Assembly (NCBI GenBank): GCA_019309485.1 | Contig: JAFDGC010000001.1 | Coordinates: forward strand, 13,620-77,619 | Origin: Deltaproteobacteria bacterium | Lineage (GTDB): Bacteria > Desulfobacterota > Desulfobacteria > Desulfobacterales > UBA2156 | Reading direction: 5' to 3' | DNA length: 64,000 nt | Shown here: positions 1 to 64,000 of the stretch, piece by piece | Position numbering within the stretch: position 1 is the first letter of the stretch | How the letters are laid out: the number at the start of each line of letters is the position of its first letter | Made by a program: the position numbers and the translations under genes | The notes under the pieces: model-generated | The model's input: the letters and a program-made list of their open reading frames with translations, nothing else | What the model was told of the DNA's origin: nothing | Databases searched by the model: none

Positions 1-113
1 ATCCCCCAACCGCCATAACCCCTTTGGGCCGACGCAACGGGGGTAAAAAGCAAAAAGGCTGTCATACCGGAGAAGCACCCTGGCCACCATCGATTCCGTA
101 TCTTTTGTTTCAT
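1..113 (-). CDS. Small secreted Gly-rich protein; only the 5' part is in the window
   Basis: ATG (cat at 111-113) with GGAG 7 nt upstream. My translation is MKQKIRNRWWPGCFSGMTAFLLFTPVASAQRGYGGWG: a signal peptide followed by a Gly-rich start. Absent from the ORF track because it is truncated at the window edge. Confidence 0.35.
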   Translation of the reverse strand, partial: MKQKIRNRWWPGCFSGMTAFLLFTPVASAQRGYGGWG

Positions 114-186
114 GATCTTCTCCTTCAGAAAATTCCGTTTGAACCGCAAACGGTCATCTTTACAGAGAAGCAATCTTTGTGCCAGC

Positions 187-3100
187 CTATTGCTCGATTT
201 CGGCAGGAACCCCTATCACCCACTTTTTTGCCGTCATAAGGCCGTTTCGGATATCTTCCAGGATCATGTAGCCGCACGGGACCAAAAGGAGCGTGATTCC
301 GGTGGCAAAAAGCACGCCGAACCCCAGGCTCACCGCCATGGGGATCAAAAACTGGGCCTGCACGCTGCGCTCCAGGATCATGGGCATCAGCCCGACAAAA
401 GTGGTCAGAGACGTCAGGATGACGGCCCGAAAGCGCAGGGGTCCGGCCTGGAGGATGGCCTCCATCGACGTCCGTCCTTCTTCCCTCAATCGGTTGGCCT
501 TGTCGATGAGCACAAGGGAATCGTTCACCACCACGCCGGAAAGCCCCACCATCCCGAAGAGACTCAAGAGGCTGAGATTCAATCCCATGATCAGGTGCCC
601 GGCCATGGCGCCGATGATCCCGAAGGGGATGGCGGACATCACCACCAGGGGCTGGGTAAAGGATTTAAACGGAATCGCCAGGAGGGCGTATATGGCGAAC
701 AGGGCGATGGTGAACCCCTTGAGTACGTCGGCCATGGATTCCTTTTGCTCCTTTCCCTCCCCCTCCATGGTGTAGCGGAGGTTCGGGAAGCGCTCTTTCA
801 ACTCCGGCAGATACCGGGATTCCAGGTGGCGCCGCACCTCGTTGGCATTGACCGCCGTTTCATCCACGTCGGCCATGACCTTGATCACCCGCAGCCTTTG
901 GGCCCGCTCGATGGATGCATATCCCCGGGCCATCTTCACCTCGGCCACCTGGCGGAAAGGGACTTCATGCCCTGAGGGCGTCCGGATCCGCATCTCTTCC
1001 ACGTGCCCGAGGGATCGGCGCTCTTCATCCGGATACCGCACCAGGACCTTCACTTCGTCCTGGTTCCGCTGGAACCGCAGGGCCTCGGCGCCGTAAAAAG
1101 CGTGGCGGACCTGCCGGGCCAGGTCATTGAGGGTCAGTCCCAGGGACCGGGCCGAGGGCTTGAGTTTGAGCTGCATCTCTTCTTTTCCGGGAAGGAAGCT
1201 GTCTTCGATATCGAACACCCCCGGAATGCTCCGCAGTTCCGCCTTGAGGGCGTCGGCGGCTTTCAGGAGCTGCTCGTGGTCCTCGATGGAAAGATGGACT
1301 TCCACGGGATTCCCGGCGGAAAAAAGGGCGCTCTGGAAGGACACGGCCTCGGCTTCGGGTACCGGGCCCACTTTGTTCCTCCAGATCCGGGCCAGCTCCG
1401 TGGCACTGATGCGGCGCTTCTCTCCTTCCAACAGCTGGACATGCACCTGAGCCAGATGCCCCCCGGAATTCGGGGCGCCGGCATGGGGGCCCCGCCCGGC
1501 GTGCATGCCGACGAGGGATGCCGTATATTCCAAAAGGGGCGGATCCCCTTCGGCACGATCCCGATCCGCTTCTTCCATGGCTTCCCGGGCGTTTCGCTCC
1601 AGGCGTTGGACGGTCTTCAAGGTTTGCTCCATGGGCGTTCCCACGGGCATGGTCAGATAAAGGGTGAGGGTGTCGCTTTCCACTTTGGGAAAAAACGTAA
1701 ACTTGAGCCATCCGCCTTTCCAGACCCCCCAGGTGAGAAAAAGGATTGCCAGGCCCAGGGCCACGGTGGCATACCGCCACTTCACACAGACGGAAACGGC
1801 CCGGGTGTAAGGATGGTCGATGACCCATCGCATCCATCGGGCCGTACGCTTTTCTTTGGGGATGCGGCCTGCGACCGCGGATTTCCGCCGGCTTGCCTCC
1901 AGATGGGCCGGGAGGATGAAAAGGGCCTCCACCAGGGATCCCAAAAGGACCAGGATGACCACGATGGGGATATGGCTCATCCGTTTCCCCATGTTTCCCG
2001 TGCCGATGAGCAACGGATAGAAGGCGGCCACGGTGGTGAGGACGGCAAAGATGACGGGACGTCCCACCTCCAGGGTCCCTTCCACAGCCGCCGTCATGGC
2101 GTCTTTTCCCTCCTCCTGTTTCCGATAAACGTTTTCCCCCACCACGATGGCATCGTCCACCACGATGCCCAGCACCATGATGAAGGCAAAAAGGGAGACC
2201 ATATTGATGGAGACATCAAACCGGGGCAGCGCCCAAATGCCGGCCATGAAGGATATGGGAATCCCGAGGGTGACCCAGAAGGCGAGTTTACGGTCCAAAA
2301 ACCACGCCAAAAGGAGGCTCACCAGGATCAGTCCCCAGGCCATGTTTTTCAAAAGGAGGTTAAGCCGGCTTTTTAACACCTCGGACCGATCCCGGTACAC
2401 GTCGATGGCCACCCCTGCCGGGAGGCGGTCCCGGATTTGGGTGACGTAGCCCTTCACGGCAGCGGCCACCTTCAGGACATTCTGATCCGCGACCCGGTAG
2501 ACGTTGATGACGACGGCGGGCTTTTCCATGAACCGGGAGACGAGATCCACCTCCTCGAAGCCTTCCTTGAGCCGGGCGATTCGCCCCAGGGTGACCTTGC
2601 TGCCGTCGGACCGCGTCAGCACCGCCACATCCCGGTAATCGGCGGCATGGTACCGCCGGCCCTTGGTCCGGATCAGGATCTCCCCTGAAGCGGTCTTGAC
2701 GCTCCCCGCGGGAAGATCCAGGCTGGCGTTTTTCACGGCTTCGGCCACCTGCCCCAGGGTCAAATTGTAACGCCGCAGGGTGTTTTCCGATACTTCGATG
2801 TGGATTTCACTCTCCCGGGTGCCGGAAATTTCGGCCAGGGTGATCCCCGGTAAATTGGTGATATCGTCTTTCACCTGTTCGGCCAGGTGTTTCAGGGTGG
2901 CCTCCGGGACGTTGCCGTAGAGGGCCAGGCTGATGACATGGGTCTGGCGGATCACCTCCCGGATGACCGGTTTCTCGGCCTCCTGGGGAAAGGTGGTGAT
3001 CCGGTCCACTTCGGCCTTCACATCGTCCAGGAGTTGCTTGATGTCCCAATCGTTCATGACCTCGATGGTGACGGCGCCGAATCCTTCCCGGGCGATGGAA

Positions 3101-3345
3101 TCGATCCGCTTGATCCCGGACAGTCCCGCCACCTTTTCTTCGACAAGGCGCAGCACCCCCTCCTCCACCTCCTCCGGGGAGGCGCCAGGATAGGCCGTGG
3201 TCACGGAAATGCGATCCGTGGAAATCTCGGGGAAAACCTCCACCTTCATGGTGAAGGCGGTGACCCCCCCGGCCAGCAAAAAGAAGATCATGAGCAGATT
3301 GGCCGCCACATGGTTTTTTGTGAACCAGGCTACCATGGATTTCAT
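187..3345 (-). CDS. RND efflux transporter permease (AcrB/CzcA superfamily)
   Basis: 1052 aa with a 12-TM RND architecture and an N-terminus typical of AcrB-family pumps. It overlaps the stop of the upstream MFP gene by 4 nt. Confidence 0.93.
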   Translation of the reverse strand: MKSMVAWFTKNHVAANLLMIFFLLAGGVTAFTMKVEVFPEISTDRISVTTAYPGASPEEVEEGVLRLVEEKVAGLSGIKRIDSIAREGFGAVTIEVMNDWDIKQLLDDVKAEVDRITTFPQEAEKPVIREVIRQTHVISLALYGNVPEATLKHLAEQVKDDITNLPGITLAEISGTRESEIHIEVSENTLRRYNLTLGQVAEAVKNASLDLPAGSVKTASGEILIRTKGRRYHAADYRDVAVLTRSDGSKVTLGRIARLKEGFEEVDLVSRFMEKPAVVINVYRVADQNVLKVAAAVKGYVTQIRDRLPAGVAIDVYRDRSEVLKSRLNLLLKNMAWGLILVSLLLAWFLDRKLAFWVTLGIPISFMAGIWALPRFDVSINMVSLFAFIMVLGIVVDDAIVVGENVYRKQEEGKDAMTAAVEGTLEVGRPVIFAVLTTVAAFYPLLIGTGNMGKRMSHIPIVVILVLLGSLVEALFILPAHLEASRRKSAVAGRIPKEKRTARWMRWVIDHPYTRAVSVCVKWRYATVALGLAILFLTWGVWKGGWLKFTFFPKVESDTLTLYLTMPVGTPMEQTLKTVQRLERNAREAMEEADRDRAEGDPPLLEYTASLVGMHAGRGPHAGAPNSGGHLAQVHVQLLEGEKRRISATELARIWRNKVGPVPEAEAVSFQSALFSAGNPVEVHLSIEDHEQLLKAADALKAELRSIPGVFDIEDSFLPGKEEMQLKLKPSARSLGLTLNDLARQVRHAFYGAEALRFQRNQDEVKVLVRYPDEERRSLGHVEEMRIRTPSGHEVPFRQVAEVKMARGYASIERAQRLRVIKVMADVDETAVNANEVRRHLESRYLPELKERFPNLRYTMEGEGKEQKESMADVLKGFTIALFAIYALLAIPFKSFTQPLVVMSAIPFGIIGAMAGHLIMGLNLSLLSLFGMVGLSGVVVNDSLVLIDKANRLREEGRTSMEAILQAGPLRFRAVILTSLTTFVGLMPMILERSVQAQFLIPMAVSLGFGVLFATGITLLLVPCGYMILEDIRNGLMTAKKWVIGVPAEIEQ

Positions 3346-4532
3346 GACGCGGACCCGCCTTTCCCGTCGAGGACACGCACCGCCATGCCATCGGTGACCG
3401 CGGCATGCCCGGAAATCACCACCCGGTCCCCATCTTTCAGGCCCTCGGTGATCAGAACAGCGTCCCTGTCGATGCGTCCCGGAACGACCTGCCGGAACCG
3501 CAGACGGCTTTTTTCATCCACCACCCAGACCGTGTCTCCCTCCCGGAATGATGCCACGGGGATCCGCACGGCTTTGGGGAGCATCATCCCCTCGATTTCC
3601 ACCTGAACGAAAAGGCCCATGGCCAAGGGCGGCTTCCGATCGTAGGGTCGTTCCACCCGGATGACGACGTTGATCATCCGGGTCCGCTCATCCATCTTCC
3701 CTTCGGTGCGCACCACCTTCCCTTCCCAGATCCATTCCTTTCCGGCGAGCCGGGCTTTCACCCGAGCAGAGGATCCCTTTTCGTCACCGGGTGTGAATCC
3801 CGGCACATGAAACCAGGAGAAATCCCGGTCCTCAAGGGGAACCACGACCTCCACGACATCCGTGGAGAAAAGGGTGGCCAGGGATTGTCCCGCCACCACA
3901 TACTGGCCCACATCCACGTTTTCTTCCTTCACGATGCCGTTGAACGGCGCCCGGAGGACGGTCCGCTCCAGGTGCAATTCGGCTTTTTTCAGCTCCGCCC
4001 TTTCGGCCTCAAGCTTGGCTTCGGCCGCCTTCAGCTGAGGGACTTTGAGGACCAGGGGCGGCGCTTCTGCGGCATCGGGGCTTCCGGGCGGATGCAGTTC
4101 GTTCCACTCTTCCAGGGCTGCCGCGGCTTCTTCCCGGGCCACCTGCAACCGGCTTTCGGCGTCCTTGACCTTGGCCTCGGCCAGCGTCAAGGCCAGCCGG
4201 TAGTCCACGGGATCGATTCGGAGGAGGACGTCGCCTTTTTGAAAACGACCGCCGTCGGCAAGGGTGTTCGAAACCTCGATGACCTTCCCGCTGACCTGGG
4301 GGACGAGGTTGATTTCACTTTCGGGTCTCACGGTCCCCTCCCCTTTCACGACGACGGTGGAGGGTTTTGCCTCCACCGGTATCACCCGAACCGCCATGGT
4401 GGGTGCCGGTCGCTTTGTTTTTTCCATCTCGGGTTTGCCGGCGATAAGGCCTTTCATGCCCACAAACCCCAGAAACAAAAACAGCGCCACCACGCCTGCC
4501 TGGAAAATGTATCGTTTCCGTTTACCGTTCAT
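3342..4532 (-). CDS. RND efflux periplasmic adaptor (membrane fusion protein, HlyD family)
   Basis: 396 aa with an N-terminal TM anchor, a coiled-coil hairpin (LKAAEAKLEAERAELKKAELHLE) and beta-barrel segments. It is operonic with the RND gene. Confidence 0.9.
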   Translation of the reverse strand: MNGKRKRYIFQAGVVALFLFLGFVGMKGLIAGKPEMEKTKRPAPTMAVRVIPVEAKPSTVVVKGEGTVRPESEINLVPQVSGKVIEVSNTLADGGRFQKGDVLLRIDPVDYRLALTLAEAKVKDAESRLQVAREEAAAALEEWNELHPPGSPDAAEAPPLVLKVPQLKAAEAKLEAERAELKKAELHLERTVLRAPFNGIVKEENVDVGQYVVAGQSLATLFSTDVVEVVVPLEDRDFSWFHVPGFTPGDEKGSSARVKARLAGKEWIWEGKVVRTEGKMDERTRMINVVIRVERPYDRKPPLAMGLFVQVEIEGMMLPKAVRIPVASFREGDTVWVVDEKSRLRFRQVVPGRIDRDAVLITEGLKDGDRVVISGHAAVTDGMAVRVLDGKGGSAS

Positions 4533-4640
4533 CTTTCACCGTTCACCTTTCACCGTTCACCCGCACACGGTCGGGTGTAAAACCCGACCCTACAACCATT
4601 CACTTGTCACTTGTCACTGTTCACTCGTCACTGTTCACTC
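4533..4640. repeat. Intergenic element, copy 1: heptad arrays (plus strand TTCACCG/TTCACTG; minus strand GTGAACN) flanking an 8-bp-stem hairpin
   Basis: Hairpin GGTCGGGT-gtaaa-ACCCGACC at 4569-4589. The 38-mer at 4566-4603 matches 6167-6204 at 37/38 positions. The element fills the whole MFP/OMF intergenic gap and includes the OMF stop codon. Confidence 0.85.
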
Positions 4641-6065
4641 TTCTCCCCACCCCCCGCCCAGCGCCCGGTGGAGGGTGACGCGGTTGGTGAATATGGCCAA
4701 ATCCACCAGTACGAGGGTTTCTTCGGCCTGATACAGGCTTTGCTGGGCCTCCAGAACGGAAAGATAATCGGCCAATCCGCGCCGGTACCGGCTTTCGGCG
4801 GCGTTGCGGGTGGCCCGGGCTTCTTCAAGGAATCGCACCGTCCGATCCCGGCGGGCCATCTGCTGTTTTCGGGTCAACAATGCCCCTTCCACCTCGGCAA
4901 ACGCCGTCAAAACCTTCTTGGCGTAGTCGGCGACGCCCTGGGCATACCGCGCCTCGGCGGCTTTTTGTTCCGCCTTGAGTTCACCGGCGTCAAAGAGGGG
5001 CTGAACCAGTCCGGCGGCCAGGTTCCACAACTGGCTGGAGGGATTGAAGACCCGATCCAGTTCCTCGCTGGTGTACCCGAAGCTCCCGGTAAGACTGATT
5101 TTGGGGAATCGACCGGCCACGGCGGCTCCCACCCGGGCGTTGAGGGCCATGAGGCGGGCCTCCGCAGCCCGTATGTCCGGCCGGCGCAGCAGCAGACCCG
5201 AGGGGATTCCCGGCGGCACCGCCGTCATGCGCTGAAAATAGGATTCGGGCTTGCGCCGGGGCGGCCGGGTTTCCGGATACCTTCCGGCCAAGACCGCCAA
5301 CCTTTGCTGAACACTCCCCAGTTCCTGGACTAGAGGGGGCAAGAGCGATTCCGCCCGGGCCAGGGTCCGCCGGGCCTGTCGGACGTCCAGGACGCTGGTG
5401 AGCCCCCGATTGTAGCGATTCTCCACAAACGCCAGGGACTGCCGGTAACTTTCTATCGTCTTTTCCGTGATCTGGATCCGCCGCTCCAGGGCCTCCATCT
5501 CCAGATAAAGGGATACGGCCTCGCTGACCACCGTCTGGGCCACGGTGCGCCGATTCTCCCGGGCCTGGAGCAGATCGGCCCGGGCGGCTTCCTCGGCCCG
5601 GGCGAGCCGGCCCCACAGATCGATTTCAAAAGCGGCCGGCAGAGAGAGACTGTAAAGGTCGGTGGTGCGCGTGACGTCTTCTGTAAGGATCTTCCCCGAT
5701 TCCAAACGCAACTGGCTTGTTGTCCTGCGCTGGCTCTGGACGCCGGCCGTCAGATCGAGGCTCGGATACCGTTTTGCAGACGTGATGCGTAACTGGGATC
5801 GGACTTCGAGGACCCTCGCGGCGGCTTTTTTCAGATCCCAATTGTTCGCCAGTGTCTCTTCAACGATCCGGTTGAGCTCCGGGTCGTTGAAACCCGCCCA
5901 CCATCGGTCGCCCGCATCTTCGGGTGCCGGGGTTTCGGGGGCATGCTGGTACACGGCAGGTGTTGCCGGAGGCAGGTCGGGCCGGCGGTAGTCCGGCCCC
6001 ATCGTCGCGCAACCCGTCATGAGGACCAGGACCGCCAGCCACGAGAGACAACCGGTTTTGCTCAT
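4635..6065 (-). CDS. Efflux outer-membrane factor lipoprotein (NodT/TolC family)
   Basis: The internal start MSKTGCLSWLAVLVLMTGC gives a lipobox, so I trimmed the ORF-track start at 6200. The protein has the duplicated OEP repeat architecture. Confidence 0.88.
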   Translation of the reverse strand: MSKTGCLSWLAVLVLMTGCATMGPDYRRPDLPPATPAVYQHAPETPAPEDAGDRWWAGFNDPELNRIVEETLANNWDLKKAAARVLEVRSQLRITSAKRYPSLDLTAGVQSQRRTTSQLRLESGKILTEDVTRTTDLYSLSLPAAFEIDLWGRLARAEEAARADLLQARENRRTVAQTVVSEAVSLYLEMEALERRIQITEKTIESYRQSLAFVENRYNRGLTSVLDVRQARRTLARAESLLPPLVQELGSVQQRLAVLAGRYPETRPPRRKPESYFQRMTAVPPGIPSGLLLRRPDIRAAEARLMALNARVGAAVAGRFPKISLTGSFGYTSEELDRVFNPSSQLWNLAAGLVQPLFDAGELKAEQKAAEARYAQGVADYAKKVLTAFAEVEGALLTRKQQMARRDRTVRFLEEARATRNAAESRYRRGLADYLSVLEAQQSLYQAEETLVLVDLAIFTNRVTLHRALGGGWGEE

Positions 6066-6163
6066 GAAATGCCTTTTCCTTTGGAATCTTTTCCGGACAC
6101 ATCCGGACACGCCCCCCCCTTTCACGCCGTTCAGGCGAGCGTCTTCCTGAAGGGGATCTCCAC

Positions 6164-6226
6164 TTTCACGGTCGGGTATAAAACCCGACCCTACAACCAT
6201 TCACCGTTCACCGTTCACTGTTCACA
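6164..6226. repeat. Intergenic element, copy 2: hairpin plus four heptads
   Basis: Hairpin GGTCGGGT-ataaa-ACCCGACC at 6170-6190, followed by ctacaaccattcac and ccgttca/ccgttca/ctgttca heptads. It lies between the degP stop and the OMF start. Confidence 0.85.
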
Positions 6227-6227
6227 A

Positions 6228-7694
6228 CTATTTGGTCATTTTGACCACGAGGAATCCCATGTTCCCCCTCAGGATAAACATCTGGAAGGTCTCGCCGGTT
6301 TTTACCTTGTCAAAGGCCTCTTTGAACGCTTTTACCGAATGGGTGGGCATATGATTGATCTCTTTGATCACATCCCCCTGGATGATCCCGGCCGCTTCGG
6401 CCTTGCTTCCGGAGGCCACGTCCACCACCACGACGCCCTGTGTCTCGGGAAGGTTCAGGCGGTTCGCCATCTCCGGAGTCAGATCCGCCACCTGGATCCC
6501 GATCTGCGACTCGGTTTCATTCCGGGGTTTTTCCGCCGTCACGCGGGTATCCTCCCGCTTGGCGATGGTCACGGTGATGATCTCTTCCTTGCCGTTTCGC
6601 AGCAATTTAATCCTGGCTTCTTCCCCGACGCCGATATCCGCGATCAATCGACTCAGTTCCCGGCTGCTCCCCACTTTCTTTTCATTCACTTCCAGGATGA
6701 TATCCTGGGGTTGGATCCCGGCTTTTTCCGCCGGATCTCCGGGAAAGACCTGGGCCACCAGGACCCCTTCCCCTTCTTTAAGGCCGTAATACTCCGCCAC
6801 TTCGCCTTTCACGTCCTGGATGCCGACGCCCAGCCATCCGCGGGTCACTTCTCCCTTCTGGCGGAGCTGCTCCACGATCCCCAGGGCCATGTTGATGGGA
6901 ATGGCGAAGCCGATCCCCTGGCCGCTGGCGACAATGGCGGTGTTGATGCCGATCACCTCACCGTTAAGGTTGAGCAGTGGGCCCCCGCTGTTTCCCGGAT
7001 TGATGGAGGCATCTGTTTGGATGAAATCGTCATAGGGCCCTGCCCCGATGACCCGGCCCTTGGCGCTGACGATCCCGGCCGTCACCGTGTGATCCAGGCC
7101 GAAGGGATTCCCGATGGCCACCACCCATTCCCCCACCTTGAGGGCATCCGAATCCCCCAGTTTGAGGACCGGGAGGTCCTTGGGACCCTTGATTTTAATG
7201 AGGGCGATATCGGTGTTGGGATCTCTGCCCACGATCTCGGCATCGTATTCCTTTTCGTTTCTCAGCTGAACCCGGATTTCATCAGCATCCTCGATGACGT
7301 GGTTGTTGGTGACGATGTAGCCTTCCTTATCGATGATAAACCCGGAACCCAGACTCCGCTGCTTGAATTCCCGCTGTTGCTCGTCCCCGAAGAACTTTTC
7401 GAAGAAGTCATTGAACGGGTCATTGGGACCCATGGGAGGCCGCATAAAGTGCCGAAACACCTGGCCGCCGCCCTTGATGGTCTTGACCGTCCGGATATTC
7501 ACCACCGCCGGACTGGCCTCCTCCGCCAGCTTGCTGAAGGTTTTCGGGACCAAAAAGGCGTCTTTTTCCACGACCCCCTTTGCCGGAGACGGGGCCAAAA
7601 AAACAAAGGTCAACAGGAACGCCAGCAGCAATACAGCCGTTGTCCCCTTTGACGTTTTCGGCAAAAAACGCTTTCCTGATGTGAAATTTCTCAT
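6228..7694 (-). CDS. degP: Periplasmic serine endoprotease, DegP/HtrA (Do) family with two PDZ domains
   Basis: GNSGGPLLN catalytic-serine motif, a signal peptide, two PDZ-like regions and an AGGAGG RBS. Confidence 0.93.
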   Translation of the reverse strand: MRNFTSGKRFLPKTSKGTTAVLLLAFLLTFVFLAPSPAKGVVEKDAFLVPKTFSKLAEEASPAVVNIRTVKTIKGGGQVFRHFMRPPMGPNDPFNDFFEKFFGDEQQREFKQRSLGSGFIIDKEGYIVTNNHVIEDADEIRVQLRNEKEYDAEIVGRDPNTDIALIKIKGPKDLPVLKLGDSDALKVGEWVVAIGNPFGLDHTVTAGIVSAKGRVIGAGPYDDFIQTDASINPGNSGGPLLNLNGEVIGINTAIVASGQGIGFAIPINMALGIVEQLRQKGEVTRGWLGVGIQDVKGEVAEYYGLKEGEGVLVAQVFPGDPAEKAGIQPQDIILEVNEKKVGSSRELSRLIADIGVGEEARIKLLRNGKEEIITVTIAKREDTRVTAEKPRNETESQIGIQVADLTPEMANRLNLPETQGVVVVDVASGSKAEAAGIIQGDVIKEINHMPTHSVKAFKEAFDKVKTGETFQMFILRGNMGFLVVKMTK

Positions 7695-7812
7695 TTTTTC
7701 CTCCTGTGGCCGCTTTTTTTTGTAAATCGAATCTTACTTACTTAATCCCTTAAACTAATTTCAATTGCAAGTTTTGCAATGCTCGGGGGGAAAGAAACCG
7801 CGTCAAAGTCAT

Positions 7813-7827
7813 GCGAAAGCCGTGCCA
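7813..7827 (-). promoter_or_regulatory. Sigma-54 promoter candidate upstream of degP
   Basis: The minus strand reads TGGCACGGCTTTCGC with exact GG-N10-GC spacing. It is intergenic, about 119 nt upstream of the degP ATG. Confidence 0.65.
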
Positions 7828-7841
7828 TGACGGTGGACGGC

Positions 7842-7874
7842 GAAATCAGAAATTCGAAATCAGAAATTCGAAAC
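7842..7874. repeat. Tandem 14-bp (2 x 7) repeat GAAATCAGAAATTC, 2.3 copies
   Basis: Direct read: gaaatcagaaattc gaaatcagaaattc gaaac. It lies in the AT-rich divergent degP/kinase region. Confidence 0.9.
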
Positions 7875-7997
7875 AATATCGAATGATCAAAATTCAAATG
7901 TTCGAAAAATACCCCGGGTTCACAAAGAACCGCTTTCGGTCATTCGGTCATTTGTATTTTGAATTTGTTTGCGGCGTTCGCCTTTAAGAACGACGAT

Positions 7998-8021
7998 ATT
8001 CGACATTCGAATTTCGAATTT
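7998..8021. repeat. Inverted counterpart heptad block ATTCGAC ATTCGAA TTTCGAA TTT
   Basis: The reverse complement reads AAATTC GAAATTC GAATGTC GAAT. This is the same GAAATTC heptad as at 7842-7874, in the opposite orientation. Confidence 0.8.
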
Positions 8022-8026
8022 AATCT

Positions 8027-8058
8027 ATCACCGTTCACTGTTCACTTTTCACTTGTGA
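8027..8058. repeat. Third GTGAACN-type heptad array, without the hairpin
   Basis: The sequence atcaccgttcactgttcacttttcacttgtga shares the heptad of the 4.6 kb and 6.2 kb elements. Confidence 0.7.
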
Positions 8059-8158
8059 TTTGTTTTCGGATGGTGGATAAAAAGTATCCATGTGACGGGA
8101 AAACCGTTCGGATCGGATACAAATTACCCGGGGGCCCTGCTCTTTCTGTCCCTTGACC

Positions 8159-8174
8159 TGGCATTTGTCTTGCT
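8159..8174 (+). promoter_or_regulatory. Sigma-54 promoter-like site upstream of the sensor kinase
   Basis: TGGCATTTGTCTTGCT with exact spacing. However, the -12 element lies only 16 nt from the ATG at 8190, implying an almost leaderless mRNA. Confidence 0.4.
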
Positions 8175-8189
8175 TACCGTCTGAAGAAC

Positions 8190-9950
8190 ATGCATCGAAA
8201 ACCGCTTCAAAAAAAATTCTGGGCCATCGTCCCGCCCTGGGTCTTCCTCGGGGCGGTGGCGGTGCTGTTTCCCATATTTGCCTTTTTGACCTTTGAAAAC
8301 ATCAACCGGGAAAAGGAGAGCAGTTCCCGCCTGCTCCTGGAAAAAGGGGCGGCTCTCATCCGGGCCTTTGAAGCCGGGACCCGTACCGGAATGATGGGGA
8401 TGCACTGGGACGGGTTCCAGTTGCAGCGGCTTTTGACCGAAACCGCCCAGCAACCCGACATCGCCTACCTGCTGGTCACCGACACCCAGGGAAACGTCCT
8501 GGCCCATGACGATCCTTCCCGGATCGGGGGAAAACACGGGGAGGAAATCGACCTGAAAGGTCTTTTCGAATCCGACACCGTCCAGTGGCGGGTGGTGGAC
8601 ACCGAAGCGAATCAAAGGGTTTTCGAGGTGGTGAGCCGGTTTGCCCCTTCCGGCCCCATGATGGGGCGGCGTCACGGCCGAATGATGTTCGAGCGATTGT
8701 TCGATTCCCTCATGGAAAAAAGGCCCGAAGGACGCCTGCCAGGACTCGTCATCTTCGTCGGGCTTGACATGGAGTCCGTGGAAGAGGCCGTGAAAGCCGA
8801 CACCCGGCATACGGTGATCATGGGGGTGATCCTTCTGTTCATCGGTTTCGCCGGAGTCATCCTCCTCTTTTTGGCCCAAAACTACCGGGCCGCCCAGACG
8901 TCCCTTTCCCGGATTAAGGCCTTTTCCGACACCGTGGTGGAAAACATGCCCATCGGCCTGCTCGCCACGGACGCCGCCGGAAAAATCGCCTCCCTGAACC
9001 CGGTGGGAGCCTCCCTTTTGGGCCTCCGGACAGCCGAATCAACGGGCCGGAATATTCGGGAGATCCTGCCCCGGGAACTGGCGGATCTGATGCGGGAATC
9101 GACATTCGAGATTCCGGTGGAAAAGGAGATCGACTGCACCCTCAAGACCGGGGATAGCATCCCCCTGGAGGCCATCGTTTCCGGCATGCAAGAATATGAC
9201 GGAAGCAAACTGGGGTACCTGGTCCTTTTCAAAGACCTCACTGAGGTCCGGGCCTTGAAAAAAGAGATCGCCCGGAGTCAACGGTTGGCCGCCGTGGGGC
9301 GCCTGGCCGCCGGCGTGGCCCATGAAATCCGGAATCCCTTGAGTTCCATCAAGGGGTTCGCCGTCTATTTCAAGGAACGCTATCGGGAAAACCCCGAAGA
9401 CCAGCAGATCTCCGGAATCATGATCCAGGAGGTGGACCGCCTCAACAAGGTGGTGGGGCAACTCCTCGATTTTGCGCGACCCGTGACCATCAAAAAGAAA
9501 GGGGTCATCCTCGAGTCCTTTATCGCGGATTCGATCAAGCTCGTGGAACGCCAGGCAAAGGAAAAGGGGATCGATATTACAGTCCAGGTACCGGCGGATA
9601 CGCAAGCCGTCATGGATCCGGAACGGATCTCCCAGGTGCTGTTGAACCTGTACCTGAACGCCCTGGAGGCCATGGATCCCGGGGGGCGCATCCTTGTCGC
9701 TGCCGTGAAGAAAAACGAATCCAGGGAAGTGGAAATCCGAATCCGGGATACGGGCGTGGGGATCTATCCGGAGGATCTTTCCCATATCTTCGATCCCTAT
9801 TTTACCACCAAACCCACGGGGACGGGCCTGGGACTGGCCATCGTGCACAATATCCTGGAAGCCCATGGGACCCCTATTCAGTTTGACAGCCGGCCGGGGA
9901 AAGGGACCACCGTAACCCTCGTGTTCGAGGCTGCCGACAGGAAAAGATGA
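8190..9950 (+). CDS. Sensor histidine kinase, ZraS/AtoS-like (2 TM, periplasmic domain, PAS, HisKA, HATPase)
   Basis: H-box AHEIRNPLSSIKGF, G-boxes DTGVGI and GTGLGLAI, and two TM segments bracketing a ~165-aa periplasmic region. Confidence 0.9.
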   Translation: MHRKPLQKKFWAIVPPWVFLGAVAVLFPIFAFLTFENINREKESSSRLLLEKGAALIRAFEAGTRTGMMGMHWDGFQLQRLLTETAQQPDIAYLLVTDTQGNVLAHDDPSRIGGKHGEEIDLKGLFESDTVQWRVVDTEANQRVFEVVSRFAPSGPMMGRRHGRMMFERLFDSLMEKRPEGRLPGLVIFVGLDMESVEEAVKADTRHTVIMGVILLFIGFAGVILLFLAQNYRAAQTSLSRIKAFSDTVVENMPIGLLATDAAGKIASLNPVGASLLGLRTAESTGRNIREILPRELADLMRESTFEIPVEKEIDCTLKTGDSIPLEAIVSGMQEYDGSKLGYLVLFKDLTEVRALKKEIARSQRLAAVGRLAAGVAHEIRNPLSSIKGFAVYFKERYRENPEDQQISGIMIQEVDRLNKVVGQLLDFARPVTIKKKGVILESFIADSIKLVERQAKEKGIDITVQVPADTQAVMDPERISQVLLNLYLNALEAMDPGGRILVAAVKKNESREVEIRIRDTGVGIYPEDLSHIFDPYFTTKPTGTGLGLAIVHNILEAHGTPIQFDSRPGKGTTVTLVFEAADRKR

Positions 9951-11374
9951 TGAAAATACCCAACACTGTTCTGGTGGTGGACGACGATGCGGCCCACCGC
10001 TCCATGCTGAAAGTCCTCCTTTCGGAATGGGGGTACGAAATCTTCGAGGCCGATGACGGATCCGGCGCCGTCGACGCCGTGGAGAAGCGGCCCTTTGACC
10101 TGGTCCTCATGGACATCCGGATGGTCAAGGTGTCCGGCATCGAGGCTCTGGATCGGATCAAGGCCTTCAACCCGGCCATCCCCGTGATCATCATGACCGC
10201 CTATTCTTCGGTGGAGACCGCGGTGTCGACCCTCAAAAAGGGCGCCTACGACTACCTGACTAAGCCCCTGGACTTCGATAAACTGAGACTCACCATGGAA
10301 CGGGCCATGGAACACACGCGGCTCAAGGAGGAAAACAGGCTCCTGAAAGAAAGCCTGGGTGCGCATTTCGACCGCCGGAACATCATCGGCCAGAGCAAAC
10401 CCGTGGTAAAGCTTTTGGAGACCGTGGCCCAGGTGGCCCCGTCGGAGGCCACGGTGTTGATCACCGGGGAATCGGGGACCGGCAAGGAACTCATCGCCGG
10501 CGCCATCCATTTCAACAGCCACCGGAAAAACGGGCCCTTTGTGAAGATCAACTGCGCCGCCATCACGGAAACGCTTTTGGAGTCGGAGCTTTTCGGCCAT
10601 GAAAAAGGGGCCTTCACGGGCGCCGACCGCCGCAAGGAAGGCCGGTTCGTCCAGTCCCACGGTGGAACGTTGTTTCTGGACGAGATCAGCGAAATGTCGC
10701 TGCCCATGCAGGTGAAGCTCTTGCGGGTCCTCCAGGAGCGGGAAGTCACCCGGGTGGGAGGGGACCAGGTCCTCCAGGTGGATGTCCGCATGATCACCGC
10801 CACCAACCAGAACCTGGAGGAATTAGTCAAAGAGGGAAAGTTCCGGGAGGATCTTTTTTACCGGCTCAACGTCATCAACCTGGATGTGCCGCCCCTCCGG
10901 CAACGGCGGCCGGACATTCCGCTTCTGGCCCAGCACTTCCTCGAAACCCTTTCGGCCAAGAATCAAAAGACCATCAAAGGATTCACGCCCGGCGCCATGG
11001 ATTGGCTCATACGCTACGACTGGCCGGGAAACGTCCGGGAACTCATGAACGCCGTGGAACGGGCCGTGGTCTTGTCGAAAAGCGAAATGATCGCCGAGAC
11101 GGATCTTTCCATGCTCCCGGAATCCCCTGTTCAAGAGGAATCGGAAAAATACAGCGCCCTTGACGGCCAAACCATGGCCAACTTGCCGCTTGACGAAGTG
11201 GAAAAGGTCACTATTTTGAACACACTGCAGGCCGCCGGCGGGAATAAAAGCGAGGCGGCCCGGCGGCTGGGCATTACCCGCAAGACCCTGCACAAGAAGT
11301 TGAAAGCGTACGGTGTGGAGCCCTCCCGCCCTGAAGGGCGGGGCTCCCCGGTAGGGAAATTACCTATTTTTTGA
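9947..11374 (+). CDS. Sigma-54-dependent response regulator (NtrC/ZraR family: REC, AAA+, Fis-type HTH)
   Basis: VLVVDDD...DLVLMDIRM receiver, GESGTGKE Walker A, GAFTGA sigma-54 contact motif and a C-terminal HTH. It overlaps the kinase stop by 4 nt. Confidence 0.93.
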   Translation: MMKIPNTVLVVDDDAAHRSMLKVLLSEWGYEIFEADDGSGAVDAVEKRPFDLVLMDIRMVKVSGIEALDRIKAFNPAIPVIIMTAYSSVETAVSTLKKGAYDYLTKPLDFDKLRLTMERAMEHTRLKEENRLLKESLGAHFDRRNIIGQSKPVVKLLETVAQVAPSEATVLITGESGTGKELIAGAIHFNSHRKNGPFVKINCAAITETLLESELFGHEKGAFTGADRRKEGRFVQSHGGTLFLDEISEMSLPMQVKLLRVLQEREVTRVGGDQVLQVDVRMITATNQNLEELVKEGKFREDLFYRLNVINLDVPPLRQRRPDIPLLAQHFLETLSAKNQKTIKGFTPGAMDWLIRYDWPGNVRELMNAVERAVVLSKSEMIAETDLSMLPESPVQEESEKYSALDGQTMANLPLDEVEKVTILNTLQAAGGNKSEAARRLGITRKTLHKKLKAYGVEPSRPEGRGSPVGKLPIF

Positions 11375-11430
11375 GAGCTTCCCTCGACCCCGCCTTAAAA
11401 GGCGGGGCTTGTGGGAAGCGTTCCGGTCAT
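11314..11430 (+). repeat. Two-hairpin composite repeat, full copy A (~117 bp)
   Basis: The sequence tgtggagccc..CCCGCCCtgaaGGGCGGG..aattacct..gagagCTTCCCtcgaCCCCGCCttaaaaGGCGGGGcttgtGGGAAGcgttccggtca is near-identical to 28071-28184 and to the reverse complement of 56720-56833. Confidence 0.9.
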
Positions 11431-11460
11431 GCCGTAAAACCCGTTTTGGAGAAAGCACTG

Positions 11461-11676
11461 ATGGCTGGAAAGGATGCATTCAAAATCCCCTGTTTGTCCT
11501 GCAAGGCCAAAAACCGGATTCCGCCCCAAAAGGAGGGGTTGCCCGCCAAACGCGGCCGCTGCGACATCATGAGCGTCCCCAATACGCTGGTTTTCGACAA
11601 CGGCCGTCTTGTGGAAAATCTCGTGGGGCAGATAGGCAAACACAACCTGATGATGAAAATGACCCGGTACCTGTAA
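11461..11676 (+). pseudogene. Thioredoxin-2 (TrxC-like) relic lacking the catalytic core
   Basis: 71 aa. The N-terminal zinc-ribbon-like CLSCKAKNRIP...RGRC joins directly to the Trx C-terminal strand/helix (VPNTLVFDNGRLVENLVG). No WCGPC motif is present. Confidence 0.5.
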
Positions 11677-11680
11677 ACCG

Positions 11681-12559
11681 ATGACCGGTCGAACCCCCAC
11701 CGGAAAAGAAGCGGCCTGCCGGGAGGCGGCCCGCCGGATTGTCCGGTACTTTGCCGAAGGCGTTCCCGTGACCGAAAAGATGCACCGCTACATGGAAAAC
11801 ACGTTCGCCGATCTATCGACACTGGAACGCATCCTTGCCGATTCGGAGCATGGGGAAAGGGCCTCCTTGGTCTCTTTGTTGTTTTCGCCGGATGAAGCCA
11901 TCCGTATTGAATTGGAACCGCTCCTGGAAAACACACCCCTGGATGAAGAAGAGGCACGCCGGATTCAAGACTTTGTGATGGAGATGCGGCCCCGGGCCCT
12001 TTTTGTCATTCCGGGAGGGTCTCCGGCCCTGGAGGTGACAGTCGATCCGGACGCGGCGGCGGCGTTCATCGAAAAGCTTCACGTCTCCCGGCGCCTGGAT
12101 CCCCGAGTGGTAAATGCCATCCACGCGGCGTTTCGTCATCGGGAAGGGGGTTCGGAAACTGAGTCCGACCACAAAAGAACCGTCCTTCGGATCAAAGCCA
12201 TGATCCGTCAGAGTCGAGCCGGTACCACCCGATTCGAAATCGACGCCCTGAGCCGGTTTTTTACGCGCTTTCCCATGGATGCCCCGGAAGCGTTTTCTTC
12301 GTTTTCTTTTTTTCTTGATTTTTTGGAAGCACCGGGGGATGAAGACGATCTTTACCAAAGCCTGCGCCGACGGCGGGATCTCTACCGGAAAGGACTGGAA
12401 AAAGGGGCGGCCGCGAACCGGCAGATGCATGAGAACAATCCGGAAACGCGGATGTTGTCGGGGCTTCGGCTCCCGTACGTGGACGCTTTCGATCTGATGC
12501 AAAAGATCGATATCCTCGACCGGATCTGCTTTTGGCTTTTCGAAACCCATGGGGAGTAA
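11681..12559 (+). CDS. Hypothetical protein (292 aa, acidic, no recognised domain)
   Basis: Long ORF in the same orientation as its neighbours. No family recognised. Confidence 0.55.
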   Translation: MTGRTPTGKEAACREAARRIVRYFAEGVPVTEKMHRYMENTFADLSTLERILADSEHGERASLVSLLFSPDEAIRIELEPLLENTPLDEEEARRIQDFVMEMRPRALFVIPGGSPALEVTVDPDAAAAFIEKLHVSRRLDPRVVNAIHAAFRHREGGSETESDHKRTVLRIKAMIRQSRAGTTRFEIDALSRFFTRFPMDAPEAFSSFSFFLDFLEAPGDEDDLYQSLRRRRDLYRKGLEKGAAANRQMHENNPETRMLSGLRLPYVDAFDLMQKIDILDRICFWLFETHGE

Positions 12560-13271
12560 GACGAAAATGGCGTTCTTTCTAAAGCGCATCCTCCCGGTAT
12601 GCCTGGCGATTTTTTTGGGGGTCGCCAGCGGCATTTGCGCCGAAGCAGTCTTGGACGGGACATCCGGCACCGCCGGGGACCCCGCCGCTCTCGAGGCCCT
12701 TCTTTCGGGAATCGAAACATGCTATGCCAATACCGCTTTTTCGGCCCGCTTCCATCAAACCTCCACCCTGGCGGCCATGGATATCACCGATACGGCGTCG
12801 GGGAAGATTTTCGTCAAGCCGCCGGACCGGATGCGCTGGGAGTACGACACCCCGGAAAAACAGATCATCGTCACCGACGGCAAGACCCTCTGGATTTACC
12901 GGCCCCTCGACAACCAGGTCATGCGGGGAAAAGCCCCGGCGTACCTGGGCGGGGGCCAGGGGGGGAGTTTTTTGTCCGACATCCGCACGCTGAAAAAGGA
13001 GTTCCAGGTCACCCTGGAATCCCACCAGCCCAATCTCCCGGCGGTGTTACGGCTTTCGCCCAAGGAACCCGTGCCCGAACTGGCGGCACTCCTGGTTTCG
13101 GTGGACCCGGAAACCTTTCACATCCTCCGCATCGTCACCCGAAACCCCTACAACGACGAAACCCGGATCACCTTGTCGGATTACCGGTTCGACCTGATCC
13201 TTGACGAGGATCTGTTTCAAATGAAAATTCCCGAATCCGCTGAGGTGTTCGAGCTGGAAGGAGAACGATAA
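12549..13271 (+). CDS. lolA: Outer-membrane lipoprotein carrier protein LolA family
   Basis: Signal peptide plus SGKIFVKPPDRMRWEYDTPEKQIIVTDGKTLWIYRP, typical of LolA. The start could instead be at 12567. Confidence 0.8.
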   Translation: MGSKTKMAFFLKRILPVCLAIFLGVASGICAEAVLDGTSGTAGDPAALEALLSGIETCYANTAFSARFHQTSTLAAMDITDTASGKIFVKPPDRMRWEYDTPEKQIIVTDGKTLWIYRPLDNQVMRGKAPAYLGGGQGGSFLSDIRTLKKEFQVTLESHQPNLPAVLRLSPKEPVPELAALLVSVDPETFHILRIVTRNPYNDETRITLSDYRFDLILDEDLFQMKIPESAEVFELEGER

Positions 13272-13274
13272 TCC

Positions 13275-14180
13275 ATGACCCGGGAACACGAAATGATCCG
13301 GCACCTGTTGGAAGAACGCCGGGGGATCCTCTTGGCCCATAATTACCAGCCCCCCGAAATCCAGGAGGCGGCCGATTTGTGCGGGGACTCCCTGGAGTTG
13401 AGCCGAAAAGCCGCGGCCACCGATGCGAAGGTGATCGTCTTTTGCGGCGTGCACTTCATGGCCGAAACCGCGTCCATCCTCTCTCCGGACAAAACCGTCC
13501 TTTTGCCGCGCGCCGATGCCGGGTGCCTGATGGCGGACATGATCACTGCCGAGGCCCTTCAAGAAAAGATCCGGTCCCTTCCGCCCATGCCCGTGGTCAC
13601 CTATGTCAACTCCACAGCCGACGTGAAAGCCCTTTCCACCATTTGCTGCACCTCGGCCAACGCCGTTCAGGTGGTGGAAAGCCTTGATGCCGACACGGTC
13701 CTGATGACGCCGGACCGGAACCTGGCCCAATACGCGGCCGGGCGCACCCAAAAGAAAATCCACTTCTGGGACGGCTTCTGTCCCACCCACGACGTGCTCA
13801 AGCCCGAAGACGTGGAAGAGGCAAAAAAGGCCCATCCGGACGCCGTCTTCATGGCCCATCCCGAGTGCCGACCCGAGGTATTGGCCTTGGCCGATGAAAT
13901 CCGCAGCACTTCCGGCATGCTGCGCTTTGCGCGGGAATCGCACCATAAGGCCTTCATCGTGGGAACCGAGACGGGGCTTTTGTATCCCCTTAGAAAGGAA
14001 AATCCGGGAAAAGCATTTTATCCGGCTTCGGAAAAGATGGTGTGCAATAACATGAAAAAGATCACGCTGGCGGATGTGATCCGGAGCTTGGAAAAGATGG
14101 AAAGGGAAATCAAAGTCCCCGAGGCCGTCCGGAAACCTGCCCTGAAGGCCGTGCAGCGGATGCTCGACCTCTCCGGCTGA
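13275..14180 (+). CDS. nadA: Quinolinate synthase
   Basis: [17 protein letters not shown]...[11 protein letters not shown] and the overall length (301 aa) match NadA. Confidence 0.9.
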
Positions 14181-14607
14181 TTTTGCCGGCGGTCTGTTTT
14201 GCTCACAGAACCCTGCTCCCGCCCCGCTTTTAGAGACCTTTGCAAAACGCCCCTTTTTGCCCAATTTCTGCGTCAGGCTCAAATTTTAATCCTCTGCGTG
14301 TTTTGGTTTTTTTGATTCATCAAGACTGAGTCTAACTTAAAATTGGCACCCAAAGAGAGGATGTCAAGAAATCACCATCGAAGGCTTTTTAAACAAATTA
14401 TACAGCCCTTCATGTGATTTCCGATCCCCCGGTCCCCAAATGGGTTGCAATTTGGACTAAACGCGCAGGATACCGTTTCGATTCCATAGCAATGTGTTTC
14501 CTTTTTACGCATCACATCATTCATGAGCTGTAAAAAGCTTTCCGTTTTGCCTTCCGTTTAATGTATTTATTAATAATATCAATACTTTTTGTGCTTTTTT
14601 AGAAATG

Positions 14608-14623
14608 TGGCACGGCTTTTGCT
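14608..14623 (+). promoter_or_regulatory. Sigma-54 promoter candidate upstream of the YHS gene
   Basis: TGGCACGGCTTTTGCT is a near-perfect consensus with exact GG-N10-GC spacing. It lies 46 nt upstream of the ATG, in an AT-rich intergenic region. Confidence 0.7.
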
Positions 14624-14668
14624 GTTACATTGTGGTAGGCATTAAACCGAAACAAAAGGAGGAAGACC

Positions 14669-14950
14669 ATGCATTGTTGTGAAAACCATCAGGATCCCCA
14701 GAAATACGCGGTTTCCATCTGTCCCGTATGCGGGATGGAAGTGCATCGCCCCAACCCAAAACTTGCGACCCTTTACAAGGGTCAAAAATACGATTTCTGC
14801 GTGGAGGCTTGTTTGAACGAATTCAAACGGCATCCGGAACGCTGCCTGAAAGCAAAAAAAGGACTCGAACCTCGGAAAATAGGCCTATGGGGACGATACC
14901 TGGATCGGCTCAACAAGGCGACCGGCGGCAAAGCCATCAAATGCCATTGA
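14669..14950 (+). CDS. YHS/TRASH-domain metal-binding protein
   Basis: CPVCGMEV....YKGQKYDFCVEACLNEFKRHPE fits the YHS pattern. Strong AAGGAGG RBS. Confidence 0.8.
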   Translation: MHCCENHQDPQKYAVSICPVCGMEVHRPNPKLATLYKGQKYDFCVEACLNEFKRHPERCLKAKKGLEPRKIGLWGRYLDRLNKATGGKAIKCH

Positions 14951-15074
14951 TTAGAAGCTCTACCGGATTATTAGTGGGTGTTCACTTCGACGCCTTTTTC
15001 TGGATGCGTTTACGGTAAAAACAAAGGAGAAAAGCTGTCTGGTCATATATGTTTTCAACCTGCCGCCTGACATC

Positions 15075-15461
15075 TCAGAGGGAGGTGATCACATTTTTCA
15101 GTTTATTTCGTACCTGTTCGGCAATTGACCGGAGTTCCGGGTTTTCGATAGCCTGCATCGAGGCGAGAGGATCGACCGCGGACACTTCGATGCCTCCTTC
15201 TGGAAGCTCTCTGAGAATGACATTGCAAGGAAGCATGGTGCCTATGTGTGATTCAACCTGCAACGCCTGATAGGCAAAGTTCGGATTGCAAGCCCCGAGA
15301 ATTTTGTAAGGCGGGAAATCAACGCCCAGCTTCTTCTTCAGCGTTGCTTGCACATCGATTTTTGTCAGCACACCGAATCCTTCTTTTTCCAGTTGCCCAA
15401 CGACCCGCGTTTCGGTCTCGGCAAAGTCGGTATCCAGTTGTCGACTGAAATGATAATTCAT
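15075..15461 (-). CDS. DUF302 domain protein
   Basis: Start trimmed to MNYHFSR (GGGAGAAG RBS). EKEGFGVLTKIDVQATLKKKLGVDFPPYKILGACNP is typical of DUF302. Confidence 0.75.
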   Translation of the reverse strand: MNYHFSRQLDTDFAETETRVVGQLEKEGFGVLTKIDVQATLKKKLGVDFPPYKILGACNPNFAYQALQVESHIGTMLPCNVILRELPEGGIEVSAVDPLASMQAIENPELRSIAEQVRNKLKNVITSL

Positions 15462-15590
15462 GTTTTCTTCTCCCTTGTCGATTGTGGGTAGATGTTTAAA
15501 TCTCCATGCACGATTTTTCATGATGGCTCAAAAACAGCCTTATCGGCTCGTGGCGCTGTTCATGAGAATTCCACTGCCATGGACGGGTCA

Positions 15591-16289
15591 TCAGAAACGG
15601 ACCCGTAAGCCGGTCAGCCAGAACAGCTGCTTGGTATCCTCTCCATCGGCTTCTGCGATATTGTCGGTTTCGCCAACCAATGACTGGTAACGAACGCCGA
15701 TGTAGGGTGCAAACTCACGCTTGATCTCGTATCGCAAACGCAGGCCGAGCGCGACATCGGTCAATCCCGCGCCGAGGCGACGTTCGGCAACATCTTGAAA
15801 GGCAAAGTTAATTTCGCTTCACGGTTGAAGTACGAGGCGCTGGGTAATGTACAAATCATACTCGGTTTCGATTCCGAGGGTCACGTCACCATCTTCGGAG
15901 ATGTAGAGCGAATTATCCAATTCAAATTTGTAGGGGGCCAGACCCTGCAGAGCGATGACCCCGGACCAGCGGTCGTCGTAGTCATCCCGGTTCCATTCGT
16001 TGGCGTATTGCACGCCGACCTGAGCGTACCAAAACGGCGTGATCAAGCGGGAATAGAGCAGGTCGGTTTCCGTTTCGCCTTCATCCGTGCCCTCAAAGGC
16101 GGCCTCACCCTCGTTTTTCCACCAGAATCTGTTGAAATCGCCGCCGATCCAGCCCTGAATTTCCCAGGCGAGGTGACCGGCTGTGGCGTCGTCGGTGGCG
16201 ACACGATACTCCAGTTGATCCACCAAGGTAAAGGCGTAGAGCTTGTCATCGTGTATCGGCACCGGAAAGTCAGGCGGCGGCAAATCGGC
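15591..16289 (-). pseudogene. copB: Copper resistance protein B (CopB/PcoB) beta-barrel, N-terminally truncated, with an in-frame TGA
   Basis: LVDQLEYR..WEIQGWIGGDFNRFWWKNEGE..LQGLAPYKFELD..EYDLYITQRLVLQP-TGA(15819-15821)-SEINFAFQD..GLRLRYEIKREFAPYIGV..GLRVRF. The TGA sits where CopB homologues have Arg. No signal peptide or Met-rich N-terminus is present. Confidence 0.75.
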
Positions 16290-16346
16290 AAATTCGAAGA
16301 CCTCATCCAGGGTCATACCTGCAGGGATCCGCCGGATCCGCCGCTC

Positions 16347-16493
16347 CATTGCCGAGGCCCGTGCAAGTCCGATATGGGAAATGGCCTCGTCGATGGCGCC
16401 GTTGGCTTCGATGATCAGGTGGTGTTTTGGAACGCGCCCTCCCCGATACAGGCTGGTGGACCCGGCGTCCCCTTTGGCGGTGCTGATACCCAT
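16347..16493 (-). pseudogene. 5' fragment of a PduO-type ATP:cob(I)alamin adenosyltransferase fused in frame to the copB remnant
   Basis: MGISTAKGDAGSTSLYRGGRVPKHHLIIEANGAIDEAISHIGLARA matches the PduO-type N-terminus. The reading frame then runs into the CopB sequence. Confidence 0.6.
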
Positions 16494-16551
16494 TTCTCGT
16501 TTTCCCCGTCTCCGGCTCACCGCTTTCGGCGGCCGAAGTCTTCCGCTGCGG

Positions 16552-17295
16552 TTAAAAACCGCGGCTTTCCAGTTCCTTGCGTTGCTCCGGCGTCAGCATT
16601 GCCTTAAGGTCACGGAGGTATGTCACCCCTGCCATAAACATATCGGCCTTGGCTTCCGCATCCTGGACGAAGAGCGCCTTGATCCGGGCAAGGTCGGTTT
16701 CCTTGTCCCAGCGCAGGCTTGCCAGTTCGATTCGAACTTTCATCCGACGAGCCCACATGTCCGCCACCTTTTCGAGGTGTTCACGGGCCAGGGTCCGAAT
16801 CTTGTCCCACTGCTCCGGTGTCAAATCCAGGCCTTCCAGCATCCGGTTCATCTGCATCATACCATCGCCCCCGGCCTTAGGGCCCATCATGCCACCCATC
16901 ATTTGGCCCATTCGGCCCATCATCATGCCCATACCGCCGGGGCTGCCCATCATATGCGACATCATCATGCGCATCATGCCGCCGCTCATCATATCCGAAC
17001 CCATCATGCCTTGGCCGCCCATCATGCCGCTCATCATACCCCGGCCGCCCATCATGCCTTGGCCTTCGCCGACACCGGGGCTGCCCATCATACCCATCAT
17101 TCCCGGGCCGGAACCGGCCTGGGGTTTTGCCGTCATCCCGGCGGGAGACGGCTGGGGGGAACCGGCCTTTTTGTCACCCGCGGCCGGCGGGTTATGATGT
17201 TCTTCCACGGCCACAGCGGCCTGGACGCCGACAAAGCCGATGCCGCCGAGAAAAACGACGCCGATCACCAGAGATTTCATCCATTTGTGTTTCAT
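16552..17295 (-). CDS. Met/Gly-rich periplasmic protein with a Spy/CpxP/ZraP-like LTxxQ C-terminal domain
   Basis: Signal peptide, ~100 aa of GMMGG-type repeats, then LDLTPEQWDKIR and MLTPEQRKELE motifs. Confidence 0.8.
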   Translation of the reverse strand: MKHKWMKSLVIGVVFLGGIGFVGVQAAVAVEEHHNPPAAGDKKAGSPQPSPAGMTAKPQAGSGPGMMGMMGSPGVGEGQGMMGGRGMMSGMMGGQGMMGSDMMSGGMMRMMMSHMMGSPGGMGMMMGRMGQMMGGMMGPKAGGDGMMQMNRMLEGLDLTPEQWDKIRTLAREHLEKVADMWARRMKVRIELASLRWDKETDLARIKALFVQDAEAKADMFMAGVTYLRDLKAMLTPEQRKELESRGF

Positions 17296-17418
17296 TTCTT
17301 TCCTCCTTTTGCCGCAAGTTCACGCCTGTCACATACCCTCTGTCATTCTATCATATGTATATAATTGGCACTTAAACAATCAACACCCTCGACCGCCTTG
17401 GGATGTTTCCTGCTGCCG

Positions 17419-19784
17419 TCAAATGTCCTTGCTTTTCAAACGCAGTGAATTGCCGACCACAGACACCGAACTGAAGCTCATGGCGGCCGCAGCGATCATC
17501 GGAGAAAGCAAAAGCCCGAAAACCGGATACAGGGCACCGGCGGCGATCGGAACCCCCAGTGCATTGTAAAAAAAAGCAAAAAACAGATTCTGTTTGATGT
17601 TGCGCATGGTGGCCTTGGAAAGGAGCACTGCCCGAACGATTCCCCGAAGATCGCCCTTGACCAGCGTCACCCGGGCGCTTTCCATGGCCACATCGGTACC
17701 CGTTCCCATGGCGATGCCGACCTGGGCCTGAGCCAGCGCCGGCGCGTCATTGATGCCGTCTCCGGCCATGGCCACGATTTTTCCTTGTTCCTGAAACCGC
17801 TTGACGGCATTGGCCTTGTCCTCGGGCAACACCTCGCCAACGGCATCGTCGATCCCCAATTTTTCCGCAACAGCCCTGGCGGTGGCCTTGTTGTCGCCCG
17901 TGAGCATCACGATCCGGATGCCTTCTTTATGGAGTTTATCGATGGCTTCCGGCGTTGTTTCCTTGATGGGATCCGAGACGCTGACAATGCCGGCCGCTTT
18001 CCCCTCTATGGCCACGAACATGGCGGTTTTTCCTTCGACACGCAGTTTTTCCGCTTGATTATCCAACTTCCGGTGTGGGACTCAAAATTTTGGGCATTTT
18101 CCAGTTTGATGCCCCTGTCTTCGGCTCCGGAGACAATGGCCGCTGCAAGCGGGTGCTCACTGCTTCTTTCCAGGCCGGCCGCAAGGGCGAGCAAATCTTT
18201 TTCGTTCCATCCTTCGACGGTGATCACATCGATCAGTTTCGGTTTCCCTTCGGTGAGGGTCCCCGTTTTGTCCACCACCAGCGTATCCACCATACGCATG
18301 GTTTCGATGGCTTCAGCGTCTTTGAAAAGAACACCAAAAGTGGCGCCTTTGCCGGTCGCCACCATGATCGACATGGGGGTGGCCAGGCCCAGAGCGCAGG
18401 GACACGCGATGATCAGGACCGAAACTGCGGCGATCAAAGCATAAGCCATACTCGGTTCAGGCCCGATCAGGGACCATACAATGAACGCGAACACGGCCAC
18501 TCCGATGACCGCCGGCACGAAATAGGCCGCCACAACGTCGGCCAGTTTCTGAATGGGTGCCCGGCTCCGCTGGGCTTCGGCCACCATTTGAACGATCCGG
18601 GAGAGCACGGTGTCTGCGCCGACCTTTTCCGCCTGGATCACCAATGATCCTTTGGTGTTGACCGTGGCCCCGATGACCGAATCCCCTTCCCTTTTCTTCA
18701 CGGGAATCGGTTCCCCGGTAATCATCGACTCGTCCACGTTACTTGACCCTTCCAGAATCCGTCCGTCCACCGGCACCTTTTCCCCGGGACGAACCCGCAG
18801 CCGGTCGTTTACCTGAATTTGATCCAGCGGCACGTCTTGTTCCGTGCCGTCTTCTTCAATACGCCGTGCGGTCTTGGGCGCAAGCCCGAGCAGGGCCTTG
18901 ATGGCGGCACCCGTGCGGCTGCGGGCCCGCTGCTCCAGCATCTGGCCGAGCAAGACAAGGGTGACGATCACGGCCGCCGCTTCGAAATAAACGCCCACCG
19001 TACCGTCTTCCGCCCGAAAAGACGGCGGGAATGTTTCCGGAAAGAATACGGCCACCACGCTATACACATAGGCCACGGCGGTGCCCAGACCGATGAGGGT
19101 GAACATGTTCAGGTTCCAGGTCACGATGGATCTCCACGCCCGCACATAAAAAATCCAACCCCCCCATAAAACAACGGGGGTCGCCAGCGCGAATTCCGCC
19201 CAGTGCAAAACACCGCTTCCAAGGGTTTGTTCCAGGACTTCAAGGCCGAAAAAATCCCGCATGGCGATGATCAGCACCGGAAGAGAAAGGACGGCCGAGA
19301 CCCAAAACCGGTTTTTCATGAAAATGTATTCCTGGTTTTCCTGCTCGACAACTTCCACGGTTTTGGGTTCCAAGGCCATACCACACTTGGGACACGCTCC
19401 CGGGCCGTCCTGCACCACTTCCGGATGCATGGGGCAGGTGTATTCCGTCTTCTCCCCCGAAACTCCGGGCATATCCGGTTCCAGGGCCATGCCGCACTTT
19501 GGGCAATCCCCGGGGTGTTCTTGACGGACTTCCGGATGCATGGGGCAGGTGTAGACGCTCCCCTTTTCGGCCTTTGGGGGAAGTGAAGCGATGCTTTCCG
19601 AATCACCGGATGCATAACGCTCCGGATCGGCCTTGAATTTTTCCAGGCAGTGTTGACTGCAAAAATAAACGGGCGCTCCGTGGTAGTTATAGGATATATA
19701 GGATTCCGGGGATTCGGTCATCATCCCACAGACCGGATCGGTGACCCTATGTTTTGTGTCCGTCACGGCGGCAGTATTTTTCAT
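17419..19784 (-). pseudogene. copA: Copper/silver P1B-type ATPase disrupted by an internal deletion plus frameshift
   Basis: Two overlapping ORFs (18006-19784 and 17419-18066). The first carries a YHS domain, two CPMHPEV..CPKCGM domains, CPC and DKTGTLT. The second carries [10 protein letters not shown] and the final TMs. The junction FESHTGS / [14 protein letters not shown] lacks about 30 residues seen in homologues. Confidence 0.75.
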
Positions 19785-19799
19785 ATGTCCCTCCCGACT

Positions 19800-20450
19800 T
19801 CAAATTTCATTTGCGATCTGCCGCCATTTCTTTTTCCCGGGAAAAAAGCGCGGGACCGCATCCATGTAGTTTTGGTACTCGGTGCCGAACCGCCGAATCA
19901 TGTGCGCCTCTTCCTTTTTGGCCAGAGCCACATACGCCAGGACAATCACCGGAAAGAGGGCGAGTGTCGGCACGGTGGGCCAGTGGATGAGCTGACCGAT
20001 CAAGGCCAGGAAGATGCCCGTATATTGGGGGTGCCGCATGTATCCATACAGCCCGGAAGTGATCAATTGATCCTCTTTTTGTGCCCGGTGGATCAGACCC
20101 CAGCCCCGAATGAGCAGATACAAACCGACAAGGATCAGACTGTAACCGAGCAGCATTTCAACGGCCGCGCCGGTATCACCGTATCCCAACAGCGTGGCCC
20201 AGAGATGCCCCCGCATGTGCAGCCACGGAATGTCCAGGTGCAAATAGCGGGTGAGCAGGTAAATGGTCAGCGGGAATCCGTACATTTCCGCATACAAGGC
20301 AACCACGAAGGCCTGGACAAGACCGAGATTCCGCCATTCCTTGAACTTTCTCGGCGCCAGAAAACGATACAGAATCCAGGAAACGAGCACGATCATAAGA
20401 ACCGCCGCCGGCCAATGTCCACCAATCGGGAATCCTGAAACATCATTCAT
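19800..20450 (-). CDS. Isoprenylcysteine carboxyl methyltransferase (ICMT/PEMT) family membrane protein
   Basis: LITSGLYGYMRHPQYTGIFL...EEAHMIRRFGTEYQNYMDAVPRFFP is an ICMT-family signature. Confidence 0.8.
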   Translation of the reverse strand: MNDVSGFPIGGHWPAAVLMIVLVSWILYRFLAPRKFKEWRNLGLVQAFVVALYAEMYGFPLTIYLLTRYLHLDIPWLHMRGHLWATLLGYGDTGAAVEMLLGYSLILVGLYLLIRGWGLIHRAQKEDQLITSGLYGYMRHPQYTGIFLALIGQLIHWPTVPTLALFPVIVLAYVALAKKEEAHMIRRFGTEYQNYMDAVPRFFPGKKKWRQIANEI

Positions 20451-20637
20451 GACCGTCTCCTTTCCCTTTGCCTCTATGCCTGTAGCCCTTCATTGTCCAA
20501 AAATGCATGGCGACACATCCGATGAGCAAGAGAAGAACAAAACCATTCGATTCGATGCCCATGGAAGACAAAGACAGCAGCAGGGCCAAAGGAAGCAGAC
20601 AGGCCGCCAGCATTACAATGTGATGCTTCATTTCCAA
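20443..20637 (-). CDS. DUF2933-like small membrane protein
   Basis: 64 aa with two TM segments and a His-rich C-terminal tail (CVAMHFWTMKGYRHRG). It overlaps the ICMT start. This pairing is common in metal-resistance loci, as far as I recall. Confidence 0.6.
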   Translation of the reverse strand: MEMKHHIVMLAACLLPLALLLSLSSMGIESNGFVLLLLIGCVAMHFWTMKGYRHRGKGKGDGHE

Positions 20638-20677
20638 ACTTCCCGGTGGTTGTTTCCGGTTTCAGTGACCCGATCCC

Positions 20678-21085
20678 TTATTTTCCATTCCGGCCGGCTC
20701 CGAAAGGATCGGCGTTTCCATTTTCCGAAGGGTTGCTCTCCGGAAATCGGCCCTCTTGTCGATATTGTTCGTTTCGCCGGTAATCCTTTTCTTGTTGATG
20801 ATAAGGCGTCTCATACCGGTGACGATCCTCGTTAAACCGCTCCGGATAGTGCCTTTGACCTCGGTCATCCCCACGGCCGTACCGGCCTGGGTCCATGTGC
20901 CCCCATGATCCGCCGTATCCTTGTCCGCCCATCATGCCGCCGCCGCCCATGCCACCGCCCATGCCTCCGCCGCCCATCATGGCAAGAAAAGGGGTATCCT
21001 CGGCGGCGCCGGCGGAATTCATCAAAGCGGCTCCGGAAAGGGCCAGCAAAATCATCATCCATCCGATCAAAATATGGCGTTTCAT
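20678..21085 (-). CDS. Secreted Gly/Met-rich then His/Arg/Tyr/Glu-rich protein, unknown family
   Basis: Signal peptide, then MMGGGGMGGGMGGGGMMGGQGYGG, then a charged low-complexity tail. Confidence 0.6.
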   Translation of the reverse strand: MKRHILIGWMMILLALSGAALMNSAGAAEDTPFLAMMGGGGMGGGMGGGGMMGGQGYGGSWGHMDPGRYGRGDDRGQRHYPERFNEDRHRYETPYHQQEKDYRRNEQYRQEGRFPESNPSENGNADPFGAGRNGK

Positions 21086-21170
21086 CTGTGTGTCTCCTTA
21101 TTCTCCGGCTGTCGGGCCGGACCGATCAAGAGACGTCCCGGAAAAGACGCCTCCTGTCGGGTGGGAGTGG

Positions 21171-21680
21171 TTATCGCCAGCACCAGCCGGTGCCCGGGCC
21201 ATAGCCGCCTTCAAACCGCCCGCCGATTTCCGGGGCGATTTTTCTAAGTTCCAGCTCATGGTCCAATCGCTTCTGGTCAAACTCGCTTTCCAGCCCGGAA
21301 AGCTCCCTTTGCAACGCCGAGATACGATTCCGGTCCGGGTTTTCTTTGGCAAGCTCCCGGCGCATTTCCACGGACTTGTTGTAGATGCGTTCCTGCAGGG
21401 CACGGATTTCCCGGTAAAAGGCCTCTCTGGTTTTTTCCAGCTGTTCGGCCTGGTTCCGGCTGAGGCCGAGATCCTCCCCATCACCCCAACCGCCCCGGGG
21501 GCCGTAACCCATCATGTTCCCGCCGTAGCCGGGGCCCATCATATGCCCGCCCCAACCGCGATCCATCATGTGGCCGCCGTACCGGTTGCCTTCGAACCAT
21601 CCACGGGCAAAGGCAAAGGGGGCTGCCCCGATTACTACGACAAAAGCGACGATTGCCAACTGCTTCATTCTTTTCTTCAT
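21171..21680 (-). CDS. Periplasmic heavy-metal-stress protein, Spy/CpxP/ZraP-like
   Basis: Start trimmed to MKKRMKQLAIVAF (signal peptide). GHMM/GWGG repeats are followed by a helical LSRNQAEQLEKTREAFYREIRALQ region. Confidence 0.75.
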   Translation of the reverse strand: MKKRMKQLAIVAFVVVIGAAPFAFARGWFEGNRYGGHMMDRGWGGHMMGPGYGGNMMGYGPRGGWGDGEDLGLSRNQAEQLEKTREAFYREIRALQERIYNKSVEMRRELAKENPDRNRISALQRELSGLESEFDQKRLDHELELRKIAPEIGGRFEGGYGPGTGWCWR

Positions 21681-21758
21681 GTTGATGCCTCCTTTTCGCG
21701 TTTTTTCGCTTCGACCCGAAATGCCTTCGGGGCCAAAGCCGTTTGTAAATCCAAGCAT

Positions 21759-21773
21759 GCATGGATCGTGCCA
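21759..21773 (-). promoter_or_regulatory. Sigma-54 promoter candidate upstream of the ZraP-like gene
   Basis: The minus strand reads TGGCACGATCCATGC with exact spacing. It lies ~80 nt upstream of the start at 21680. Confidence 0.6.
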
Positions 21774-21927
21774 CAAGGTGGTATTTATCATTTTTTTCCT
21801 ATTTCCCTAAAATCATTATGCAAGAAAGCGTCCGGGCACTGAGTTTCAGGGAAGCCAACGCCGGTGGGAACAAACGTATAAAAAAACTGTATCGTTTTTA
21901 CCCGGTTTTTCCCTGGATCGGATTAAG

Positions 21928-21959
21928 TGTGTAAAAAGTATACATGCTGTCTTTTTCAC
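21928..21959. promoter_or_regulatory. Imperfect inverted repeat (gTGTAAAAAG-N12-CTTTTTCAC) between two divergent sigma-54 promoters
   Basis: Direct read. It is a possible upstream activator or bending site. Confidence 0.3.
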
Positions 21960-22055
21960 CGGCGGCCGCAATGACCGAAATGACAAATATAAACGGAGAA
22001 GGCGTTCACTGTTGCGGCTCAATGCGCCGGTGCGTGCTTGATAAATGGCACAACG

Positions 22056-22070
22056 TGGCATACTTTATGC
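22056..22070 (+). promoter_or_regulatory. Sigma-54 promoter candidate upstream of the RseC-like operon
   Basis: TGGCATACTTTATGC with exact GG-N10-GC spacing. It lies ~110 nt upstream of the ATG at 22181. Confidence 0.55.
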
Positions 22071-22180
22071 CTATCTCAAGAAAGGGAAAGTATCTTTTGA
22101 TGATTTTAAAAAGATGGATTGAAAACGACTTTTGGAGCCAATGAAAGAAAAAGGCTCTCTTTTGCCGAAAAGGAGATCTT

Positions 22181-22690
22181 ATGATGAAAAAAATCGGATT
22201 GGTCGTCAAAACCTTCGACGATCGCACCGCGGAAATCATGGCCGACAAACAAAGCGCCTGCGGCGGATGCCAGGATACCCGAAAATGTAAATCCTGCCTT
22301 TCCGGAAGTGATAAGGTGGTGTCCCTCGTGCAGAATCTTGCATCCGCCGCACCGGGAGACGTGGTGGAGATTCAACATACCCAGGCCGCTCTATGGGAAA
22401 GCGCCGCCCTGTTTTACGGCGTTCCGGTCTTGGGGCTCCTGGCAGGGGCTTTCATCGGCGGGAGCGCGGCAAACGGCTGGGGCATGGACGAATCCGCCGG
22501 GGCCGCGGCAGCCGGAATCGCGGGCCTGATCCTGGGTTTGCTCGTGGTGGTCTTTTCCTCGAAAACCGCATTTGGCCGGCGGCGATGGATCCCCCGCATC
22601 GTCCGCGTCATCGAAGACGGCGGAAAACAAGGGGACCGGGATATCACCAGCGCCGACCACGCCTCGAATCCATCCTGCTGCAGCGGGTGA
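22181..22690 (+). CDS. RseC/MucC-family (SoxR-reducing system) membrane protein
   Basis: The N-terminal beta domain has a Cys cluster (CGGCQDTRKCKSC), followed by two TM helices. GGAG RBS. Confidence 0.65.
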   Translation: MMKKIGLVVKTFDDRTAEIMADKQSACGGCQDTRKCKSCLSGSDKVVSLVQNLASAAPGDVVEIQHTQAALWESAALFYGVPVLGLLAGAFIGGSAANGWGMDESAGAAAAGIAGLILGLLVVVFSSKTAFGRRRWIPRIVRVIEDGGKQGDRDITSADHASNPSCCSG

Positions 22691-22698
22691 TAAAGAGA

Positions 22699-23427
22699 AT
22701 GTTTCGCTTCTTTAAAAAACGTGTGCAAAAGAATGCCTCCGATTTCATTTTACCGCCAGAAGCCCAGATACAATTCTGGCGCAAAGCCAATCGCAAAATG
22801 AAATGGGGGATCAGCGAAGAAGAATTTATGCGCATCCCGAATGCGCCGCCACTATCGGCCAAAGACCAAGCAGACGGGTATGTTGGCGCGGTTTTGTCTT
22901 ATGGGTTCGGTGATGACGGTGAAGGGAACGCCGATGCCGTGTTATCGGGCCGATTGGCATGGGGGTTTGCGCAAAAGCGTACATGGACACAAACCTGGCA
23001 ATGTCGTTACATCGATTTTGACAAAAAGGACCATTTTCGCCTGCGCCCCAAAGCGCCCCCGCGACCGAAAGGATTCTATTACGCCAAATTCAGGCCCGGC
23101 GACGATCTGCTTTCCCCTACGGTTGCAAGCTACTTGAAATCCCTTTCCGGGGATACCGGTTGCGGCCCGGAAGGACTCCAGATGATTACCCTTTCCAATC
23201 CCCATATTGCGGAACGGATGAACAAAAGGCAGATCGCGTTTATGGCCCTGGCCGATTACGACGTGGCGCCTTACGGATATGAAGATTTCTTCGATTGCCT
23301 GCAGATATTTTGCAGTAACGATACACTGGGCTTGGGAATCGGGAATGTGGATCAGGTGTATCCCCTATTCGGCATCCCTTCTCTTCGATTCGATGACAGG
23401 GACAACATCCAAAACGCCAAGACATAA
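22699..23427 (+). CDS. Hypothetical soluble protein (242 aa)
   Basis: Start trimmed to MFRFFKK, 9 nt after the rseC-like stop. No family recognised. Confidence 0.55.
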   Translation: MFRFFKKRVQKNASDFILPPEAQIQFWRKANRKMKWGISEEEFMRIPNAPPLSAKDQADGYVGAVLSYGFGDDGEGNADAVLSGRLAWGFAQKRTWTQTWQCRYIDFDKKDHFRLRPKAPPRPKGFYYAKFRPGDDLLSPTVASYLKSLSGDTGCGPEGLQMITLSNPHIAERMNKRQIAFMALADYDVAPYGYEDFFDCLQIFCSNDTLGLGIGNVDQVYPLFGIPSLRFDDRDNIQNAKT

Positions 23428-23534
23428 ACCGGATGGAATTGAGGAGACAGACATTTCGAATTTTTGTATAATGAGCTTCAGGTGCCTGAATATAAAATGG
23501 AAAGTATCACGGAAGCGTGTTAAGGAAAACGTTA

Positions 23535-25373
23535 ATGAACGGATCCACGAAAACCCGTCTGTTTTCCACCGGAACGATCATCGATGGAAAATGGATCCTC
23601 ATGGAATGCATCGGAAAAGGGGCGATGGGGGAGGTGTACCGGGCCCATCAGCTCAACCTTAAACGCGACGTGGCCATCAAAATCGTTTCCCGGGAATTCC
23701 TTGAAAGCCTCCAGGACGATCCTGCAGAAGTCGAGCGTGCCTCCCAGCGCCTTCAGCGGGAGGTGGAAACCATGGCACAGGTGCGGCATCCCAACGTCCT
23801 CCAGATCTTCGACTTCGGGGAATTCACCGTGACGCAGGATAACACCGTCCACCCCATGCAGTACATCGTCATGGAGTATGTCCCGGGCAACACATTGCGC
23901 TTTACCATGTCCGAGGAAGGGTTCGGGGAGGACGAAGGGCTTTTTCGCGATTGGATCCATCGATATTTTTTCCCCGTGCTGGATGCCATGGAATCCGTTC
24001 ATGAAAAAGGGATCATTCACCGGGACATGAAACCGGAAAACGTTCTCATGGATCAAGAAACACCCAAAATCGCCGATTTTGGGCTGGCGCGAAGCATCCG
24101 AATGCGCGCCATTTCCGATTCCTGGGACGTCAAAGGGACCATCCATTACATGGCGCCGGAACAGTTCGTTGACTTCCGGAAAGTCGGGCCCGCGGCGGAC
24201 ATTTACGCGTTGGGGAAAATTCTTTTCGAAGTAGTGGAAGGCAAAATCCCGCCCACCACCGTCCCCCTGAAATCATCGGCTCTTACGGACCCGAAACGCC
24301 CGTTTTTTCAAAAAGTGGATGCAATTATTCAAAAAGCCACGGCGGAAAACCCCGCCGAGCGGTTCCAGGATATTGCCGAATTGCGCGCGGCCCTGCTGGA
24401 TGTCATGAAGCACGACACACCGGACCCCGGAAAAGAAAAGGCGACAACGTTGTCTTCCCGGAGCCGGCCTTGGATGATGTTCACCGCCGCGGCGGCGGTG
24501 CTCGCCGTGACGGCAATGGCCCTCTGGCACTGGATGGGCAATCCGGCGGCGTTTTTCACGGCGCGAAAAGCCCCGCCGACGGAAAAAACGATTTCCGTCA
24601 CCGCCGGCTCCCCGGCTCCGGAGATACGCGCCAAAGACGGGATGGCCATGGTGTTGATCAAAGGAAAAGAAGCCTCAATCGACGATGTTCCGCTCCAGGA
24701 GGCTTTCTATATGGATCGGGAGAAAGTGTCCCTGCACCATTTCGCGGAGTTTTTAAACCAGGTCAAAGACACCCTGACCGTGGAAAAAGGAAGGGTGCTT
24801 CAAGACGGCAAAATCTTGCTTTATATGGGTACCGGCACCGAACCCCACGAACAGATCTACTTCGAGCATGGGCGATTCCATCTTCGGGATCCTGCCTTTG
24901 CCGGCCGCCCCGTGGTCCGCGTGACGTATGCCGGCGCCCTCGCCTATGCGGCGTATTACGGAAAACGTCTGCCGACGACGGCCCAGTGGCGACAGGCCGT
25001 GGCCTGGCTCCATTCCCAGGTGCCGGATTTTTCCGCGGCATCCGAAACCCAAGGTGCTTCCCCAATGCCGGCCGGCCACATGCACATGATGGATGTTTCT
25101 TCGAAAGACACCGGAACATCTGCGGCCCCGGTTCCCTCCAGGACAGACCTCCCGCTGGAAGACCCCGGTATCCGCATCAAAGAATGGGCAATGGAAGGCG
25201 GAGCCCCCGCCACTCCGGATCTGGTCCCGGTCATCTCCTGGGAAACACTGATTTCGGATGAAACACCGAAATCCCGGTATCGTTCCGAAGGGTTTCCCGA
25301 CGTGGGATTTCGAACCGTGATCCCGGTGGTGTTCACTAAAGCGCGGCGCCCTCCCGCCGGGATGCGGGATTAA
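23535..25373 (+). CDS. Receptor Ser/Thr protein kinase: Hanks kinase, one TM, FGE/SUMF1-like ectodomain
   Basis: GKGAMGEVY, AIK, HRDMKPENVLM and DFGLAR kinase motifs. TM segment MMFTAAAAVLAVTAMALW. The C-terminal VRVTYAGALAYAAYYGKRLPTTAQW is FGE-sulfatase-like. A GTG at 23517 is an alternative start. Confidence 0.85.
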   Translation: MNGSTKTRLFSTGTIIDGKWILMECIGKGAMGEVYRAHQLNLKRDVAIKIVSREFLESLQDDPAEVERASQRLQREVETMAQVRHPNVLQIFDFGEFTVTQDNTVHPMQYIVMEYVPGNTLRFTMSEEGFGEDEGLFRDWIHRYFFPVLDAMESVHEKGIIHRDMKPENVLMDQETPKIADFGLARSIRMRAISDSWDVKGTIHYMAPEQFVDFRKVGPAADIYALGKILFEVVEGKIPPTTVPLKSSALTDPKRPFFQKVDAIIQKATAENPAERFQDIAELRAALLDVMKHDTPDPGKEKATTLSSRSRPWMMFTAAAAVLAVTAMALWHWMGNPAAFFTARKAPPTEKTISVTAGSPAPEIRAKDGMAMVLIKGKEASIDDVPLQEAFYMDREKVSLHHFAEFLNQVKDTLTVEKGRVLQDGKILLYMGTGTEPHEQIYFEHGRFHLRDPAFAGRPVVRVTYAGALAYAAYYGKRLPTTAQWRQAVAWLHSQVPDFSAASETQGASPMPAGHMHMMDVSSKDTGTSAAPVPSRTDLPLEDPGIRIKEWAMEGGAPATPDLVPVISWETLISDETPKSRYRSEGFPDVGFRTVIPVVFTKARRPPAGMRD

Positions 25374-26953
25374 CTTTTCACGAAATAGTTGCGCATCATG
25401 CCCATATCTTCGCGTTCCAGATTGTGGCAATGGTATAAAAACATCCCCGGGTAGTCATCAAAATCCACCCATATCCGGATACTCTCGCCCGGCATGAGCA
25501 ACACCGTGTCTTTCCATCCTTCATCCACATAGCCGCCATGCGTCACGCCCCTTCGTTCGATGACCCGGAACGGTTTTCCATGCAAATGGATGGGGTGCGG
25601 CATATGCATCATCCCCATCATCCCGCCGCCGGTGTTGTGGAATTCCCAGATCTCCTTTGAGCCCAATTGGACCATTTCGTCCGCGGCCACGTCTTCCATC
25701 TGAAACACCCGCCCATTGATCGACCATTGCATGCGCTGCATGAGAAGATAAAACCGCCGGGGATGGGAAAGATTCACCGCTTCGTCGAGCCGGGGAAGCT
25801 TCATCTCCGCCAGTTTCTCCGGCAGGGACCCGTTTTTTTTCCCGCGCTTGGTCACGTGGATCTTGAAAACAGCAAATCCTGCACCGTCCGGAAGGCGTGG
25901 ATTGAAACCCATCCTTCCCCCCATCATCATGCCGCGCCCCATCCGTCCACCGCCCATTCCTCCGGGGTCGAAAGGCAGGCTGATCAATGCGGTCTTGAAA
26001 CCCACCGGGCGGTCGCTGAAATCGGCCCAGATCTCCAGCCGCTCCCCCGGGCCTAAAAAGGCATACCGGCGTATTACGGGCCTTTCCAAAAGCCCGCCGT
26101 CCGTCCCGATGACGATGAGAGGGCGGCCGTCTTCCCATGCCAACCGGTAGATTCGGGCATTGGACCCGTTCAGCAGGCGCAGCCGATACGCACCGGCGGA
26201 TACCGGGAGGGCAAAATCGGGCAGCCCGTTCACCAGGATCCGATCCCCCAGGAATCCCGTCATCCGCTCCATCATGTGCCCGGACAAATACAACAATTGA
26301 TTGTCCGGACCAAAGCTCCGGTCCTGAATCACCAGCGGCACATCGTATTTTCCGTCGGGCAGGCCCGCGGCGCGCTCCTCGTCGTCGGATACGAGGAAAA
26401 GACCGGCCAAGCCGCGATACACCTGGGAGCCGGTGCGTCCGTGGGGATGCGGATGGAACCAGTAGGTACCGGCTCTGTTTTTGATCGTAAATTCGTAAAG
26501 ATAGGACCGCCCTTGGGGAATCACATCCCGCGGGTGACCGTCCATGACGGCGGGCACATGCAGGCCGTGCCAGTGGACAATGGAGGGTTCCGGGATGGCG
26601 TTGTCAAAGCGGATGCGAATCCTCTCTCCGCGATGCGCCTTGATGATCGGGCCGAGATAGCCATCCGGCATTTCGAGGACGCGGTTTGCGTCTCCTTTAT
26701 GGAGGGTGGCGTGATACCGCCACACCCGGGTGGGGATTCCGGGAAAGACGGCCGCTTCCCCCGGACGTGCCGTAAGGGTCAAATCCAGATCGGGTAAAAA
26801 TGTCTCATCCGGTACCGTCTTTGAAATCCGCTCCGCGGATGCGCAGTTCAACAGCGGCCATATAGCACCGCTGATCAAACCCAGGGTGCCATAACCCGCC
26901 AGTTTCAGGAATCGTCGCCGTTCGTTTTCGGTAAAGACCATGCGCTGTTTCAT
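25370..26953 (-). CDS. Tat-exported three-domain multicopper oxidase (CueO/PcoA-like) with a Met-rich insert
   Basis: ERRRFLKLAG Tat motif. Copper-site motifs HWHGLH, HPHPHG, HPIHLHG and HCHNLEREDMGMM. Insert GGMGGGRMGRGMMMGGRMG. Start trimmed to 26953 (AAGGAG RBS). Confidence 0.9.
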   Translation of the reverse strand: MKQRMVFTENERRRFLKLAGYGTLGLISGAIWPLLNCASAERISKTVPDETFLPDLDLTLTARPGEAAVFPGIPTRVWRYHATLHKGDANRVLEMPDGYLGPIIKAHRGERIRIRFDNAIPEPSIVHWHGLHVPAVMDGHPRDVIPQGRSYLYEFTIKNRAGTYWFHPHPHGRTGSQVYRGLAGLFLVSDDEERAAGLPDGKYDVPLVIQDRSFGPDNQLLYLSGHMMERMTGFLGDRILVNGLPDFALPVSAGAYRLRLLNGSNARIYRLAWEDGRPLIVIGTDGGLLERPVIRRYAFLGPGERLEIWADFSDRPVGFKTALISLPFDPGGMGGGRMGRGMMMGGRMGFNPRLPDGAGFAVFKIHVTKRGKKNGSLPEKLAEMKLPRLDEAVNLSHPRRFYLLMQRMQWSINGRVFQMEDVAADEMVQLGSKEIWEFHNTGGGMMGMMHMPHPIHLHGKPFRVIERRGVTHGGYVDEGWKDTVLLMPGESIRIWVDFDDYPGMFLYHCHNLEREDMGMMRNYFVKS

Positions 26954-27040
26954 TGCATATCTCCTTTGCGGGGCTGTTTTACATCTTTTTTCCCCATTAA
27001 AGCCCGTTTTTTGAACATCTCCTGCTCGGATAAGTCTAAC

Positions 27041-27055
27041 GCAATGCAGATGCCA
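27041..27055 (-). promoter_or_regulatory. Sigma-54 promoter candidate upstream of the multicopper oxidase
   Basis: The minus strand reads TGGCATCTGCATTGC with exact spacing. It lies 88 nt upstream of the start codon. Confidence 0.65.
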
Positions 27056-27255
27056 AAATCCTGAAGCAATTCCCAAAACTTCAAAACAGCTTGTAATCAC
27101 GATATTATTTAGTTGTTATACTCGAGGGGATCAATGACGGCAGGAACGACCAAACGTGTCGATGGGTCTGCAGGACCCACCTTGGTGGAATGGGGATTAC
27201 GGAACGGGTTGTCCTGAAGCGCAGGGTTCACCGGTAAGGAAAAGATCTGTTGGTT

Positions 27256-27312
27256 GAGCGCTTCTTCTTACCCCGCCGTAAAAGGCGGGGCGTGCGGGAA
27301 GGGTTCCGGTCA
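27256..27312 (+). repeat. Half copy D of the repeat family (right hairpin module)
   Basis: gagcgcttcttcttaCCCCGCCgtaaaaGGCGGGGcgtgcGGGAAGggttccggtca. The terminal TCA is the yebC stop codon (TGA on the minus strand). Confidence 0.8.
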
Positions 27313-28056
27313 ATCCATGCCGTTCATCACGTCGTCGGGGATATCGGCGTTGGTGTAAACTTTTTGCACATCGTCGCAGTCCTCCAAGGCCTCCATGAGG
27401 CGCACCATCTGCTCCGCGTCCTTTCCGGAAAGGTTGGCCGTGGTGCTGGGGAGCATGGTGATCTCGCCGACGTCGTATATGACAGCGGCCTCGTCAAGTG
27501 CCGCTTTGACCGGATCGTAATCCTCGGGCGCAGCGATGACCTCGAAATTCCCGTCGTCTTCCCGTACGTCTTCGGCCCCGGCTTCCAGGGCGATTTCCAT
27601 GAGTTTCTCCTCATCCGCCGCCGCCTTGCTGACGACGAAGTACCCCTTCTTGGAGAACATCCATGCCACGCAGCCGTTTTCTCCGAGGCTCCCGCCGTGC
27701 TTGGAAAACAGGTGCCGGATTTCGGAAACGGCCCGGTTCTTGTTGTCCGTAAGGGATTCCACCAGGATGGCGGCCCCGCCGGGGCCGTACCCTTCGTAGA
27801 TGCTCTCTTCGTAGCTGACGCCCTCCAGTTCGCCGGTCCCTTTCTTGACGGCCCTCTCGATGTTGTCCTTGGGCATGTTCTCGGCCTTGGCCGCCGCGAT
27901 GGCCTGGCGCAGGCGGGGGTTCCCGGCCGGATCCCCGCCCCCGGTGCGTGCGGCCACGGTGATTTCCTTGATCAGTTTGGTGAATACTTTCCCCCGGCGG
28001 GCGTCCGCCGCGCCTTTCTTATGTTTGATAGTGGACCACTTGCTATGCCCCGACAT
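27310..28056 (-). CDS. yebC: YebC/PmpR-family transcriptional regulator
   Basis: [32 protein letters not shown] is the hallmark N-terminus. Confidence 0.93.
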
Positions 28057-28070
28057 GTTTTCCTCCTCGT

Positions 28071-28184
28071 TGTGGAGCCCCCCGCCCTGAAGGGTGAGGC
28101 CCCCGGTACGGTAATTACCTGTTTCGGGATAGCTTCCCTCGACCCTGCCTTAAAAGGCGGGGCTTGCGGGAAGCGTTCCGGTCA
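28071..28184 (+). repeat. Two-hairpin composite repeat, full copy B
   Basis: Aligns along its whole length with copy A. The left hairpin is slightly degenerate (ccgccctgaagggtgagg). The terminal ggTCA provides the rlmE stop codon. Confidence 0.9.
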
Positions 28185-28802
28185 CTTTTTCCCCGTCGCC
28201 ACGATGTAGATCTCCCGGCTCGCCTTCCGACTCGCCGCCGGTTTGAAAAGCTTGACGCCGGCAAACGCTTCGGCCACGGTCTCCGTAAAGGCCTTGGCGT
28301 CTGCTCCGAAAAATATCTTGCACACAAAGGAGCCCCCCGGCGTAAGGCGCGCCTGTGCGATGGAAAAGGCCTGATCGCACAATTGCAGGGAGCGAGCCGC
28401 ATCCACGTCCCTGGCCCCGGTGGTGTCCGGCGCCATGTCGGAGAGCACCACGTCGAAATTTTCTCCCACCGCATCCCAGTCGGCGGGATCCTCGGAAAAA
28501 ACATCCATCACGAAGGCCGCGACAAACGGCGGCAGGGAGACGGTCACGGCTTTCAGGTCCAGTCCAGTCACCCATCCTCGGGGTCCCGTCAACTCGGCCG
28601 CATACAATAGCCACGACCCCGGCGCGCATCCCAAGTCCAGGACCCGGCGCCCCTTCTTGATGAGCCGGAATTTCCGCTGGATCTCCTGGAGTTTGAAGAC
28701 CGACCGGGCCGGGTACCCGGTCTTTTGGGCCGCATGGGTATAATGATCGCTCCAGGAATCCTTCTTGAATCCGCCCGGACGGGTGCGTCGTCTTGCCGCC
28801 AT
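28182..28802 (-). CDS. rlmE: 23S rRNA U2552 2'-O-methyltransferase RlmE (FtsJ)
   Basis: YPARSVFKLQEIQRKFRLIKKGRRVLDLGCAPGSW and DVVLSDMAP motifs. Confidence 0.9.
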   Translation of the reverse strand: MAARRRTRPGGFKKDSWSDHYTHAAQKTGYPARSVFKLQEIQRKFRLIKKGRRVLDLGCAPGSWLLYAAELTGPRGWVTGLDLKAVTVSLPPFVAAFVMDVFSEDPADWDAVGENFDVVLSDMAPDTTGARDVDAARSLQLCDQAFSIAQARLTPGGSFVCKIFFGADAKAFTETVAEAFAGVKLFKPAASRKASREIYIVATGKK

Positions 28803-28817
28803 ACGGTTATCCGATCT

Positions 28818-30185
28818 TCACCGGTGAAAGAGGACTTCGGCCGCTTCGGAAACGGTTTGCACGCCGATCAACTGTATCCCGTCCGTGTTGGGCATCCGCT
28901 TCAGGGTGGTGGCCGGGAGCAGGCAGCGGGAAAAGCCCATCTTCTTGGCTTCGGCCACCCGGGCTTCGGCGTGGCCGATGGCCCGCACCTCGCCGGTGAG
29001 GCCCACTTCTCCCAGGACCACGGTTTCTCCGGAAACCGGGACATCCAGGAAACCGGACCCCACGGCCGTGACGACCCCCAGGTCCACGGCAGGCTCGTCC
29101 ACCCGGACCCCTCCGGCCACGTTCATGAAGATGTCCAGGCCCATGAGGGCCATGCCCATTTTCTTTTCCATCACGGCCACCAGAAGGGCCACCCGGTTGG
29201 GATCGAGCCCCAGGACAGTGCGCCGCGGATTCGCCAAATACGACGGGGAAACCAGGGACTGGAGTTCCACCAGGATGGGCCGGGTCCCTTCCAGGCTGGC
29301 CGTGACCACGGAACCCGGGGATCCGGCCGGACGCTCCGAAAGAAAGGCCGCGGAAGGATTCGCCACCTCGGCCAGGCCCTGTTCCTTCATCTCGAAGACC
29401 CCGATTTCGTTGGTGGAGCCGAACCGGTTCTTCACGGCCCGCAGGATTCGGTACACATGGTTTTTATCCCCTTCGAAATACAGGACCGTGTCCACCATGT
29501 GCTCCAAAAGCCGCGGCCCGGCGATGGCCCCTTCCTTGGTCACGTGTCCCACCACGAAGATCGGGACGGCGGTGCGCTTGGCCGTGAGCATGAGCCGCAC
29601 CGCGGTCTCCCGCACCTGGCTTACGCTTCCCGGGGCCGAAGCGATCTCCGGGTTGAACATGGTCTGTACCGAATCCACCACCAGGACATCCGGCTTGACG
29701 GAATCCACCATGGACAGGACCGCGTTCATGTCGATCTCGGAGACCACCAGGATCCCGGAGGAGACGGTCTGAAGCCGGCGGCTGCGCATACTGACCTGGG
29801 TCACCGATTCCTCCCCCGAGACGTATAAGACCCGACATCCCTCTTCGGCCAAGCCGTAAAGGGCCTGGAGCATGAGAGTGGATTTACCGATACCGGGGTC
29901 TCCGCCGATGAGAACCAAACTTCCGGGAACCAGGCCGCCTCCGAGGACCCGGTCGAACTCGGCGATAGCCGTGGAAAACCGTGTCACATCTTCGGCGGAA
30001 ACAGAATCCAGGGCCACGGGTTCCGGGTGCAGCGCGGCGATGCCCTCCCGCACGGCCGGCTCCCGGCGTTGCATTTCTTCCACGAAGGAATCCCACCGGC
30101 CGCACTCCGGACATTTCCCCATCCATTTCAGGGTCTGGTGTCCGCAGGACTGGCAGACGAATACTGTTTTTTCGTTTTTTTTCAT
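28818..30185 (-). CDS. radA: DNA repair protein RadA/Sms
   Basis: Start trimmed to MKKNEKTVFVCQSCGH (zinc finger). GDPGIGKST Walker A and a Lon-like C-terminal domain. The ORF-track 5' extension to 30908 overlaps the plus-strand PHP gene. Confidence 0.92.
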   Translation of the reverse strand: MKKNEKTVFVCQSCGHQTLKWMGKCPECGRWDSFVEEMQRREPAVREGIAALHPEPVALDSVSAEDVTRFSTAIAEFDRVLGGGLVPGSLVLIGGDPGIGKSTLMLQALYGLAEEGCRVLYVSGEESVTQVSMRSRRLQTVSSGILVVSEIDMNAVLSMVDSVKPDVLVVDSVQTMFNPEIASAPGSVSQVRETAVRLMLTAKRTAVPIFVVGHVTKEGAIAGPRLLEHMVDTVLYFEGDKNHVYRILRAVKNRFGSTNEIGVFEMKEQGLAEVANPSAAFLSERPAGSPGSVVTASLEGTRPILVELQSLVSPSYLANPRRTVLGLDPNRVALLVAVMEKKMGMALMGLDIFMNVAGGVRVDEPAVDLGVVTAVGSGFLDVPVSGETVVLGEVGLTGEVRAIGHAEARVAEAKKMGFSRCLLPATTLKRMPNTDGIQLIGVQTVSEAAEVLFHR

Positions 30186-30293
30186 CAAAATCCGCTCGTT
30201 ATGATTTAAGCCCCGATGGGGTTTGACAAAGGGTTCCATATCATGCCACAAATCGGGCATCAAGATAAGGAATGGAGCCCCTGGAAAAGACCC

Positions 30294-31166
30294 ATGATCG
30301 ATTACCATATCCACACCCCCCTTTGTGACCATGCCGAAGGCTCCATGGAGGCCTGCGTGCGGCAGGGCATTTCCCTGGGGCTTTTGGAAATCTGCTTTCT
30401 GGATCATCTCACGGTGCGGTCCGAGGAAAAACCCAAATCCATGACGCCGGAAGAAGTCCCCCTGTATCTGAACGCCGTCAAGACGCTCAAGGATCGATAC
30501 AATGGAAAAATCGCCGTCAAGGCAGGCCTGGAAGTGGACTACAATCCCGATGCCATGGAGACCGTGCTTAAAATCCTCGATACCTTTGACTTGGACGTAG
30601 TGGCCTCTTCCGTTCATTTTCTGAACGATATAGACGTGGTCAGCCATTCCGCGGCCGCCGGGCAAGCCCGTATGGATCCGGACGCGCTCTTTGCCCGGTA
30701 CCTGGAGACGCTTTACCGGATGTGCCGGCTTGACTTTTTCGATGTGATCTGCCACGTGGACCTGATCAAAAAGTTCGGCAGGCGGACATCCAGCGATTTT
30801 CAGGCGGAAATCGAAGACATCCTTTCTTTGATCCGGGAGCAAGGCCATGTGGTGGAGGTGAACACCAGCGGGCTCGACCATCCCGTGGGGGAAATCTATC
30901 CTTCCCAACGTCTCCTTGCGGGATGCCGGGAAAAGGGGATTCCCGTCACCTTAGGATCGGACGCTCACCGCCCGGAAGCCGTGGGCGGGCATCGGGCGGA
31001 AGGACTCGCCGCTGTCCGAAACGCCGGTTACCAAACCCTGACCGGATTCACCCGGCGCATCGCCTACGCCATCGACATCGACACGAACCCGAAAGCGGAT
31101 CTTCTGGAAAAACGTGCTGAAACCATCGACTTCTCGAAACGGGGCAATCCGAAATCCCATGTCTGA
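30294..31166 (+). CDS. HisJ-family histidinol-phosphatase-like PHP-domain protein
   Basis: MIDYHIHTPLCDHAEG plus later HxDL and TLGSDAH motifs. Confidence 0.8.
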   Translation: MIDYHIHTPLCDHAEGSMEACVRQGISLGLLEICFLDHLTVRSEEKPKSMTPEEVPLYLNAVKTLKDRYNGKIAVKAGLEVDYNPDAMETVLKILDTFDLDVVASSVHFLNDIDVVSHSAAAGQARMDPDALFARYLETLYRMCRLDFFDVICHVDLIKKFGRRTSSDFQAEIEDILSLIREQGHVVEVNTSGLDHPVGEIYPSQRLLAGCREKGIPVTLGSDAHRPEAVGGHRAEGLAAVRNAGYQTLTGFTRRIAYAIDIDTNPKADLLEKRAETIDFSKRGNPKSHV

Positions 31167-32052
31167 ATCCGGCGGCCCGTTTTTCCAACGTTTTCGGCGG
31201 ACGGCCGTCCTCGGTGTGATCCTCGCCGCCGCATTGCTTTTCTGCCTGGCATCGGTCTCACGTTCCCAGATCCCCCAACCCTTTTCATCCTTGAAGAAAC
31301 GACTCGTGGCCGATGGATTTGATGCCAAATCCATCGAGGCCATCTACGCCGATCCCCGGGTGAAGGAAGACGTCCAGATGGTGCGCGTCTTTTTCAAATA
31401 CCGGGAAGCCAGGCTGGACTACGGACAGTTCACCACCCCGCCCGCCATCCGGAAGGCCAAAGCCTATATGCAAAGGCACAAAGTCTCCCTTGACGCGGTG
31501 GAACAGCGCTACGGTGTGGACAAAACTGTCATCGCCGCCATTCTTCTGGTGGAAACCCGGCTGGGGGCCTCCGTGGGAAAACGCTCCGTTTTGAACACCC
31601 TGTCCACGCTGGCCGCGCTCTCGGATGCCGTGGTCCGGGATGCCTTTTTCAAAGCGGTCTCCCGGAAGGTTTCCGTCGACCCGGAAAAATTTAAGGAGTG
31701 GGCCCAAAAAAAATCCAAATGGGCTTACAAGGAACTGACCGCCTTTCTCCGGTACACCTCCCGGGAAGAGATGGATCCGGTCAGTGTTCCCGGTTCTTTT
31801 GCCGGCGCCCTGGGGATCGCCCAGTTCATGCCCACCAGCATCCTGGCCTATGCCGAAGACGGAAATGAGGACGGCCGCGTGGATCTGTTCGACCATGCCG
31901 ATGCCGCGGCCAGTATTGCCAGCTACCTCAAGGGCTTCGGCTGGCGGCCGGGCATCGACCGGCAAAGGGCCTCCAAGATCATCTTCCGGTACAATCGAAG
32001 TCGCTATTATGTGGACACGGTCCTTAAGATCAGCGCGTTGCTGAAAGGATGA
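31159..32052 (+). CDS. Lytic murein transglycosylase (MltB/SLT_2-like)
   Basis: Signal/anchor sequence, then VIAAILLVETRLG and GALGIAQFMPTS motifs. The ATG overlaps the upstream stop (ATGTCTGA). Confidence 0.8.
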   Translation: MSESGGPFFQRFRRTAVLGVILAAALLFCLASVSRSQIPQPFSSLKKRLVADGFDAKSIEAIYADPRVKEDVQMVRVFFKYREARLDYGQFTTPPAIRKAKAYMQRHKVSLDAVEQRYGVDKTVIAAILLVETRLGASVGKRSVLNTLSTLAALSDAVVRDAFFKAVSRKVSVDPEKFKEWAQKKSKWAYKELTAFLRYTSREEMDPVSVPGSFAGALGIAQFMPTSILAYAEDGNEDGRVDLFDHADAAASIASYLKGFGWRPGIDRQRASKIIFRYNRSRYYVDTVLKISALLKG

Positions 32053-32291
32053 CGGACATGGACTGGGAAACCGCGCGGGTGTGGCTCAAGATCGGCCTCG
32101 TCTTTTTCATTCTCACCCTTTTGGCCGTCCTCGACGTCGCCCGAAAGGACTTCGGCACCATCGGCAAAAAGGCGGCCTGGGGTGTCATCGCCATGCTTCC
32201 TTTCATCGGCTGGCTGATTTATCTTGTCTTCGGGTTCCGAAAGGGAAAGAGGCCTTCCCTTACTGACCCCGGAAACGACTCGAAATTGTAA
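32049..32291 (+). CDS. PLD-nuclease N-terminal (PLDc_N) small membrane protein
   Basis: 80 aa with two TMs. WGVIAMLPFIGWLIYLVFGFRKG is typical. Confidence 0.65.
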   Translation: MTDMDWETARVWLKIGLVFFILTLLAVLDVARKDFGTIGKKAAWGVIAMLPFIGWLIYLVFGFRKGKRPSLTDPGNDSKL

Positions 32292-32341
32292 TTGACAACG
32301 ATCGGGCCTTCGAATAATTTATTCTTATTTCGCTCATCATG

Positions 32342-32417
32342 GGTCCCATCGTCTAGTGGCCTAGGACGCCGGCCTCTCACGCCGGAAACACGGGTTCGAG
32401 TCCCGTTGGGACCACCA
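32342..32417 (+). tRNA. tRNA-Glu (anticodon CUC)
   Basis: Manual cloverleaf: acceptor GGTCCCA/TGGGACC, D-arm GTC-TAGTGGCCTAG-GAC, anticodon stem CCGGC/GCCGG with loop CTCTCAC, T-arm ACGGG-TTCGAGT-CCCGT, discriminator A and encoded CCA. It closely parallels E. coli tRNA-Glu. Confidence 0.9.
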
Positions 32418-32440
32418 GCAAGCCGGATAAACATAAAAAA

Positions 32441-32479
32441 GCCGTCTCTCTGCGGAATCTCTCCGGAGACGGCTTTTTT
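32441..32479 (+). terminator. Rho-independent terminator after tRNA-Glu; the upstream A-tract makes it potentially bidirectional
   Basis: GCCGTCTC...GAGACGGC stem followed by TTTTTT and preceded by AAAAAA. Confidence 0.8.
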
Positions 32480-32665
32480 ATGTCCACGCCGCTGTATTTA
32501 TGTCGTAAAAAATGGATGCATTCCGCCACCTATTCGGAAAGGGGAGTCTGAGAAAAATGAAAAGCCGAGAGTGCGTGAAGAGATCCGCGGAATCCGTCCT
32601 TTTAGAGATGCATGAGACATATCCTGCCCTTTTTCCAGACTGAGGCCGGGGATGGCGGCCGTCCA

Positions 32666-34048
32666 TCAGGGGACCAGAAGCGGCGTCAGAGCCCGAACAG
32701 AATCGAGGGTGTCGAGGTCCTCAAGAACAAGGGTGCAGATCTTTTCGGCCTTTTCTTTTCCAATGACCGGTTCGGTCAATGTCTCGAATTTTTTGAAAAG
32801 TTCGGCTTCCGTCATGGGGTTTCGGGGATCACCCCTGGGAATCCGGACGGTCCGAGTGTAGGCCGTTCCCGACCGATCCAGGATCGTCACCTTCGAGAGG
32901 AGCTCCCGGTTCACCAGGGGATAGAGAAGACTGGCTTCGTCCCATTCGGCAAAAACCACCTTTCGGGCGGTTTTCAAGAGGGACCCATCCTTGAGCCGGA
33001 CTTCACTGAGCCATTCGGGCCCCGGAGGGACACGATGGAGCACCAGAGCCACCAGGTAGGGCGCACTGAAGACCACGTCAAAAGGAAGGACGGGCAGGGC
33101 CGTGTAGTCGTTGACGACTTCATAAAAGGTCTCCACCGTGACCCGATGGATGGCTTCGGGGGAAACCGGATGTTCCGATATCACGGCGGTAACGGCGTCC
33201 AGGGTGGGGTGGATGTGGCGGCAGGCCGGATAGGGCTTGGTATGGACCTTGAGAATGAAATACCTATCCAGGGGCGCGTGGAGGGCGTCATCGTCACACC
33301 GGTCCGAAGAGGCCATGATCCAGAACCCGTCGTCCCCGTCGAAGATGGTGGTGTCCGCGATGAAACCGTTTTTCGCCAACACCGCCGAAAGGACGCCCCC
33401 GTAAGACGTATAGCCGAAGTTGTTTTTGAGCCACTGGATCCTGCCGTCGAGAAAGCCCCATTTGCGCAAAGACGGTACTGAAGCGTGAATGGCGGCATGC
33501 CCCAGGGCATGCGCGGTCTCTTCCATTGTCAGCTTCAACAGCTTGGCGGCCGTGGTGGCGGCGCAGAAGATCTGCCAGGTATTGATCCCCCGGACCTGCC
33601 GGGTTCTCTCCGGCGTGGGTTTGATCCCGTTGGAAACCCGGATGCCGATCTCATACCCTGCCGCCACCGCTTCGATGAGCTCTTTTCCGCTCACGGCGTC
33701 CCGCTCCCCCAGGCTCAGGGCCACCGGCACGATGGTGGATCCCGGGTGGCCGTCGTAGGTATCGTCCAGGTCCAGTGTCGTGGCCAGGTAGGCGTTCACG
33801 TAAACGGCGTTCAGGAGGGGAAGGCGGTACCGAGTGCCGTAAACACCGGCCTCCGGCACCCCGCCCATGGCGCCGTAAATGTCGATGATCTTCTTTCCCT
33901 GCACCGGCAGGGTGCCGCCGATCATGCAGGCGATGGAATCGAGGATGAGGGCCTTTGCCTTTGCAACGACCTCCGGCGGAAGGGTTTCGTACCGGATCCT
34001 TTCGGCAAGGCCGGCCAGAATATAGGTGGTACGGGAGGTTTTTTCCAC
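32666..34048 (-). CDS. MmgE/PrpD-family protein (2-methylcitrate dehydratase-like)
   Basis: 460 aa. The N-terminal LAERIRYETLPPEVVAKAKALILDSIACMIGG is typical of the family. Confidence 0.85.
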   Translation of the reverse strand: MEKTSRTTYILAGLAERIRYETLPPEVVAKAKALILDSIACMIGGTLPVQGKKIIDIYGAMGGVPEAGVYGTRYRLPLLNAVYVNAYLATTLDLDDTYDGHPGSTIVPVALSLGERDAVSGKELIEAVAAGYEIGIRVSNGIKPTPERTRQVRGINTWQIFCAATTAAKLLKLTMEETAHALGHAAIHASVPSLRKWGFLDGRIQWLKNNFGYTSYGGVLSAVLAKNGFIADTTIFDGDDGFWIMASSDRCDDDALHAPLDRYFILKVHTKPYPACRHIHPTLDAVTAVISEHPVSPEAIHRVTVETFYEVVNDYTALPVLPFDVVFSAPYLVALVLHRVPPGPEWLSEVRLKDGSLLKTARKVVFAEWDEASLLYPLVNRELLSKVTILDRSGTAYTRTVRIPRGDPRNPMTEAELFKKFETLTEPVIGKEKAEKICTLVLEDLDTLDSVRALTPLLVP

Positions 34049-34161
34049 TTTGACCGTTTTGGGCTTTTATGCTTTCTACTGTTGCATTTTTTAAGTTGCG
34101 GCCGGATATAAAATCCGGCCGCACACCCTGCCCTGCAATGCCGCGATTCGGCGGCATGCGG

Positions 34162-35394
34162 TTATCGTTTGTCCCAACCCGGAATCGGGTACACCACTTT
34201 TCCAGTGGCCACGTCTTCCGGAAAGAGCAGCACCAGGTGCTGCTTGCCGTCTTTTTTCTGGACCTGGGTCACGACAAAGGGCATCAAGAGCTGCTTTCCG
34301 GCTTCGTCAATTTTATACGGCCCGGTCATGACCGTCACCTTTTCCGAAAGCGCCAGGGCCGCTTTCTTCAGGGAGTCGCTCTCCAGTGAATCCGCCTTTT
34401 CAATGAAAAGTCCCAAAAGCACGCCGGCGCCGTAGGCCAGGGAGGTCTGGAAATCCGGGGGATTTTCAGACTTGGGAAAGGTCTTGGCAAAAGCGGCTTC
34501 GAATTCGGCGCGGGACATGCCCGCGGTAACTTTCCAATTCAGGTTTTCATGATAAAGCGTATGCCCGAAAATGTACAGCCCGTCATCTCCCAGATCCGCC
34601 CACTGGGGCATTCCTGAATAGACCATGTAGACATACGGAAACATGAGGCCGGCTTCTTTCATTTGCCGGATCATGATTTTCTGGTCGTCCATGTAAGCGG
34701 AAGCATAAAATCCGTCGGCTTTGCTCATTCGGGCCTTCTGGAGCAGGATGGTGAAATCTTTGGTCCCCGGAGAAAATTTCTCATACTGGACCACTTCAAG
34801 ACCCTTGGCTTCGGCCAGACGCTTGGCATGCTGGGCCAGCCCGGCGGGAAAGGGCTCGTCCACGTAAACCACGGCGAGTTTTTTCACCCCGAGTGCCGTC
34901 ATATGATCGATCTCGGGTTTGGGCATCAGGGAAACGGGGGTTTCCGTTGCGGATACGATGTACTTGTGTCCTTGCTCATAGATGGCATCCGACGCCGCGG
35001 ACCAGATGACCAGCATCTTCCCGTACTTCTCCGTAATGGCCGCGGCGGCGCCGGTAAGGGTGGAACCGAAGGGGGCAAAGCAGACATCCACTTTGTCTTC
35101 GTTGATGAGTTTTTCGTAGAGCTTGACCACGGTCTCCTTGTCGCTTCGATCGTCGTAGTAGATCAACTTCACCGGAATTTTCTTGCCGCCCAATTGAAGG
35201 CCGCCGGCCTGGTTGACGGTTTCCGCCCAGATCTTGATCCCTTTGAATCCCTGGGAAGAGGCGAAAGTATAATTTCCTGTGGTGGAAATGGTCAGCCCGA
35301 TCTTGATCACGTCCTTTGCCGGAGCGGCTCCCGTCATCGGGCCGACCAGCAGAAGAGCGACAACGGCCATCAGGGTCAATGCTTTTCGTGTCAT
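34162..35394 (-). CDS. ABC transporter substrate-binding protein (LivK/branched-chain amino-acid type)
   Basis: Start trimmed to MTRKALTLMAVVALLL (signal peptide; GGAGG RBS). Periplasmic-binding-protein type I fold pattern. Confidence 0.85.
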   Translation of the reverse strand: MTRKALTLMAVVALLLVGPMTGAAPAKDVIKIGLTISTTGNYTFASSQGFKGIKIWAETVNQAGGLQLGGKKIPVKLIYYDDRSDKETVVKLYEKLINEDKVDVCFAPFGSTLTGAAAAITEKYGKMLVIWSAASDAIYEQGHKYIVSATETPVSLMPKPEIDHMTALGVKKLAVVYVDEPFPAGLAQHAKRLAEAKGLEVVQYEKFSPGTKDFTILLQKARMSKADGFYASAYMDDQKIMIRQMKEAGLMFPYVYMVYSGMPQWADLGDDGLYIFGHTLYHENLNWKVTAGMSRAEFEAAFAKTFPKSENPPDFQTSLAYGAGVLLGLFIEKADSLESDSLKKAALALSEKVTVMTGPYKIDEAGKQLLMPFVVTQVQKKDGKQHLVLLFPEDVATGKVVYPIPGWDKR

Positions 35395-35434
35395 GATTTC
35401 CTCCCTTTCTTTTGTTTTTTTGGATGACAACCGT

Positions 35435-36151
35435 TCAATCGAGCCATCCTTTGATTGTTTCGGTGAGGCGGCCGACGAAATCCTGCCGAGTGCCATCGGC
35501 CTTGTTTTGCCCCAGTTCCAGGACATATATATAATCGGCAATGTCGAAGGCCTGGCGGACGCGCTGATCCACCATGACAATGGTGATCTTCTCCGATTTC
35601 AGATCTTCCAGCGTGGCGTAAATCTGGGCGGCGATACGGGGTGCCAGGGTTGCTGTCGGTTCGTCCAACAGGCAGATGCTGGGGCCGGTTAAAAGAGATC
35701 GGCCGATTTCCAGGATTTTCTGCTGCCCGCCGCTGAGCAGCCCGGCCGGATCCCCCTGCTTTTGGGCCAGCATCGGAAAACGCTCGAATACGCCCTCGAT
35801 GGCGTCTCGGACACGGGCCTTATCCGTCTTGAATATCCAGGTACCCAATTCCAGGTTCTCTTTCACGGTCAGTTCGGGGAAGATACTCCGCAGCTGGGGG
35901 ACATAGGCGATTCCCATCCGGATAAACTCATGCACCTTGCATTCGGTGATCTCTTCGCCCCGAAGCCGGATGGATCCCGATATCGGCTTCAAGAGACCGT
36001 AAAGGGCCTTGAGGAGCGTGGATTTTCCCGCCCCGTTGGGACCGATGACGGCGGTAACCCGGCCTTCCCGGGCACAAAAGGAGACGTCCTTTAAAATATG
36101 GATATCTCCATAATAGGCGACGGTCAGGTTTTTCGCTTCGAGTATGGCCAT
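35435..36151 (-). CDS. livF: ABC transporter ATP-binding protein, LivF-type
   Basis: GPNGAGKST Walker A and LSGGQQ signature. Confidence 0.85.
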   Translation of the reverse strand: MAILEAKNLTVAYYGDIHILKDVSFCAREGRVTAVIGPNGAGKSTLLKALYGLLKPISGSIRLRGEEITECKVHEFIRMGIAYVPQLRSIFPELTVKENLELGTWIFKTDKARVRDAIEGVFERFPMLAQKQGDPAGLLSGGQQKILEIGRSLLTGPSICLLDEPTATLAPRIAAQIYATLEDLKSEKITIVMVDQRVRQAFDIADYIYVLELGQNKADGTRQDFVGRLTETIKGWLD

Positions 36152-36157
36152 GAGGAA

Positions 36158-36886
36158 TTATCCCAGATACGCGTCGATGACCCGCTTGTCGGCCTTGATC
36201 TCTTCCTCTTTTCCTCGTGCGATGATTTTGCCCAGATCAAAGACCACGATTTCATCCGAAAGGGCGTACACTGATTTCATGTCGTGGCTGATCAGCACGA
36301 AGGTTTTTCCCGTGCGCCGCATTTCGCGGATTTCACCGTAAAACCTGGCTTTCAGCTCCGGGTGAACGCCGGCAAAGGGCTCATCGAGGAGGATCAAATC
36401 CGACTCGGCGATCCAGGCGCGAAGGAGCTCGATGAGTTTCTGTTGCCCCCCGGAAAGATCGCCGCCTCCCTGTTGGGCGAGATCCCCCATCCCCACCCGT
36501 TTCAGGAGTTGAACGGCCTGTTCCCGGAGTCGGGCCGGGCTTTTCTTGGAACGCAACACCGGCGCCAAGACATTGTCTATCACCGAAATCTTTTTGAAGA
36601 CCCGGGCCACCTGAAACGTCCGTCCGATGCCCAGCACCGCGATTTCGTGCGGTTTGCGACCCACCAGGGATTTTCCCCGATAGGTGATGCTCCCTTTTTC
36701 CGGAACATAAATCCCGTTGATACAGTTCAAAAAGGTGGTTTTCCCCGACCCGTTGGGGCCGATGACCGCCGTCACTGAATTCTCCGGAATGTCCAGGCTG
36801 ATGCCGTCCAGCGCTTTCACGCCGCCGAAGGATTTTTCAAGGTCTTTGATTTTCAGCAACGGTTCCATTCCCATCGGTTCCGGCAT
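36158..36886 (-). CDS. livG: ABC transporter ATP-binding protein, LivG-type
   Basis: GPNGSGKTT, LSGGQQKL and ILLDEP motifs. The start is taken immediately after the upstream stop; an alternative ATG lies at 36868. Confidence 0.85.
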   Translation of the reverse strand: MPEPMGMEPLLKIKDLEKSFGGVKALDGISLDIPENSVTAVIGPNGSGKTTFLNCINGIYVPEKGSITYRGKSLVGRKPHEIAVLGIGRTFQVARVFKKISVIDNVLAPVLRSKKSPARLREQAVQLLKRVGMGDLAQQGGGDLSGGQQKLIELLRAWIAESDLILLDEPFAGVHPELKARFYGEIREMRRTGKTFVLISHDMKSVYALSDEIVVFDLGKIIARGKEEEIKADKRVIDAYLG

Positions 36887-36888
36887 TT

Positions 36889-37773
36889 CTAAATCCGCGT
36901 CGACACCTTTCCCAGGAGTCCCTGGGGGCGAACCATGACCATGAGGATCAAAATGACGAAGGCCACCACCGGGGACAGAGCCACAGGCATGAACACGGAG
37001 CTGACGCTTTCGGCAAGCCCGTAAACAAGCCCGCCCAGAAGCGCCCCGAGAGGGGTGCCCAGTCCTCCCAGCACGATCACCAGAAACGCGATGGTGGTGT
37101 ACGTCTGTCCCTGAACCGGCGTGATGGCGGGAAAGCTGAGGGTGACTAGGCACCCGGTAATGGCCACGATGGAAAGCCCGATACCAAAGACCAAAGCCGA
37201 CACCCGACGGACATCGATGCCCAGGATGGATACGGCATCCCGGTTTTCGATGATGGCCCGCACCGCCTTTCCCGTGTACGTCCGGTAGAGAAAAACGCTG
37301 ATGATTCCGATGGCCAGGGCGCACACACCGGCGCTGATCAACCTTCCCAGCGGTAAAAAGACCGGCCCGATAAACCAGGAAACCCGGGAAAACGGAAACG
37401 GGACCCCCCGGGGGTCCGCCTTCCAGATCAAAAGAATCACCGAAGTGATCACCAGGGAGATTCCAAAGAACGTTAGAAAGGAGGCAATTTCCGGATCATC
37501 CGACTGTTGGATCCGCTCGTAAAACAGGGCATGCAACAAGATTCCCAAAATGAAAAACAAGGGAAGAACCACAAAAATGCTTTCCAGAGAGTTCAATCCC
37601 CACAGCCTGTTCAGGGTAAAGGCCATGTACGCCCCCAGCATCATGAATTCCCCGTGGGCGAAGTTGACGATGCGCATCACGCCGTAAAGGATGTTCATGC
37701 CGATCCCGATGAGCCCGTAAATGATTCCCATCAGAACACCGGAAATAACGGCCATGAGAAGCAGTTCAATCAT
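36889..37773 (-). CDS. livH: Branched-chain amino-acid-type ABC permease, LivH-like
   Basis: Start trimmed to MIELLLMAVISG. GMNILYGVMRIVNFAHGEFMMLGAY is typical of LivH. Confidence 0.85.
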   Translation of the reverse strand: MIELLLMAVISGVLMGIIYGLIGIGMNILYGVMRIVNFAHGEFMMLGAYMAFTLNRLWGLNSLESIFVVLPLFFILGILLHALFYERIQQSDDPEIASFLTFFGISLVITSVILLIWKADPRGVPFPFSRVSWFIGPVFLPLGRLISAGVCALAIGIISVFLYRTYTGKAVRAIIENRDAVSILGIDVRRVSALVFGIGLSIVAITGCLVTLSFPAITPVQGQTYTTIAFLVIVLGGLGTPLGALLGGLVYGLAESVSSVFMPVALSPVVAFVILILMVMVRPQGLLGKVSTRI

Positions 37774-37787
37774 GCCTTTTTTCCCGC

Positions 37788-38717
37788 CTATTTCACCACT
37801 TGCCTCAACCGGGGCCACTTCCGCAGGGCTGTTCCGGCAATGCCCCGGGGCATAAAAAGGATTAGAAAAACGATCATGAGGCCCAGCACCAAAAGGTTCA
37901 AGACTGGAAAGCGGCCCCAGATGAAATCGTCGAGTCCGTACATGAAAACCGCGCCGAAAACCGGGCCGATGACGGTTCCCAGTCCTCCGAACATGGCATA
38001 AACGATGGTCTTGGCGGTGACCATCATGTTGAATGACGTGGCAGGATCCACGATGGCCGTGAACCACGCTTCAATGCCGCCCGCAACGGAAGGAATGGCG
38101 GCGGCAATCATCCAGGCTTTCAGACGGTTGACCGGGACGTTGATTCCCAGCACCGAGGCGGCCGCCGCATCGTCCCGGATACAGCGCAGCGCGACACCCA
38201 GCCGGGAGCGCGACACCCACAGGACCGTGAGCCCGCTCAGGACCATGAGCCCGAGCATGAAGTAATAACTGGTCAGGGGACGGTAGGCCCGGGAAAGGGT
38301 GATCCCGAAACTGCCTCCCGACCATTCGAAGGGAAGATTGGCCACCAGGATGCGCAGGACCATGGCCATGGCGAAATTGACGATGGCAAAGTAGATCCCC
38401 CTGAGCCGGAGGGTCGGCGCAACGGCCAGCGCCAGGGCCGTACCGATGCACCCGGACGCCAGGATGGCCGCGGGAATGGGAACATGGAACCGGCTCCACA
38501 AAACCGCCGTCACATACGTGCCCACCCCGTAGAACATGACGTAGCCGAAGGGGAGATATCCCACGAACCCGTAAATGATGTTAAAGGCGCACGCCATGGT
38601 GATCCAGAACATCATGTAGAAAAAATACGGCAGGGACACCGGGAGCAAGGGCACCACGAAAAGAAACGCCAAGCCGGCCGCAATCGATGCCCAGGCTAGA
38701 GCGGAGTACCGATTCAT
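37788..38717 (-). CDS. livM: Branched-chain amino-acid-type ABC permease, LivM-like
   Basis: 309 aa, polytopic. NIIYGFVGYLPFGYVMFYGVGTY motif. Confidence 0.85.
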   Translation of the reverse strand: MNRYSALAWASIAAGLAFLFVVPLLPVSLPYFFYMMFWITMACAFNIIYGFVGYLPFGYVMFYGVGTYVTAVLWSRFHVPIPAAILASGCIGTALALAVAPTLRLRGIYFAIVNFAMAMVLRILVANLPFEWSGGSFGITLSRAYRPLTSYYFMLGLMVLSGLTVLWVSRSRLGVALRCIRDDAAAASVLGINVPVNRLKAWMIAAAIPSVAGGIEAWFTAIVDPATSFNMMVTAKTIVYAMFGGLGTVIGPVFGAVFMYGLDDFIWGRFPVLNLLVLGLMIVFLILFMPRGIAGTALRKWPRLRQVVK

Positions 38718-38762
38718 GACCCTTTTCCGGAAGCTTCCATCACCGGCCTTTCTGCGATTCCG

Positions 38763-40097
38763 TCAAACATGGACATATTTTTCCAGTTCCCAGGGATGCA
38801 CCGTGGTGGAAAACGCCTTGACATCCTTGCCCTTGATGTCGAGGAAACGGGAGACAAAGGCATCCCCGAAGGCATTGCACAATACCCGATCTGAGGCAAA
38901 GGCGTTGAGCGCCTCCCTGAGGTCTCCGGGAAGGTCCTGAATCCCCCGGCGGCGCCTTTCCTCGGGCGTCAGGGCATAGATGTTGTCGTTGACGGGGGCC
39001 GGGGGGTCCAGCCGGCGCCGCACCCCGTCCAGCCCCGCAATGAGCAGGGCCGCATAAGCCAGGTAGGGGTTACAGCTGGAATCGGGATTCCGGGTTTCCA
39101 CCCGCATGGCCTGGGGGTCCCCCTCCGGTATCCTCAGCAGGCTCGATCGGTTCCCGAATCCCCAGGAAATATAGACCGGTGCCTCCCATCCGGGGACCAG
39201 CCGCTTGTAGGAATTCACCGACGGGTTGGTGATTCCGGTCAATCCCCAGGCATGGTCCAGGAGCCCGGCGATGAAATGCCGGGCGATGTCCGAAAGGCCA
39301 TCGGTGTTCCGGGGATCGTAGAAAAGGTTCGCGCCGGCGGCCGCGTCCTTAAGATTCAAATGCACGTGCATCCCGCACCCGTAAGTCCAGACAAAGGGTT
39401 TGGGCATGAAGCTGCCGATGAGTCCCTTTTGGGCGGCCATATGCTTGACCACCTGGCGGTAGGTCATGGTCTGATCCGCCACGCTCAGGGCGTCGGCGTA
39501 GGCGAAGGTGATTTCGTGTTTGCCGCTGGGTACCTCGTGGTGGTTTTTTTCCGTAACGATCCCCATGGCGTCCAGGGCCCGGCTGATGTCTTTGCGGAAC
39601 TCCGCCCCCTTATCATAAGGATAAATATCGAAATAAGACGCCCGGTCGCTGGGAATGTATTCCCCTTTTTCGTTTTTCTCCAAAAGAAAGAACTCGATTT
39701 CGGGGGCCACCATGAAGGCCCATCCCGGACTAAATTCCGACTGCATCCCGGCCACGGTCTTTTTCAAAAGCCCCCGGGGATCCGCCTCGAAGGGACGGGA
39801 TCCGTCCCCGGTGAAGACGTCGCAGATTAACCGGGCGCTTTTGTTTTCGACATCCCCGAACGGCAGAACCTGGTAAGTGGTCGGATCGGGTTTCAGCGTC
39901 AGGTCGCTCTGGTTCACCGGCACGTATTTGCAGGACGAGCCGTCGAAACCGAGCCCCTTTTCCAGAAGGCTTTCGATGTTCCGGGCCGGATGCACCAGTT
40001 GTCGAAATTTCCCGTCAAGGGTGGTGAACTGAAAATGGACGAATGCGACCCGGTCTTCCCGGATCCGTTTCTCAATGTCTGGCATATGGAAGATCAC
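38763..40097 (-). CDS. Glutamine synthetase-family (type I-like, gamma-glutamyl ligase) enzyme
   Basis: 444 aa with a GS beta-grasp N-domain and a catalytic-domain pattern (NHHEVPSGKHEI.., SYKRLVPGWEAP, NRSSLLRIP). Confidence 0.85.
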   Translation of the reverse strand: MIFHMPDIEKRIREDRVAFVHFQFTTLDGKFRQLVHPARNIESLLEKGLGFDGSSCKYVPVNQSDLTLKPDPTTYQVLPFGDVENKSARLICDVFTGDGSRPFEADPRGLLKKTVAGMQSEFSPGWAFMVAPEIEFFLLEKNEKGEYIPSDRASYFDIYPYDKGAEFRKDISRALDAMGIVTEKNHHEVPSGKHEITFAYADALSVADQTMTYRQVVKHMAAQKGLIGSFMPKPFVWTYGCGMHVHLNLKDAAAGANLFYDPRNTDGLSDIARHFIAGLLDHAWGLTGITNPSVNSYKRLVPGWEAPVYISWGFGNRSSLLRIPEGDPQAMRVETRNPDSSCNPYLAYAALLIAGLDGVRRRLDPPAPVNDNIYALTPEERRRRGIQDLPGDLREALNAFASDRVLCNAFGDAFVSRFLDIKGKDVKAFSTTVHPWELEKYVHV

Positions 40098-41364
40098 TCC
40101 TTTTTCTTTGATCCAACAGCAAAAGGGCTTGCAGGAGACACTGGGCGCCTTTGACGATGCTTGACGTTTCGGTGAATTCCTCCGGACAATGGCTGCGGCC
40201 GGCCCTGCAGGGGATAAAGATCATCCCGGCTTCGGTAATCCGCGACAGATGGGCGGCATCGTGCCCCGCCATGCTGATGAGATTCCGCCGTTTGAGCCCG
40301 AGACGGTCGGCGGCTTCGGCGATGGCCTGCTTCACCGGGGTGGAAAACCTTACCGGTGCGCTGTCATAGGTCACGATTCGCTCGATTTGAATTTTTCGGA
40401 AGGCTTCGGTCTCCCGGATGCGGTCTTCCAGCTTTTGGCGGATGCGCCGGATGCGGTCAGTGTAAAAGCTGCGGATTTCCATATCCAGGGTCACCCGGGC
40501 CGGGGTGATGTTGATGGAGTTGGGAAACACGGAAATGTGGCCCACGGTGGCCACGGCCAGCCCATCCTCTTCTTTTGCCGCGGTTTCAAGTTTTAAAACG
40601 ATTTCCGATGCCGCACACAAGGCGTCTTTCCGCCGGTCCATGGGCGTGGTTCCCCCGTGATCCGCCTCGCCGGTGAGGATGAGGGTTTGCCGGAAAATCC
40701 CGGTGACGCCTTCTACGACCCCGATGTCCCTTTTTTCCGAATCCAGAAACGGCATTTGCTCGATGTGCAGTTCCAGAAAATAGGCGATCTCTTCAGGAGA
40801 GCGGACCGCGTCGTCCATCTTTTCCATGTTTCCGCCCACGGCCTTCAAGGCGCTCGGGAAATCGTTCCCCCGTTCATCCATCAACCGGCGCACATCTTCT
40901 TTTTTGATGATCCCCGCCATCCCTCGACTTCCAAAGGTGGAAATTCCGAAATCATTGGGCTCTTCGGCGGTCAACAGGCACAACTCGAAGGGATGATCCG
41001 TTTCGATGTCAAACAGATCCAGGACGCGGAAGGCTTCCAGGGAACTGAAAAGACCGGCGGGGCCGTCGTATCGGCCGCCGTTCCGGACCGAGTCGAGATG
41101 CGATCCGGTTAAAATCACCGGCCAGTCCCGGTGTCGTCCCGGCCGCCGGGCAAAGATGTTCCCCAGTGCATCGATACGGATATCGAGGGAAAACTCTTTT
41201 TCTAAAATCTTTAAAAACACCTTCCGGGCTTCCACATCCTTATTGGTGAAGGCCAGGCGTGTCACGCCGCCGTCCGGGTCTTTCCCGATTTGTCCGAATC
41301 GATCAATCAGCCCGGCCATGCGGCTTAAATCAAAACCCGCTTTGAGTTGTTCGACGGAAATCAT
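40072..41364 (-). CDS. M20-family Zn-dependent amidohydrolase (allantoate amidohydrolase / N-carbamoyl-amino-acid hydrolase type)
   Basis: GGVTRLAFT..., LTGSHLDSVRNGGRYDGPAG and HAGHDA-type motifs. Confidence 0.85.
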   Translation of the reverse strand: MISVEQLKAGFDLSRMAGLIDRFGQIGKDPDGGVTRLAFTNKDVEARKVFLKILEKEFSLDIRIDALGNIFARRPGRHRDWPVILTGSHLDSVRNGGRYDGPAGLFSSLEAFRVLDLFDIETDHPFELCLLTAEEPNDFGISTFGSRGMAGIIKKEDVRRLMDERGNDFPSALKAVGGNMEKMDDAVRSPEEIAYFLELHIEQMPFLDSEKRDIGVVEGVTGIFRQTLILTGEADHGGTTPMDRRKDALCAASEIVLKLETAAKEEDGLAVATVGHISVFPNSINITPARVTLDMEIRSFYTDRIRRIRQKLEDRIRETEAFRKIQIERIVTYDSAPVRFSTPVKQAIAEAADRLGLKRRNLISMAGHDAAHLSRITEAGMIFIPCRAGRSHCPEEFTETSSIVKGAQCLLQALLLLDQRKRSDLPYARH

Positions 41365-41407
41365 GGTTCCTGCCGCTGTTGATCAAGTGGATTGCGTGTA
41401 AAACGCC

Positions 41408-42262
41408 TCATATAAAAATCCCCACGCTTTTGGCCAGTTCTTCAAACTCTTTGGCCAGGGTTTCCGATTCCTCGCGGTTGGCTTTTCCCACCCGGGTGAC
41501 GATCATATTGAACAGGCACAGGGCAGAACAATAGGAGTCGAAAATGGTGCTGAAGGTCACCGGGATGGTAATGGAGATGTCGCTAAGCTCCACAAGAGGG
41601 GAGTCGATCCGATCCGTGATGCCGCATATGGCCCCTTCCCGCTTTCTGCAAAATCGAACAATATCCAGGGTCTCCTTGGGGTAGCGGGGAAATGCGATGG
41701 CGATCAAAAGGTCTTTTTCCGAAAAGGAAAGGAGCCGGTCGTAAACAACGGTCTCTCCCGAGGTGACGGCGAATACGTTGCGCTTCACCTTGCCCAGAAA
41801 ATAGAAGAAATACTGGGCCAATGCCGCCGATCCCCGGGTTCCCACAATAAAAACCTTATGGCTTCGGCAGATTTGCTCCACCAGGTTTTCGAAGGGTTGG
41901 CTGGGAAAGGATTTGGCCAGAAGATCCAGTGTACAGATTTCCCGGACGATGATATCGAACTCGGATTTGTTTTTTTTACTGTTTTTCCCCAGGCTCAGCC
42001 GGAGCCGCTCCGTGGAAGTGAGCCTTTCCTTCAACAGGGCCTGGATCCGTTCGATAAACGCGCTGTACTGGGAAAAACCCAGAAACTGGGAAAACCGGAT
42101 CACGGTGGGCTGGCTGACGCCCACCTCCCGGGCCAGCTGGGTGGCGCTCATGAAGGCGGCTTTTTCATAGTTGTCCATGAGATAGGCGGCGATTTTGGCG
42201 TGCTGCTTTGAAAAGCGGCCCCGATGTTCCTTAATCCGCTGAAGGATATTCTGTTTTTGCAT
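41408..42262 (-). CDS. MurR/RpiR-family transcriptional regulator (HTH_6 plus SIS)
   Basis: The N-terminal HTH (ATQLAREVGVSQPTVIRF) and a SIS domain (VFIVGTRGSAALA). Confidence 0.88.
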   Translation of the reverse strand: MQKQNILQRIKEHRGRFSKQHAKIAAYLMDNYEKAAFMSATQLAREVGVSQPTVIRFSQFLGFSQYSAFIERIQALLKERLTSTERLRLSLGKNSKKNKSEFDIIVREICTLDLLAKSFPSQPFENLVEQICRSHKVFIVGTRGSAALAQYFFYFLGKVKRNVFAVTSGETVVYDRLLSFSEKDLLIAIAFPRYPKETLDIVRFCRKREGAICGITDRIDSPLVELSDISITIPVTFSTIFDSYCSALCLFNMIVTRVGKANREESETLAKEFEELAKSVGIFI

Positions 42263-42272
42263 AAAATCCTTC

Positions 42273-42297
42273 CTGAGTATTGATATGAATAATAATA
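42273..42297. promoter_or_regulatory. AT-rich palindrome ATATGAAT-N9-ATTCATAT, 11 nt upstream of the RpiR start
   Basis: Direct read. Perfect 8-bp arms. Confidence 0.45.
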
Positions 42298-42488
42298 ATA
42301 TTCATATATAGACCAATGAAGCGATTAATTCATTGTATCGGGATTGTCAACCCTTTTCTCACGGGTTTTTTGAAATGTCCGGACGTCCTGAAGAGCCGGA
42401 CGGACAAGGCGCCCGCCGGACTTTGAGAATCCTCCGGCGGCGCTTGTAAACAAAGGCCTTGCCGTGCTATAAAGTTATCATCCAGTCT

Positions 42489-42540
42489 TGACCGGAACGC
42501 TTCCCGCAACCCCGGCTTGTAATGCGGGACCGGGGAAAAG
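42489..42540 (-). repeat. Half copy E of the repeat family (inverted, diverged hairpin)
   Basis: tgaccggaacgcttcccgcaaCCCCGGcttgtaatgcgggaCCGGGGaaaag. Confidence 0.65.
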
Positions 42541-42610
42541 CTGTTGGAATCCATTTTCCTTGCCGGGAAGCCCCGGTCTTCGGGGCAGAAAGGCTCCAAA
42601 TCGGATCCGG

Positions 42611-43909
42611 ATGCAGATTGTCACCACGCACAAAAACACCGATTTTGACGGCCTCGCCGCCACCCTCGCCGTCACTTTTCTTTATCCGGAAACCACGGCG
42701 GTGCTCCCCAGAGCACTGAATCCCAACGTAAAAGCCTTTTTGTCCATCCACAAGGATCTGTTTGCGATCAAAACCCCTGTCGATATCGACCTGAACGCCG
42801 TCACACGGCTTATCGTCGTGGATACGAACCAGTGGAAGCGGCTGGATCGAATGGAGGCCCTGAAAAACCGTGCGGGGCTTGAAATCGTCGTCTATGATCA
42901 CCATGATGAAGCCGGTACCATCCGGGCTTCAAAGGAAACGCGAGAAAGCATCGGCGCCGTGACCACGCTTCTGGTGAGGGAACTCAGACACCACCGCACT
43001 CCCTTGACCCCCATCCAGGCCACGCTACTGTTGACGGGAATATATGAAGACACCGGACACCTCACCTTCCCCTCCACCACCGCCGAAGACGTCTATGCCG
43101 CGGGATGGCTTTTGGAAAAGGGGGCGGATCTGGATATTTTGAGCACCTTTTTGAAACCGGCGTACAGCGAAAAACACAAGGCGGTCCTGTTTACCCTGCT
43201 CCAAAACGCCAGGCGCACAAAAGTGAAAGGGCACCGCATCAGCATCGGCAGGGCGCCTATCCACGGCCATATCGACAACCTGGCGGTGGTGGTGCGCATG
43301 CTCCTGGAAATCGTGAACGTGGACGCCGCCTTCGGAATCTTCAGCAATTCTGACAAGCGCCGCTGCATGATCATCGGCCGGAGTCAGTCCGATGCCATCG
43401 ATGTGGGGGCCATCCTGCGGAGCATGGGGGGCGGCGGCCACCCCCGGGCCGCTTCGGCCCAGATCAAAGACGCCAACCCGGAGGCCGTGGAACAGTGGAT
43501 CCTGGAGCTGATCCGGGGAAACCAGCAGGCCTCGGTACAGGTCAGCGACCTCATGTCCTTTCCGGTCATCACCATTTCCCCCGGCGCCAGCATGGAAGAA
43601 GCGGCCCGAATGCTTCGGCAGAAGGGCATCACCGGAGTCCCGGTGGTCAGCAAGGGACGGGTCGTCGGGATGATCTCCCGCCGGGATTTCAGCCGGCTGC
43701 GAAAAGAATCCCAACTCCAGCGGCCAGTGAAAAGTTTCATGTCCGTGAACCCCCAATGCATCGAACCCGGGAAAAGCCCCATGCAGGCTGCCCAGATCAT
43801 GGTGAAACACGACGTTGGACGGCTCCCCGTGGTGGAGGACGGGCGACTCATCGGGATCGTCTCCCGATCGGATATCATGCGGTATTTTTACGATTTGCTT
43901 CCCGATTGA
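42611..43909 (+). CDS. DHH/DHHA1 phosphoesterase-like protein with a tandem CBS pair
   Basis: Start trimmed to MQIVTTHKNTDFDGLA. VVYDHHD and GGGGHPRAASA motifs. The C-terminus has two CBS motifs. Confidence 0.8.
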   Translation: MQIVTTHKNTDFDGLAATLAVTFLYPETTAVLPRALNPNVKAFLSIHKDLFAIKTPVDIDLNAVTRLIVVDTNQWKRLDRMEALKNRAGLEIVVYDHHDEAGTIRASKETRESIGAVTTLLVRELRHHRTPLTPIQATLLLTGIYEDTGHLTFPSTTAEDVYAAGWLLEKGADLDILSTFLKPAYSEKHKAVLFTLLQNARRTKVKGHRISIGRAPIHGHIDNLAVVVRMLLEIVNVDAAFGIFSNSDKRRCMIIGRSQSDAIDVGAILRSMGGGGHPRAASAQIKDANPEAVEQWILELIRGNQQASVQVSDLMSFPVITISPGASMEEAARMLRQKGITGVPVVSKGRVVGMISRRDFSRLRKESQLQRPVKSFMSVNPQCIEPGKSPMQAAQIMVKHDVGRLPVVEDGRLIGIVSRSDIMRYFYDLLPD

Positions 43910-43962
43910 ACCGGGAGATGTCCGGTATTTCCACTACCAGAAGGGATGCGGTGCGAATTTGC

Positions 43963-44670
43963 TCAGGGACAACGGATCCCCGATACCGGCACTTGCAAAA
44001 AATTCAATATCCCCCTGAAAAGGGACGCGCTGTGGGAGAGCTGCCGATAGGCTTCTTCTTTTGTCAGGATCCGGTCTTCGAATTCCAGGCGGTATCCAAG
44101 GCGCCTGGCGTCTTCTCCAATCCGGGCGACGTGGCGGGCAAGATCGGCTTCGGAAAAAATGACGATATCGTACACCCGGATCTTGTCCAGGTGAGTCAGT
44201 ATCTCCGGGTTGACCACGCCGTCGAAGGCCGCGTGGTTTTTTCGGTTGAAGGCATTGTATTCAATGTTGTGAAGGGGCTGGGACAAATCCCCCACGTAAT
44301 GGGCGCAAAATCCCAGCGAATATTGCCCGTACTTCCCCGCTTCCACTCGTCGCTGATACTCCCGAACGGAAGCGATGATGGCGCCGTAGAGGTGCCCGGA
44401 GGGATCAATCTGGTCGTATTTTTCGATCTGAGAAAAGACCATGGCCGGTGTGACCCTTGTCTTCCTGGAATTGCTCACGAAATGGTTGTGGGCTTCTATT
44501 TCCCCGGCCTTGAGTTTGGCCATGTCCGCCCCCGTGGCGTTATACCACTTGGCGTATCCGGCGGCCTTGGCGATGGCGATGTGGGTTTCATCCTGCCATG
44601 CAGGTAATTGAACGGGATTGCAAAGGCAGATGAGGGTTGCCAGGATGAAAATGAGTCCTTTTTTGTTCAT
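43963..44670 (-). CDS. Secreted S1/P1 nuclease / zinc phospholipase C superfamily-like protein
   Basis: Signal peptide, then mature W..ETHIAIA and AHYVGDLSQPLHN motifs. Confidence 0.5.
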   Translation of the reverse strand: MNKKGLIFILATLICLCNPVQLPAWQDETHIAIAKAAGYAKWYNATGADMAKLKAGEIEAHNHFVSNSRKTRVTPAMVFSQIEKYDQIDPSGHLYGAIIASVREYQRRVEAGKYGQYSLGFCAHYVGDLSQPLHNIEYNAFNRKNHAAFDGVVNPEILTHLDKIRVYDIVIFSEADLARHVARIGEDARRLGYRLEFEDRILTKEEAYRQLSHSASLFRGILNFLQVPVSGIRCP

Positions 44671-44676
44671 ATTCCG

Positions 44677-45660
44677 TTACAGGGGCAGAAGCGTACCGAT
44701 GCCTTTTTCCATTGCGCGTTGATAGACCAAAGGCGCCACGGCCATATCGTCGACGGCCAGGCCCAAGTTGGCCGCAAAGGTCCTTTCTTCAGCGGTTTCC
44801 CGTCCCGGTTTTTTTCCCGTAACCAACTCCCCCAGGTCCGCGTACACCGGCGGGCAGTTTTGAAAAAATCCCATAACCTCCTTGTAGTAAGTGTATTGCC
44901 CCAGGTGATCGGTGGTCCACTTGTCGGCCTGGCCCAAGGCTTCCCGGGACCAGTAGGAATCGAAATCCACCAGGGAGGCAAAGGCCCCCGCCGCCATCCA
45001 ACCCGACTGAATTGTCGCGTGCGGTGTTTTGAGAATGGGGCCGGAGGTGACGATGATGTCGCACCCGACAACGGCCTCTTTGGGATTCGAAACGATCTTT
45101 ACTTCAAGGCCCAGGGTCATTTCGGCAAATTGGGCCAGGCGACGGCTTTGTTCCGGCCGGACGTCGAAGGCCTTGACCCTTTTAATGGGAAAACAGACGC
45201 TCATGGCTTCCAGATTCCGGTGCCCTTGGACGCCGCAGGCCAAGACGCCGACGGTTTCGGATTCGGGCCGGGCCAGGAACCGGGCGGAAATGGCCGAAGC
45301 GGCAGCGGTGCGCATGGCCGTAATCCAGGTGCAATCCATGACCGCCCTGGGGATGCCGGTGTCCACATCGTTGAAAATCAAGAGCCCCGTAATGTAGGGA
45401 AGCCCTTTTTCCGGGTTGTCGGGATACCCGCTCACCCACTTGATCCCGGCGGATTCGAGGGCGGGGATATAGGCGGGCATGGCGTGAATAAAGGCGTTCG
45501 CCTTTTCTCCGGGATGAATCCCCGGTTTGGGCGGCATCTCCACACGGCCGTGCCCCAGTTCGAAGAATCCTTTTTCCACAACGTCGATGATCTCCGCCAT
45601 CTCCAATCCAAGGGATTCCACGTCGTTTCGACTCAGATACAAAAGGGTCCCATCGGTCAT
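44677..45660 (-). CDS. Ornithine cyclodeaminase / mu-crystallin family protein
   Basis: 327 aa with a Rossmann motif (VGVLACGVQG) and a family-typical N-terminus. Confidence 0.8.
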   Translation of the reverse strand: MTDGTLLYLSRNDVESLGLEMAEIIDVVEKGFFELGHGRVEMPPKPGIHPGEKANAFIHAMPAYIPALESAGIKWVSGYPDNPEKGLPYITGLLIFNDVDTGIPRAVMDCTWITAMRTAAASAISARFLARPESETVGVLACGVQGHRNLEAMSVCFPIKRVKAFDVRPEQSRRLAQFAEMTLGLEVKIVSNPKEAVVGCDIIVTSGPILKTPHATIQSGWMAAGAFASLVDFDSYWSREALGQADKWTTDHLGQYTYYKEVMGFFQNCPPVYADLGELVTGKKPGRETAEERTFAANLGLAVDDMAVAPLVYQRAMEKGIGTLLPL

Positions 45661-46097
45661 TTCGTCTCCTTTCGCACCATGACGCCATCAAGCAACATAT
45701 AGCACACCTGGGCCACGGCCACCGGGGTTTGTGCCGCATCGAAAAGCGTCACCGAAACCGGACAAAGGGTGCGGCCGAACTTGATCACCGTTGCCTTTGC
45801 CGTCACATCGGTAAAACACGGGGCCAGAAACCGGATGTTCATGTCCGTGGTGGTCAATCGGGCCTCCGCCCCCGTCCGGGTCAAAATGGCAAAACAAGCC
45901 GTGCTGTCGGCAAGGGTCATGAGCAGGCCCCCGTGAAAGGATTCGAAGACCCCGTCATAGGCCTGCTTCCGGGGGACCCTGGCCTCGCAGTATCCATCGG
46001 AAAAGGCAATGATCTGCATTTGAAGGGTGTCGACGATGGGAATTTTTTGGATCCGGTTCAAAAGTGGCTTTTTCATTTCCTCGGAAAAGAATTTCAT
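45657..46097 (-). CDS. PaaI-family hotdog-fold thioesterase
   Basis: FESFHGGLLMTLADSTACFA motif. 4-nt overlap with the downstream OCD gene. Confidence 0.8.
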   Translation of the reverse strand: MKFFSEEMKKPLLNRIQKIPIVDTLQMQIIAFSDGYCEARVPRKQAYDGVFESFHGGLLMTLADSTACFAILTRTGAEARLTTTDMNIRFLAPCFTDVTAKATVIKFGRTLCPVSVTLFDAAQTPVAVAQVCYMLLDGVMVRKETK

Positions 46098-46197
46098 TGT
46101 TCAACGGCGCCCTTTATGCTTTTTCGAATATCAATTCTTTGATATTATCCTCAAAAATCGGGCGGGAGGCAAACCTTTTTGTCAAGGAGAAAGAATC

Positions 46198-46764
46198 ATG
46201 TCTCGAGAATGGATCTGGTGCTTGTTTTGGATGGGAATCGTCGTGGGGTTTGCCGCGTGCGCCAACAATGAGGAGGAAGCCGACAAACCGGAAACCGTAT
46301 CCGAAACCGGGACCTCCATGGCCGGCGCCTCCGTGGTCCGGTCGGCGGTCCTCACGGTAGCCGGGGCCATAGACGCCCGGATGGAAGCCCCCGGGGATGA
46401 ATCCACACTCCTGAGAGGAAACTGTCCGCCAAACATGTGGGCCAACTTCGGCATCCAGTTCAGTCACCCGGACTATTTGTGGGTGGCCGTGACGATTATG
46501 ACCAAGGACGCCGTCCAGCCGGGGCAGACCGGGCCGGTGAGACTCGACTGGGTGGATGTCAGCTTTTTCTCCAAAGACATGAAAAGCCTTTTTTTCAAAG
46601 GCCCCGGCACATTCGACATATCCACGCACCACGCTTCCCCGGAAAACCGGCGGATGATAGGGGTCATTAAGGCTTCTGGATTAAAGGGCCGAGACGATTC
46701 CGAAGGAGAGACCCTCGATGCCGAGTTCGCTTTCGACATGAATTTTTCCTGTGGGGTGAAATAA
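46198..46764 (+). CDS. Hypothetical lipoprotein
   Basis: Start trimmed to MSREWIWCLFWMGIVVGFAAC (lipobox). AAGGAGA RBS. Confidence 0.6.
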   Translation: MSREWIWCLFWMGIVVGFAACANNEEEADKPETVSETGTSMAGASVVRSAVLTVAGAIDARMEAPGDESTLLRGNCPPNMWANFGIQFSHPDYLWVAVTIMTKDAVQPGQTGPVRLDWVDVSFFSKDMKSLFFKGPGTFDISTHHASPENRRMIGVIKASGLKGRDDSEGETLDAEFAFDMNFSCGVK

Positions 46765-46788
46765 CCGTATCAATATCCAAATTGAAGC

Positions 46789-46843
46789 TTCCCCGCAACC
46801 TCCAAGGCGGAATTTCGGCTTCACACCGACAAGTTGCGGGGAA
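46789..46843. terminator. Long hairpin between convergent genes (11-bp stem TTCCCCGCAAC/GTTGCGGGGAA)
   Basis: Direct read. There is no U-tract, so terminator function is uncertain. Confidence 0.35.
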
Positions 46844-46927
46844 TGCACGAGCTGTTGACGTTCAAGGTCGCAGGTCGCGTCAGGGACCGGAACATGGCCT
46901 TCCGAAGGGAGATAAAACACAACGGAA

Positions 46928-47293
46928 TCAGGCAAAAATATCCTGGGGCATGTAGGGGTGTGTTCCCTCGATCACCTCCACGCCCGCTTTGGCCTTGATC
47001 TTGTTGAGGATTGTCTCCTTGTAGGGACAATGGTCGGTGATGCACGGACCCACGTGAACTTTGGTGACTTTTTCTTCCAGTGGCTTGTTCCACAGATTCA
47101 CCTGGGCCAGGCGGGTCACGATGGTGGCCCCGGGGCAGTCCCCGCAATTGAGCAGGCCCACCAGTTCCGTGTCCTGGTCCTTGTAGCGCGCAAAAGCCCC
47201 TTCCCTGCGGTTGAATCCGACCATGCACCGGGAGCATCCGATGCACACGTCATCCATGGCCCGTTTGCAACCGACAATCAGGATCTTTTCCAT
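46928..47293 (-). CDS. CGGC-domain protein, paralogue 1
   Basis: Start trimmed to MEKILIVGCKRAMDDVCIGCSRC. It also has NCGDCPG and a C-terminal GTHPY. Confidence 0.75.
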   Translation of the reverse strand: MEKILIVGCKRAMDDVCIGCSRCMVGFNRREGAFARYKDQDTELVGLLNCGDCPGATIVTRLAQVNLWNKPLEEKVTKVHVGPCITDHCPYKETILNKIKAKAGVEVIEGTHPYMPQDIFA

Positions 47294-47466
47294 GGCACCT
47301 CCCTTTTCACGGTATAAAGTATACATGGCTCTGTTGGACCCTCTGCCGACTGGGGCATCTCTACCGGAAAAAGGATGGACGGTCAATATGCGCCCGTGGT
47401 ATTAAATTTAAACGGACCCGAAAGCGGCCGAAGCCTATGGTTTCAGGAACCGGGAATTCAATAAAA

Positions 47467-47520
47467 CTTGCCGCCCTTCCGCTCTGAAAGGCGGGGCCTG
47501 CAGGAAACGCTCCGTTCAAC
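47467..47520 (+). repeat. Half copy F of the repeat family (degenerate)
   Basis: cttgccgcccttccgctctgaaaGGCGGGGcctgcaGGAAAcgctccgttcaac. Confidence 0.55.
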
Positions 47521-47608
47521 CGTTCACGACAGGTTCTCATCAAAGGCGGGGATTTTTCCATGATTGAAGGAAACGATCCTCCCAGGGAAAAACAGGTTAA
47601 AATAAGGA

Positions 47609-48457
47609 ATGAAATCCGCTCTCGAACCCCTCTACAGGCGGCTCACGGATCGACTGAGGGAAATGAAACGGGTCCTGGTCGCCTTTTCCGGAGGTGTGGA
47701 CAGTACCTTTTTACTCCATGCCGCCGTTGACGCCCTTTCCAAAGAAAATGTGCTGGCGGTAACAGCGGTGTCGGAAATTATGCCCCGGCGTGAAAAAGCG
47801 GCGGCCGTTGAAACGGCCCGGCAGATGGGGGTGAAACACACGCTCGTTCAAAGCACCGAGATGACGGATCCGTGTTTTACGGCAAATCCCCATGACAAGT
47901 GTTACTTTTGCAAAAAAATCCGGTTTGAGGCCCTTTTGGAACTGGCGGCGTCCCGGGGATTTCAATTCGTCCTGGACGGGGAAAACGCCGATGATGCTTC
48001 CGACTATCGGCCGGGGTCCGTTGCCGCCCGGGAGCTGGGGGTGAGAAGCCTCCTCCGGGAAGCCGGGTTGACCAAGGCTCACATCCGCAGCTTGTCCAGG
48101 GCCTTCGGGCTTTCCACCTGGGACAAACCATCCTGCGCCTGCCTGGCCTCCCGCATTCCCTACGATCAGCCCATCACATCGGAAACACTTTTGCAGATCG
48201 ATAAGGGGGAGTCCTTTCTTTTGAGCCTGAATCTTTTCCAACAAGTCCGGGTGCGGCATCACGGGGACACCGCCCGTATCGAGGTGTTGCCCGAAGATCT
48301 TTTAAAGCTGACGGAAAACGGCGTCAGAGAACGGGTGGTGGATTACTTCAAATCCATCGGGTTTTTGTTCGTCGCCCTGGATCTGGAAGGGTATGCCACG
48401 GGGAGGCTCAACCGTGCCGTTTCCAAAGAAGAAAAGGGATCTTCCAATGGACCTTGA
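47609..48457 (+). CDS. larE: LarE-type PP-loop ATP-dependent sulfur transferase
   Basis: VAFSGGVDSTFLL PP-loop, plus CYFC and PSCACLASRIPY Cys motifs. Confidence 0.8.
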   Translation: MKSALEPLYRRLTDRLREMKRVLVAFSGGVDSTFLLHAAVDALSKENVLAVTAVSEIMPRREKAAAVETARQMGVKHTLVQSTEMTDPCFTANPHDKCYFCKKIRFEALLELAASRGFQFVLDGENADDASDYRPGSVAARELGVRSLLREAGLTKAHIRSLSRAFGLSTWDKPSCACLASRIPYDQPITSETLLQIDKGESFLLSLNLFQQVRVRHHGDTARIEVLPEDLLKLTENGVRERVVDYFKSIGFLFVALDLEGYATGRLNRAVSKEEKGSSNGP

Positions 48458-49211
48458 ACATCTCAAAAAGATTCTTGAAAGCCTCCGGAACGGCCGGATC
48501 ACCGTGGAAACCGCCATGGACCGGCTCAAGGGGCTTCCTTTCGAAGACATCGATTTCGCAAAGATAGACTCCCACCGCTCCATCCGCACCGGTTTTTCCG
48601 AGGTGATCTACTGCCCGGGGAAAACCCTTGATCAAATCCGGAAAATCGTGGAACGAAGCGTTCAAAACCGCCACAACATCCTGGCAACCCGGGCAGAAAG
48701 AGAGATTTTCGAAACCATCCGGGAAGTGACAGACGATTGTGAATATCACGAAACGGCCCGCATCGTCGTCATTAACCCCCGCCCGCTTCCGCCCGTGGGG
48801 AATATCGCTGTGGTCTGTGCCGGGACGGCGGATATACCGGTGGGGGAAGAAGCCGCCGTGACCGCCGAAATCCTCGGCAACCGCGTTCGGCGGTTTTACG
48901 ATGTGGGCGTGGCCGGACTCCATCGCCTTTTCAGTGTCCGGGAAGAACTCTTCAAGGCCCGCGTCGCCGTGGTGGTCGCCGGGATGGAAGGAGCGCTGGC
49001 GAGCGTCATCGGCGGCCTGGTCTCTTGCCCGGTCATCGGCGTTCCCACCAGCGTGGGGTACGGCGCTTCCTTCGGCGGCCTTGCGGCGATGTTGACCATG
49101 TTGAACAGCTGTGCCTCGGGTGTCTCCGTCGTCAATATCGACAACGGGTTCGGGGCCGGATATCAGGCGAGCCTCATCAACCGGATGGGTCCGCCGGATC
49201 CGGGGGCATGA
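48447..49211 (+). CDS. larB: LarB-type NaAD carboxylase/hydrolase (AIR-carboxylase-like)
   Basis: Start trimmed to MDLEHLKKIL. DxxRxxRTGFxEVIYCPGKT and VVAGMEGALASV motifs. 11-nt overlap with larE. Confidence 0.8.
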   Translation: MDLEHLKKILESLRNGRITVETAMDRLKGLPFEDIDFAKIDSHRSIRTGFSEVIYCPGKTLDQIRKIVERSVQNRHNILATRAEREIFETIREVTDDCEYHETARIVVINPRPLPPVGNIAVVCAGTADIPVGEEAAVTAEILGNRVRRFYDVGVAGLHRLFSVREELFKARVAVVVAGMEGALASVIGGLVSCPVIGVPTSVGYGASFGGLAAMLTMLNSCASGVSVVNIDNGFGAGYQASLINRMGPPDPGA

Positions 49212-49227
49212 ACATACGGTGCGGCCG

Positions 49228-49773
49228 ATGAGCACAGAGCGCATCGACCTCAAGGGTGTCGCCGCGGTGCGGCTCCAGCGCAGCCGCCGGGCCCGGCGGC
49301 TGCGCATCTGTGTTCTCGGCCCCGATACGGTTCGGGTGGTGGTGCCGCCGCGGGAGTCCCTGGCTCGGGCAAAAGCTTTCGTGGAATCAAAAAAAGAATG
49401 GATCGCTCGACAGCTTGTCCTTCTGCAGGAAACAACGCTTTTGGATCCGGATACCATTTTGAATACGAAAAAGGCCGAAAGCGAGCTTCTGATACGACTC
49501 GAAACCCTTTCCCGCCGCTTCGGCCTGCCTTTTTCCAAAGCGGTGATCCGGTCCCAGAAAACCCGGTGGGCGAGCTGCTCGGGGAAAAACACCATCAGCT
49601 TGAACATCCGCCTTTATTTACTTCCCCCGCCGCTTGCCGATTACGTGATGTTGCACGAACTGGTGCATACCCGGATCAAAGCGCACGGTCCCGCGTTCTG
49701 GAACACCCTCGAAGGGTTCATGGAGGACGCAAAACATCGGGATCGGGAACTTCGCCGGTTCCGATTAACTTAA
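49228..49773 (+). CDS. DUF45/YgjP-like (M48-related) zinc metallopeptidase
   Basis: Start trimmed to MSTERIDL. HELVHTRIKAHGPAFW contains the HExxH motif. Confidence 0.75.
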   Translation: MSTERIDLKGVAAVRLQRSRRARRLRICVLGPDTVRVVVPPRESLARAKAFVESKKEWIARQLVLLQETTLLDPDTILNTKKAESELLIRLETLSRRFGLPFSKAVIRSQKTRWASCSGKNTISLNIRLYLLPPPLADYVMLHELVHTRIKAHGPAFWNTLEGFMEDAKHRDRELRRFRLT

Positions 49774-49862
49774 TCCTAAGCTGAGCGCTTCAAATTTATG
49801 AAGATCAAATTGACAGAATTCCTTCCCTTTTTTCGAATGAAACGCCAAATGAATAGGAAAAG

Positions 49863-50963
49863 ATGAAAAAAAATCTGTCTGATGTAGAACTCGATACTTA
49901 CGCGAGGCAGGTCGTCCTTTCCGACATCGGCTACGACGGCCAGCTGGCGTTGCGGAATGCTTCCGTATGCCTGATCGGACTGGGCGGATTGGGATCCCAA
50001 CTGGCGCCCCGGATGGTGGGCATGGGCATCGGCCGGTTACGGATGGTGGACCGGGACATCGTCTCGCGTTCGGATCTTCACCGGCAAACCCTCTACGATG
50101 TGGATACCGTGGGACGGCCGAAGGTGGAGGTGGCCTTCGAAAGACTCGGCCGACTCAATCCGGACGTGGAATTGACGCCCTTTGCCGCGTCTTTGACTCC
50201 GTCCAATGCAGAGGCGGTCATCGGGGATGCCGGCGTGGTCCTGGACGGCCTCGACACTCCGGAGGCGCGCTATATCGTGAATCGCGTCTGCCACCGCAGG
50301 GGCATCCCTTACGTTTTCGGTGCCGCCATCGAGACCTTCGGGAGCGTTTCCACGCTGATTCCGGGTCAATCCATGTGTCTGGAGTGCTTCATGCCCGGCT
50401 TCCGGAACGAGGATCTGCCTAAATGCGGCGTCGTGGGGGTTCACCCGGCCGTCCTGGGGATCGTGACGGGAATTCAGGTCTCCGAGGCCGTTCGGCTGCT
50501 CCTGGGTAAGGAACCCGCGCTGATTAATAAACTCCTGCAGATCGACCTCCGGGAAATGGCCTTTGAAACCATTGAGCTGAAGGCGCGCAAAAGCTGCACG
50601 GTGTGCGGGTCCGAATCGGCGGAGGGGGAGGACGCCCCGCCGCCCCGGTGGATCGAAGAAACCTGTGCCAGGGACGGCAAACGCAATGTCATCATTTCCC
50701 CCCTGGAACCCATCGAGGTGCCCCTGGAAAAACTTCACCAGGCGCTTCTCAAAAAAAACGATACAATAAAAGCTGCCGGATCCTTCGGAATCACTTTTGA
50801 AAGCAAGGAAGGCATCACCTTATGCATGCTCAACAGCGGCACCCTCATCGCCCAGATTCCGCCGCATCTGGATACGGTGCAAAAAGAGGCGTTGTTGGAG
50901 CGCTACGCAGATCTTTTGGTGGGTGAAATGGGGTTTTCTCCGGACATCATTCCAAAGACGTGA
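49863..50963 (+). CDS. ThiF/MoeB/HesA-family E1-like adenylyltransferase with a ~110-aa C-terminal extension
   Basis: YARQVVL...CLIGLGGLGS Rossmann motif, DxDxV and paired CxxC motifs (CLEC, CTVC). The extra C-terminal domain is unrecognised. Confidence 0.8.
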   Translation: MKKNLSDVELDTYARQVVLSDIGYDGQLALRNASVCLIGLGGLGSQLAPRMVGMGIGRLRMVDRDIVSRSDLHRQTLYDVDTVGRPKVEVAFERLGRLNPDVELTPFAASLTPSNAEAVIGDAGVVLDGLDTPEARYIVNRVCHRRGIPYVFGAAIETFGSVSTLIPGQSMCLECFMPGFRNEDLPKCGVVGVHPAVLGIVTGIQVSEAVRLLLGKEPALINKLLQIDLREMAFETIELKARKSCTVCGSESAEGEDAPPPRWIEETCARDGKRNVIISPLEPIEVPLEKLHQALLKKNDTIKAAGSFGITFESKEGITLCMLNSGTLIAQIPPHLDTVQKEALLERYADLLVGEMGFSPDIIPKT

Positions 50964-52299
50964 CCTGTCGCTGGATTCCCAGCCGGAGTATCTTCCGTCG
51001 CAGGGTGTTCTTGTTGATCCCCAACTCGGCGGCGGTCTTGACCTTCTTCCAGTCATTACGGTCTAAAGCCTGCCGGATGGCGTGGTGTTCTATCTCCTTC
51101 AAAGTCAAGGCCGTGGGCGCGGTCGTTTCCAAGGTGCGGGGCCGCACGCGCTCCGGAAGATGTTCCATGCGGATCAACCCCTCCCGGCACAACACGAAGG
51201 CGTGTTCGAGGGCGTTTTCGAGCTCCCGGACATTGCCGGGCCAGTCGTAAAGCATCAAGGCGGACAAGGCCTCACGGGAGATCCCCGGCACTTGCCTTTG
51301 GTGTAATTGATTGAAATAGCCTATAAAATGATCCACCAGAAGGGGGATGTCCTCCTTTCGGTCCACAAGCGGCGGCAGCGAGAGTCTCACCACGTTGATC
51401 CGGTAATAAAGATCCTCTCGAAATTTTCCGTTTTTCACCTGCTGCTCGAGATCCCGGTGTGTAGCGGCAACAATCCGGGCGTTGGTTTCCAGGGACGTTA
51501 CGGCTCCCAGGGGTTCATACTTCCGTGTCTCGAGTACGCGCAGTAATTTCACCTGAACTGCAGGTGAAATATCCCCGATTTCATCCAGCAGGAGCGTGCC
51601 GTTTTGCGCCTGAGCAAAACGGCCGGGTTTGTCCTTTTTCGCATCCGTAAATGCGCCGCTTTTGTAGCCAAAAAGCTCCGATTCGATCAACGTATCCGGG
51701 AGGGCCCCACAATTGACGGCGACGAACGGCCCTTCCGCCTGGAGGCTGTGGTGGTGTAAGGCGCGAGCGACCAGTTCCTTCCCGGTACCGCTTGGGCCTT
51801 CGATCAACACCGTGGAACGGCTTTGGGCGATCTGGGGAAGTATCGAAAAGATTTCGAGCATCTTTCGGTTTTTACTGACGATGTCTCCAAAGGTGAATTG
51901 TTTGCGCAATGCCTTCTGGAGATGATTCAGGGCAGTCAAGTCCCGGAAGGTCATCACACCGCCGATGATCCGACCGTCGTCATCCTTGAGCACTGCGGCG
52001 GTGACGCTGATGCCGATCTGCTTTTTGTCGGGCCGCACCACATAAACAGATTGATTTGCGGCAACACTCCCTTCCACCATCGCCTGCCTTAGAAAACACC
52101 CCCGCTCGCACACATTACTTCGGAACACCTCAAAGCACGGCTTGCCAATGGCCTCCGTCTTGGAAATGCCCGTAATATTCTCAGCCGCACGATTAAAAGA
52201 TGTCACGCGCCAATCCAGGTCCACGGTATAGACGCCGTCGGCGATGCTGTTGAGAATGGTCTGGTAAAATTGGGGAATGGATTGATCAAGAAACACCAT
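50947..52299 (-). CDS. Sigma-54-dependent transcriptional activator: PAS sensor, AAA+, Fis HTH; no receiver domain
   Basis: PAS region (ILNSIADGVYTVDLDWRVTSFNRAAE), GPSGTGKE, GAFTDA and a C-terminal HTH. Confidence 0.92.
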   Translation of the reverse strand: MVFLDQSIPQFYQTILNSIADGVYTVDLDWRVTSFNRAAENITGISKTEAIGKPCFEVFRSNVCERGCFLRQAMVEGSVAANQSVYVVRPDKKQIGISVTAAVLKDDDGRIIGGVMTFRDLTALNHLQKALRKQFTFGDIVSKNRKMLEIFSILPQIAQSRSTVLIEGPSGTGKELVARALHHHSLQAEGPFVAVNCGALPDTLIESELFGYKSGAFTDAKKDKPGRFAQAQNGTLLLDEIGDISPAVQVKLLRVLETRKYEPLGAVTSLETNARIVAATHRDLEQQVKNGKFREDLYYRINVVRLSLPPLVDRKEDIPLLVDHFIGYFNQLHQRQVPGISREALSALMLYDWPGNVRELENALEHAFVLCREGLIRMEHLPERVRPRTLETTAPTALTLKEIEHHAIRQALDRNDWKKVKTAAELGINKNTLRRKILRLGIQRQVTSLE

Positions 52300-52393
52300 G
52301 ACATCCGTTTCTTTCTTGCGGGTTTGAACCGCGCGCTTCCATAGGAACTATTGCTTTTTTACTCCAATAAAATCCCGTGGTCAATTCATTAGC

Positions 52394-52478
52394 AATACTT
52401 TGTCCCTGCATTACCCAAACAAAGGATACTTTTTGTTCCCTTTTTTATCTCAAAAGGTCACATTTGTTCCCTTTTTTA
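52394..52478 (+). promoter_or_regulatory. Three direct repeats ATACTTT(TT)GT(T)CCCT spaced ~31-34 bp apart; candidate upstream activator sites
   Basis: aatactttgtccctg (about 52394-52408), gatactttttgttccct (52425-52441) and catttgttcccttttttaa (52461-52479). They lie 90-175 bp upstream of the -24 element. Confidence 0.5.
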
Positions 52479-52567
52479 AGGCCAAGAAAAGGTGAGTTTT
52501 GACGCATCGTCGTTTTTCTTTCAATTGTTTCAGTTAGTTGTATACCTTCCGGGCTTCCCTGGCATTC

Positions 52568-52583
52568 AGGCATCAAAATTGCT
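52568..52583 (+). promoter_or_regulatory. Sigma-54 promoter candidate upstream of the MBL-fold gene
   Basis: AGGCATCAAAATTGCT with exact GG-N10-GC spacing. It lies 146 nt upstream of the ATG and is divergent from the EBP gene. Confidence 0.65.
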
Positions 52584-52728
52584 CTACTTGTTTAAGTCCC
52601 CCCTCATCTCGATCACGCAGAACCGTCCGTCGGAGCGCTTCCGGGCAACATCGCCCGATAACATAGATAAAACCCCGTAGGATCTCCATCCAAAGGGAAA
52701 ACGGGAAGATTCAAAAAAAGGAGGTATC

Positions 52729-53835
52729 ATGAAACGAAGGGCTTTTTTAAAATCAATGGCAGCCGGGGGGCTGGCAGCCTCCGTGGCCGGCACTGCCGGC
52801 ATGATGCTACCGAAAGAAGCGGCTGGGGCAAAAAAAATCGACATCGGTGAAATTAAGGGTGTGAAAATCGATGTACTCACAGAAACGAGCTGGTTCGACA
52901 ACGATCAATTCAAAAAAGATATTATGGATTACGGCGGTGCCATGACCAACCAGTACACCATTCCCTGGAAATGGGACAATGCCGGAGGATACGCCACCTT
53001 GATCACGGTCACCACCCTCGATGGCCAGGAACGCAAGTTCATGATGGATTTCGGCTGGAACACGGAGTGGATGGATTACATTTACGAGGAAAAAAGCGAT
53101 GTGGCCTCGCTGATCTCCAAGGATGAAATCGAATTTTGGGTATTGTCCCACTGGCATCTGGACCATTTTTGGGGAGTGGAATCCACGCTGAAACGGAAAC
53201 AGGACATCACGTTATATGCACCCGCCACCTATTATCCCGAAGACATGGCGCTCCTCAAGGAAAAGGCGCATCACAAGGCCAAAGACAAAGAGACCGGAGA
53301 AATGATGCACATCTGTAAAAACGACTACCCCCATACCGGAAAACTGGTCCTTTGCGACGAAAAGGGGGAAAAGGGGGAGGGCATTTATCGTCTGATGCCG
53401 GGCGTGGCCGTTAAATACTATGATGTCCCGATCCTTTTGCGGGTTCGGGGGGAAAATGTGCTGTATTTCAATGTAAAGGACAAGGGAATCGTAACCGTGA
53501 CCGGATGCTGTCATCCCGGAGTTTTATCCCTGTTTTCCTATGCCCGAAAAAACTTCGCCGGTTATAAGCCTTATGGATGTTACGGCGGGCTGCACATCAG
53601 CCTCTTTGAGACGTGGGAACCCAAGTTCGACGACATTATCAAGGGGGTCAAGGCGTTCAAGATTCAAAAGCTCGGCTGCAACCATTGTACGGGTTGGATC
53701 TGGGCGGAAAAAGCCGCTGCCGCTGGAATCCCGGTGGTGAAAGGCACAAATAAATACAAAAGCTACAAAAAAACCTCCACCGTCGCCAAAGCCAGTAACG
53801 TGTTCCTGACCAACGGAGATACCGTTGTGTTTTGA
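52729..53835 (+). CDS. Tat-signal MBL-fold metallo-hydrolase (COG1237-like subgroup)
   Basis: MKRRAFLKSMAAGGLAASVAG twin-arginine signal. VLSHWHLDHFWG, TGCCHPGV, GGLHIS and NHCTG motifs. AAGGAGG RBS. Confidence 0.85.
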   Translation: MKRRAFLKSMAAGGLAASVAGTAGMMLPKEAAGAKKIDIGEIKGVKIDVLTETSWFDNDQFKKDIMDYGGAMTNQYTIPWKWDNAGGYATLITVTTLDGQERKFMMDFGWNTEWMDYIYEEKSDVASLISKDEIEFWVLSHWHLDHFWGVESTLKRKQDITLYAPATYYPEDMALLKEKAHHKAKDKETGEMMHICKNDYPHTGKLVLCDEKGEKGEGIYRLMPGVAVKYYDVPILLRVRGENVLYFNVKDKGIVTVTGCCHPGVLSLFSYARKNFAGYKPYGCYGGLHISLFETWEPKFDDIIKGVKAFKIQKLGCNHCTGWIWAEKAAAAGIPVVKGTNKYKSYKKTSTVAKASNVFLTNGDTVVF

Positions 53836-53870
53836 TGACGCCGGAGGGGAACTATTCGCCGGTTGAAAAG

Positions 53871-53905
53871 GGCGGGAAGAACTGCTTTTTCCTTCCCGCC
53901 TTTTT
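53871..53905 (+). terminator. Intrinsic terminator/attenuator-like hairpin between the MBL gene and the membrane-protein gene
   Basis: GGCGGGAAG-12 nt-CTTCCCGCC followed by TTTTT. Confidence 0.55.
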
Positions 53906-53928
53906 AGACCGTCCGAAGGAGGCGGAAT

Positions 53929-55167
53929 ATGGCTGAAGAAACGTACCCACATAAATTCAATTACTTTTTCGGATTTCTCAACCTGGCAGGGGTTTTCGTC
54001 ATCGTATGGTTTTTATGGTATGTGTTTATGAATCCGAATACCGTCATGAAGCTGTACACCCCCATGTACGGGTTTGCGCTCGTCGTGGTCTTTATCTCGG
54101 GAATTCTTGCCATGAGCAATGTATGCCGGCTCCCGGACATCTACGGCAGCCAGGTCAAAACCGTCAACCCGGTGGTCAAGGGGATCGTTTTGACCGTCGT
54201 CGCTTTTTTTCTGATGATTTTTATCAATTATATTCTTTTTTGGGGGTTTATCGGCAAATTCGGTGTTGCTTATTTCAGTCCTGACTCCATCGTGATATCC
54301 GGGGGTACCGGCGCCGAACCTTATGTGGCGCGTGAAAACGCCTCCACGGCCATCGTCTATTTCTTTGCCGTGTTCCTATGGATGGTTCTTTTCTGGGATT
54401 TGGGATTCGGTCGCTGGCCCTGGCAGGCCAACAGCCTCGGTGTCCGGGTCTGGTCGAAAATGTTTGTCATCCTGTTTTTTGTGATCTTTTTTTACACGAT
54501 TTTATTCCACCCGCATGTCTGTTACCTCTTTTACCCTGCCCAGGACAAAGCAGGGGTAGCCCCGTGGTGGGAAGAAATGGCCGGCACCGGGAGCGCCTTC
54601 TTTAGCCTTGGATTGATTCTTTGCACTTTAGTGTGGATTGTCTTTTCGAGTGTCCTCTGGGAGGGTCGTCCCTGGAATAAGCTGGAAGAAAAAAATGAGC
54701 CCAATTTTTCAAAAGGCTTCGTGGTTTTTGTCACGACACTCACATTGGGGATCATTTTGCTTTTCGTGCTGCTGCAGATTTTTACTTCCATTTGGGGAGA
54801 GCCTTTCGTGGGCGGGCAGTACACTGATGGCCCTGACTGGCGCTATATCCATGGCGCCGAGGTGGCCGGCTTCTTCCTCCTGGCGGCCTTCATATGGAAA
54901 AATTATTTCAACAACTTTCCGAACATAAAAAGCGTTTGGGGGCGCTGCGTAATCCGCAGTATTATTGCAATGGCGTTGGGCATGCTCATCTACTGGTTCT
55001 ATTTTTCTCCCCTGGCCACCTTTTTTTTGGCCAAGGTGGAGGGATTTGCCCAGCCCGGGGATACGCCTCTGGTGTGGACCCTGCTTTTTTTAAGCATCAT
55101 CCTGATCCAGAGCGATTTCTTCGATGGATGGCCCTTGAAACGCGGTAAAAATAAGGAAATCGGATGA
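53929..55167 (+). CDS. Polytopic membrane protein (~10 TM), unknown family
   Basis: 412 aa, Trp/Phe-rich hydrophobic segments, GAAGGAGG RBS. No family recognised. Confidence 0.7.
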   Translation: MAEETYPHKFNYFFGFLNLAGVFVIVWFLWYVFMNPNTVMKLYTPMYGFALVVVFISGILAMSNVCRLPDIYGSQVKTVNPVVKGIVLTVVAFFLMIFINYILFWGFIGKFGVAYFSPDSIVISGGTGAEPYVARENASTAIVYFFAVFLWMVLFWDLGFGRWPWQANSLGVRVWSKMFVILFFVIFFYTILFHPHVCYLFYPAQDKAGVAPWWEEMAGTGSAFFSLGLILCTLVWIVFSSVLWEGRPWNKLEEKNEPNFSKGFVVFVTTLTLGIILLFVLLQIFTSIWGEPFVGGQYTDGPDWRYIHGAEVAGFFLLAAFIWKNYFNNFPNIKSVWGRCVIRSIIAMALGMLIYWFYFSPLATFFLAKVEGFAQPGDTPLVWTLLFLSIILIQSDFFDGWPLKRGKNKEIG

Positions 55168-55436
55168 CACGCAACACCCGTCGGTCTTTTTTAACGCGAT
55201 ATGTCTGGAATCAGGTGGGTCGATGCCTGAAAGGATTCCAGGAAGGCCTCGAAGAAGTCCGTCACCAGTCGGATCTGGATCGCTTTTTTGAATCCTACGA
55301 GTCAAGCTATTCCCTGACCCTGGCGTATCCGGACGAAATTCTCTTGGAGACGGCCCGGCAAAGGGGAATAAAGATAGAAGGCAGGGATAAGATAGACATC
55401 GTAAAAGAGTTGTTTTTAGAGCACGGGGGGTTGTAA
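55164..55436 (+). CDS. Small soluble protein with an N-terminal TRRSFL motif but no hydrophobic h-region
   Basis: 90 aa. ATGA overlap with the upstream gene. No family recognised. Confidence 0.5.
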   Translation: MTRNTRRSFLTRYVWNQVGRCLKGFQEGLEEVRHQSDLDRFFESYESSYSLTLAYPDEILLETARQRGIKIEGRDKIDIVKELFLEHGGL

Positions 55437-55476
55437 GATCGATCTCGAAAGTTTTTTCAGAAGCCAAATCGAAGGG

Positions 55477-56382
55477 TTGTTGATCACCGCCTCCTGGATC
55501 GAAAACCTGAAGACCGAACTGGGATTGACCGGTGTCGCACAGGTTTGGGGGGATCGGCCTTCGTGGTATTTTTGGGTGACCGATGCGCCCGGCGTATTCC
55601 ATCTCGAATTTGCCAATGCCGATACCGTTACCACGGAAACCGGCACCTTCTATACAGCCGATTTCATTATCAAGTGCTATCCCTACCCCCGTCATTCGCT
55701 ATTTAAGACCTTTTCCTCCCTGGAAAAGGCATTGGTTCAAAGCCCTTTCTTCGACAACACGCATTCCCCCGCCTTTGAATACCGGGAACAGCTACCCCCT
55801 GATCTTTTCAATATCGCGACGATGGCGATCACCGTCGATGCCTCCCATCAGATCATCCGTTTCGGTTTTGAAACCTTCGATTTGCTGCGTACCGTTTGTC
55901 TCCACGACACCGTGCGCCGCCACCCCGAGTTAAACCAACGGTATACGTTGAAAGCCGGTACGGTGGACCGCAATGTGCCGGCAATGCATATTGGATATCC
56001 ATTTTTCGGGCGGATGCTGTGTTTGCATGCGTATGCGGCCGGAAAGACGCCGGCGCGGATTCAATTGGCCCGCCGTCGGGGATTTGAATTCGGTTTGGAT
56101 TCAGAGACGGTGCGCTTCATTCCTTCAAATATAATTCAACACTATAGATACGGTGTTTGGTTTCATCCGCTTAGCAAATTCCAAACAGGGGATCCGGATC
56201 AATTACCGGCGACGACCTCCAATGAGGCGGAAAAGATTCTCTACGACCGGGCTTTTCCTTGTGGGCACTTTCATCCGTCTCAGGCGGAAAAAGAGCTTCC
56301 GTTACCTCTGGATGACCGTTGGTGGGCATTGGCGCATGCCCGTTACGCATCCCATCTGACGTCGTGTTGCGGTTGCAATTGA
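55477..56382 (+). CDS. Hypothetical protein (301 aa) ending in SCCGCN
   Basis: Long ORF with a TTG start in the track. No TM or signal peptide. No family recognised. Confidence 0.55.
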   Translation: MLITASWIENLKTELGLTGVAQVWGDRPSWYFWVTDAPGVFHLEFANADTVTTETGTFYTADFIIKCYPYPRHSLFKTFSSLEKALVQSPFFDNTHSPAFEYREQLPPDLFNIATMAITVDASHQIIRFGFETFDLLRTVCLHDTVRRHPELNQRYTLKAGTVDRNVPAMHIGYPFFGRMLCLHAYAAGKTPARIQLARRRGFEFGLDSETVRFIPSNIIQHYRYGVWFHPLSKFQTGDPDQLPATTSNEAEKILYDRAFPCGHFHPSQAEKELPLPLDDRWWALAHARYASHLTSCCGCN

Positions 56383-56723
56383 GAGTCGCGGTCCCGATAT
56401 ACCGGAAACGCATTTCACCGGTTCTCGATTTCTGCGAACGATTGCTGGTCGTCGACCTGGTTGAAAATTCCGAAGTCGAGCGCAAAGAGGTTTTCCTGGA
56501 TGAGATGTCCTTATCCGACCGGTTGACCCTGTTGCAACGCTTGGAAGTGACGATGGTGATTTGCGGCGGTATCAGTGATACATTGTACCATATGCTGCAA
56601 AACTGCGGAATCGAATCCATCAGCGGGATCACCGGTGATGTGGAGGATGTGATTACCGCGTTTTGTCGCAATCAGCTCAATGATTCCAAATTTATGATGC
56701 CTGGATGCAACTTCCGGGAGTGA
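56379..56723 (+). CDS. NifX/NifB-like dinitrogenase FeMo-cofactor-binding-domain family protein
   Basis: (M)RVAVPIYRKRISPVLDFCERLLVVDL...VICGGISDTLYHMLQNCGIE fits the family. A TTG start overlapping the upstream TGA is assumed; 56364 and 56373 are alternatives. Confidence 0.6.
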   Translation: MRVAVPIYRKRISPVLDFCERLLVVDLVENSEVERKEVFLDEMSLSDRLTLLQRLEVTMVICGGISDTLYHMLQNCGIESISGITGDVEDVITAFCRNQLNDSKFMMPGCNFRE

Positions 56724-56833
56724 CCGGAACGCTTCCCTAACCCCCGCCTTTTAAGGCGGGGTGAGGGAAGCTCTCAAAAAACAGGTAATTTCCTTACCGG
56801 GGACCCCGCCCTTCAGGGCGGGAAGGCTTCACA
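56720..56833 (-). repeat. Two-hairpin composite repeat, full copy C (inverted orientation)
   Basis: It is the reverse complement of copies A and B along the full length. The terminal gTGAcc contains the stop of the NifX-like gene. The CGGC gene RBS follows within about 5 nt. Confidence 0.9.
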
Positions 56834-56847
56834 AGAAAGGAGGTCCC

Positions 56848-57192
56848 ATGGAGAAAGTGATGATTGTCGGATGCGGCGCTTATATGGACGGCGGCTATGG
56901 ATGTCCGGGAGAGTGGCGATGCCTGAAGGCCGCGGCACTCGGGGAAGGAAATTACGAAAACCCTTCCCAGGCCATTTCCTTTGTAAAATGCGAGTGCCCG
57001 GGACGGGCATTGGTCTCAAACATCGGGATGGCCATGAAGCTATCCGAAATCAAACCGGATAAAATTTATCTCAGTTCCTGCCTTGTAAATGCCAAACCAG
57101 GATGCCCCTACGTCACACCGGACGAAATGATGGAAGCCATCCAAGCCAAGTTCAAAATCCCGATGATCAAAGGGACCCACGACTACCACTGA
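56848..57192 (+). CDS. CGGC-domain protein, paralogue 2
   Basis: MEKVMIVGCGAYMDGGYGCPGEWRC, KCECPG and a C-terminal GTHDYH. AAGGAGG RBS. Confidence 0.75.
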   Translation: MEKVMIVGCGAYMDGGYGCPGEWRCLKAAALGEGNYENPSQAISFVKCECPGRALVSNIGMAMKLSEIKPDKIYLSSCLVNAKPGCPYVTPDEMMEAIQAKFKIPMIKGTHDYH

Positions 57193-57227
57193 CCCCTTTC
57201 CCTTAACGGACGGCGTCGCCGAATCCC

Positions 57228-57260
57228 TCCCTCTCCGCCGGACGTTGAGGCGGAGAGGGA
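57228..57260 (+). terminator. 12-bp-stem hairpin downstream of the CGGC gene
   Basis: TCCCTCTCCGCC-9 nt-GGCGGAGAGGGA. There is no clear U-tract. Confidence 0.45.
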
Positions 57261-57355
57261 ATCGAAATCAAAATTCAGCGCAGCCCGTCTCCCTTTCAAA
57301 ATCCCTTACGCAATTTGACTTGAATGAGCTTTTCATGTTTTTTTCGGCCATGTTA

Positions 57356-57372
57356 ATATCACAATGTGATAT
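57356..57372. promoter_or_regulatory. Perfect palindrome ATATCACA-a-TGTGATAT; operator candidate
   Basis: Direct read. It lies in the 530-nt gap upstream of the SLOG gene, just after a TTGACT hexamer. Confidence 0.4.
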
Positions 57373-57722
57373 ATGAAGGACTGTAAGAGTGACTTCCGAA
57401 CCGTCCGGAATCCTGTTTTTTCGGTTCCATGTGCATTCTGGTCGATCCCGTCCACCCCGTGTTTCGGAATTCGGATCGGGGGCATCATGGGAAACCGCCC
57501 ATGAGGAAAACGTCTCTCCGATGGATCCTCCCGGGGCCCATCGCCTGAACCCTTTTCAAAGGCATGGGCACAGGAGCCTTGCGATGATCGGCGATTTGTG
57601 CCGCATTCTTTCTTGAGGATCCCAACACCCCGCCCTTGACCCATCCGGGCTTTTTGTTTAAAAACCCTGAAGAATCATCCACCACTTCTTTGGAACTTTG
57701 GAACACGAACAGGAATCGGGCC

Positions 57723-58550
57723 ATGATTAAAAAAATCGTGTCGGGGGGACAAACAGGTGCGGACCGGGCGGCCCTGGATGTGGCCCTCAAGCTGGATATT
57801 CCCCACGGGGGATGGATCCCCAAGGGACGCATGGCGGAAGACGGCCCCATTGATCAAAAATATCAACTGGAAGAGATGCAGACGGCCAACTACCAGGACC
57901 GCACCGAGCAGAATGTCATCGATTCGGACGGCACCCTGATTTTATCACACGGGAAGCTCACGGGGGGATCGGCCTATACCCGGGATATGGCCTTGCAGCA
58001 CGAGCGGCCGTGGCTCCATATCGACCTGAATAAAATAACCAAATTCGACGCCGTCCGGAAAATCAGCGCATGGATCGTGGAAAACCATGTTGAAATCCTC
58101 AACGTGGCCGGACCCCGGGCCAGCAGGGATCCGTCCATTTATGACGATGTCTGTGAAATCCTCGAGACTGCCTATATGCTGACCCTTGGGACGGACAAAC
58201 CGCTGCGCATGCCGGAAATACCGCTAGTCGAAAAGACGATCCGCCACCGGAAAAACACCCTCCCGAAGACCGTGGATGAAGCGGTGGATCGGTTGTCCGC
58301 GATCCTGTCCCTCAGGGACAAAAACACCATCGCCCATTTGGAAGAGGACAAGATGCCCCTTCTCAGAGCCGCCCTGGGAAACGCCGTTAAAAACCGGCTG
58401 GACGCATGGTGCACCGAACCGGCCCTGCTGAAATCCTGCATGTATCATTCGGGCAAAAAAAATCTCGATCGGGAGGAAGCCACGCAGATCATCCTCGAGG
58501 CGTTGTGGAAAACTCTGAAAAAAAACCATGTGCTGCGGGTCGTCAAGTGA
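57723..58550 (+). CDS. SLOG-superfamily YpsA / 'molybdenum-cofactor-carrier'-like protein with a C-terminal helical extension
   Basis: Start trimmed to MIKKIVSGGQTGADRAALDVA. The protein has about 150 extra C-terminal residues. Confidence 0.7.
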   Translation: MIKKIVSGGQTGADRAALDVALKLDIPHGGWIPKGRMAEDGPIDQKYQLEEMQTANYQDRTEQNVIDSDGTLILSHGKLTGGSAYTRDMALQHERPWLHIDLNKITKFDAVRKISAWIVENHVEILNVAGPRASRDPSIYDDVCEILETAYMLTLGTDKPLRMPEIPLVEKTIRHRKNTLPKTVDEAVDRLSAILSLRDKNTIAHLEEDKMPLLRAALGNAVKNRLDAWCTEPALLKSCMYHSGKKNLDREEATQIILEALWKTLKKNHVLRVVK

Positions 58551-58575
58551 TCCATGCCGGGAAAGGGAGAACACG

Positions 58576-58812
58576 ATGATTTACATCGGAAACTTTTTAT
58601 ATCTTTCCGGAGAAGAAAAAGCCGAGGAAGCACAGCGCCGCCACGGTGAGTTCAGCCTCTTCGTCGAAGCCACCACCATTGAAAAAGCCATTCACCGATT
58701 CAGGGAAAAAATCTCGGAAATCCATGAATCGGGAGGCTTCTTCGGCGCACCGCCCGTATCCCGTGCATTGTTGGGGAATCGGCAGATGCGGGTAACGACG
58801 GCCGGCGCTTGA
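58576..58812 (+). CDS. Hypothetical small protein (78 aa)
   Basis: AGGGAGA RBS, 25 nt after the SLOG gene stop. No family recognised. Confidence 0.4.
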   Translation: MIYIGNFLYLSGEEKAEEAQRRHGEFSLFVEATTIEKAIHRFREKISEIHESGGFFGAPPVSRALLGNRQMRVTTAGA

Positions 58813-58967
58813 ATGTGTGAAGACGCCTCACAGTAAAAGTCAATGAAACACCGGGCTCCGAGGGGGGCGCGATTCTTAAAGGAAAAAATGGACCGGGTTT
58901 TGCGATCTGGCGGGTAACGTCTTTAAAAAACGGGATGAAAATTAAAAAACGAGAGGGTCGATTCCGG

Positions 58968-59399
58968 TCAAATCATGTCTTCCATCTCCGCCAGGGCGCT
59001 TTTCAGAGAATTCAGCTCCTGGTGCATCTCGTCGACTTTCCGGAGAATCTCGTGAATCTTGGTCTTTGTCCGGGTACGGCGTGCCGCGTTGTATTGACGC
59101 ACGTATTCTTCCCTTCTGGCTTTGAGCTCGGCCAGGGGCGCCTGCTCGATCTCGATGGCGTCCCGAAGTTCCTGGAGCCTTTTTTGCTCTTCCCTTGAAC
59201 GGCCGATAATGTCTTCAATATCCCCCTGGCGCCTCAGGGAGCGTTGCTCCAGGAGTTTGGCTTCCTCGTCCGCCAACCGGTTGACCGACTCCATAATTTC
59301 GTTGATCTTGACATCCAGCGTGCGGATTTGGGCCTCGATGGTTTCGGCCTCTTCAACGATCTCTTTTTGTTCTTCCATCAACATGGTCGGTATCCTCAT
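58968..59399 (-). CDS. Hypothetical coiled-coil protein (143 aa)
   Basis: Heptad-rich, charged sequence. No family recognised. Confidence 0.5.
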   Translation of the reverse strand: MRIPTMLMEEQKEIVEEAETIEAQIRTLDVKINEIMESVNRLADEEAKLLEQRSLRRQGDIEDIIGRSREEQKRLQELRDAIEIEQAPLAELKARREEYVRQYNAARRTRTKTKIHEILRKVDEMHQELNSLKSALAEMEDMI

Positions 59400-59642
59400 G
59401 GCTTCGGGTAGATCGATGATGCGGCGGGAGGGGCCGCCCGGATCCCAGCCTGCGAAATCGGTTTTTTTAGTTTTTTATCACGGCGGGTGTGCGGAGTCAA
59501 TACCATAATCCAAGACACCGTGAAAAACGTTCGAGGCGGTTCTTTCATCGCACCCTTTATTCCTTGAAGCCGCACGCACAACCCGCTATGATTGTTTTTA
59601 CCAATGAACCGGTGTCATTTTTTGCATCGCGGTCGGGAATTC

Positions 59643-60137
59643 ATGAAAAGGGCCCTTTTTCTGATTTTATTTTTTTCCTTATTGAGCGCATGCGCTTCGG
59701 ATGGAGAAACATCGGTCATCCGGAATACGATTCAAAATGGCGCCGCCCTTGCTGAAAAACATGACATCCGGGCTTTGACACGATATTTAACCCCGGATTT
59801 CACGGCCCGGCCCGGGGATCTCGGTCCCAAAGCCCTCCGCGGGGTGCTGTTTCGGGCATTTCAATCCTACGGCAATTTCAAGATCTATTATCCCCGTCCC
59901 CTGGTGGATATCATCGATTCCAATACATCGGCCAAGGCGACGGTGTACTTCGTCATCCTGCGCAAAGACCACGTGCTCCCCGGCCTGAAGGCGTTGTACG
60001 ATGATCCGGAAGGCTGGATGGCGGCGGTGAGCCGGAAGGCCGATCTTTACGAACTCGAACTGACATTCACAAAAACAAGCGGTTCATGGAAAGTCCGGCG
60101 GGCCCGGATGAATCCGCTGAAGGGGATGTCTCCGTGA
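59643..60137 (+). CDS. Hypothetical lipoprotein
   Basis: Start trimmed to MKRALFLILFFSLLSAC (lipobox). Confidence 0.6.
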   Translation: MKRALFLILFFSLLSACASDGETSVIRNTIQNGAALAEKHDIRALTRYLTPDFTARPGDLGPKALRGVLFRAFQSYGNFKIYYPRPLVDIIDSNTSAKATVYFVILRKDHVLPGLKALYDDPEGWMAAVSRKADLYELELTFTKTSGSWKVRRARMNPLKGMSP

Positions 60138-60202
60138 TGTCGAGGGCCCGGGATTTTTTCCACCGTCTTGCCCTTCCGTAACCCGGACAACAAAGGCTTC
60201 CA

Positions 60203-60718
60203 ATGAGTCTTTCCCCCCGCTTTCAAGAGGCGTTGCAGCTTCTCGCCGGCCTGACCGAAAAGGAACGGCGATATCTGACCGGGCTCAGCCGGAATATCTC
60301 CCGTTCGGAAGCGGGGCTTGCGGCCGCGGCAGCGCCCCTTCTGCATCGATGCACTACAGTTTGCAAAGGGCTTTGCTGCCGAAACATCGTCCCCGACACC
60401 CTCATCGACACCACGGATTTCATTTTTGCCCTAAGCCTGGACGATGCCCTGGAAAAGGTTATCCCGGTGCATCTTGAAAAGGAAAATCCTTTTTATGGCA
60501 CCGATTGTGTTTTTCTGGAAGCCGGAACCGGTCCGTGCATTTTTCCGGCGCATCTGCGTCCCCTGGTCTGCATCACCGCCTTTTGCGCAAACGATCATGG
60601 CATCCGAAAAGAAATCGCCCGCGTCAAGTGGGCCTTTTTCCGGCTGGAAGGGTTTGTCCGGGTGGCAAAAATCCGGCGGCTGGCCGGTCGGATGATGAAG
60701 GTTTTTTCGATTCACTGA
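60203..60718 (+). CDS. YkgJ/UPF0153-like Cys-rich (CxxCxxCC-type) putative Fe-S/zinc protein
   Basis: CKGLCCRN and GPCIF...RPLVCITAFC motifs. Confidence 0.5.
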   Translation: MSLSPRFQEALQLLAGLTEKERRYLTGLSRNISRSEAGLAAAAAPLLHRCTTVCKGLCCRNIVPDTLIDTTDFIFALSLDDALEKVIPVHLEKENPFYGTDCVFLEAGTGPCIFPAHLRPLVCITAFCANDHGIRKEIARVKWAFFRLEGFVRVAKIRRLAGRMMKVFSIH

Positions 60719-63318
60719 AAGGCGGGAAAAGCCAACCAGAACGTGCTTCCACCGGATGCCAGGCAGTCCTCGCGCACCTTGCAATGGGGACAAAGAGAAA
60801 TCCTTCCCGGACAGGAATCGAGATCACCGGAAAGGAAGCGGCATCTCTTGCTGTTCATAAAAAGACCGAACCCGAACTCTTCTGCATAAGAGCGGATTCT
60901 GAACAAGGACAAGCCTCTGCCGCCGGCATTGAAATCATAAGGTTTGAGCGTGGCATACCGGTCGGTTTCCCCGGTGTGGTAAAAGGCATTGAACAGATGG
61001 TTTCGGTCCTCATCCGTGATGCCGACGCCGAAATCTTTGACTTTAAACAATACCTCTTTGTCATTTTTCTCCAAAAGAATTAGGATCAGGCCTTCATCTG
61101 GGGTGTTTTCCGCGGCGTTTCTCAACAACGATGCCACCGCATCCTCGAAGGTCATGAGGTGGGCTGCCACACTCAGATTTTCGGTGCCCCGCAATTCAAA
61201 GGATATTTCCCGGTGCCCCGCCTTTTCCCTTGCCTCGGCCAGCATCCTTTGAGCAAACGGATACAGTTCGATGGGTTCCGAAGCGTTTCGAGCCGATGTT
61301 TTGGCCGCCTCTGGATGGGTCCTTTGCTCCGATTCCCGGTGGAATCGAATGGTTTTTTCGATGGACTCCTGGATATCGTAAAGGCGATTCAAATGGGCTT
61401 CCAATCTTCGAAAAATCTTGTTCCGTCTTTGAAGATCCCCGTTTTCACCGGATTCCCGCTGCAAAATTTTTACAGAACCCGCAATGACCGAAAGCGGAGT
61501 CTTGAGTTCATGGGAAAGCAGATCCAAGGTTTTGCTTTTGGCTTTGTTGAGTTGCTCAAGCTCCTTTTTGGACATTTCCAGCGCTTCCACATGCGCCTGC
61601 TGAAGCCGGGCGTTTTCCATGGCCATCGCCGCCTGATCGGTGAGAAAATCCAATAAAAGGATATCCTCCCGTTTGTAGAATCGGCCGGATTTCTTTTCGC
61701 CCAAAACCAAAAGCCCGAAAAGCCGGTCTTCGAACAGGATCGGAATGACCAGCGTGGCCTCCAACCGGTCAAAGAGCCGTTCGACGGCATCCCGGTTTTC
61801 CTGAAAGAGCGGGTCCTCGGCGATATCGTAACGGGTAATCCCCTTCTTTTTTTCCCTGACAATCCGGATAAAGGGATCTTCCGCCGGAAGCATGACAAGA
61901 GGCTCTTTGTGGAGCACGCTCACGTATAATTTTTCATCTTTTGTTTTCAACATGACGTATCCCTTTTCAATGAACAGGGAATTGAAAATAATATCCATCA
62001 TACGGGTGACGATTTGATCCAGTGTCAGGGAGGTGCGCATCGCCTCTCCGATTTTTTCCAAGATCTGCCGGTACTCGTATTCCATGCGGTAAAAGATGCG
62101 GTCCACCACCCGCTGCACCCGCTTTCGGAAAACGTTCACGATGAAAATGATACCCACAACCCCGGCAACGGCGATCGCCGGATATTCGGCGAATCCCTTC
62201 TTTCCGAATGTCATCACGGGAACGAACACCAAAAGGGTGTAGAGAACAACAACACTCAGGGTCGTCAGGATATACCCGAAAGTGCGCCTGACAGCTGTCT
62301 GGATTTCGAAAAGATTGTGCTTGATGATGCCATAACCCACACAAATCGGAAAAAAGACGATAAAAGGCAAATAATAATTAAATCCAGGGACGATAAACAC
62401 ATGAAAAAAGGAACTGGTGGTCAAATCCAGAATCGGCACGGATGCCGCCACAAAAGCCCCGAGCAAGACGCATTTGGAACGCATCTTTACGATTTCAGAA
62501 GCAGATCGGAACCCCAAATGAATGCAGGAAAACAAGAATCCCAAAACAGCCAAAAGGAAATAGGCCAGGACCACTTTGTACCATCCCGGGGGGATGGCGA
62601 GCATCTCGGAAGCCGATGATCGGATGACAGAAAAAAGCAGAAGTGAAGAGATATACGGAAGAGCTAAAATTCCGGCGTATCGTCCGAACAGGCGGCGTTT
62701 TTCCGGAAATGACAGCGCAAGATGGACCACCGTGGCCGGTGCAAAGGAAAACACCAACAGATTAACGGTTCCCAGCCAAGTCGGTTTCAAAAATCCGGTT
62801 TTCAGCAAAAAGATCAGCATCAATCCGAAACATGCAGCGAACACGAAAAATCCCCAACTGCTGTGTCGATGGGGTTTCATGAAAAAAACCAGGACACCGA
62901 GGAAAAGATAGCCGAATCCGGCAAGGAAGGGGAGGCCGCTTCGGAAAAAAACCGTTTTGAAACCGATTCGCGTATTGGTAATGGTGATCTTGAATTGTTG
63001 TCCCGATCTTTCGATCCAATAAACGTTCGTCTCACCGACCCGGTAATGCGTTGCCCGACGTCTTTCCTCCATGCTGGAGAAGGACTTTCCGTTGATTTTT
63101 AAGATCCGGTCCCCGGGTTGAAGACCGGCGGCGCGTCCATTCTCTTTCACCGGGCCGACGATATCGAAGCCGCTTCCCGCCCGATAGACAAAGCCCTGAT
63201 CCGTGAAATCGCTCCATTGAATGATATTCCAAAAATAAAGGGCGGCAACGGTAAGGGAACATGCCAGAATCACGCCAAAAGCGCTCCAGGAAAACATGGT
63301 TTTCTTGTTTTTCAGCAT
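60712..63318 (-). CDS. Multidomain sensor histidine kinase: TM, PDZ, multi-TM block, GAF, HisKA, HATPase, Cys-rich tail
   Basis: PDZ (GLQPGDRILKINGKSF), GAF (LVIPILFEDRLFGLLVLGEK), H-box LSHELKTPLSVIAG, and G-boxes DFGVGI and GGRGLSL. The tail reads CRFLSGDLDSCPGRISLCPHCKVREDC. Confidence 0.88.
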   Translation of the reverse strand: MLKNKKTMFSWSAFGVILACSLTVAALYFWNIIQWSDFTDQGFVYRAGSGFDIVGPVKENGRAAGLQPGDRILKINGKSFSSMEERRRATHYRVGETNVYWIERSGQQFKITITNTRIGFKTVFFRSGLPFLAGFGYLFLGVLVFFMKPHRHSSWGFFVFAACFGLMLIFLLKTGFLKPTWLGTVNLLVFSFAPATVVHLALSFPEKRRLFGRYAGILALPYISSLLLFSVIRSSASEMLAIPPGWYKVVLAYFLLAVLGFLFSCIHLGFRSASEIVKMRSKCVLLGAFVAASVPILDLTTSSFFHVFIVPGFNYYLPFIVFFPICVGYGIIKHNLFEIQTAVRRTFGYILTTLSVVVLYTLLVFVPVMTFGKKGFAEYPAIAVAGVVGIIFIVNVFRKRVQRVVDRIFYRMEYEYRQILEKIGEAMRTSLTLDQIVTRMMDIIFNSLFIEKGYVMLKTKDEKLYVSVLHKEPLVMLPAEDPFIRIVREKKKGITRYDIAEDPLFQENRDAVERLFDRLEATLVIPILFEDRLFGLLVLGEKKSGRFYKREDILLLDFLTDQAAMAMENARLQQAHVEALEMSKKELEQLNKAKSKTLDLLSHELKTPLSVIAGSVKILQRESGENGDLQRRNKIFRRLEAHLNRLYDIQESIEKTIRFHRESEQRTHPEAAKTSARNASEPIELYPFAQRMLAEAREKAGHREISFELRGTENLSVAAHLMTFEDAVASLLRNAAENTPDEGLILILLEKNDKEVLFKVKDFGVGITDEDRNHLFNAFYHTGETDRYATLKPYDFNAGGRGLSLFRIRSYAEEFGFGLFMNSKRCRFLSGDLDSCPGRISLCPHCKVREDCLASGGSTFWLAFPAFQ

Positions 63319-64000
63319 CTGCCCGATTTCCGACCGTTTTTTTCTTTCCTCGGTTTTCGCGACGCCAACAGCAGGAAAAGGCCGCAGCCTGCCGCGGATC
63401 CGAACGGGACAAGGTCCCCATGTTTCGTATAGAAAGTTTTTGTCTGCGTGGAAACAATTTTTTCCGTGAGAAAACCCCGTACGAAAATCTCTTGTCCCCG
63501 GGAATCTTGAAACGTCCGAACGACCCTCCCACGGGGATCGATGATGCCGGAGACGCCGGTATTGGCGCAGCGAACCACGAAAACCCCGTTTTCCACGGCC
63601 CGAAATACGCTAATGGCCATCAATTGATACGGCGCCGCCGTATTTCCGAAACGCGCCTCATTGGTGAGATTGATGATGAACTGCGCTCCGTTATTCACAA
63701 ACCGCCGTACCAGATCCGGGAAAATATTTTCCCAGCAGATGGTCACGGCAAATCGATGGGGCGGCAATTGGAAAACAGTATGTTCCGTACCCGGTGCATA
63801 CTGACTCAAGCTAGACACCCGGATCCAATTCCATGGCAGGGTCTCTTTGTAGGGCAGGTATTCCCCGAACGGAAAGAGCCGAATCTTGTCATACCGCTGC
63901 AAATTCACCTCTTCCTTTGAAGGATTCAAAAGAAACGCCGAATTCGTCAAACGGGTTTCCACCGCCTCGGCCTTCTGAAATTTTTGAAACTCGGCACTTC
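63312..64000 (-). CDS. lnt: Apolipoprotein N-acyltransferase (C-terminal CN-hydrolase part; the 5' end lies beyond the window)
   Basis: YDKIRLFPFGEYLP, ICWENIFP and NLTNEARFG motifs. The frame stays open to position 64000. Confidence 0.85.
   Translation of the reverse strand, partial: SAEFQKFQKAEAVETRLTNSAFLLNPSKEEVNLQRYDKIRLFPFGEYLPYKETLPWNWIRVSSLSQYAPGTEHTVFQLPPHRFAVTICWENIFPDLVRRFVNNGAQFIINLTNEARFGNTAAPYQLMAISVFRAVENGVFVVRCANTGVSGIIDPRGRVVRTFQDSRGQEIFVRGFLTEKIVSTQTKTFYTKHGDLVPFGSAAGCGLFLLLASRKPRKEKNGRKSGRC

Follow-up and report, generated by a model that had tools for sequence, protein, structure and literature searches.

Based on the sequence analysis reported here, we suggest that this region contains the central part of a regulon for envelope and metal stress (the metal probably being copper), which depends on sigma-54 and is controlled by a ZraS-like histidine kinase and a ZraR-like enhancer-binding protein (EBP), and we put the probability of this reading at roughly 0.7. 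Because at least four promoters appear to have enhancer sites in common at which the ZraR-like activator encoded nearby would act, the arrangement resembles an enlarged, copper-oriented E. coli ZraPSR system. In this model, the kinase would respond to a metal or folding signal in the periplasm by phosphorylating the EBP, which would oligomerise on paired TGKRTA-N5-TAYMCA dyads, 40 bp apart here. With the dyad pairs placed between divergent -24/-12 promoters, the EBP would loop the DNA and hydrolyse ATP to open the complexes of sigma-54 holoenzyme on either side. Module A would then drive the degP-OMF-MFP-RND operon from promoter P1 and, from P2, the zraSR-like operon itself; module B would drive the genes from zraP-like to copA (P4) and from rseC-like to a Ser/Thr kinase gene (P5), and module C copZ-P1B-ATPase-lgt and a third zraP-like gene. 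P3, P6 and P0 would be stand-alone sigma-54 promoters serving the same functional set. Transcript limits and start sites are predictions throughout.

Divergent modules, their proposed regulator and candidate enhancers

The window, i.e. the whole 64-kb stretch of DNA that was analysed, is from an uncultured relative of sulfate reducers, in which a metal-resistance island carries a cluster of sigma-54 promoters. The window was scored over its full length with a sigma-54 matrix that approximates the Barrios 1999 consensus and is not a published table. All six -24/-12 sites of the original prediction (P1 to P6) proved exact in sequence, correctly placed, intergenic and correctly oriented. The highest matrix scores are those of P3 (19.5, match at 14608), P0 (17.4, at 169), P4 (16.6, at 21758), P1 (15.8, at 7812) and P2 (15.5, at 8159), followed by an eighth site (13.3, at 52568), P5 (13.2, at 22056) and P6 (11.8, at 27040). 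The enhancer motif was derived only from the orthologous loci L004, L006 and L007, with none of its sites from the window; its defining dyads lie between zraP and zraSR or upstream of the kinase gene. Of the two dyad matrices, one was built from 6 sites and the other from 21, and the first set served to pick the second.

In module A, genes for a degP-like protease (6228-7694; NCBIfam Do-family protease, 505 bits), an outer-membrane factor (4635-6200), a membrane-fusion protein (3342-4532) and an RND permease (187-3345), all assigned by Pfam, form one minus-strand operon (187-7694). The RND efflux pump that had been predicted is thus present, but in kind it is nearer to multidrug pumps (NCBIfam RND_permease_2, 472 bits) than to the CusA/CzcA metal pumps (296 bits). 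Its promoter P1 (TGGCACGGCTTTCGC, 7813-7827, minus strand) has CGC in place of TGC at -14/-12 and otherwise one mismatch to TGGCACG-N4-TTGCW, and the predicted start site at ~7801 gives a 107-nt leader. The divergent P2 (TGGCATTTGTCTTGC, 8159-8173, plus strand) has a predicted start site at ~8185, just 5 nt ahead of the ATG at 8190, and the equivalent position is occupied in the orthologous locus L004. Beyond a non-conserved spacer of short tandem repeats (period 7-8; 7828-8060) lie two candidate enhancer dyads: UAS-A1 (TGGATAAAAAGTATCCA, 8074-8090), a perfect palindrome and the top match in the window (22.4 and 21.5 with the two matrices), whose centre lies at -103 relative to P2 and -281 relative to P1, and, 40 bp from it, UAS-A2 (CGGATACAAATTACCCG, 8114-8130; 16.3 and 17.6). 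In L084, a relative at roughly 92-95% amino-acid identity, the two promoter cores, the P1 leader and the two dyads are what survives in the P1/P2 region, while the remaining DNA is replaced. The P1 core and 5'UTR are kept and the DNA directly upstream is not; the spacer consists of wholly different repeats and is 60 bp shorter; UAS-A1 is fully kept amid diverged flanks; UAS-A2 reads CGGATACAATATATCCA, with the dyad retained; and the -24/-12 elements of P2 are kept. All other promoter cores are kept in L084 as well, at 80-91% identity around P3, P4/P5 and P6, which is too close for footprinting there.

P2 would transcribe the genes for the kinase (8190-9950, plus strand) and for the EBP with receiver, AAA+ and HTH_8 domains (9947-11374, plus strand), both identified by Pfam. 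As had been proposed, the pair is ZraSR-like, the best NCBIfam matches being ZraS (431.6 bits, cut-off 479) and ZraR (570.4 bits, cut-off 760), yet both proteins are under the equivalog cut-offs and, for the EBP, the AtoC score nearly equals that of ZraR. The EBP has 57% identity with ZraR of Shigella in the best-matching segment, and its recognition helix is identical in the orthologues L004 and L006. The co-directional genes that follow (11460-14180, plus strand), i.e. a small ORF and genes for a 292-aa protein without known function, a LolA-like protein and NadA, may be on the same transcript; the order HK-EBP-LolA-NadA is retained in L004.

Module B includes a minus-strand metal cluster (15075-21692) encoding, in transcription order, zraP-like protein 1 (21171-21692), a Gly/Met-rich secreted protein (20678-21085), a small membrane protein (20443-20637), an ICMT-like methyltransferase (19800-20450), a Cu P1B-ATPase with YHS and HMBD domains (17419-19784), zraP/Spy-like protein 2 (16552-17295), a CopB-like protein (15591-16520) and a DUF302 protein (15075-15521). 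The P1B-ATPase gene is frameshifted and the CopB-like gene interrupted here; both are intact in a near-identical contig. The cluster would be read from P4 (TGGCACGATCCATGC, 21759-21773, minus strand; predicted start site ~21747), which is kept in L084 with one spacer change. On the other side, P5 (TGGCATACTTTATGC, 22056-22070, plus strand) precedes a plus-strand operon of an rseC-like gene (22181-22690), an unknown gene (22702-23427) and a gene for a Ser/Thr kinase with an FGE-sulfatase domain (23517-25373). Between the two promoters, the candidate dyads UAS-B1 (TGTATCGTTTTTACCCG, 21888-21904; 10.6 and 12.1, the latter fourth best in the window) and UAS-B2 (TGTGTAAAAAGTATACA, 21928-21944; 18.3 and 17.2) are again 40 bp apart and lie symmetrically, at -146/-186 from P5 and -149/-189 from P4. 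UAS-B2 and the UAS-A1 block are identical at 16/19 bases.

With the window-independent matrices, the dyads at 8074, 21928 and 8114 are the top matches in 64 kb and the one at 21888 joins the top four with the other matrix; the four best dyads are thus two pairs, each inside one of the two divergent promoter regions (degP-RND/zraSR and zraP-copA/rseC). For comparison, 2.19 Mb of unrelated loci contain 38 dyads scoring at least 12.5, and the spacing within dyad pairs is 31-42 bp across all loci. Because the dyads lie exactly where the two pairs of promoters diverge, the degP-OMF-MFP-RND, kinase/EBP, zraP-like/P1B-ATPase and rseC-like operons would be tied to one EBP, and a single regulon for P1, P2, P4 and P5 is well supported by these sequence features. 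Just left of the window, module C combines a pair of sigma-54 sites with a pair of dyads spaced by 42 bp, and has copZ-P1B-ATPase-lgt and a third zraP-like gene in divergent orientation.

Single promoters and recurrence in other lineages

The original prediction had placed all its promoters in one regulon. This stands for the four promoters with shared dyads; by contrast, P3 and P6, and also P0, have no above-noise dyad within 350 bp upstream with either matrix. P0 (TGGCACAAAGATTGC, 170-184, minus strand) lies 3 nt past the stop codon of the RND gene and precedes a called gene for a 113-aa Gly/Met-rich SHOCT membrane protein (PF09851; ATG at 113, minus strand). P3 (TGGCACGGCTTTTGC, 14608-14622, plus strand), the best consensus site, has no mismatch to TGGCACG-N4-TTGCW and precedes a YHS-domain gene (14669-14950, plus strand); the lone dyad nearby (14495-14511) is weak, at noise level (10.4-10.9). 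P6 (TGGCATCTGCATTGC, 27041-27055, minus strand; predicted start site ~27029) lies upstream of a gene for a CueO-like multicopper oxidase (25370-26953, minus strand; Pfam, with CueO the best NCBIfam match at 296 bits, below cut-off). A perfect palindrome, TGGGTC-TGCAG-GACCCA, lies at 27163-27179, about -142 relative to P6, and may be a weak enhancer; its matrix score is only 6.6-8.6, and L084 retains its half-sites with an altered spacer.

These gaps leave room for a tentative but tenable alternative in which there are several regulons: control by the ZraR-like EBP would be confined to the modules that have paired dyads (P1, P2, P4, P5 and module C), while P0, P3 and P6 would answer to an EBP encoded elsewhere, e.g. 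a copper-specific one. That such pairs are separable is illustrated within the window by a second EBP gene (50947-52299), which is unrelated to the ZraR-like activator and has its own promoter, the eighth site (52568, plus strand), and different repeats; moreover, D. vulgaris, a related bacterium, carries many EBPs (PMC4641369). Further EBPs are surely encoded elsewhere in the present genome. Against this alternative, the YHS gene of L166 is preceded by a sigma-54 site that has a ZraR-type dyad, and elsewhere the oxidase and SHOCT genes occur in such operons beside the orthologous two-component system: in L166-L169, kinase and EBP genes adjoin sigma-54-driven operons of the order zraP-like, SHOCT, oxidase. 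In addition, an orphan dyad (15.4) adjoins the SHOCT gene ~440 bp downstream of P0, beyond the window, and P6 and the copZ promoter of module C agree closely, at 13/16 bases. We therefore consider it plausible, from conserved association, that P3, P6 and P0 belong to the same regulon as the four promoters with dyads.

More generally, the finding that the same gene families lie behind sigma-54 promoters with the dyad in independent lineages is supported by several contigs. The independent contig L131 has a sigma-54 site and a dyad pair upstream of copA and likewise upstream of rseC, oxidase homologues are sigma-54-driven in four lineages, and in L168 and L169 a SHOCT gene followed by an FGE-domain kinase gene lies behind sigma-54 sites.

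Chance matches

It is unlikely, though less so for P6 than for P5, that the weaker sites are chance GG-N10-GC strings in AT-rich intergenic DNA and that their genes use other promoter types. The score of P6 is at background level and by itself not above chance, because 17399(+), which is wrongly oriented, and 59738(+), which is inside a long ORF by a crude gene call, reach the same level; shuffles give 5.3 matches of at least 11.5 per window, and L084, the nearest relative, is too similar for its conservation to be informative here. However, a scan for sigma-70-type promoters gave no candidate facing the oxidase gene, since its lone match in the region upstream of that gene (27080-27108, 9/12) is on the opposite strand, and the oxidase homologues are sigma-54-driven as described. 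P5 is part of a symmetric module with a dyad pair and has a sigma-54-driven rseC counterpart in L131, and P5 and P6 each point towards a start codon 76-100 nt away.

For the strong sites the statistics are clear. On both strands (128 kb), TGGCAY-N6-TGC has 6 matches versus 0.89 expected, and five of the six are sites of the original prediction, the remaining one being P0. Seven sites score at least 13 versus 1.68 expected (maximum 6 in 100 block shuffles of the window), and all are intergenic, with 5-107 nt between the predicted start site and the start codon that they face. The coding DNA of the window has no match scoring at least 13, and the proposed refutation by equally good matches in coding DNA thus fails for the strong sites. 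That the whole set is a chance cluster of consensus-like strings lacking sigma-54 function would fit with an approximate matrix and a case built on sequence, but is effectively refuted by the selective conservation in L084, by the shuffles (five sites of at least 15 versus 0.35 expected, all in the intergenic DNA that makes up just 9.7% of positions 1-27250) and by the recurrence of the arrangement in unrelated contigs, with the EBP gene adjacent. The data support that the sites behave like genuine sigma-54 promoters. The 64-kb window does not contain rpoN. P0, module C and the second EBP with its promoter (50947-52583) had been missed in the original prediction.

Comparison with known systems

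In E. coli and Salmonella, ZraPSR (HydHG) similarly combines an NtrC-type EBP and a kinase, divergent sigma-54 promoters of zraP and zraSR activated by ZraR from a common enhancer region, an autoregulated kinase/EBP operon and periplasmic targets of the ZraP/CpxP/Spy type (PMC4987338). Here, however, the two-component system has degP-RND rather than zraP as its divergent neighbour, at least three divergent modules and three single promoters are present, while the direct targets in E. coli are zraP, zraSR and mgtA (PMC7657598), and the content is copper-oriented (P1B-ATPases, CopZ, oxidase, CopB and YHS). Also, the regulators score under the equivalog cut-offs and the enterobacterial zraP-zraS spacer matches the dyad weakly (8.1). 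The circuit had been called unusually broad, but it is less unusual than assumed, since CorSR of M. xanthus already joins an NtrC-type two-component system, including its own genes, with four putative sigma-54 promoters, a multicopper oxidase and a P1B-ATPase (PMC3707914). In contrast to the present region, the M. xanthus copper cluster curA is a single co-directional nine-gene operon with internal promoters, and it has no divergent modules, described enhancer motif, DegP, RND, ZraP, RseC or SHOCT.

The output also resembles that of CpxAR (CpxP, Spy and DegP), i.e. a periplasmic protease and LTXXQ-family chaperones or modulators under envelope or metal stress; CpxR, however, is OmpR-type and sigma-70-dependent, whereas an AAA+ EBP would act on -24/-12 promoters here. 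CusRS and CopRS likewise place RND efflux and/or a multicopper oxidase under two-component control, often from a divergent intergenic region, but with OmpR-type regulators at sigma-70 promoters with a copper box, and their RND pump CusA is of the heavy-metal type while the pump described here scores best as multidrug.

Predicted sigma-54 promoters of the metal and envelope-stress island

Pfam and NCBIfam bore out the gene labels of the original prediction. On the minus strand at 187-7694, the island encodes a Do-family protease, an outer-membrane factor, a membrane-fusion protein and an RND permease (degP-OMF-MFP-RND), and the permease matches the multidrug type (472 bits) better than CusA/CzcA (296 bits) in NCBIfam. 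Beyond these genes lie those for a kinase with a PAS domain (8190-9950), an enhancer-binding protein (EBP) with receiver, sigma-54-activator and HTH_8 domains (9947-11374) and a YHS protein (14669-14950). A minus-strand cluster is headed by the gene for a Metal_resist (ZraP/CpxP-type) protein (21171-21692; PF13801 at 43.7 bits with a cut-off of 29.2), for which the best NCBIfam match is ZraP at merely 32.8 bits; the rest of the cluster encodes Gly/Met-rich, small membrane, ICMT-like, Cu P1B-ATPase, second LTXXQ, CopB-like and DUF302 proteins. An RseC-like gene (22181-22690) is followed by an unknown gene and by the gene for a Ser/Thr kinase with a C-terminal FGE-sulfatase-like domain (23517-25373), and a CueO-like oxidase is encoded at 25370-26953. 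In the window, small indels split the Cu P1B-ATPase gene (17419-19784) into two overlapping ORFs and interrupt the CopB-like gene (15591-16520). Both genes are intact (784 and 241 aa) in a near-identical contig of the same JGI sample series (99.6-99.7% identity), and the breaks are either small strain indels or assembly errors.

All six -24/-12 sites that had been quoted as sigma-54 promoters are present exactly as described. The pattern TGGCAY-N6-TGC has six matches in the window against 0.89 expected, five of which are among the quoted sites while one is new, i.e. P0 (170-184, minus), which faces a SHOCT gene. The remaining quoted site, P1 (7813-7827, minus; degP-RND genes), has CGC and not TGC as its -12 element and otherwise a single mismatch to TGGCACG-N4-TTGCW. 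The GG and GC elements are separated by exactly 10 nt in all seven sites (extended TGGCAC-N5-TTGCW consensus). With an approximate sigma-54 matrix modelled on the Barrios 1999 consensus, P3 ahead of the YHS gene (14608-14622, plus) scores 19.5, P0 (match at 169) 17.4, P4 ahead of the zraP-like/copA cluster (21759-21773, minus; match at 21758) 16.6, P1 (match at 7812) 15.8, P2 ahead of the kinase/EBP pair (8159-8173, plus) 15.5, a site beside a second EBP gene (52568, plus) 13.3, P5 ahead of the rseC-like operon (22056-22070, plus) 13.2 and P6 ahead of the oxidase gene (27041-27055, minus; match at 27040) a weak 11.8.

Relative to composition-preserving block shuffles of the window, scores of at least 13 occur seven times with 1.68 expected, and scores of at least 15 five times with 0.35 expected. 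The enrichment is confined to the top of the score distribution, and counting mismatches to TGGCACG-N4-TTGCW was uninformative at two to three mismatches (6 vs 8.5 and 72 vs 87 expected). Intergenic DNA makes up 9.7% of positions 1-27250, and every match scoring at least 13 is non-coding and aimed at a start codon, in agreement with the claimed placement and orientation; leaders from the predicted start sites are 5-107 nt long. Thus, the possibility that equally good matches are as dense in coding DNA fails for the strong sites. P6 is the exception, and its score is equalled at 17399 (plus), in the wrong orientation, and at 59738 (plus), within a long ORF of a crude gene call. For P0 to P6, transcription would start ~12 nt past the GC elements, near 158, 7801, 8185, 14634, 21747, 22082 and 27029, respectively. 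Neither an rpoN gene nor an RpoN box was found within the window.

Paired dyads between divergent promoters

At three loci with EBP orthologues (L004, L006 and L007), the intergenic regions hold two dyads each, TGKRTA-N5-TAYMCA, 32-41 bp apart, which are candidate EBP enhancer sites. With a matrix made from these six sites only, the top three matches in the 64-kb window are 8074-8090 (22.4; dyad 1), 21928-21944 (18.3) and 8114-8130 (16.3; dyad 2); with a 21-site matrix from independent loci, the top four are the same three dyads and 21888-21904 (12.1). As background, 38 dyads in 2.19 Mb of sequence from unrelated loci score at least 12.5. The four dyads fall into two pairs with an exact spacing of 40 bp, one between P1 and P2 (module A) and one between P4 and P5 (module B), and the position of the module B pair is symmetric, i.e. 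about -146/-186 relative to P5 and -149/-189 relative to P4. In other words, divergent sigma-54 promoters flank a shared candidate enhancer and one of them, P2, heads the kinase/EBP operon, as is characteristic of ZraPSR. The EBP gene itself is in the window, and dyad pairs are present for P1, P2, P4 and P5 and for none of P0, P3 and P6. The proposal that a single regulon links the promoters is therefore well supported for the first four, and P0, P3 and P6 would belong to it by association only.

A syntenic contig (L084; ~92-95% identical at the protein level) provides a footprint of the P1/P2 region. The P1 core and leader, the dyad 1 block, dyad 2 and the P2 -24/-12 elements are kept, and dyad 2 reads CGGATACAATATATCCA, nearer the consensus. 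The DNA from P1 to the dyads (233 bp; 7828-8060) is replaced, as are the short stretches between the kept blocks. The remaining promoter regions are 80-91% identical to L084 and, therefore, kept cores there are weak evidence.

Leftward of the window, a contig of the same strain (L164) continues with a SHOCT gene, a TPR gene and lgt, and a second P1B-ATPase (HMA) gene with CopZ (copZ-P1B-ATPase-lgt) is divergent from a third Metal_resist gene. The spacer of this module C (L164 18374-18780, ~5 kb left of window position 1) has two sigma-54 sites with scores of 12.8 and 16.8, at 18442-18457 (minus) and 18696-18711 (plus), which flank two dyads with scores of 13.4 and 13.8, at 18523 and 18565, 42 bp apart. 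These elements make up a third module of the same design as A and B, which would drive the copZ genes on one side and the third Metal_resist gene on the other.

Independent contigs extend the pattern. In L131, where the ATPase is 61% identical, a sigma-54 site and two dyads lie upstream of a small gene and copA, and a second sigma-54 site and dyad set upstream of an RseC-family gene. Four contigs have oxidase homologues that are 69-74% identical, with a PAS kinase nearby in three and a sigma-54 EBP beside the kinase in two; all four have sigma-54 sites, most with dyads, upstream of operons in which a zraP-like gene, followed in some by a small gene and a SHOCT gene, precedes the oxidase gene. 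Sites of this type also precede a YHS gene in L166 and operons of a SHOCT gene and an FGE-domain kinase gene in L168 and L169. Thus, the gene families that had been linked in the window recur behind this type of promoter and enhancer.

A ZraSR-like pair and the extent of its proposed regulon

The best NCBIfam match of the kinase is ZraS (431.6 bits), below the cut-off of 479, and that of the EBP is ZraR (570.4 bits), below the cut-off of 760 and with AtoC close at 559 bits. The pair is therefore ZraSR-like and not a strict member of these equivalogs. Among genomes, the EBP has its closest relatives in a Desulfobacterales MAG (71%), Syntrophus (69%), Smithellaceae (67%) and Desulfobacula (59%), and it is 57% identical to Shigella ZraR over the best segment. 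Its HTH recognition region does not differ from those of L004 and L006. The kinase/EBP pair of the Smithellaceae and Desulfobacula loci is divergent from a zraP-like gene, which is the classical ZraPSR arrangement (PMC4987338), with sigma-54 sites ahead of zraP in both and also ahead of the kinase gene in Desulfobacula. Synteny was mostly not kept around 80 EBP homologues from genomes, among which L004, L006, L007 and L009 alone were useful; the GC-rich loci L008-L013 were left out because crude ORF calling was too unreliable there.

Like ZraPSR, the island has divergent sigma-54 promoters on either side of a shared candidate enhancer, a kinase/EBP operon predicted to be autoregulated and ZraP-type targets, including the LTXXQ/Metal_resist gene behind the candidate promoter P4. 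It differs in that both equivalog scores are below cut-off and in that the genes adjoining and divergent from the zraSR-like pair are degP-OMF-MFP-RND and not zraP, whereas L006 and L007 do have zraP there. According to a review of EBPs in Salmonella, the ZraR enhancer is not known (PMC4987338). In E. coli, four genes only, zraP, zraS, zraR and mgtA, were direct ZraR targets in one study (PMC7657598), while ZraR effects on acr, raiA and rpoH are attributed to another study as cited (PMC10848872). In M. xanthus, the NtrC-type CorSR system and four putative sigma-54 promoters are coupled to an oxidase and a P1B-ATPase (PMC3707914). The island resembles CorSR/curA in combining an NtrC-type two-component system, several sigma-54 promoters, a multicopper oxidase and a Cu P1B-ATPase, and this resemblance is functional only. 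The paper on the sigma-54 regulome of D. vulgaris, the copper transcriptome of D. alaskensis and the C. metallidurans papers offered no relevant precedent.

Based on these comparisons, we suggest that the system is a ZraSR-like regulon that has been multiplied and is oriented towards copper, with an enhancer motif that can be derived and with some members that are unfamiliar. Because the mechanism is shared with ZraPSR and CorSR provides a precedent, it can be read as a variant of an already known type of system. The more far-reaching interpretation, to which we assign a probability of about 0.4, is an undescribed sigma-54 copper/envelope-stress regulon that is run by a ZraSR-like pair through paired TGGRTA-N5-TAYCCA dyads, is conserved across Desulfobacterota-like lineages and includes non-classical members and a second signalling layer. 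The members beyond the classical metal genes would be the Gly/Met-rich SHOCT membrane protein, the RseC-like protein, the YHS protein and the Ser/Thr kinase with the FGE-sulfatase-like domain. With this kinase as a member, the two-component system would induce a second signalling layer; the kinase may have this function, and a metal-sensing role is pure speculation. The kinase recurs by sigma-54 metal operons in three other lineages (L167-L169). The FGE-sulfatase-like fold is copper-dependent in FGE enzymes.

The ZraSR-like regulon would bring a periplasmic protease and an RND pump under one sensor together with ZraP-type chaperones, copper ATPases and an oxidase, would be much larger than that of E. 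coli and would operate in uncultured anaerobes. Its enhancer consensus, derived from sequence alone, is testable; the SHOCT, RseC-like and YHS proteins and the FGE-domain kinase are candidate new players in copper/envelope homeostasis, and the compact promoter set could serve in metal biosensors or in regulon annotation of Desulfobacterota metagenome-assembled genomes. It would extend known biology and introduce no new principle.

Stand-alone promoters, variable spacers and a second activator

P0 lies 3 nt past the RND stop codon, and its predicted start site is 45 nt ahead of the ATG of the small gene. In the 350 bp upstream of P0, P3 and P6, neither the two dyad matrices nor inverted-repeat scans found a dyad above noise. 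The candidates at P3 and P6 stayed at noise level with the refined dyad matrix, and the inverted repeats detected by the scans, an 8-nt repeat at P3 and a palindrome at P6, were not convincing. The search for a motif common to the three upstream regions returned just a few 9-10-mers shared by P0 and P6, which are not collinear and probably due to chance. P3, predicted to be a promoter of perfect consensus, must have an activator. P6, although weak by score, agrees with the copZ promoter of module C in 13 of 16 bases. Immediately beyond the SHOCT gene, at L164 13618-13634 (~270 bp to the left of the window and ~440 bp downstream of P0), is a strong orphan dyad, TGTGTTATAAGTATCCA (15.4). No other sigma-54 site is near, and none was found facing the TPR gene beside the dyad; the dyad may act as a downstream enhancer for P0. 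It is followed by heptamer tandem repeats with ACAGTGA and GTGACGA units.

The predicted start site of P2 (~8185) is 5 nt ahead of the kinase ATG at 8190 (window 8173-8192), with ~4 nt in L004 and ~1-2 nt in L084, and the kinase/EBP mRNA from P2 would be nearly leaderless. The 7828-8060 spacer is built from several short tandem repeats with a period of 7-8, namely two copies each of GAAATCAGAAATTCGA and GTCATTCG, three copies of GTTCACT and an ATTCGAN series, and two of its 11-mers, CGTTCACTGTT and TTTCGGTCATT, are also found in the P4/P5 spacer. Its counterpart in L084 has different repeats and is 60 bp shorter, so that the distance from the enhancer to P1 is changed. In the degP leader, TTGCAA-GTT-TTGCAA (7766-7780), at ~+21 to +35 relative to the predicted P1 start, is identical in L084 and might represent an operator or a small RNA hairpin. 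L084 is without the DUF302/CopB/zraP-like-2 block (15075-17295) and the unknown gene after rseC (22775-23441). Between nadA and the YHS promoter, it instead carries other genes over ~1 kb. The island is modular.

In four metagenome copA loci of a different lineage (L095, L098, L099 and L158), a conserved sigma-54-like site, TGGCATGCCTGATGCA, lies ~360-470 nt upstream of copA, and a gene for a small membrane protein with a GGCCGGHGGH motif is located between the two. No ZraR-type dyad was found at these loci; sigma-54 control of copA may be widespread, with other activators. Within the window, the second EBP (PAS, sigma-54 activator and HTH_8 domains by Pfam; 50947-52299, minus) is encoded divergently from a sigma-54 site at 52568-52583 (plus; AGGCATCAAAATTGCT, 13.3) ahead of an MBL-fold gene (52729-53835), and two direct repeats, TTTGTTCCCTTTTTTA, at ~52434-52479 are its own. 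This EBP and the 52568 site look like a separate regulon and, with its own site and repeats, not all sigma-54 sites of the window belong to one regulon.

Follow-up and report, generated by a model that had tools for sequence, protein, structure and literature searches.

Bacillus subtilis PhoD is a Tat-exported metallo-hydrolase that is encoded with its own translocase, TatAd/TatCd, and is induced by one specific condition. In the NapD-NapA, TorD-TorA, and NarJ-NarG pairs, a small cytoplasmic protein beside a Tat substrate coordinates cofactor loading with export. There are also vestigial Tat motifs, with twin arginines retained by a protein that stays unexported. COG0523 (G3E GTPase) metallochaperones pair with clients, and examples are the nitrile hydratase activator, ZigA, ZNG1, and CobW. 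To our knowledge, no known COG0523 client is a Tat-exported MBL-fold protein. Finally, the EfeUOB and FtrABCD iron uptake systems combine a Tat-exported periplasmic metalloprotein with a membrane permease, periplasmic redox helpers, and partners on the cytoplasmic side.

We analyzed a locus in a 64,000-nucleotide stretch of DNA from a Deltaproteobacteria bacterium (the window). Four genes make up its core, and they encode an MBL-fold protein with a Tat signal, a 10-TM protein, and proteins of 90 and 301 aa. The features of the locus are as follows.

50947..52299, minus strand: receiver-less PAS-AAA+-HTH sigma-54 enhancer-binding protein (EBP), 450 aa, optional regulator (Pfam)
52399..52478, plus strand: region of candidate upstream activator sites, TTTGTTCCC, at 52432 and 52463 (repeat search)
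52568..52583, plus strand: predicted sigma-54 type -24/-12 promoter, aGGCAt-N5-TTGCT (read from the sequence)
52729..53835, plus strand: Tat-signal MBL-fold metallo-hydrolase of the COG1237-type group, 368 aa, core gene 1 (Pfam, motifs, and PDB relatives)
53929..55167, plus strand: Trp/Phe-rich 10-TM membrane protein of an undescribed family, 412 aa, core gene 2 (AlphaFold2 model)
55164..55436, plus strand: 90-aa cytoplasmic protein with the N-terminal twin-arginine-like motif TRRSFL, core gene 3 (its ATG overlaps the stop of the 10-TM gene)
55477..56382, plus strand: 301-aa cytoplasmic protein with a Cys/His-rich C-terminal part, core gene 4 (ends SCCGCN)
56379..56723, plus strand: NifX/NifB-C-like (Nitro_FeMo-Co) protein, 114 aa, accessory (its TTG start overlaps the previous TGA stop)
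56848..57192, plus strand: CGGC-domain protein, 114 aa from ATG 56848, neighbor (Pfam CGGC, 74.4 bits)

A preliminary description had proposed a self-contained module here. All of the ORFs that it named are present, as are the two start/stop overlaps that it noted, at 55164 (ATGA) and 56379 (TTG start/TGA stop). Conservation of the gene neighborhood, a check set beforehand, was strongly positive. Core order and strand were identical in all 80 species loci examined (GTDB), which are all from sulfate-reducer-type Deltaproteobacteria (Desulfobacterota), and the expected partners adjoined the 10-TM gene (MBL, 71/71; 90-aa protein, 77/78; 301-aa protein, 75/75). The four-gene module is tightly conserved in more than 100 anaerobic bacterial species. 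Versions with a different arrangement are found in Negativicutes and in metagenomes of gut and environmental origin, with Phascolarctobacterium and other contigs having the same four families in different gene orders. A 10-TM homologue adjoins an MBL in 78 of 87 distant-relative loci, and short contigs or lone paralogues account for most of the remaining nine. The profile and structure searches also agreed with the earlier view that no component has a defined function. By sequence, none matched a characterized pathway in Pfam, NCBIfam, or PDB, and PDB gave no such match by fold either.

The MBL-fold protein scored 23.7 bits with Lactamase_B (cut-off, 22.7), and its PDB relatives include 7dck (1.7e-17) and 2p4z (6.6e-15). 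Its HWHLDH motif is residues 141 to 146, and H141, H143, D145, H146, H202, C260, C261, H262, H289, and H319 are invariant across phyla. The COG1237-type structures 7dck, 2p4z, and 3h3e have the fold and the motifs HxHxDH, GC.H, GG.H, and HC(T/S)G in common with it. However, those proteins are 248 to 284 aa long, align only from approximately residue 35 to 44 of their chains, and have no Tat signal. They are functionally uncharacterized and therefore silent on the substrate. The N terminus of the window protein, MKRRAFLKSMAAGGLAASVAGTAG, has the Tat motif MKRRAFLK and then a hydrophobic stretch. The twin-arginine signal noticed in the preliminary description is on essentially every relative, with an RR motif in 75/75 Desulfobacterota and in at least 70/75 other MBL relatives. 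By its (S/T)RRxFLK motif and hydrophobic stretch, the MBL is a predicted Tat substrate. Export is argued for by the near universality of this signal, and also by tatA-tatA-tatC directly after the module in Phascolarctobacterium. The latter arrangement is reminiscent of PhoD-TatAd/TatCd, but there are no adjacent tat genes in this window. Furthermore, PhoD is not an MBL-fold protein, and it has no dedicated 10-TM partner, COG0523-linked factor, or small protein with an RR motif.

The 90-aa protein has no hydrophobic region (maximum 19-residue hydropathy, 0.07) and no Pfam match. A homologue is present in Negativicutes (E, 9e-14). Its TRRSFL motif had been called vestigial, but the second Arg of the motif is the only invariant residue of the family. 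As in Tat proofreading and vestigial Tat systems, this is a small cytoplasmic protein beside a Tat substrate, with an RR motif kept. However, it bears the motif itself, rather than being a known RR binder, and does not resemble any solved chaperone in sequence. We considered a known Tat proofreading chaperone (TorD/DmsD or NapD), but a profile of 13 relatives hit no PDB chain below an E value of 0.04, and no chaperone.

The 301-aa protein ends in a Cys/His-rich part (FPCGHFH ... CCGCN) with a flexible tail. Close relatives, some of which have His-rich extensions, all retain C67, C298, and C300. Its AlphaFold2 model (pLDDT, 84) had no fold match in PDB, and its N-domain had no Pfam or PDB relative. 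However, at 57 related loci a homologue of this protein is the N-domain of a cobW + CobW_C fusion, encoded directly after the MBL, which would be the client by analogy with COG0523-client pairs. An hhalign comparison with these fusion N-domains gave a probability of 99.2% (E, 2e-19) over 231 columns. The window protein is not itself a COG0523/G3E GTPase. It has no cobW domain, having the Cys/His-rich end instead, and is homologous only to the non-GTPase part of the fusions. From these comparisons, we regard it as a partner of, or substitute for, a COG0523 GTPase rather than a member of that family. The 90-aa, 301-aa, NifX-like, and CGGC proteins all have no signal peptide and no TM segment. 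Together with the COG0523 homology, this suggests that the Tat substrate is matured, or metal received, in the cytoplasm. Therefore, periplasmic cofactor handling, one of the roles that had been suggested for the module, is unlikely for the Cys-rich proteins. The 90-aa and 301-aa helper proteins appear to handle the metal and the export of the MBL enzyme.

The 10-TM protein has 20 Trp in 412 aa (4.9%). It was modeled by AlphaFold2 with 10 long helices (pTM, 0.85) and consists of five repeated TM hairpins (hhalign, up to 92%). Its periplasmic loops are strongly conserved and acidic. It had been described as a protein of no assignable family, and it indeed has no Pfam, NCBIfam, or PDB sequence match. 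Ten distant relatives had no Pfam or NCBIfam match, and a Foldseek search of PDB with the model gave a best E value of 0.41 and TM scores below 0.3. What has changed is that it can now be placed in a wider unnamed family. The neighbors of its lone paralogues include acyl-CoA synthetase, thiolase, CoA-transferase, and SCFA-transporter genes, and a transport role is suggested because of these acyl-CoA/short-chain-acid contexts. The 10-TM protein is probably an importer or a membrane partner of the MBL. Some JGI records name it an "AAT family amino acid transporter," which would place it in the APC group, but it matched neither amino-acid permease profiles nor the LeuT-type fold, and there was no APC transporter in the Foldseek top 50.

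Upstream of the core, Pfam identified PAS/PAS_9, Sigma54_activat (222 bits), AAA_lid_14, and HTH_8 (40 bits) in the divergent activator, and no receiver domain, as the preliminary description had it. Its sigma-54 contact loop is GAFTDA, with one deviation from the GAFTGA-type consensus, and 36/36 orthologues have this loop. The 16-nt sequence TTTGTTCCCTTTTTTA occurs twice in exact form, at 52432 and 52463 (spacing, 31 nt). Three direct repeats had been reported, but the third copy, at 52399, is degenerate (TTTGTCCCT). The predicted -24/-12 element lies 146 nt ahead of the MBL start codon. Its GG-N10-GC is intact, and it matches the consensus at 9 of the 11 specified positions. This is a good element, but not the canonical one that had been claimed, and it was absent from a search at ≤1 mismatch. 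The putative promoter and activator sites recur across relatives beyond chance. A -24/-12 element matching at least 9/11 positions is present in 20/33 EBP-linked relatives. Shuffled sequences gave 0.84 (maximum, 4), and the opposite strand gave 2. The TTTGTTCCC 9-mer (≤1 mismatch) is in the EBP-module intergenic region of 22/33 relatives, with pairs 31 to 34 nt apart. Its last copy is 102 to 109 nt upstream of the -24 element in at least 11 relatives and 105 nt upstream in the window. About half of the loci conserve this sigma-54/EBP architecture. Among 56 eligible species loci, 27 have a PAS-EBP gene diverging from the module. GntR/FCD regulators occur in 14 of 28 non-redundant distant groups (45 loci in all).

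Our preferred reading, which we hold tentatively, is an inducible metalloenzyme in the periplasm, served by maturation factors in the cytoplasm and by an importer that takes up its product. The catalytic part would be the MBL-fold hydrolase, with a binuclear metal center, which would fold in the cytoplasm and leave it through the Tat pathway. Prior to this, the 301-aa protein might supply or guard the metal of the hydrolase, with a Cys/His-rich tail of its own replacing the fused COG0523 GTPase. The 90-aa protein may use its twin-arginine-like N terminus to help hold or target the MBL precursor. In the periplasm, the MBL would dock on the conserved acidic outer loops of the 10-TM protein, and the latter, from a new family of probable carboxylate-type secondary transporters, would import the hydrolysis product. 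Transcription would come from the sigma-54 promoter, with the divergent PAS-EBP acting on the TTTGTTCCC sites ~105 nt upstream in response to a small ligand. We count for this reading that PAS-EBP and GntR/FCD proteins are regulators of a substrate-sensing kind. Against it, the module is not accompanied by catabolic genes for any product, and transport by the 10-TM protein is argued from context while its fold matches no known transporter. The ExbB-ExbD-TonB genes and the small cytochrome c described below also count against it.

Another explanation is transition-metal acquisition, which we consider rather unlikely. The periplasmic MBL would capture metal or free it from a chelate, and the 10-TM protein would be a cation permease of pseudo-pentameric build whose outer mouth is acidic. 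In the cytoplasm, the metal would pass to the 301-aa protein (elsewhere, to the COG0523 fusion) for distribution, with the NifX-like and CGGC proteins as further acceptors. The acidic periplasmic loops and five hairpin repeats are consistent with such a permease, and the GTPase fusions directly after the MBL have a GCICC motif. ExbB-ExbD-TonB genes are directly downstream in Phascolarctobacterium and in 6 to 7 of 28 non-redundant distant groups, approximately a quarter of them. These genes, the COG0523 link, and the Cys/His tails (the CGC end of the 301-aa protein and the His-rich extensions of some relatives) fit metal uptake as well as they fit our preferred reading. An IscR-like Rrf2 regulator accompanies one version of the module, and hypFDE and larE-larB(-larC) are among the neighbors. 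However, the regulators seen at the loci are PAS-EBP and GntR/FCD proteins, and none is of the Fur, Zur, or NikR type. The module has no TonB-dependent receptor gene beside it, and a search for a metal riboswitch found none. A binding protein would need neither fully invariant MBL catalytic residues nor Tat export, and the lone 10-TM paralogues are in organic-acid, not metal, operons. The overall layout of a Tat-exported metalloprotein with an integral membrane partner is like that of EfeUOB and FtrABCD, but there is no protein family in common, and their permease has REXXE motifs, a known fold, and Fur regulation. It is also possible, if somewhat doubtful, that this is a new trans-envelope system of three new families, coupling cytoplasmic metal insertion, Tat export, and import of substrate or metal in strict anaerobes. 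The 10-TM protein may then be a new fold, with five tandem TM hairpins around a pseudo-fivefold pore. If so, the 90-aa protein would be a new kind of Tat-targeting or gating adaptor with a bare twin-arginine motif, and the 301-aa family would be a new client-adaptor domain for COG0523-type metal delivery. Such a system would range from marine sulfate reducers to human gut Negativicutes.

Flavodiiron proteins carry a redox-active di-metal center, and the exported MBL might likewise be the redox subunit of a periplasmic complex. It would exchange electrons with a small cytochrome c while anchored on the 10-TM protein, and the 301-aa, 90-aa, and NifX-like proteins would assemble its center. A monoheme CxxCH protein with a signal peptide is encoded directly upstream of the MBL in 43/65 Desulfobacterota loci, and this cytochrome has no role in the purely hydrolytic scheme that we prefer. 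MBL identity across Desulfobacterota orders (69 to 93%) is at a level typical of core energy enzymes, Tat export comes with maturation-type accessory genes, and a few loci have Fer4 and CCG proteins downstream. However, the cytochrome is missing from this window, from approximately a third of Desulfobacterota loci, and from all versions outside that phylum. There is no iron-sulfur subunit in the core, and the 10-TM protein has no conserved heme-ligand His pairs, with H308 alone nearly invariant among its histidines. Therefore, we think a redox complex improbable. It is more improbable still, indeed very much so, that all six downstream genes form one operon for periplasmic cofactor handling, as first proposed. 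They share a strand, and the start of the NifX-like gene overlaps the previous stop. However, the small Cys-rich proteins all have no export signal, and only the four-gene core of that unit was upheld, with the EBP and NifX-like genes being optional and the CGGC gene falling outside.

Of 69 eligible loci, 33 have the NifX-like gene after the core. Its assignment is marginal (Nitro_FeMo-Co, 26.9 bits; cut-off, 26.3), with the relative at one related locus scoring 25.0 bits, under the cut-off, and there were no nif genes among the called genes or recurrent ORF clusters of the related loci examined. The CGGC gene, which probably starts at ATG 56848, is separated from the NifX-like gene by a 124-nt spacer with two GC-rich hairpins, and only 5 of the clustered related loci have a CGGC gene there. 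The gene is probably a neighbor outside the module, rather than the member that it had been taken for. The window has a second CGGC gene at 46928-47386, and therefore the family is simply common in this genome.

The preliminary description of this locus had proposed a six-gene unit under a divergent sigma-54 activator (EBP), acting in substrate processing, uptake, or periplasmic cofactor handling. When we checked the window for open reading frames, every gene that it named was present where it had been placed, and so were the start/stop overlaps at the 90-aa and NifX-like genes. The window belongs to a JGI metagenome contig.

Genes of the locus
50947-52299, minus strand: EBP, an activator with PAS, sigma-54 AAA+, and HTH_8 domains (Pfam) and no receiver
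52729-53835, plus strand: MBL-fold protein (MBL), with MKRRAFLK plus a hydrophobic stretch, HWHLDH, and a weak but supra-threshold Lactamase_B match
53929-55167, plus strand: 10-TM protein, with 10 long predicted helices and 4.9% Trp
Plus strand: 90-aa ORF, its ATG start overlapping the stop of the preceding gene
Plus strand: 301-aa ORF, its C-terminal end CCGCN
56379-56723, plus strand: NifX-like ORF, its TTG start (56379) overlapping the preceding TGA stop; the Nitro_FeMo-Co cut-off is barely passed
56848-57192, plus strand: CGGC ORF, a clear member of the CGGC family

Public gene calls add a 33-aa ORF between the MBL and 10-TM genes (53835-53936, plus strand; MTPEGNYSPVEKGGKNCFFLPAFLDRPKEAEYG), which has no TM segment. 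The 124-nt spacer from the NifX-like gene to the CGGC gene contains two GC-rich hairpins, CCCCGCCTTTTAAGGCGGGG and CCCCGCCCTTCAGGGCGGG (56741-56821). Neither is followed by a T-run; REP-like elements or an attenuator are possible identities.

Hundreds of proteins are 60-76% identical to the 10-TM protein, and almost none of these relatives has a name. In a scan of one genome per GTDB species, the unit was present in sulfate-reducing and syntrophic Deltaproteobacteria, with at least 112 species-level genomes carrying it. It also occurs on several hundred other contigs, many of them from human gut metagenomes. We analysed the best 80 of the 112 species loci. All were from Desulfobacterota, including Desulfosarcina alkanivorans PL12, D. 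widdelii PP31, Desulfomonile, Desulfarculaceae, Syntrophales, Desulfatiglandales, and others. The window proteins were then mapped onto these loci.

Genes across the species loci (denominators are eligible loci; identity is to the window protein unless noted)
MBL: 71/71; 69-93%
10-TM protein: query gene; 49-77%
90-aa protein: 77/78; 38-65%
301-aa protein: 75/75; 24-45%
Small cytochrome c, upstream of MBL: 43/65; 42-100% to the copy in related locus L005
NifX-like protein, downstream: 33/69; 34-48%
Divergent PAS-EBP: 27/56; 56-75%

Wherever the contig was long enough, MBL, 10-TM, 90-aa, and 301-aa genes followed one another in this order on one strand. The finding is real, and its conservation goes well beyond chance. 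The window lacks the small cytochrome c, a protein of about 110 aa that carries a signal peptide and a CxxCH motif. A CGGC gene follows the core in just 5 of the clustered loci, and clustering of the neighbours revealed nothing further that recurs. Therefore, judged by gene-by-gene presence, the core is four genes (52729-56382, plus strand), the NifX-like, cytochrome, and EBP genes are accessories, and the CGGC gene is a neighbour. The boundaries of the six-gene unit need correction accordingly, as does the role it had given to the Cys-rich proteins. The window has a second CGGC-domain gene (46928-47386, minus strand; 96.5 bits), so such genes are simply frequent in the source genome. A tblastn search of the plasmid collection with MBL gave no match. 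We found no description of the unit in the literature on COG1237, on COG0523 with MBL, Tat, and TonB, or on Desulfosarcina.

Profile and structure searches had been put forward as a check on the proteins without a family, and they place three of the four core proteins in no characterised family. The 10-TM protein had no match in Pfam, NCBIfam, or PDB sequences. Ten distant relatives had no Pfam or NCBIfam domain, and an exhaustive HMMER search of 1.84 billion representatives returned only 102 relatives. Its AlphaFold2 model is confident (pLDDT 79.7, pTM 0.85), and the best Foldseek hit in the PDB had an E value of 0.41 and a TM score of <0.3. The 301-aa protein, whose relatives have low identity only, also gave a good model (pLDDT 84) with no PDB fold match; for both models, Foldseek returned nothing from the PDB at E <0.05. 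The 90-aa and 301-aa proteins had no match in Pfam or NCBIfam scans and none in sequence and profile searches of the PDB. Therefore, these three core proteins, which have no Pfam, NCBIfam, or PDB counterpart, represent new protein families.

The distribution of positive charges puts both predicted termini of the 10-TM protein in the cytoplasm, so its longest conserved stretches would be periplasmic. These stretches are acidic (KLYTPMYGF, AYFSP..GG.GAEP..ARENAS, FHPHVCYLFYPAQ..PWWE, GGQYTDGPD.R.IH..E, and AQPGDTP). The predicted periplasmic loops include residues 112-141, 193-219, 290-311, and 359-378. On the cytoplasmic side, every second helix is followed by an aromatic-x-x-W-P-aromatic motif. 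Together with hhalign similarities among the five hairpins (h1-h5, 92%; h2-h4, 76%; h2-h3, 61%), this motif suggests a five-fold hairpin repeat. The only residues that never vary across distant relatives are W30, G109, and P248, and P164, W213, W214, W244, R305, H308, and R343 are almost invariant; HPH.C is thus not a universal motif. We discarded a haem-handling (WWD) or NrfD-like identity, because there was no profile match and there were no conserved haem-ligand His pairs. Some relatives are labelled "AAT family amino acid transporter" in JGI records. A membership test did not place the 10-TM protein in that family, and the wrong label is now spreading through databases.

Close relatives of the 301-aa protein all keep C67, C298, and C300. 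The model leaves the final seven residues disordered, and in some relatives the CGC is followed by an additional His-rich tail. The 90-aa protein has no hydrophobic segment. Its family keeps just one residue unchanged across all arrangements, the second Arg in an N-terminal motif, [KR]-R-x-[FL].

An MBL profile built from three arrangements matched only 7dck, 2p4z, and 3h3e in the PDB, all uncharacterised. This confirms that MBL belongs to the COG1237-type group, and the matches carry no substrate information. Residues H141, H143, D145, H146, H202, C260, C261, H262, H289, D301, D302, and H319 do not vary across phyla. In 75/75 Desulfobacterota proteins and at least 70/75 other relatives, the mature domain is preceded by a twin-arginine motif; in the remainder, RR motifs lie behind alternative starts. 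Identity of 69-93% across orders is as high as one normally sees in an enzyme central to physiology.

A profile of distant 10-TM relatives retrieved contexts in four patterns. The order in Phascolarctobacterium is Rrf2 (divergent), 88 aa, 282 aa, 47 aa, Tat-signal MBL, 10-TM, TatA, TatA, TatC, hybrid kinase, and ExbB-ExbD-TonB. Here the 88-aa protein (N-terminus MKRRDFF) is homologous to the 90-aa protein (E 9e-14), as is the 282-aa protein, with an internal CACCGGGG motif, to the 301-aa protein (E 6e-18). Identity to the window is 42% for MBL and 28% for the 10-TM protein. Two further contigs share this order, and the small TM peptide there is 37-38 aa long. Such single-TM peptides (37-47 aa; ..WPG..VG.V.F..T) lie just before MBL at positions 6732-6875, 6763-6876, and 6748-6864 of the related loci L090, L092, and L094, respectively; the window has no evident counterpart.

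A third order, common in human gut assemblies in a metagenome scan with at least 385 confirmed loci, is (GntR), (small RR-motif protein), 10-TM, MBL, and a 565-700-aa protein, often followed by ExbB-ExbD-TonB. The 565-700-aa protein, encoded in 57 loci among the matches listed, has cobW and CobW_C domains as well as a GCICC motif. It resembles generic COG0523 GTPases (YjiA, ZigA, and CobW) but reaches no equivalog cut-off. Its first 250-300 residues share homology with the 301-aa family (hhalign, 99.2%; E 2e-19; 231 columns), and the standalone 301-aa form has a Cys/His-rich C-terminus where the fusion has the GTPase. This fusion ties the 301-aa protein to a putative part in G3E-type metal delivery.

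Lone 10-TM paralogues without MBL (related loci L088, L089, and L175-L178) are found in acyl-CoA, beta-oxidation, and SCFA operons with PAS-type sigma-54 activators. In Desulfosporosinus youngiae, the gene is upstream of thiolase, CoA-transferase, 3HCDH, ECH, and ACAD genes and a PAS sigma-54 EBP. In one Desulfobaccales genome, it is flanked by an acyl-CoA synthetase gene on one side and PAS-EBP, carboxyltransferase, CoA-transferase, and SCFA transporter genes on the other, and in Thermodesulforhabdus it is between cobT and an acyl-CoA synthetase gene. One Desulfofundulus context was uninformative. These contexts suggest that the 10-TM family may transport small organic acids, and the lone paralogues are possibly a new family of carboxylate transporters.

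The promoter divergent from the EBP gene, aGGCAt-N5-TTGCT, matches 9 of 11 specified positions, so a search at one mismatch did not return it. Three direct repeats had been described upstream. Two of these are exact 16-mers 31 nt apart, and the third copy is degenerate. Among 33 relatives with a divergent EBP, 20 have a -24/-12 element (at least 9/11, right orientation) upstream of the first gene, compared with 0.84 in shuffles (maximum, 4) and 2 on the opposite strand. The repeat core TTTGTTCCC (at most one mismatch) is in 22 of the 33 intergenic regions, its copies often paired 31-34 nt apart. The last copy lies 102-109 nt upstream of -24 in relatives and 105 nt upstream in the window. The EBP sigma-54 contact loop is GAFTDA in 36/36 orthologues. 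With promoter, repeat, and contact loop all conserved, the predicted sigma-54/EBP control is well supported by comparison.

A GntR/FCD regulator is present instead in 14 of 28 non-redundant distant groups and 45 loci overall, five of them from Desulfobacterota; further versions have an Rrf2, PadR, or MalT/BTAD-type regulator. Two loci on Desulfobacterales contigs from one sample (L003 and L007) have a MalT/BTAD-type protein in place of the EBP, and there the module directly follows hypF-hypD-hypE hydrogenase maturation genes. The leaders examined, those of the window and of eight related loci, contained no riboswitch (cobalamin, NiCo, Mn, or others). Elsewhere in the window, TGGCAC-N5-TTGCT has two perfect matches (169-184, minus strand; 14608-14623, plus strand). 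There are six matches at up to one mismatch, with 1.64 expected, so the source organism seems to make wide use of sigma-54.

We rate the module as an exported metalloenzyme with dedicated maturation and transport partners from largely undescribed families, under a substrate-sensing regulator. The following scheme is tentative, and we hold it with slightly more doubt than conviction. MBL would fold and gain its metal in the cytoplasm, because Tat signals are universal, one lineage has dedicated tat genes, and the metal ligands are invariant. The 301-aa protein or the COG0523 fusion would supply or protect the metal, and the 90-aa protein might hold or target MBL through its conserved RR motif. 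After Tat export, MBL would hydrolyse a substrate while docked on the 10-TM protein, at its conserved periplasmic face, and the 10-TM protein would import the product. Induction would be through the PAS-EBP and sigma-54 in the window and through the GntR/FCD regulator elsewhere, which also fits a small-molecule inducer.

The main rival is that the module takes up metal. This would explain the link to COG0523, the Cys/His tails, and the acidity of the 10-TM protein's outer face, as well as the presence of TonB-ExbBD genes and, occasionally, of hyp or lar genes beside the module. However, we found no metal-sensing regulator or riboswitch, the MBL catalytic residues are invariant, and lone 10-TM paralogues sit in organic-acid contexts, so we consider metal uptake unlikely. 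A periplasmic redox complex is less probable still: it would account for the cytochrome c and the extreme conservation, but the cytochrome is optional, and the 10-TM protein has no haem-ligand His pairs.

The closest analogies to the module are PhoD-TatAdCd, COG0523 chaperone-client pairs, Tat proofreading chaperones and the vestigial NarG motif, and EfeUOB/FtrABCD. Apart from the MBL superfamily, and the COG0523 domain in distant versions, the module has no protein family in common with these. That the module works in a manner not yet described is a rather doubtful proposition, though one we take seriously. How they acquire their metal is an open question for most exported metalloenzymes, and the 301-aa/COG0523 GTPase fusion offers a concrete route to study metal receipt by one exported through Tat. 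It would also give the COG0523 chaperone family, for which few clients are known to us, one more defined client. The 10-TM family may be a new transporter class.

Three other themes were dropped. LldR-like GntR regulators, a LUD gene, CCG/Fer4, and larBCE neighbours hinted at lactate or 2-hydroxy acids. We do not claim this, because the counts are too sparse (LUD, 1 locus; CCG/Fer4, 5-6 fetched loci, two of them on the same contig; larC, 2). A corrinoid link came from single cases, cobT upstream of one lone paralogue and corrinoid methyltransferase genes in related locus L004, with no riboswitch. A selenium link came from tRNA-Sec in related locus L163, but its neighbours are housekeeping genes.

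The window itself has nickel-pincer cofactor genes 3.5-5 kb upstream of the module, LarE-like (47609-48457) and LarB/AIRC (48393-49211), both on the plus strand, with no LarC or LarA near them in the window. In two distant Desulfobacterota loci, L079 (1-2890) and L083, LarE-LarB-LarC and then aldehyde:ferredoxin oxidoreductase are directly upstream of the module. A ThiF/MoeB-type adenylyltransferase gene (49863-50963, plus strand) encodes a C-terminal extension of about 110 aa, and at its 3' end it shares 17 nt with the 3' end of the convergent EBP gene. Immediately downstream of the locus, a gene at 57636-58550 (plus strand) encodes a protein with a circularly permuted YpsA (SLOG) domain and, at its C-terminus, DUF6794.
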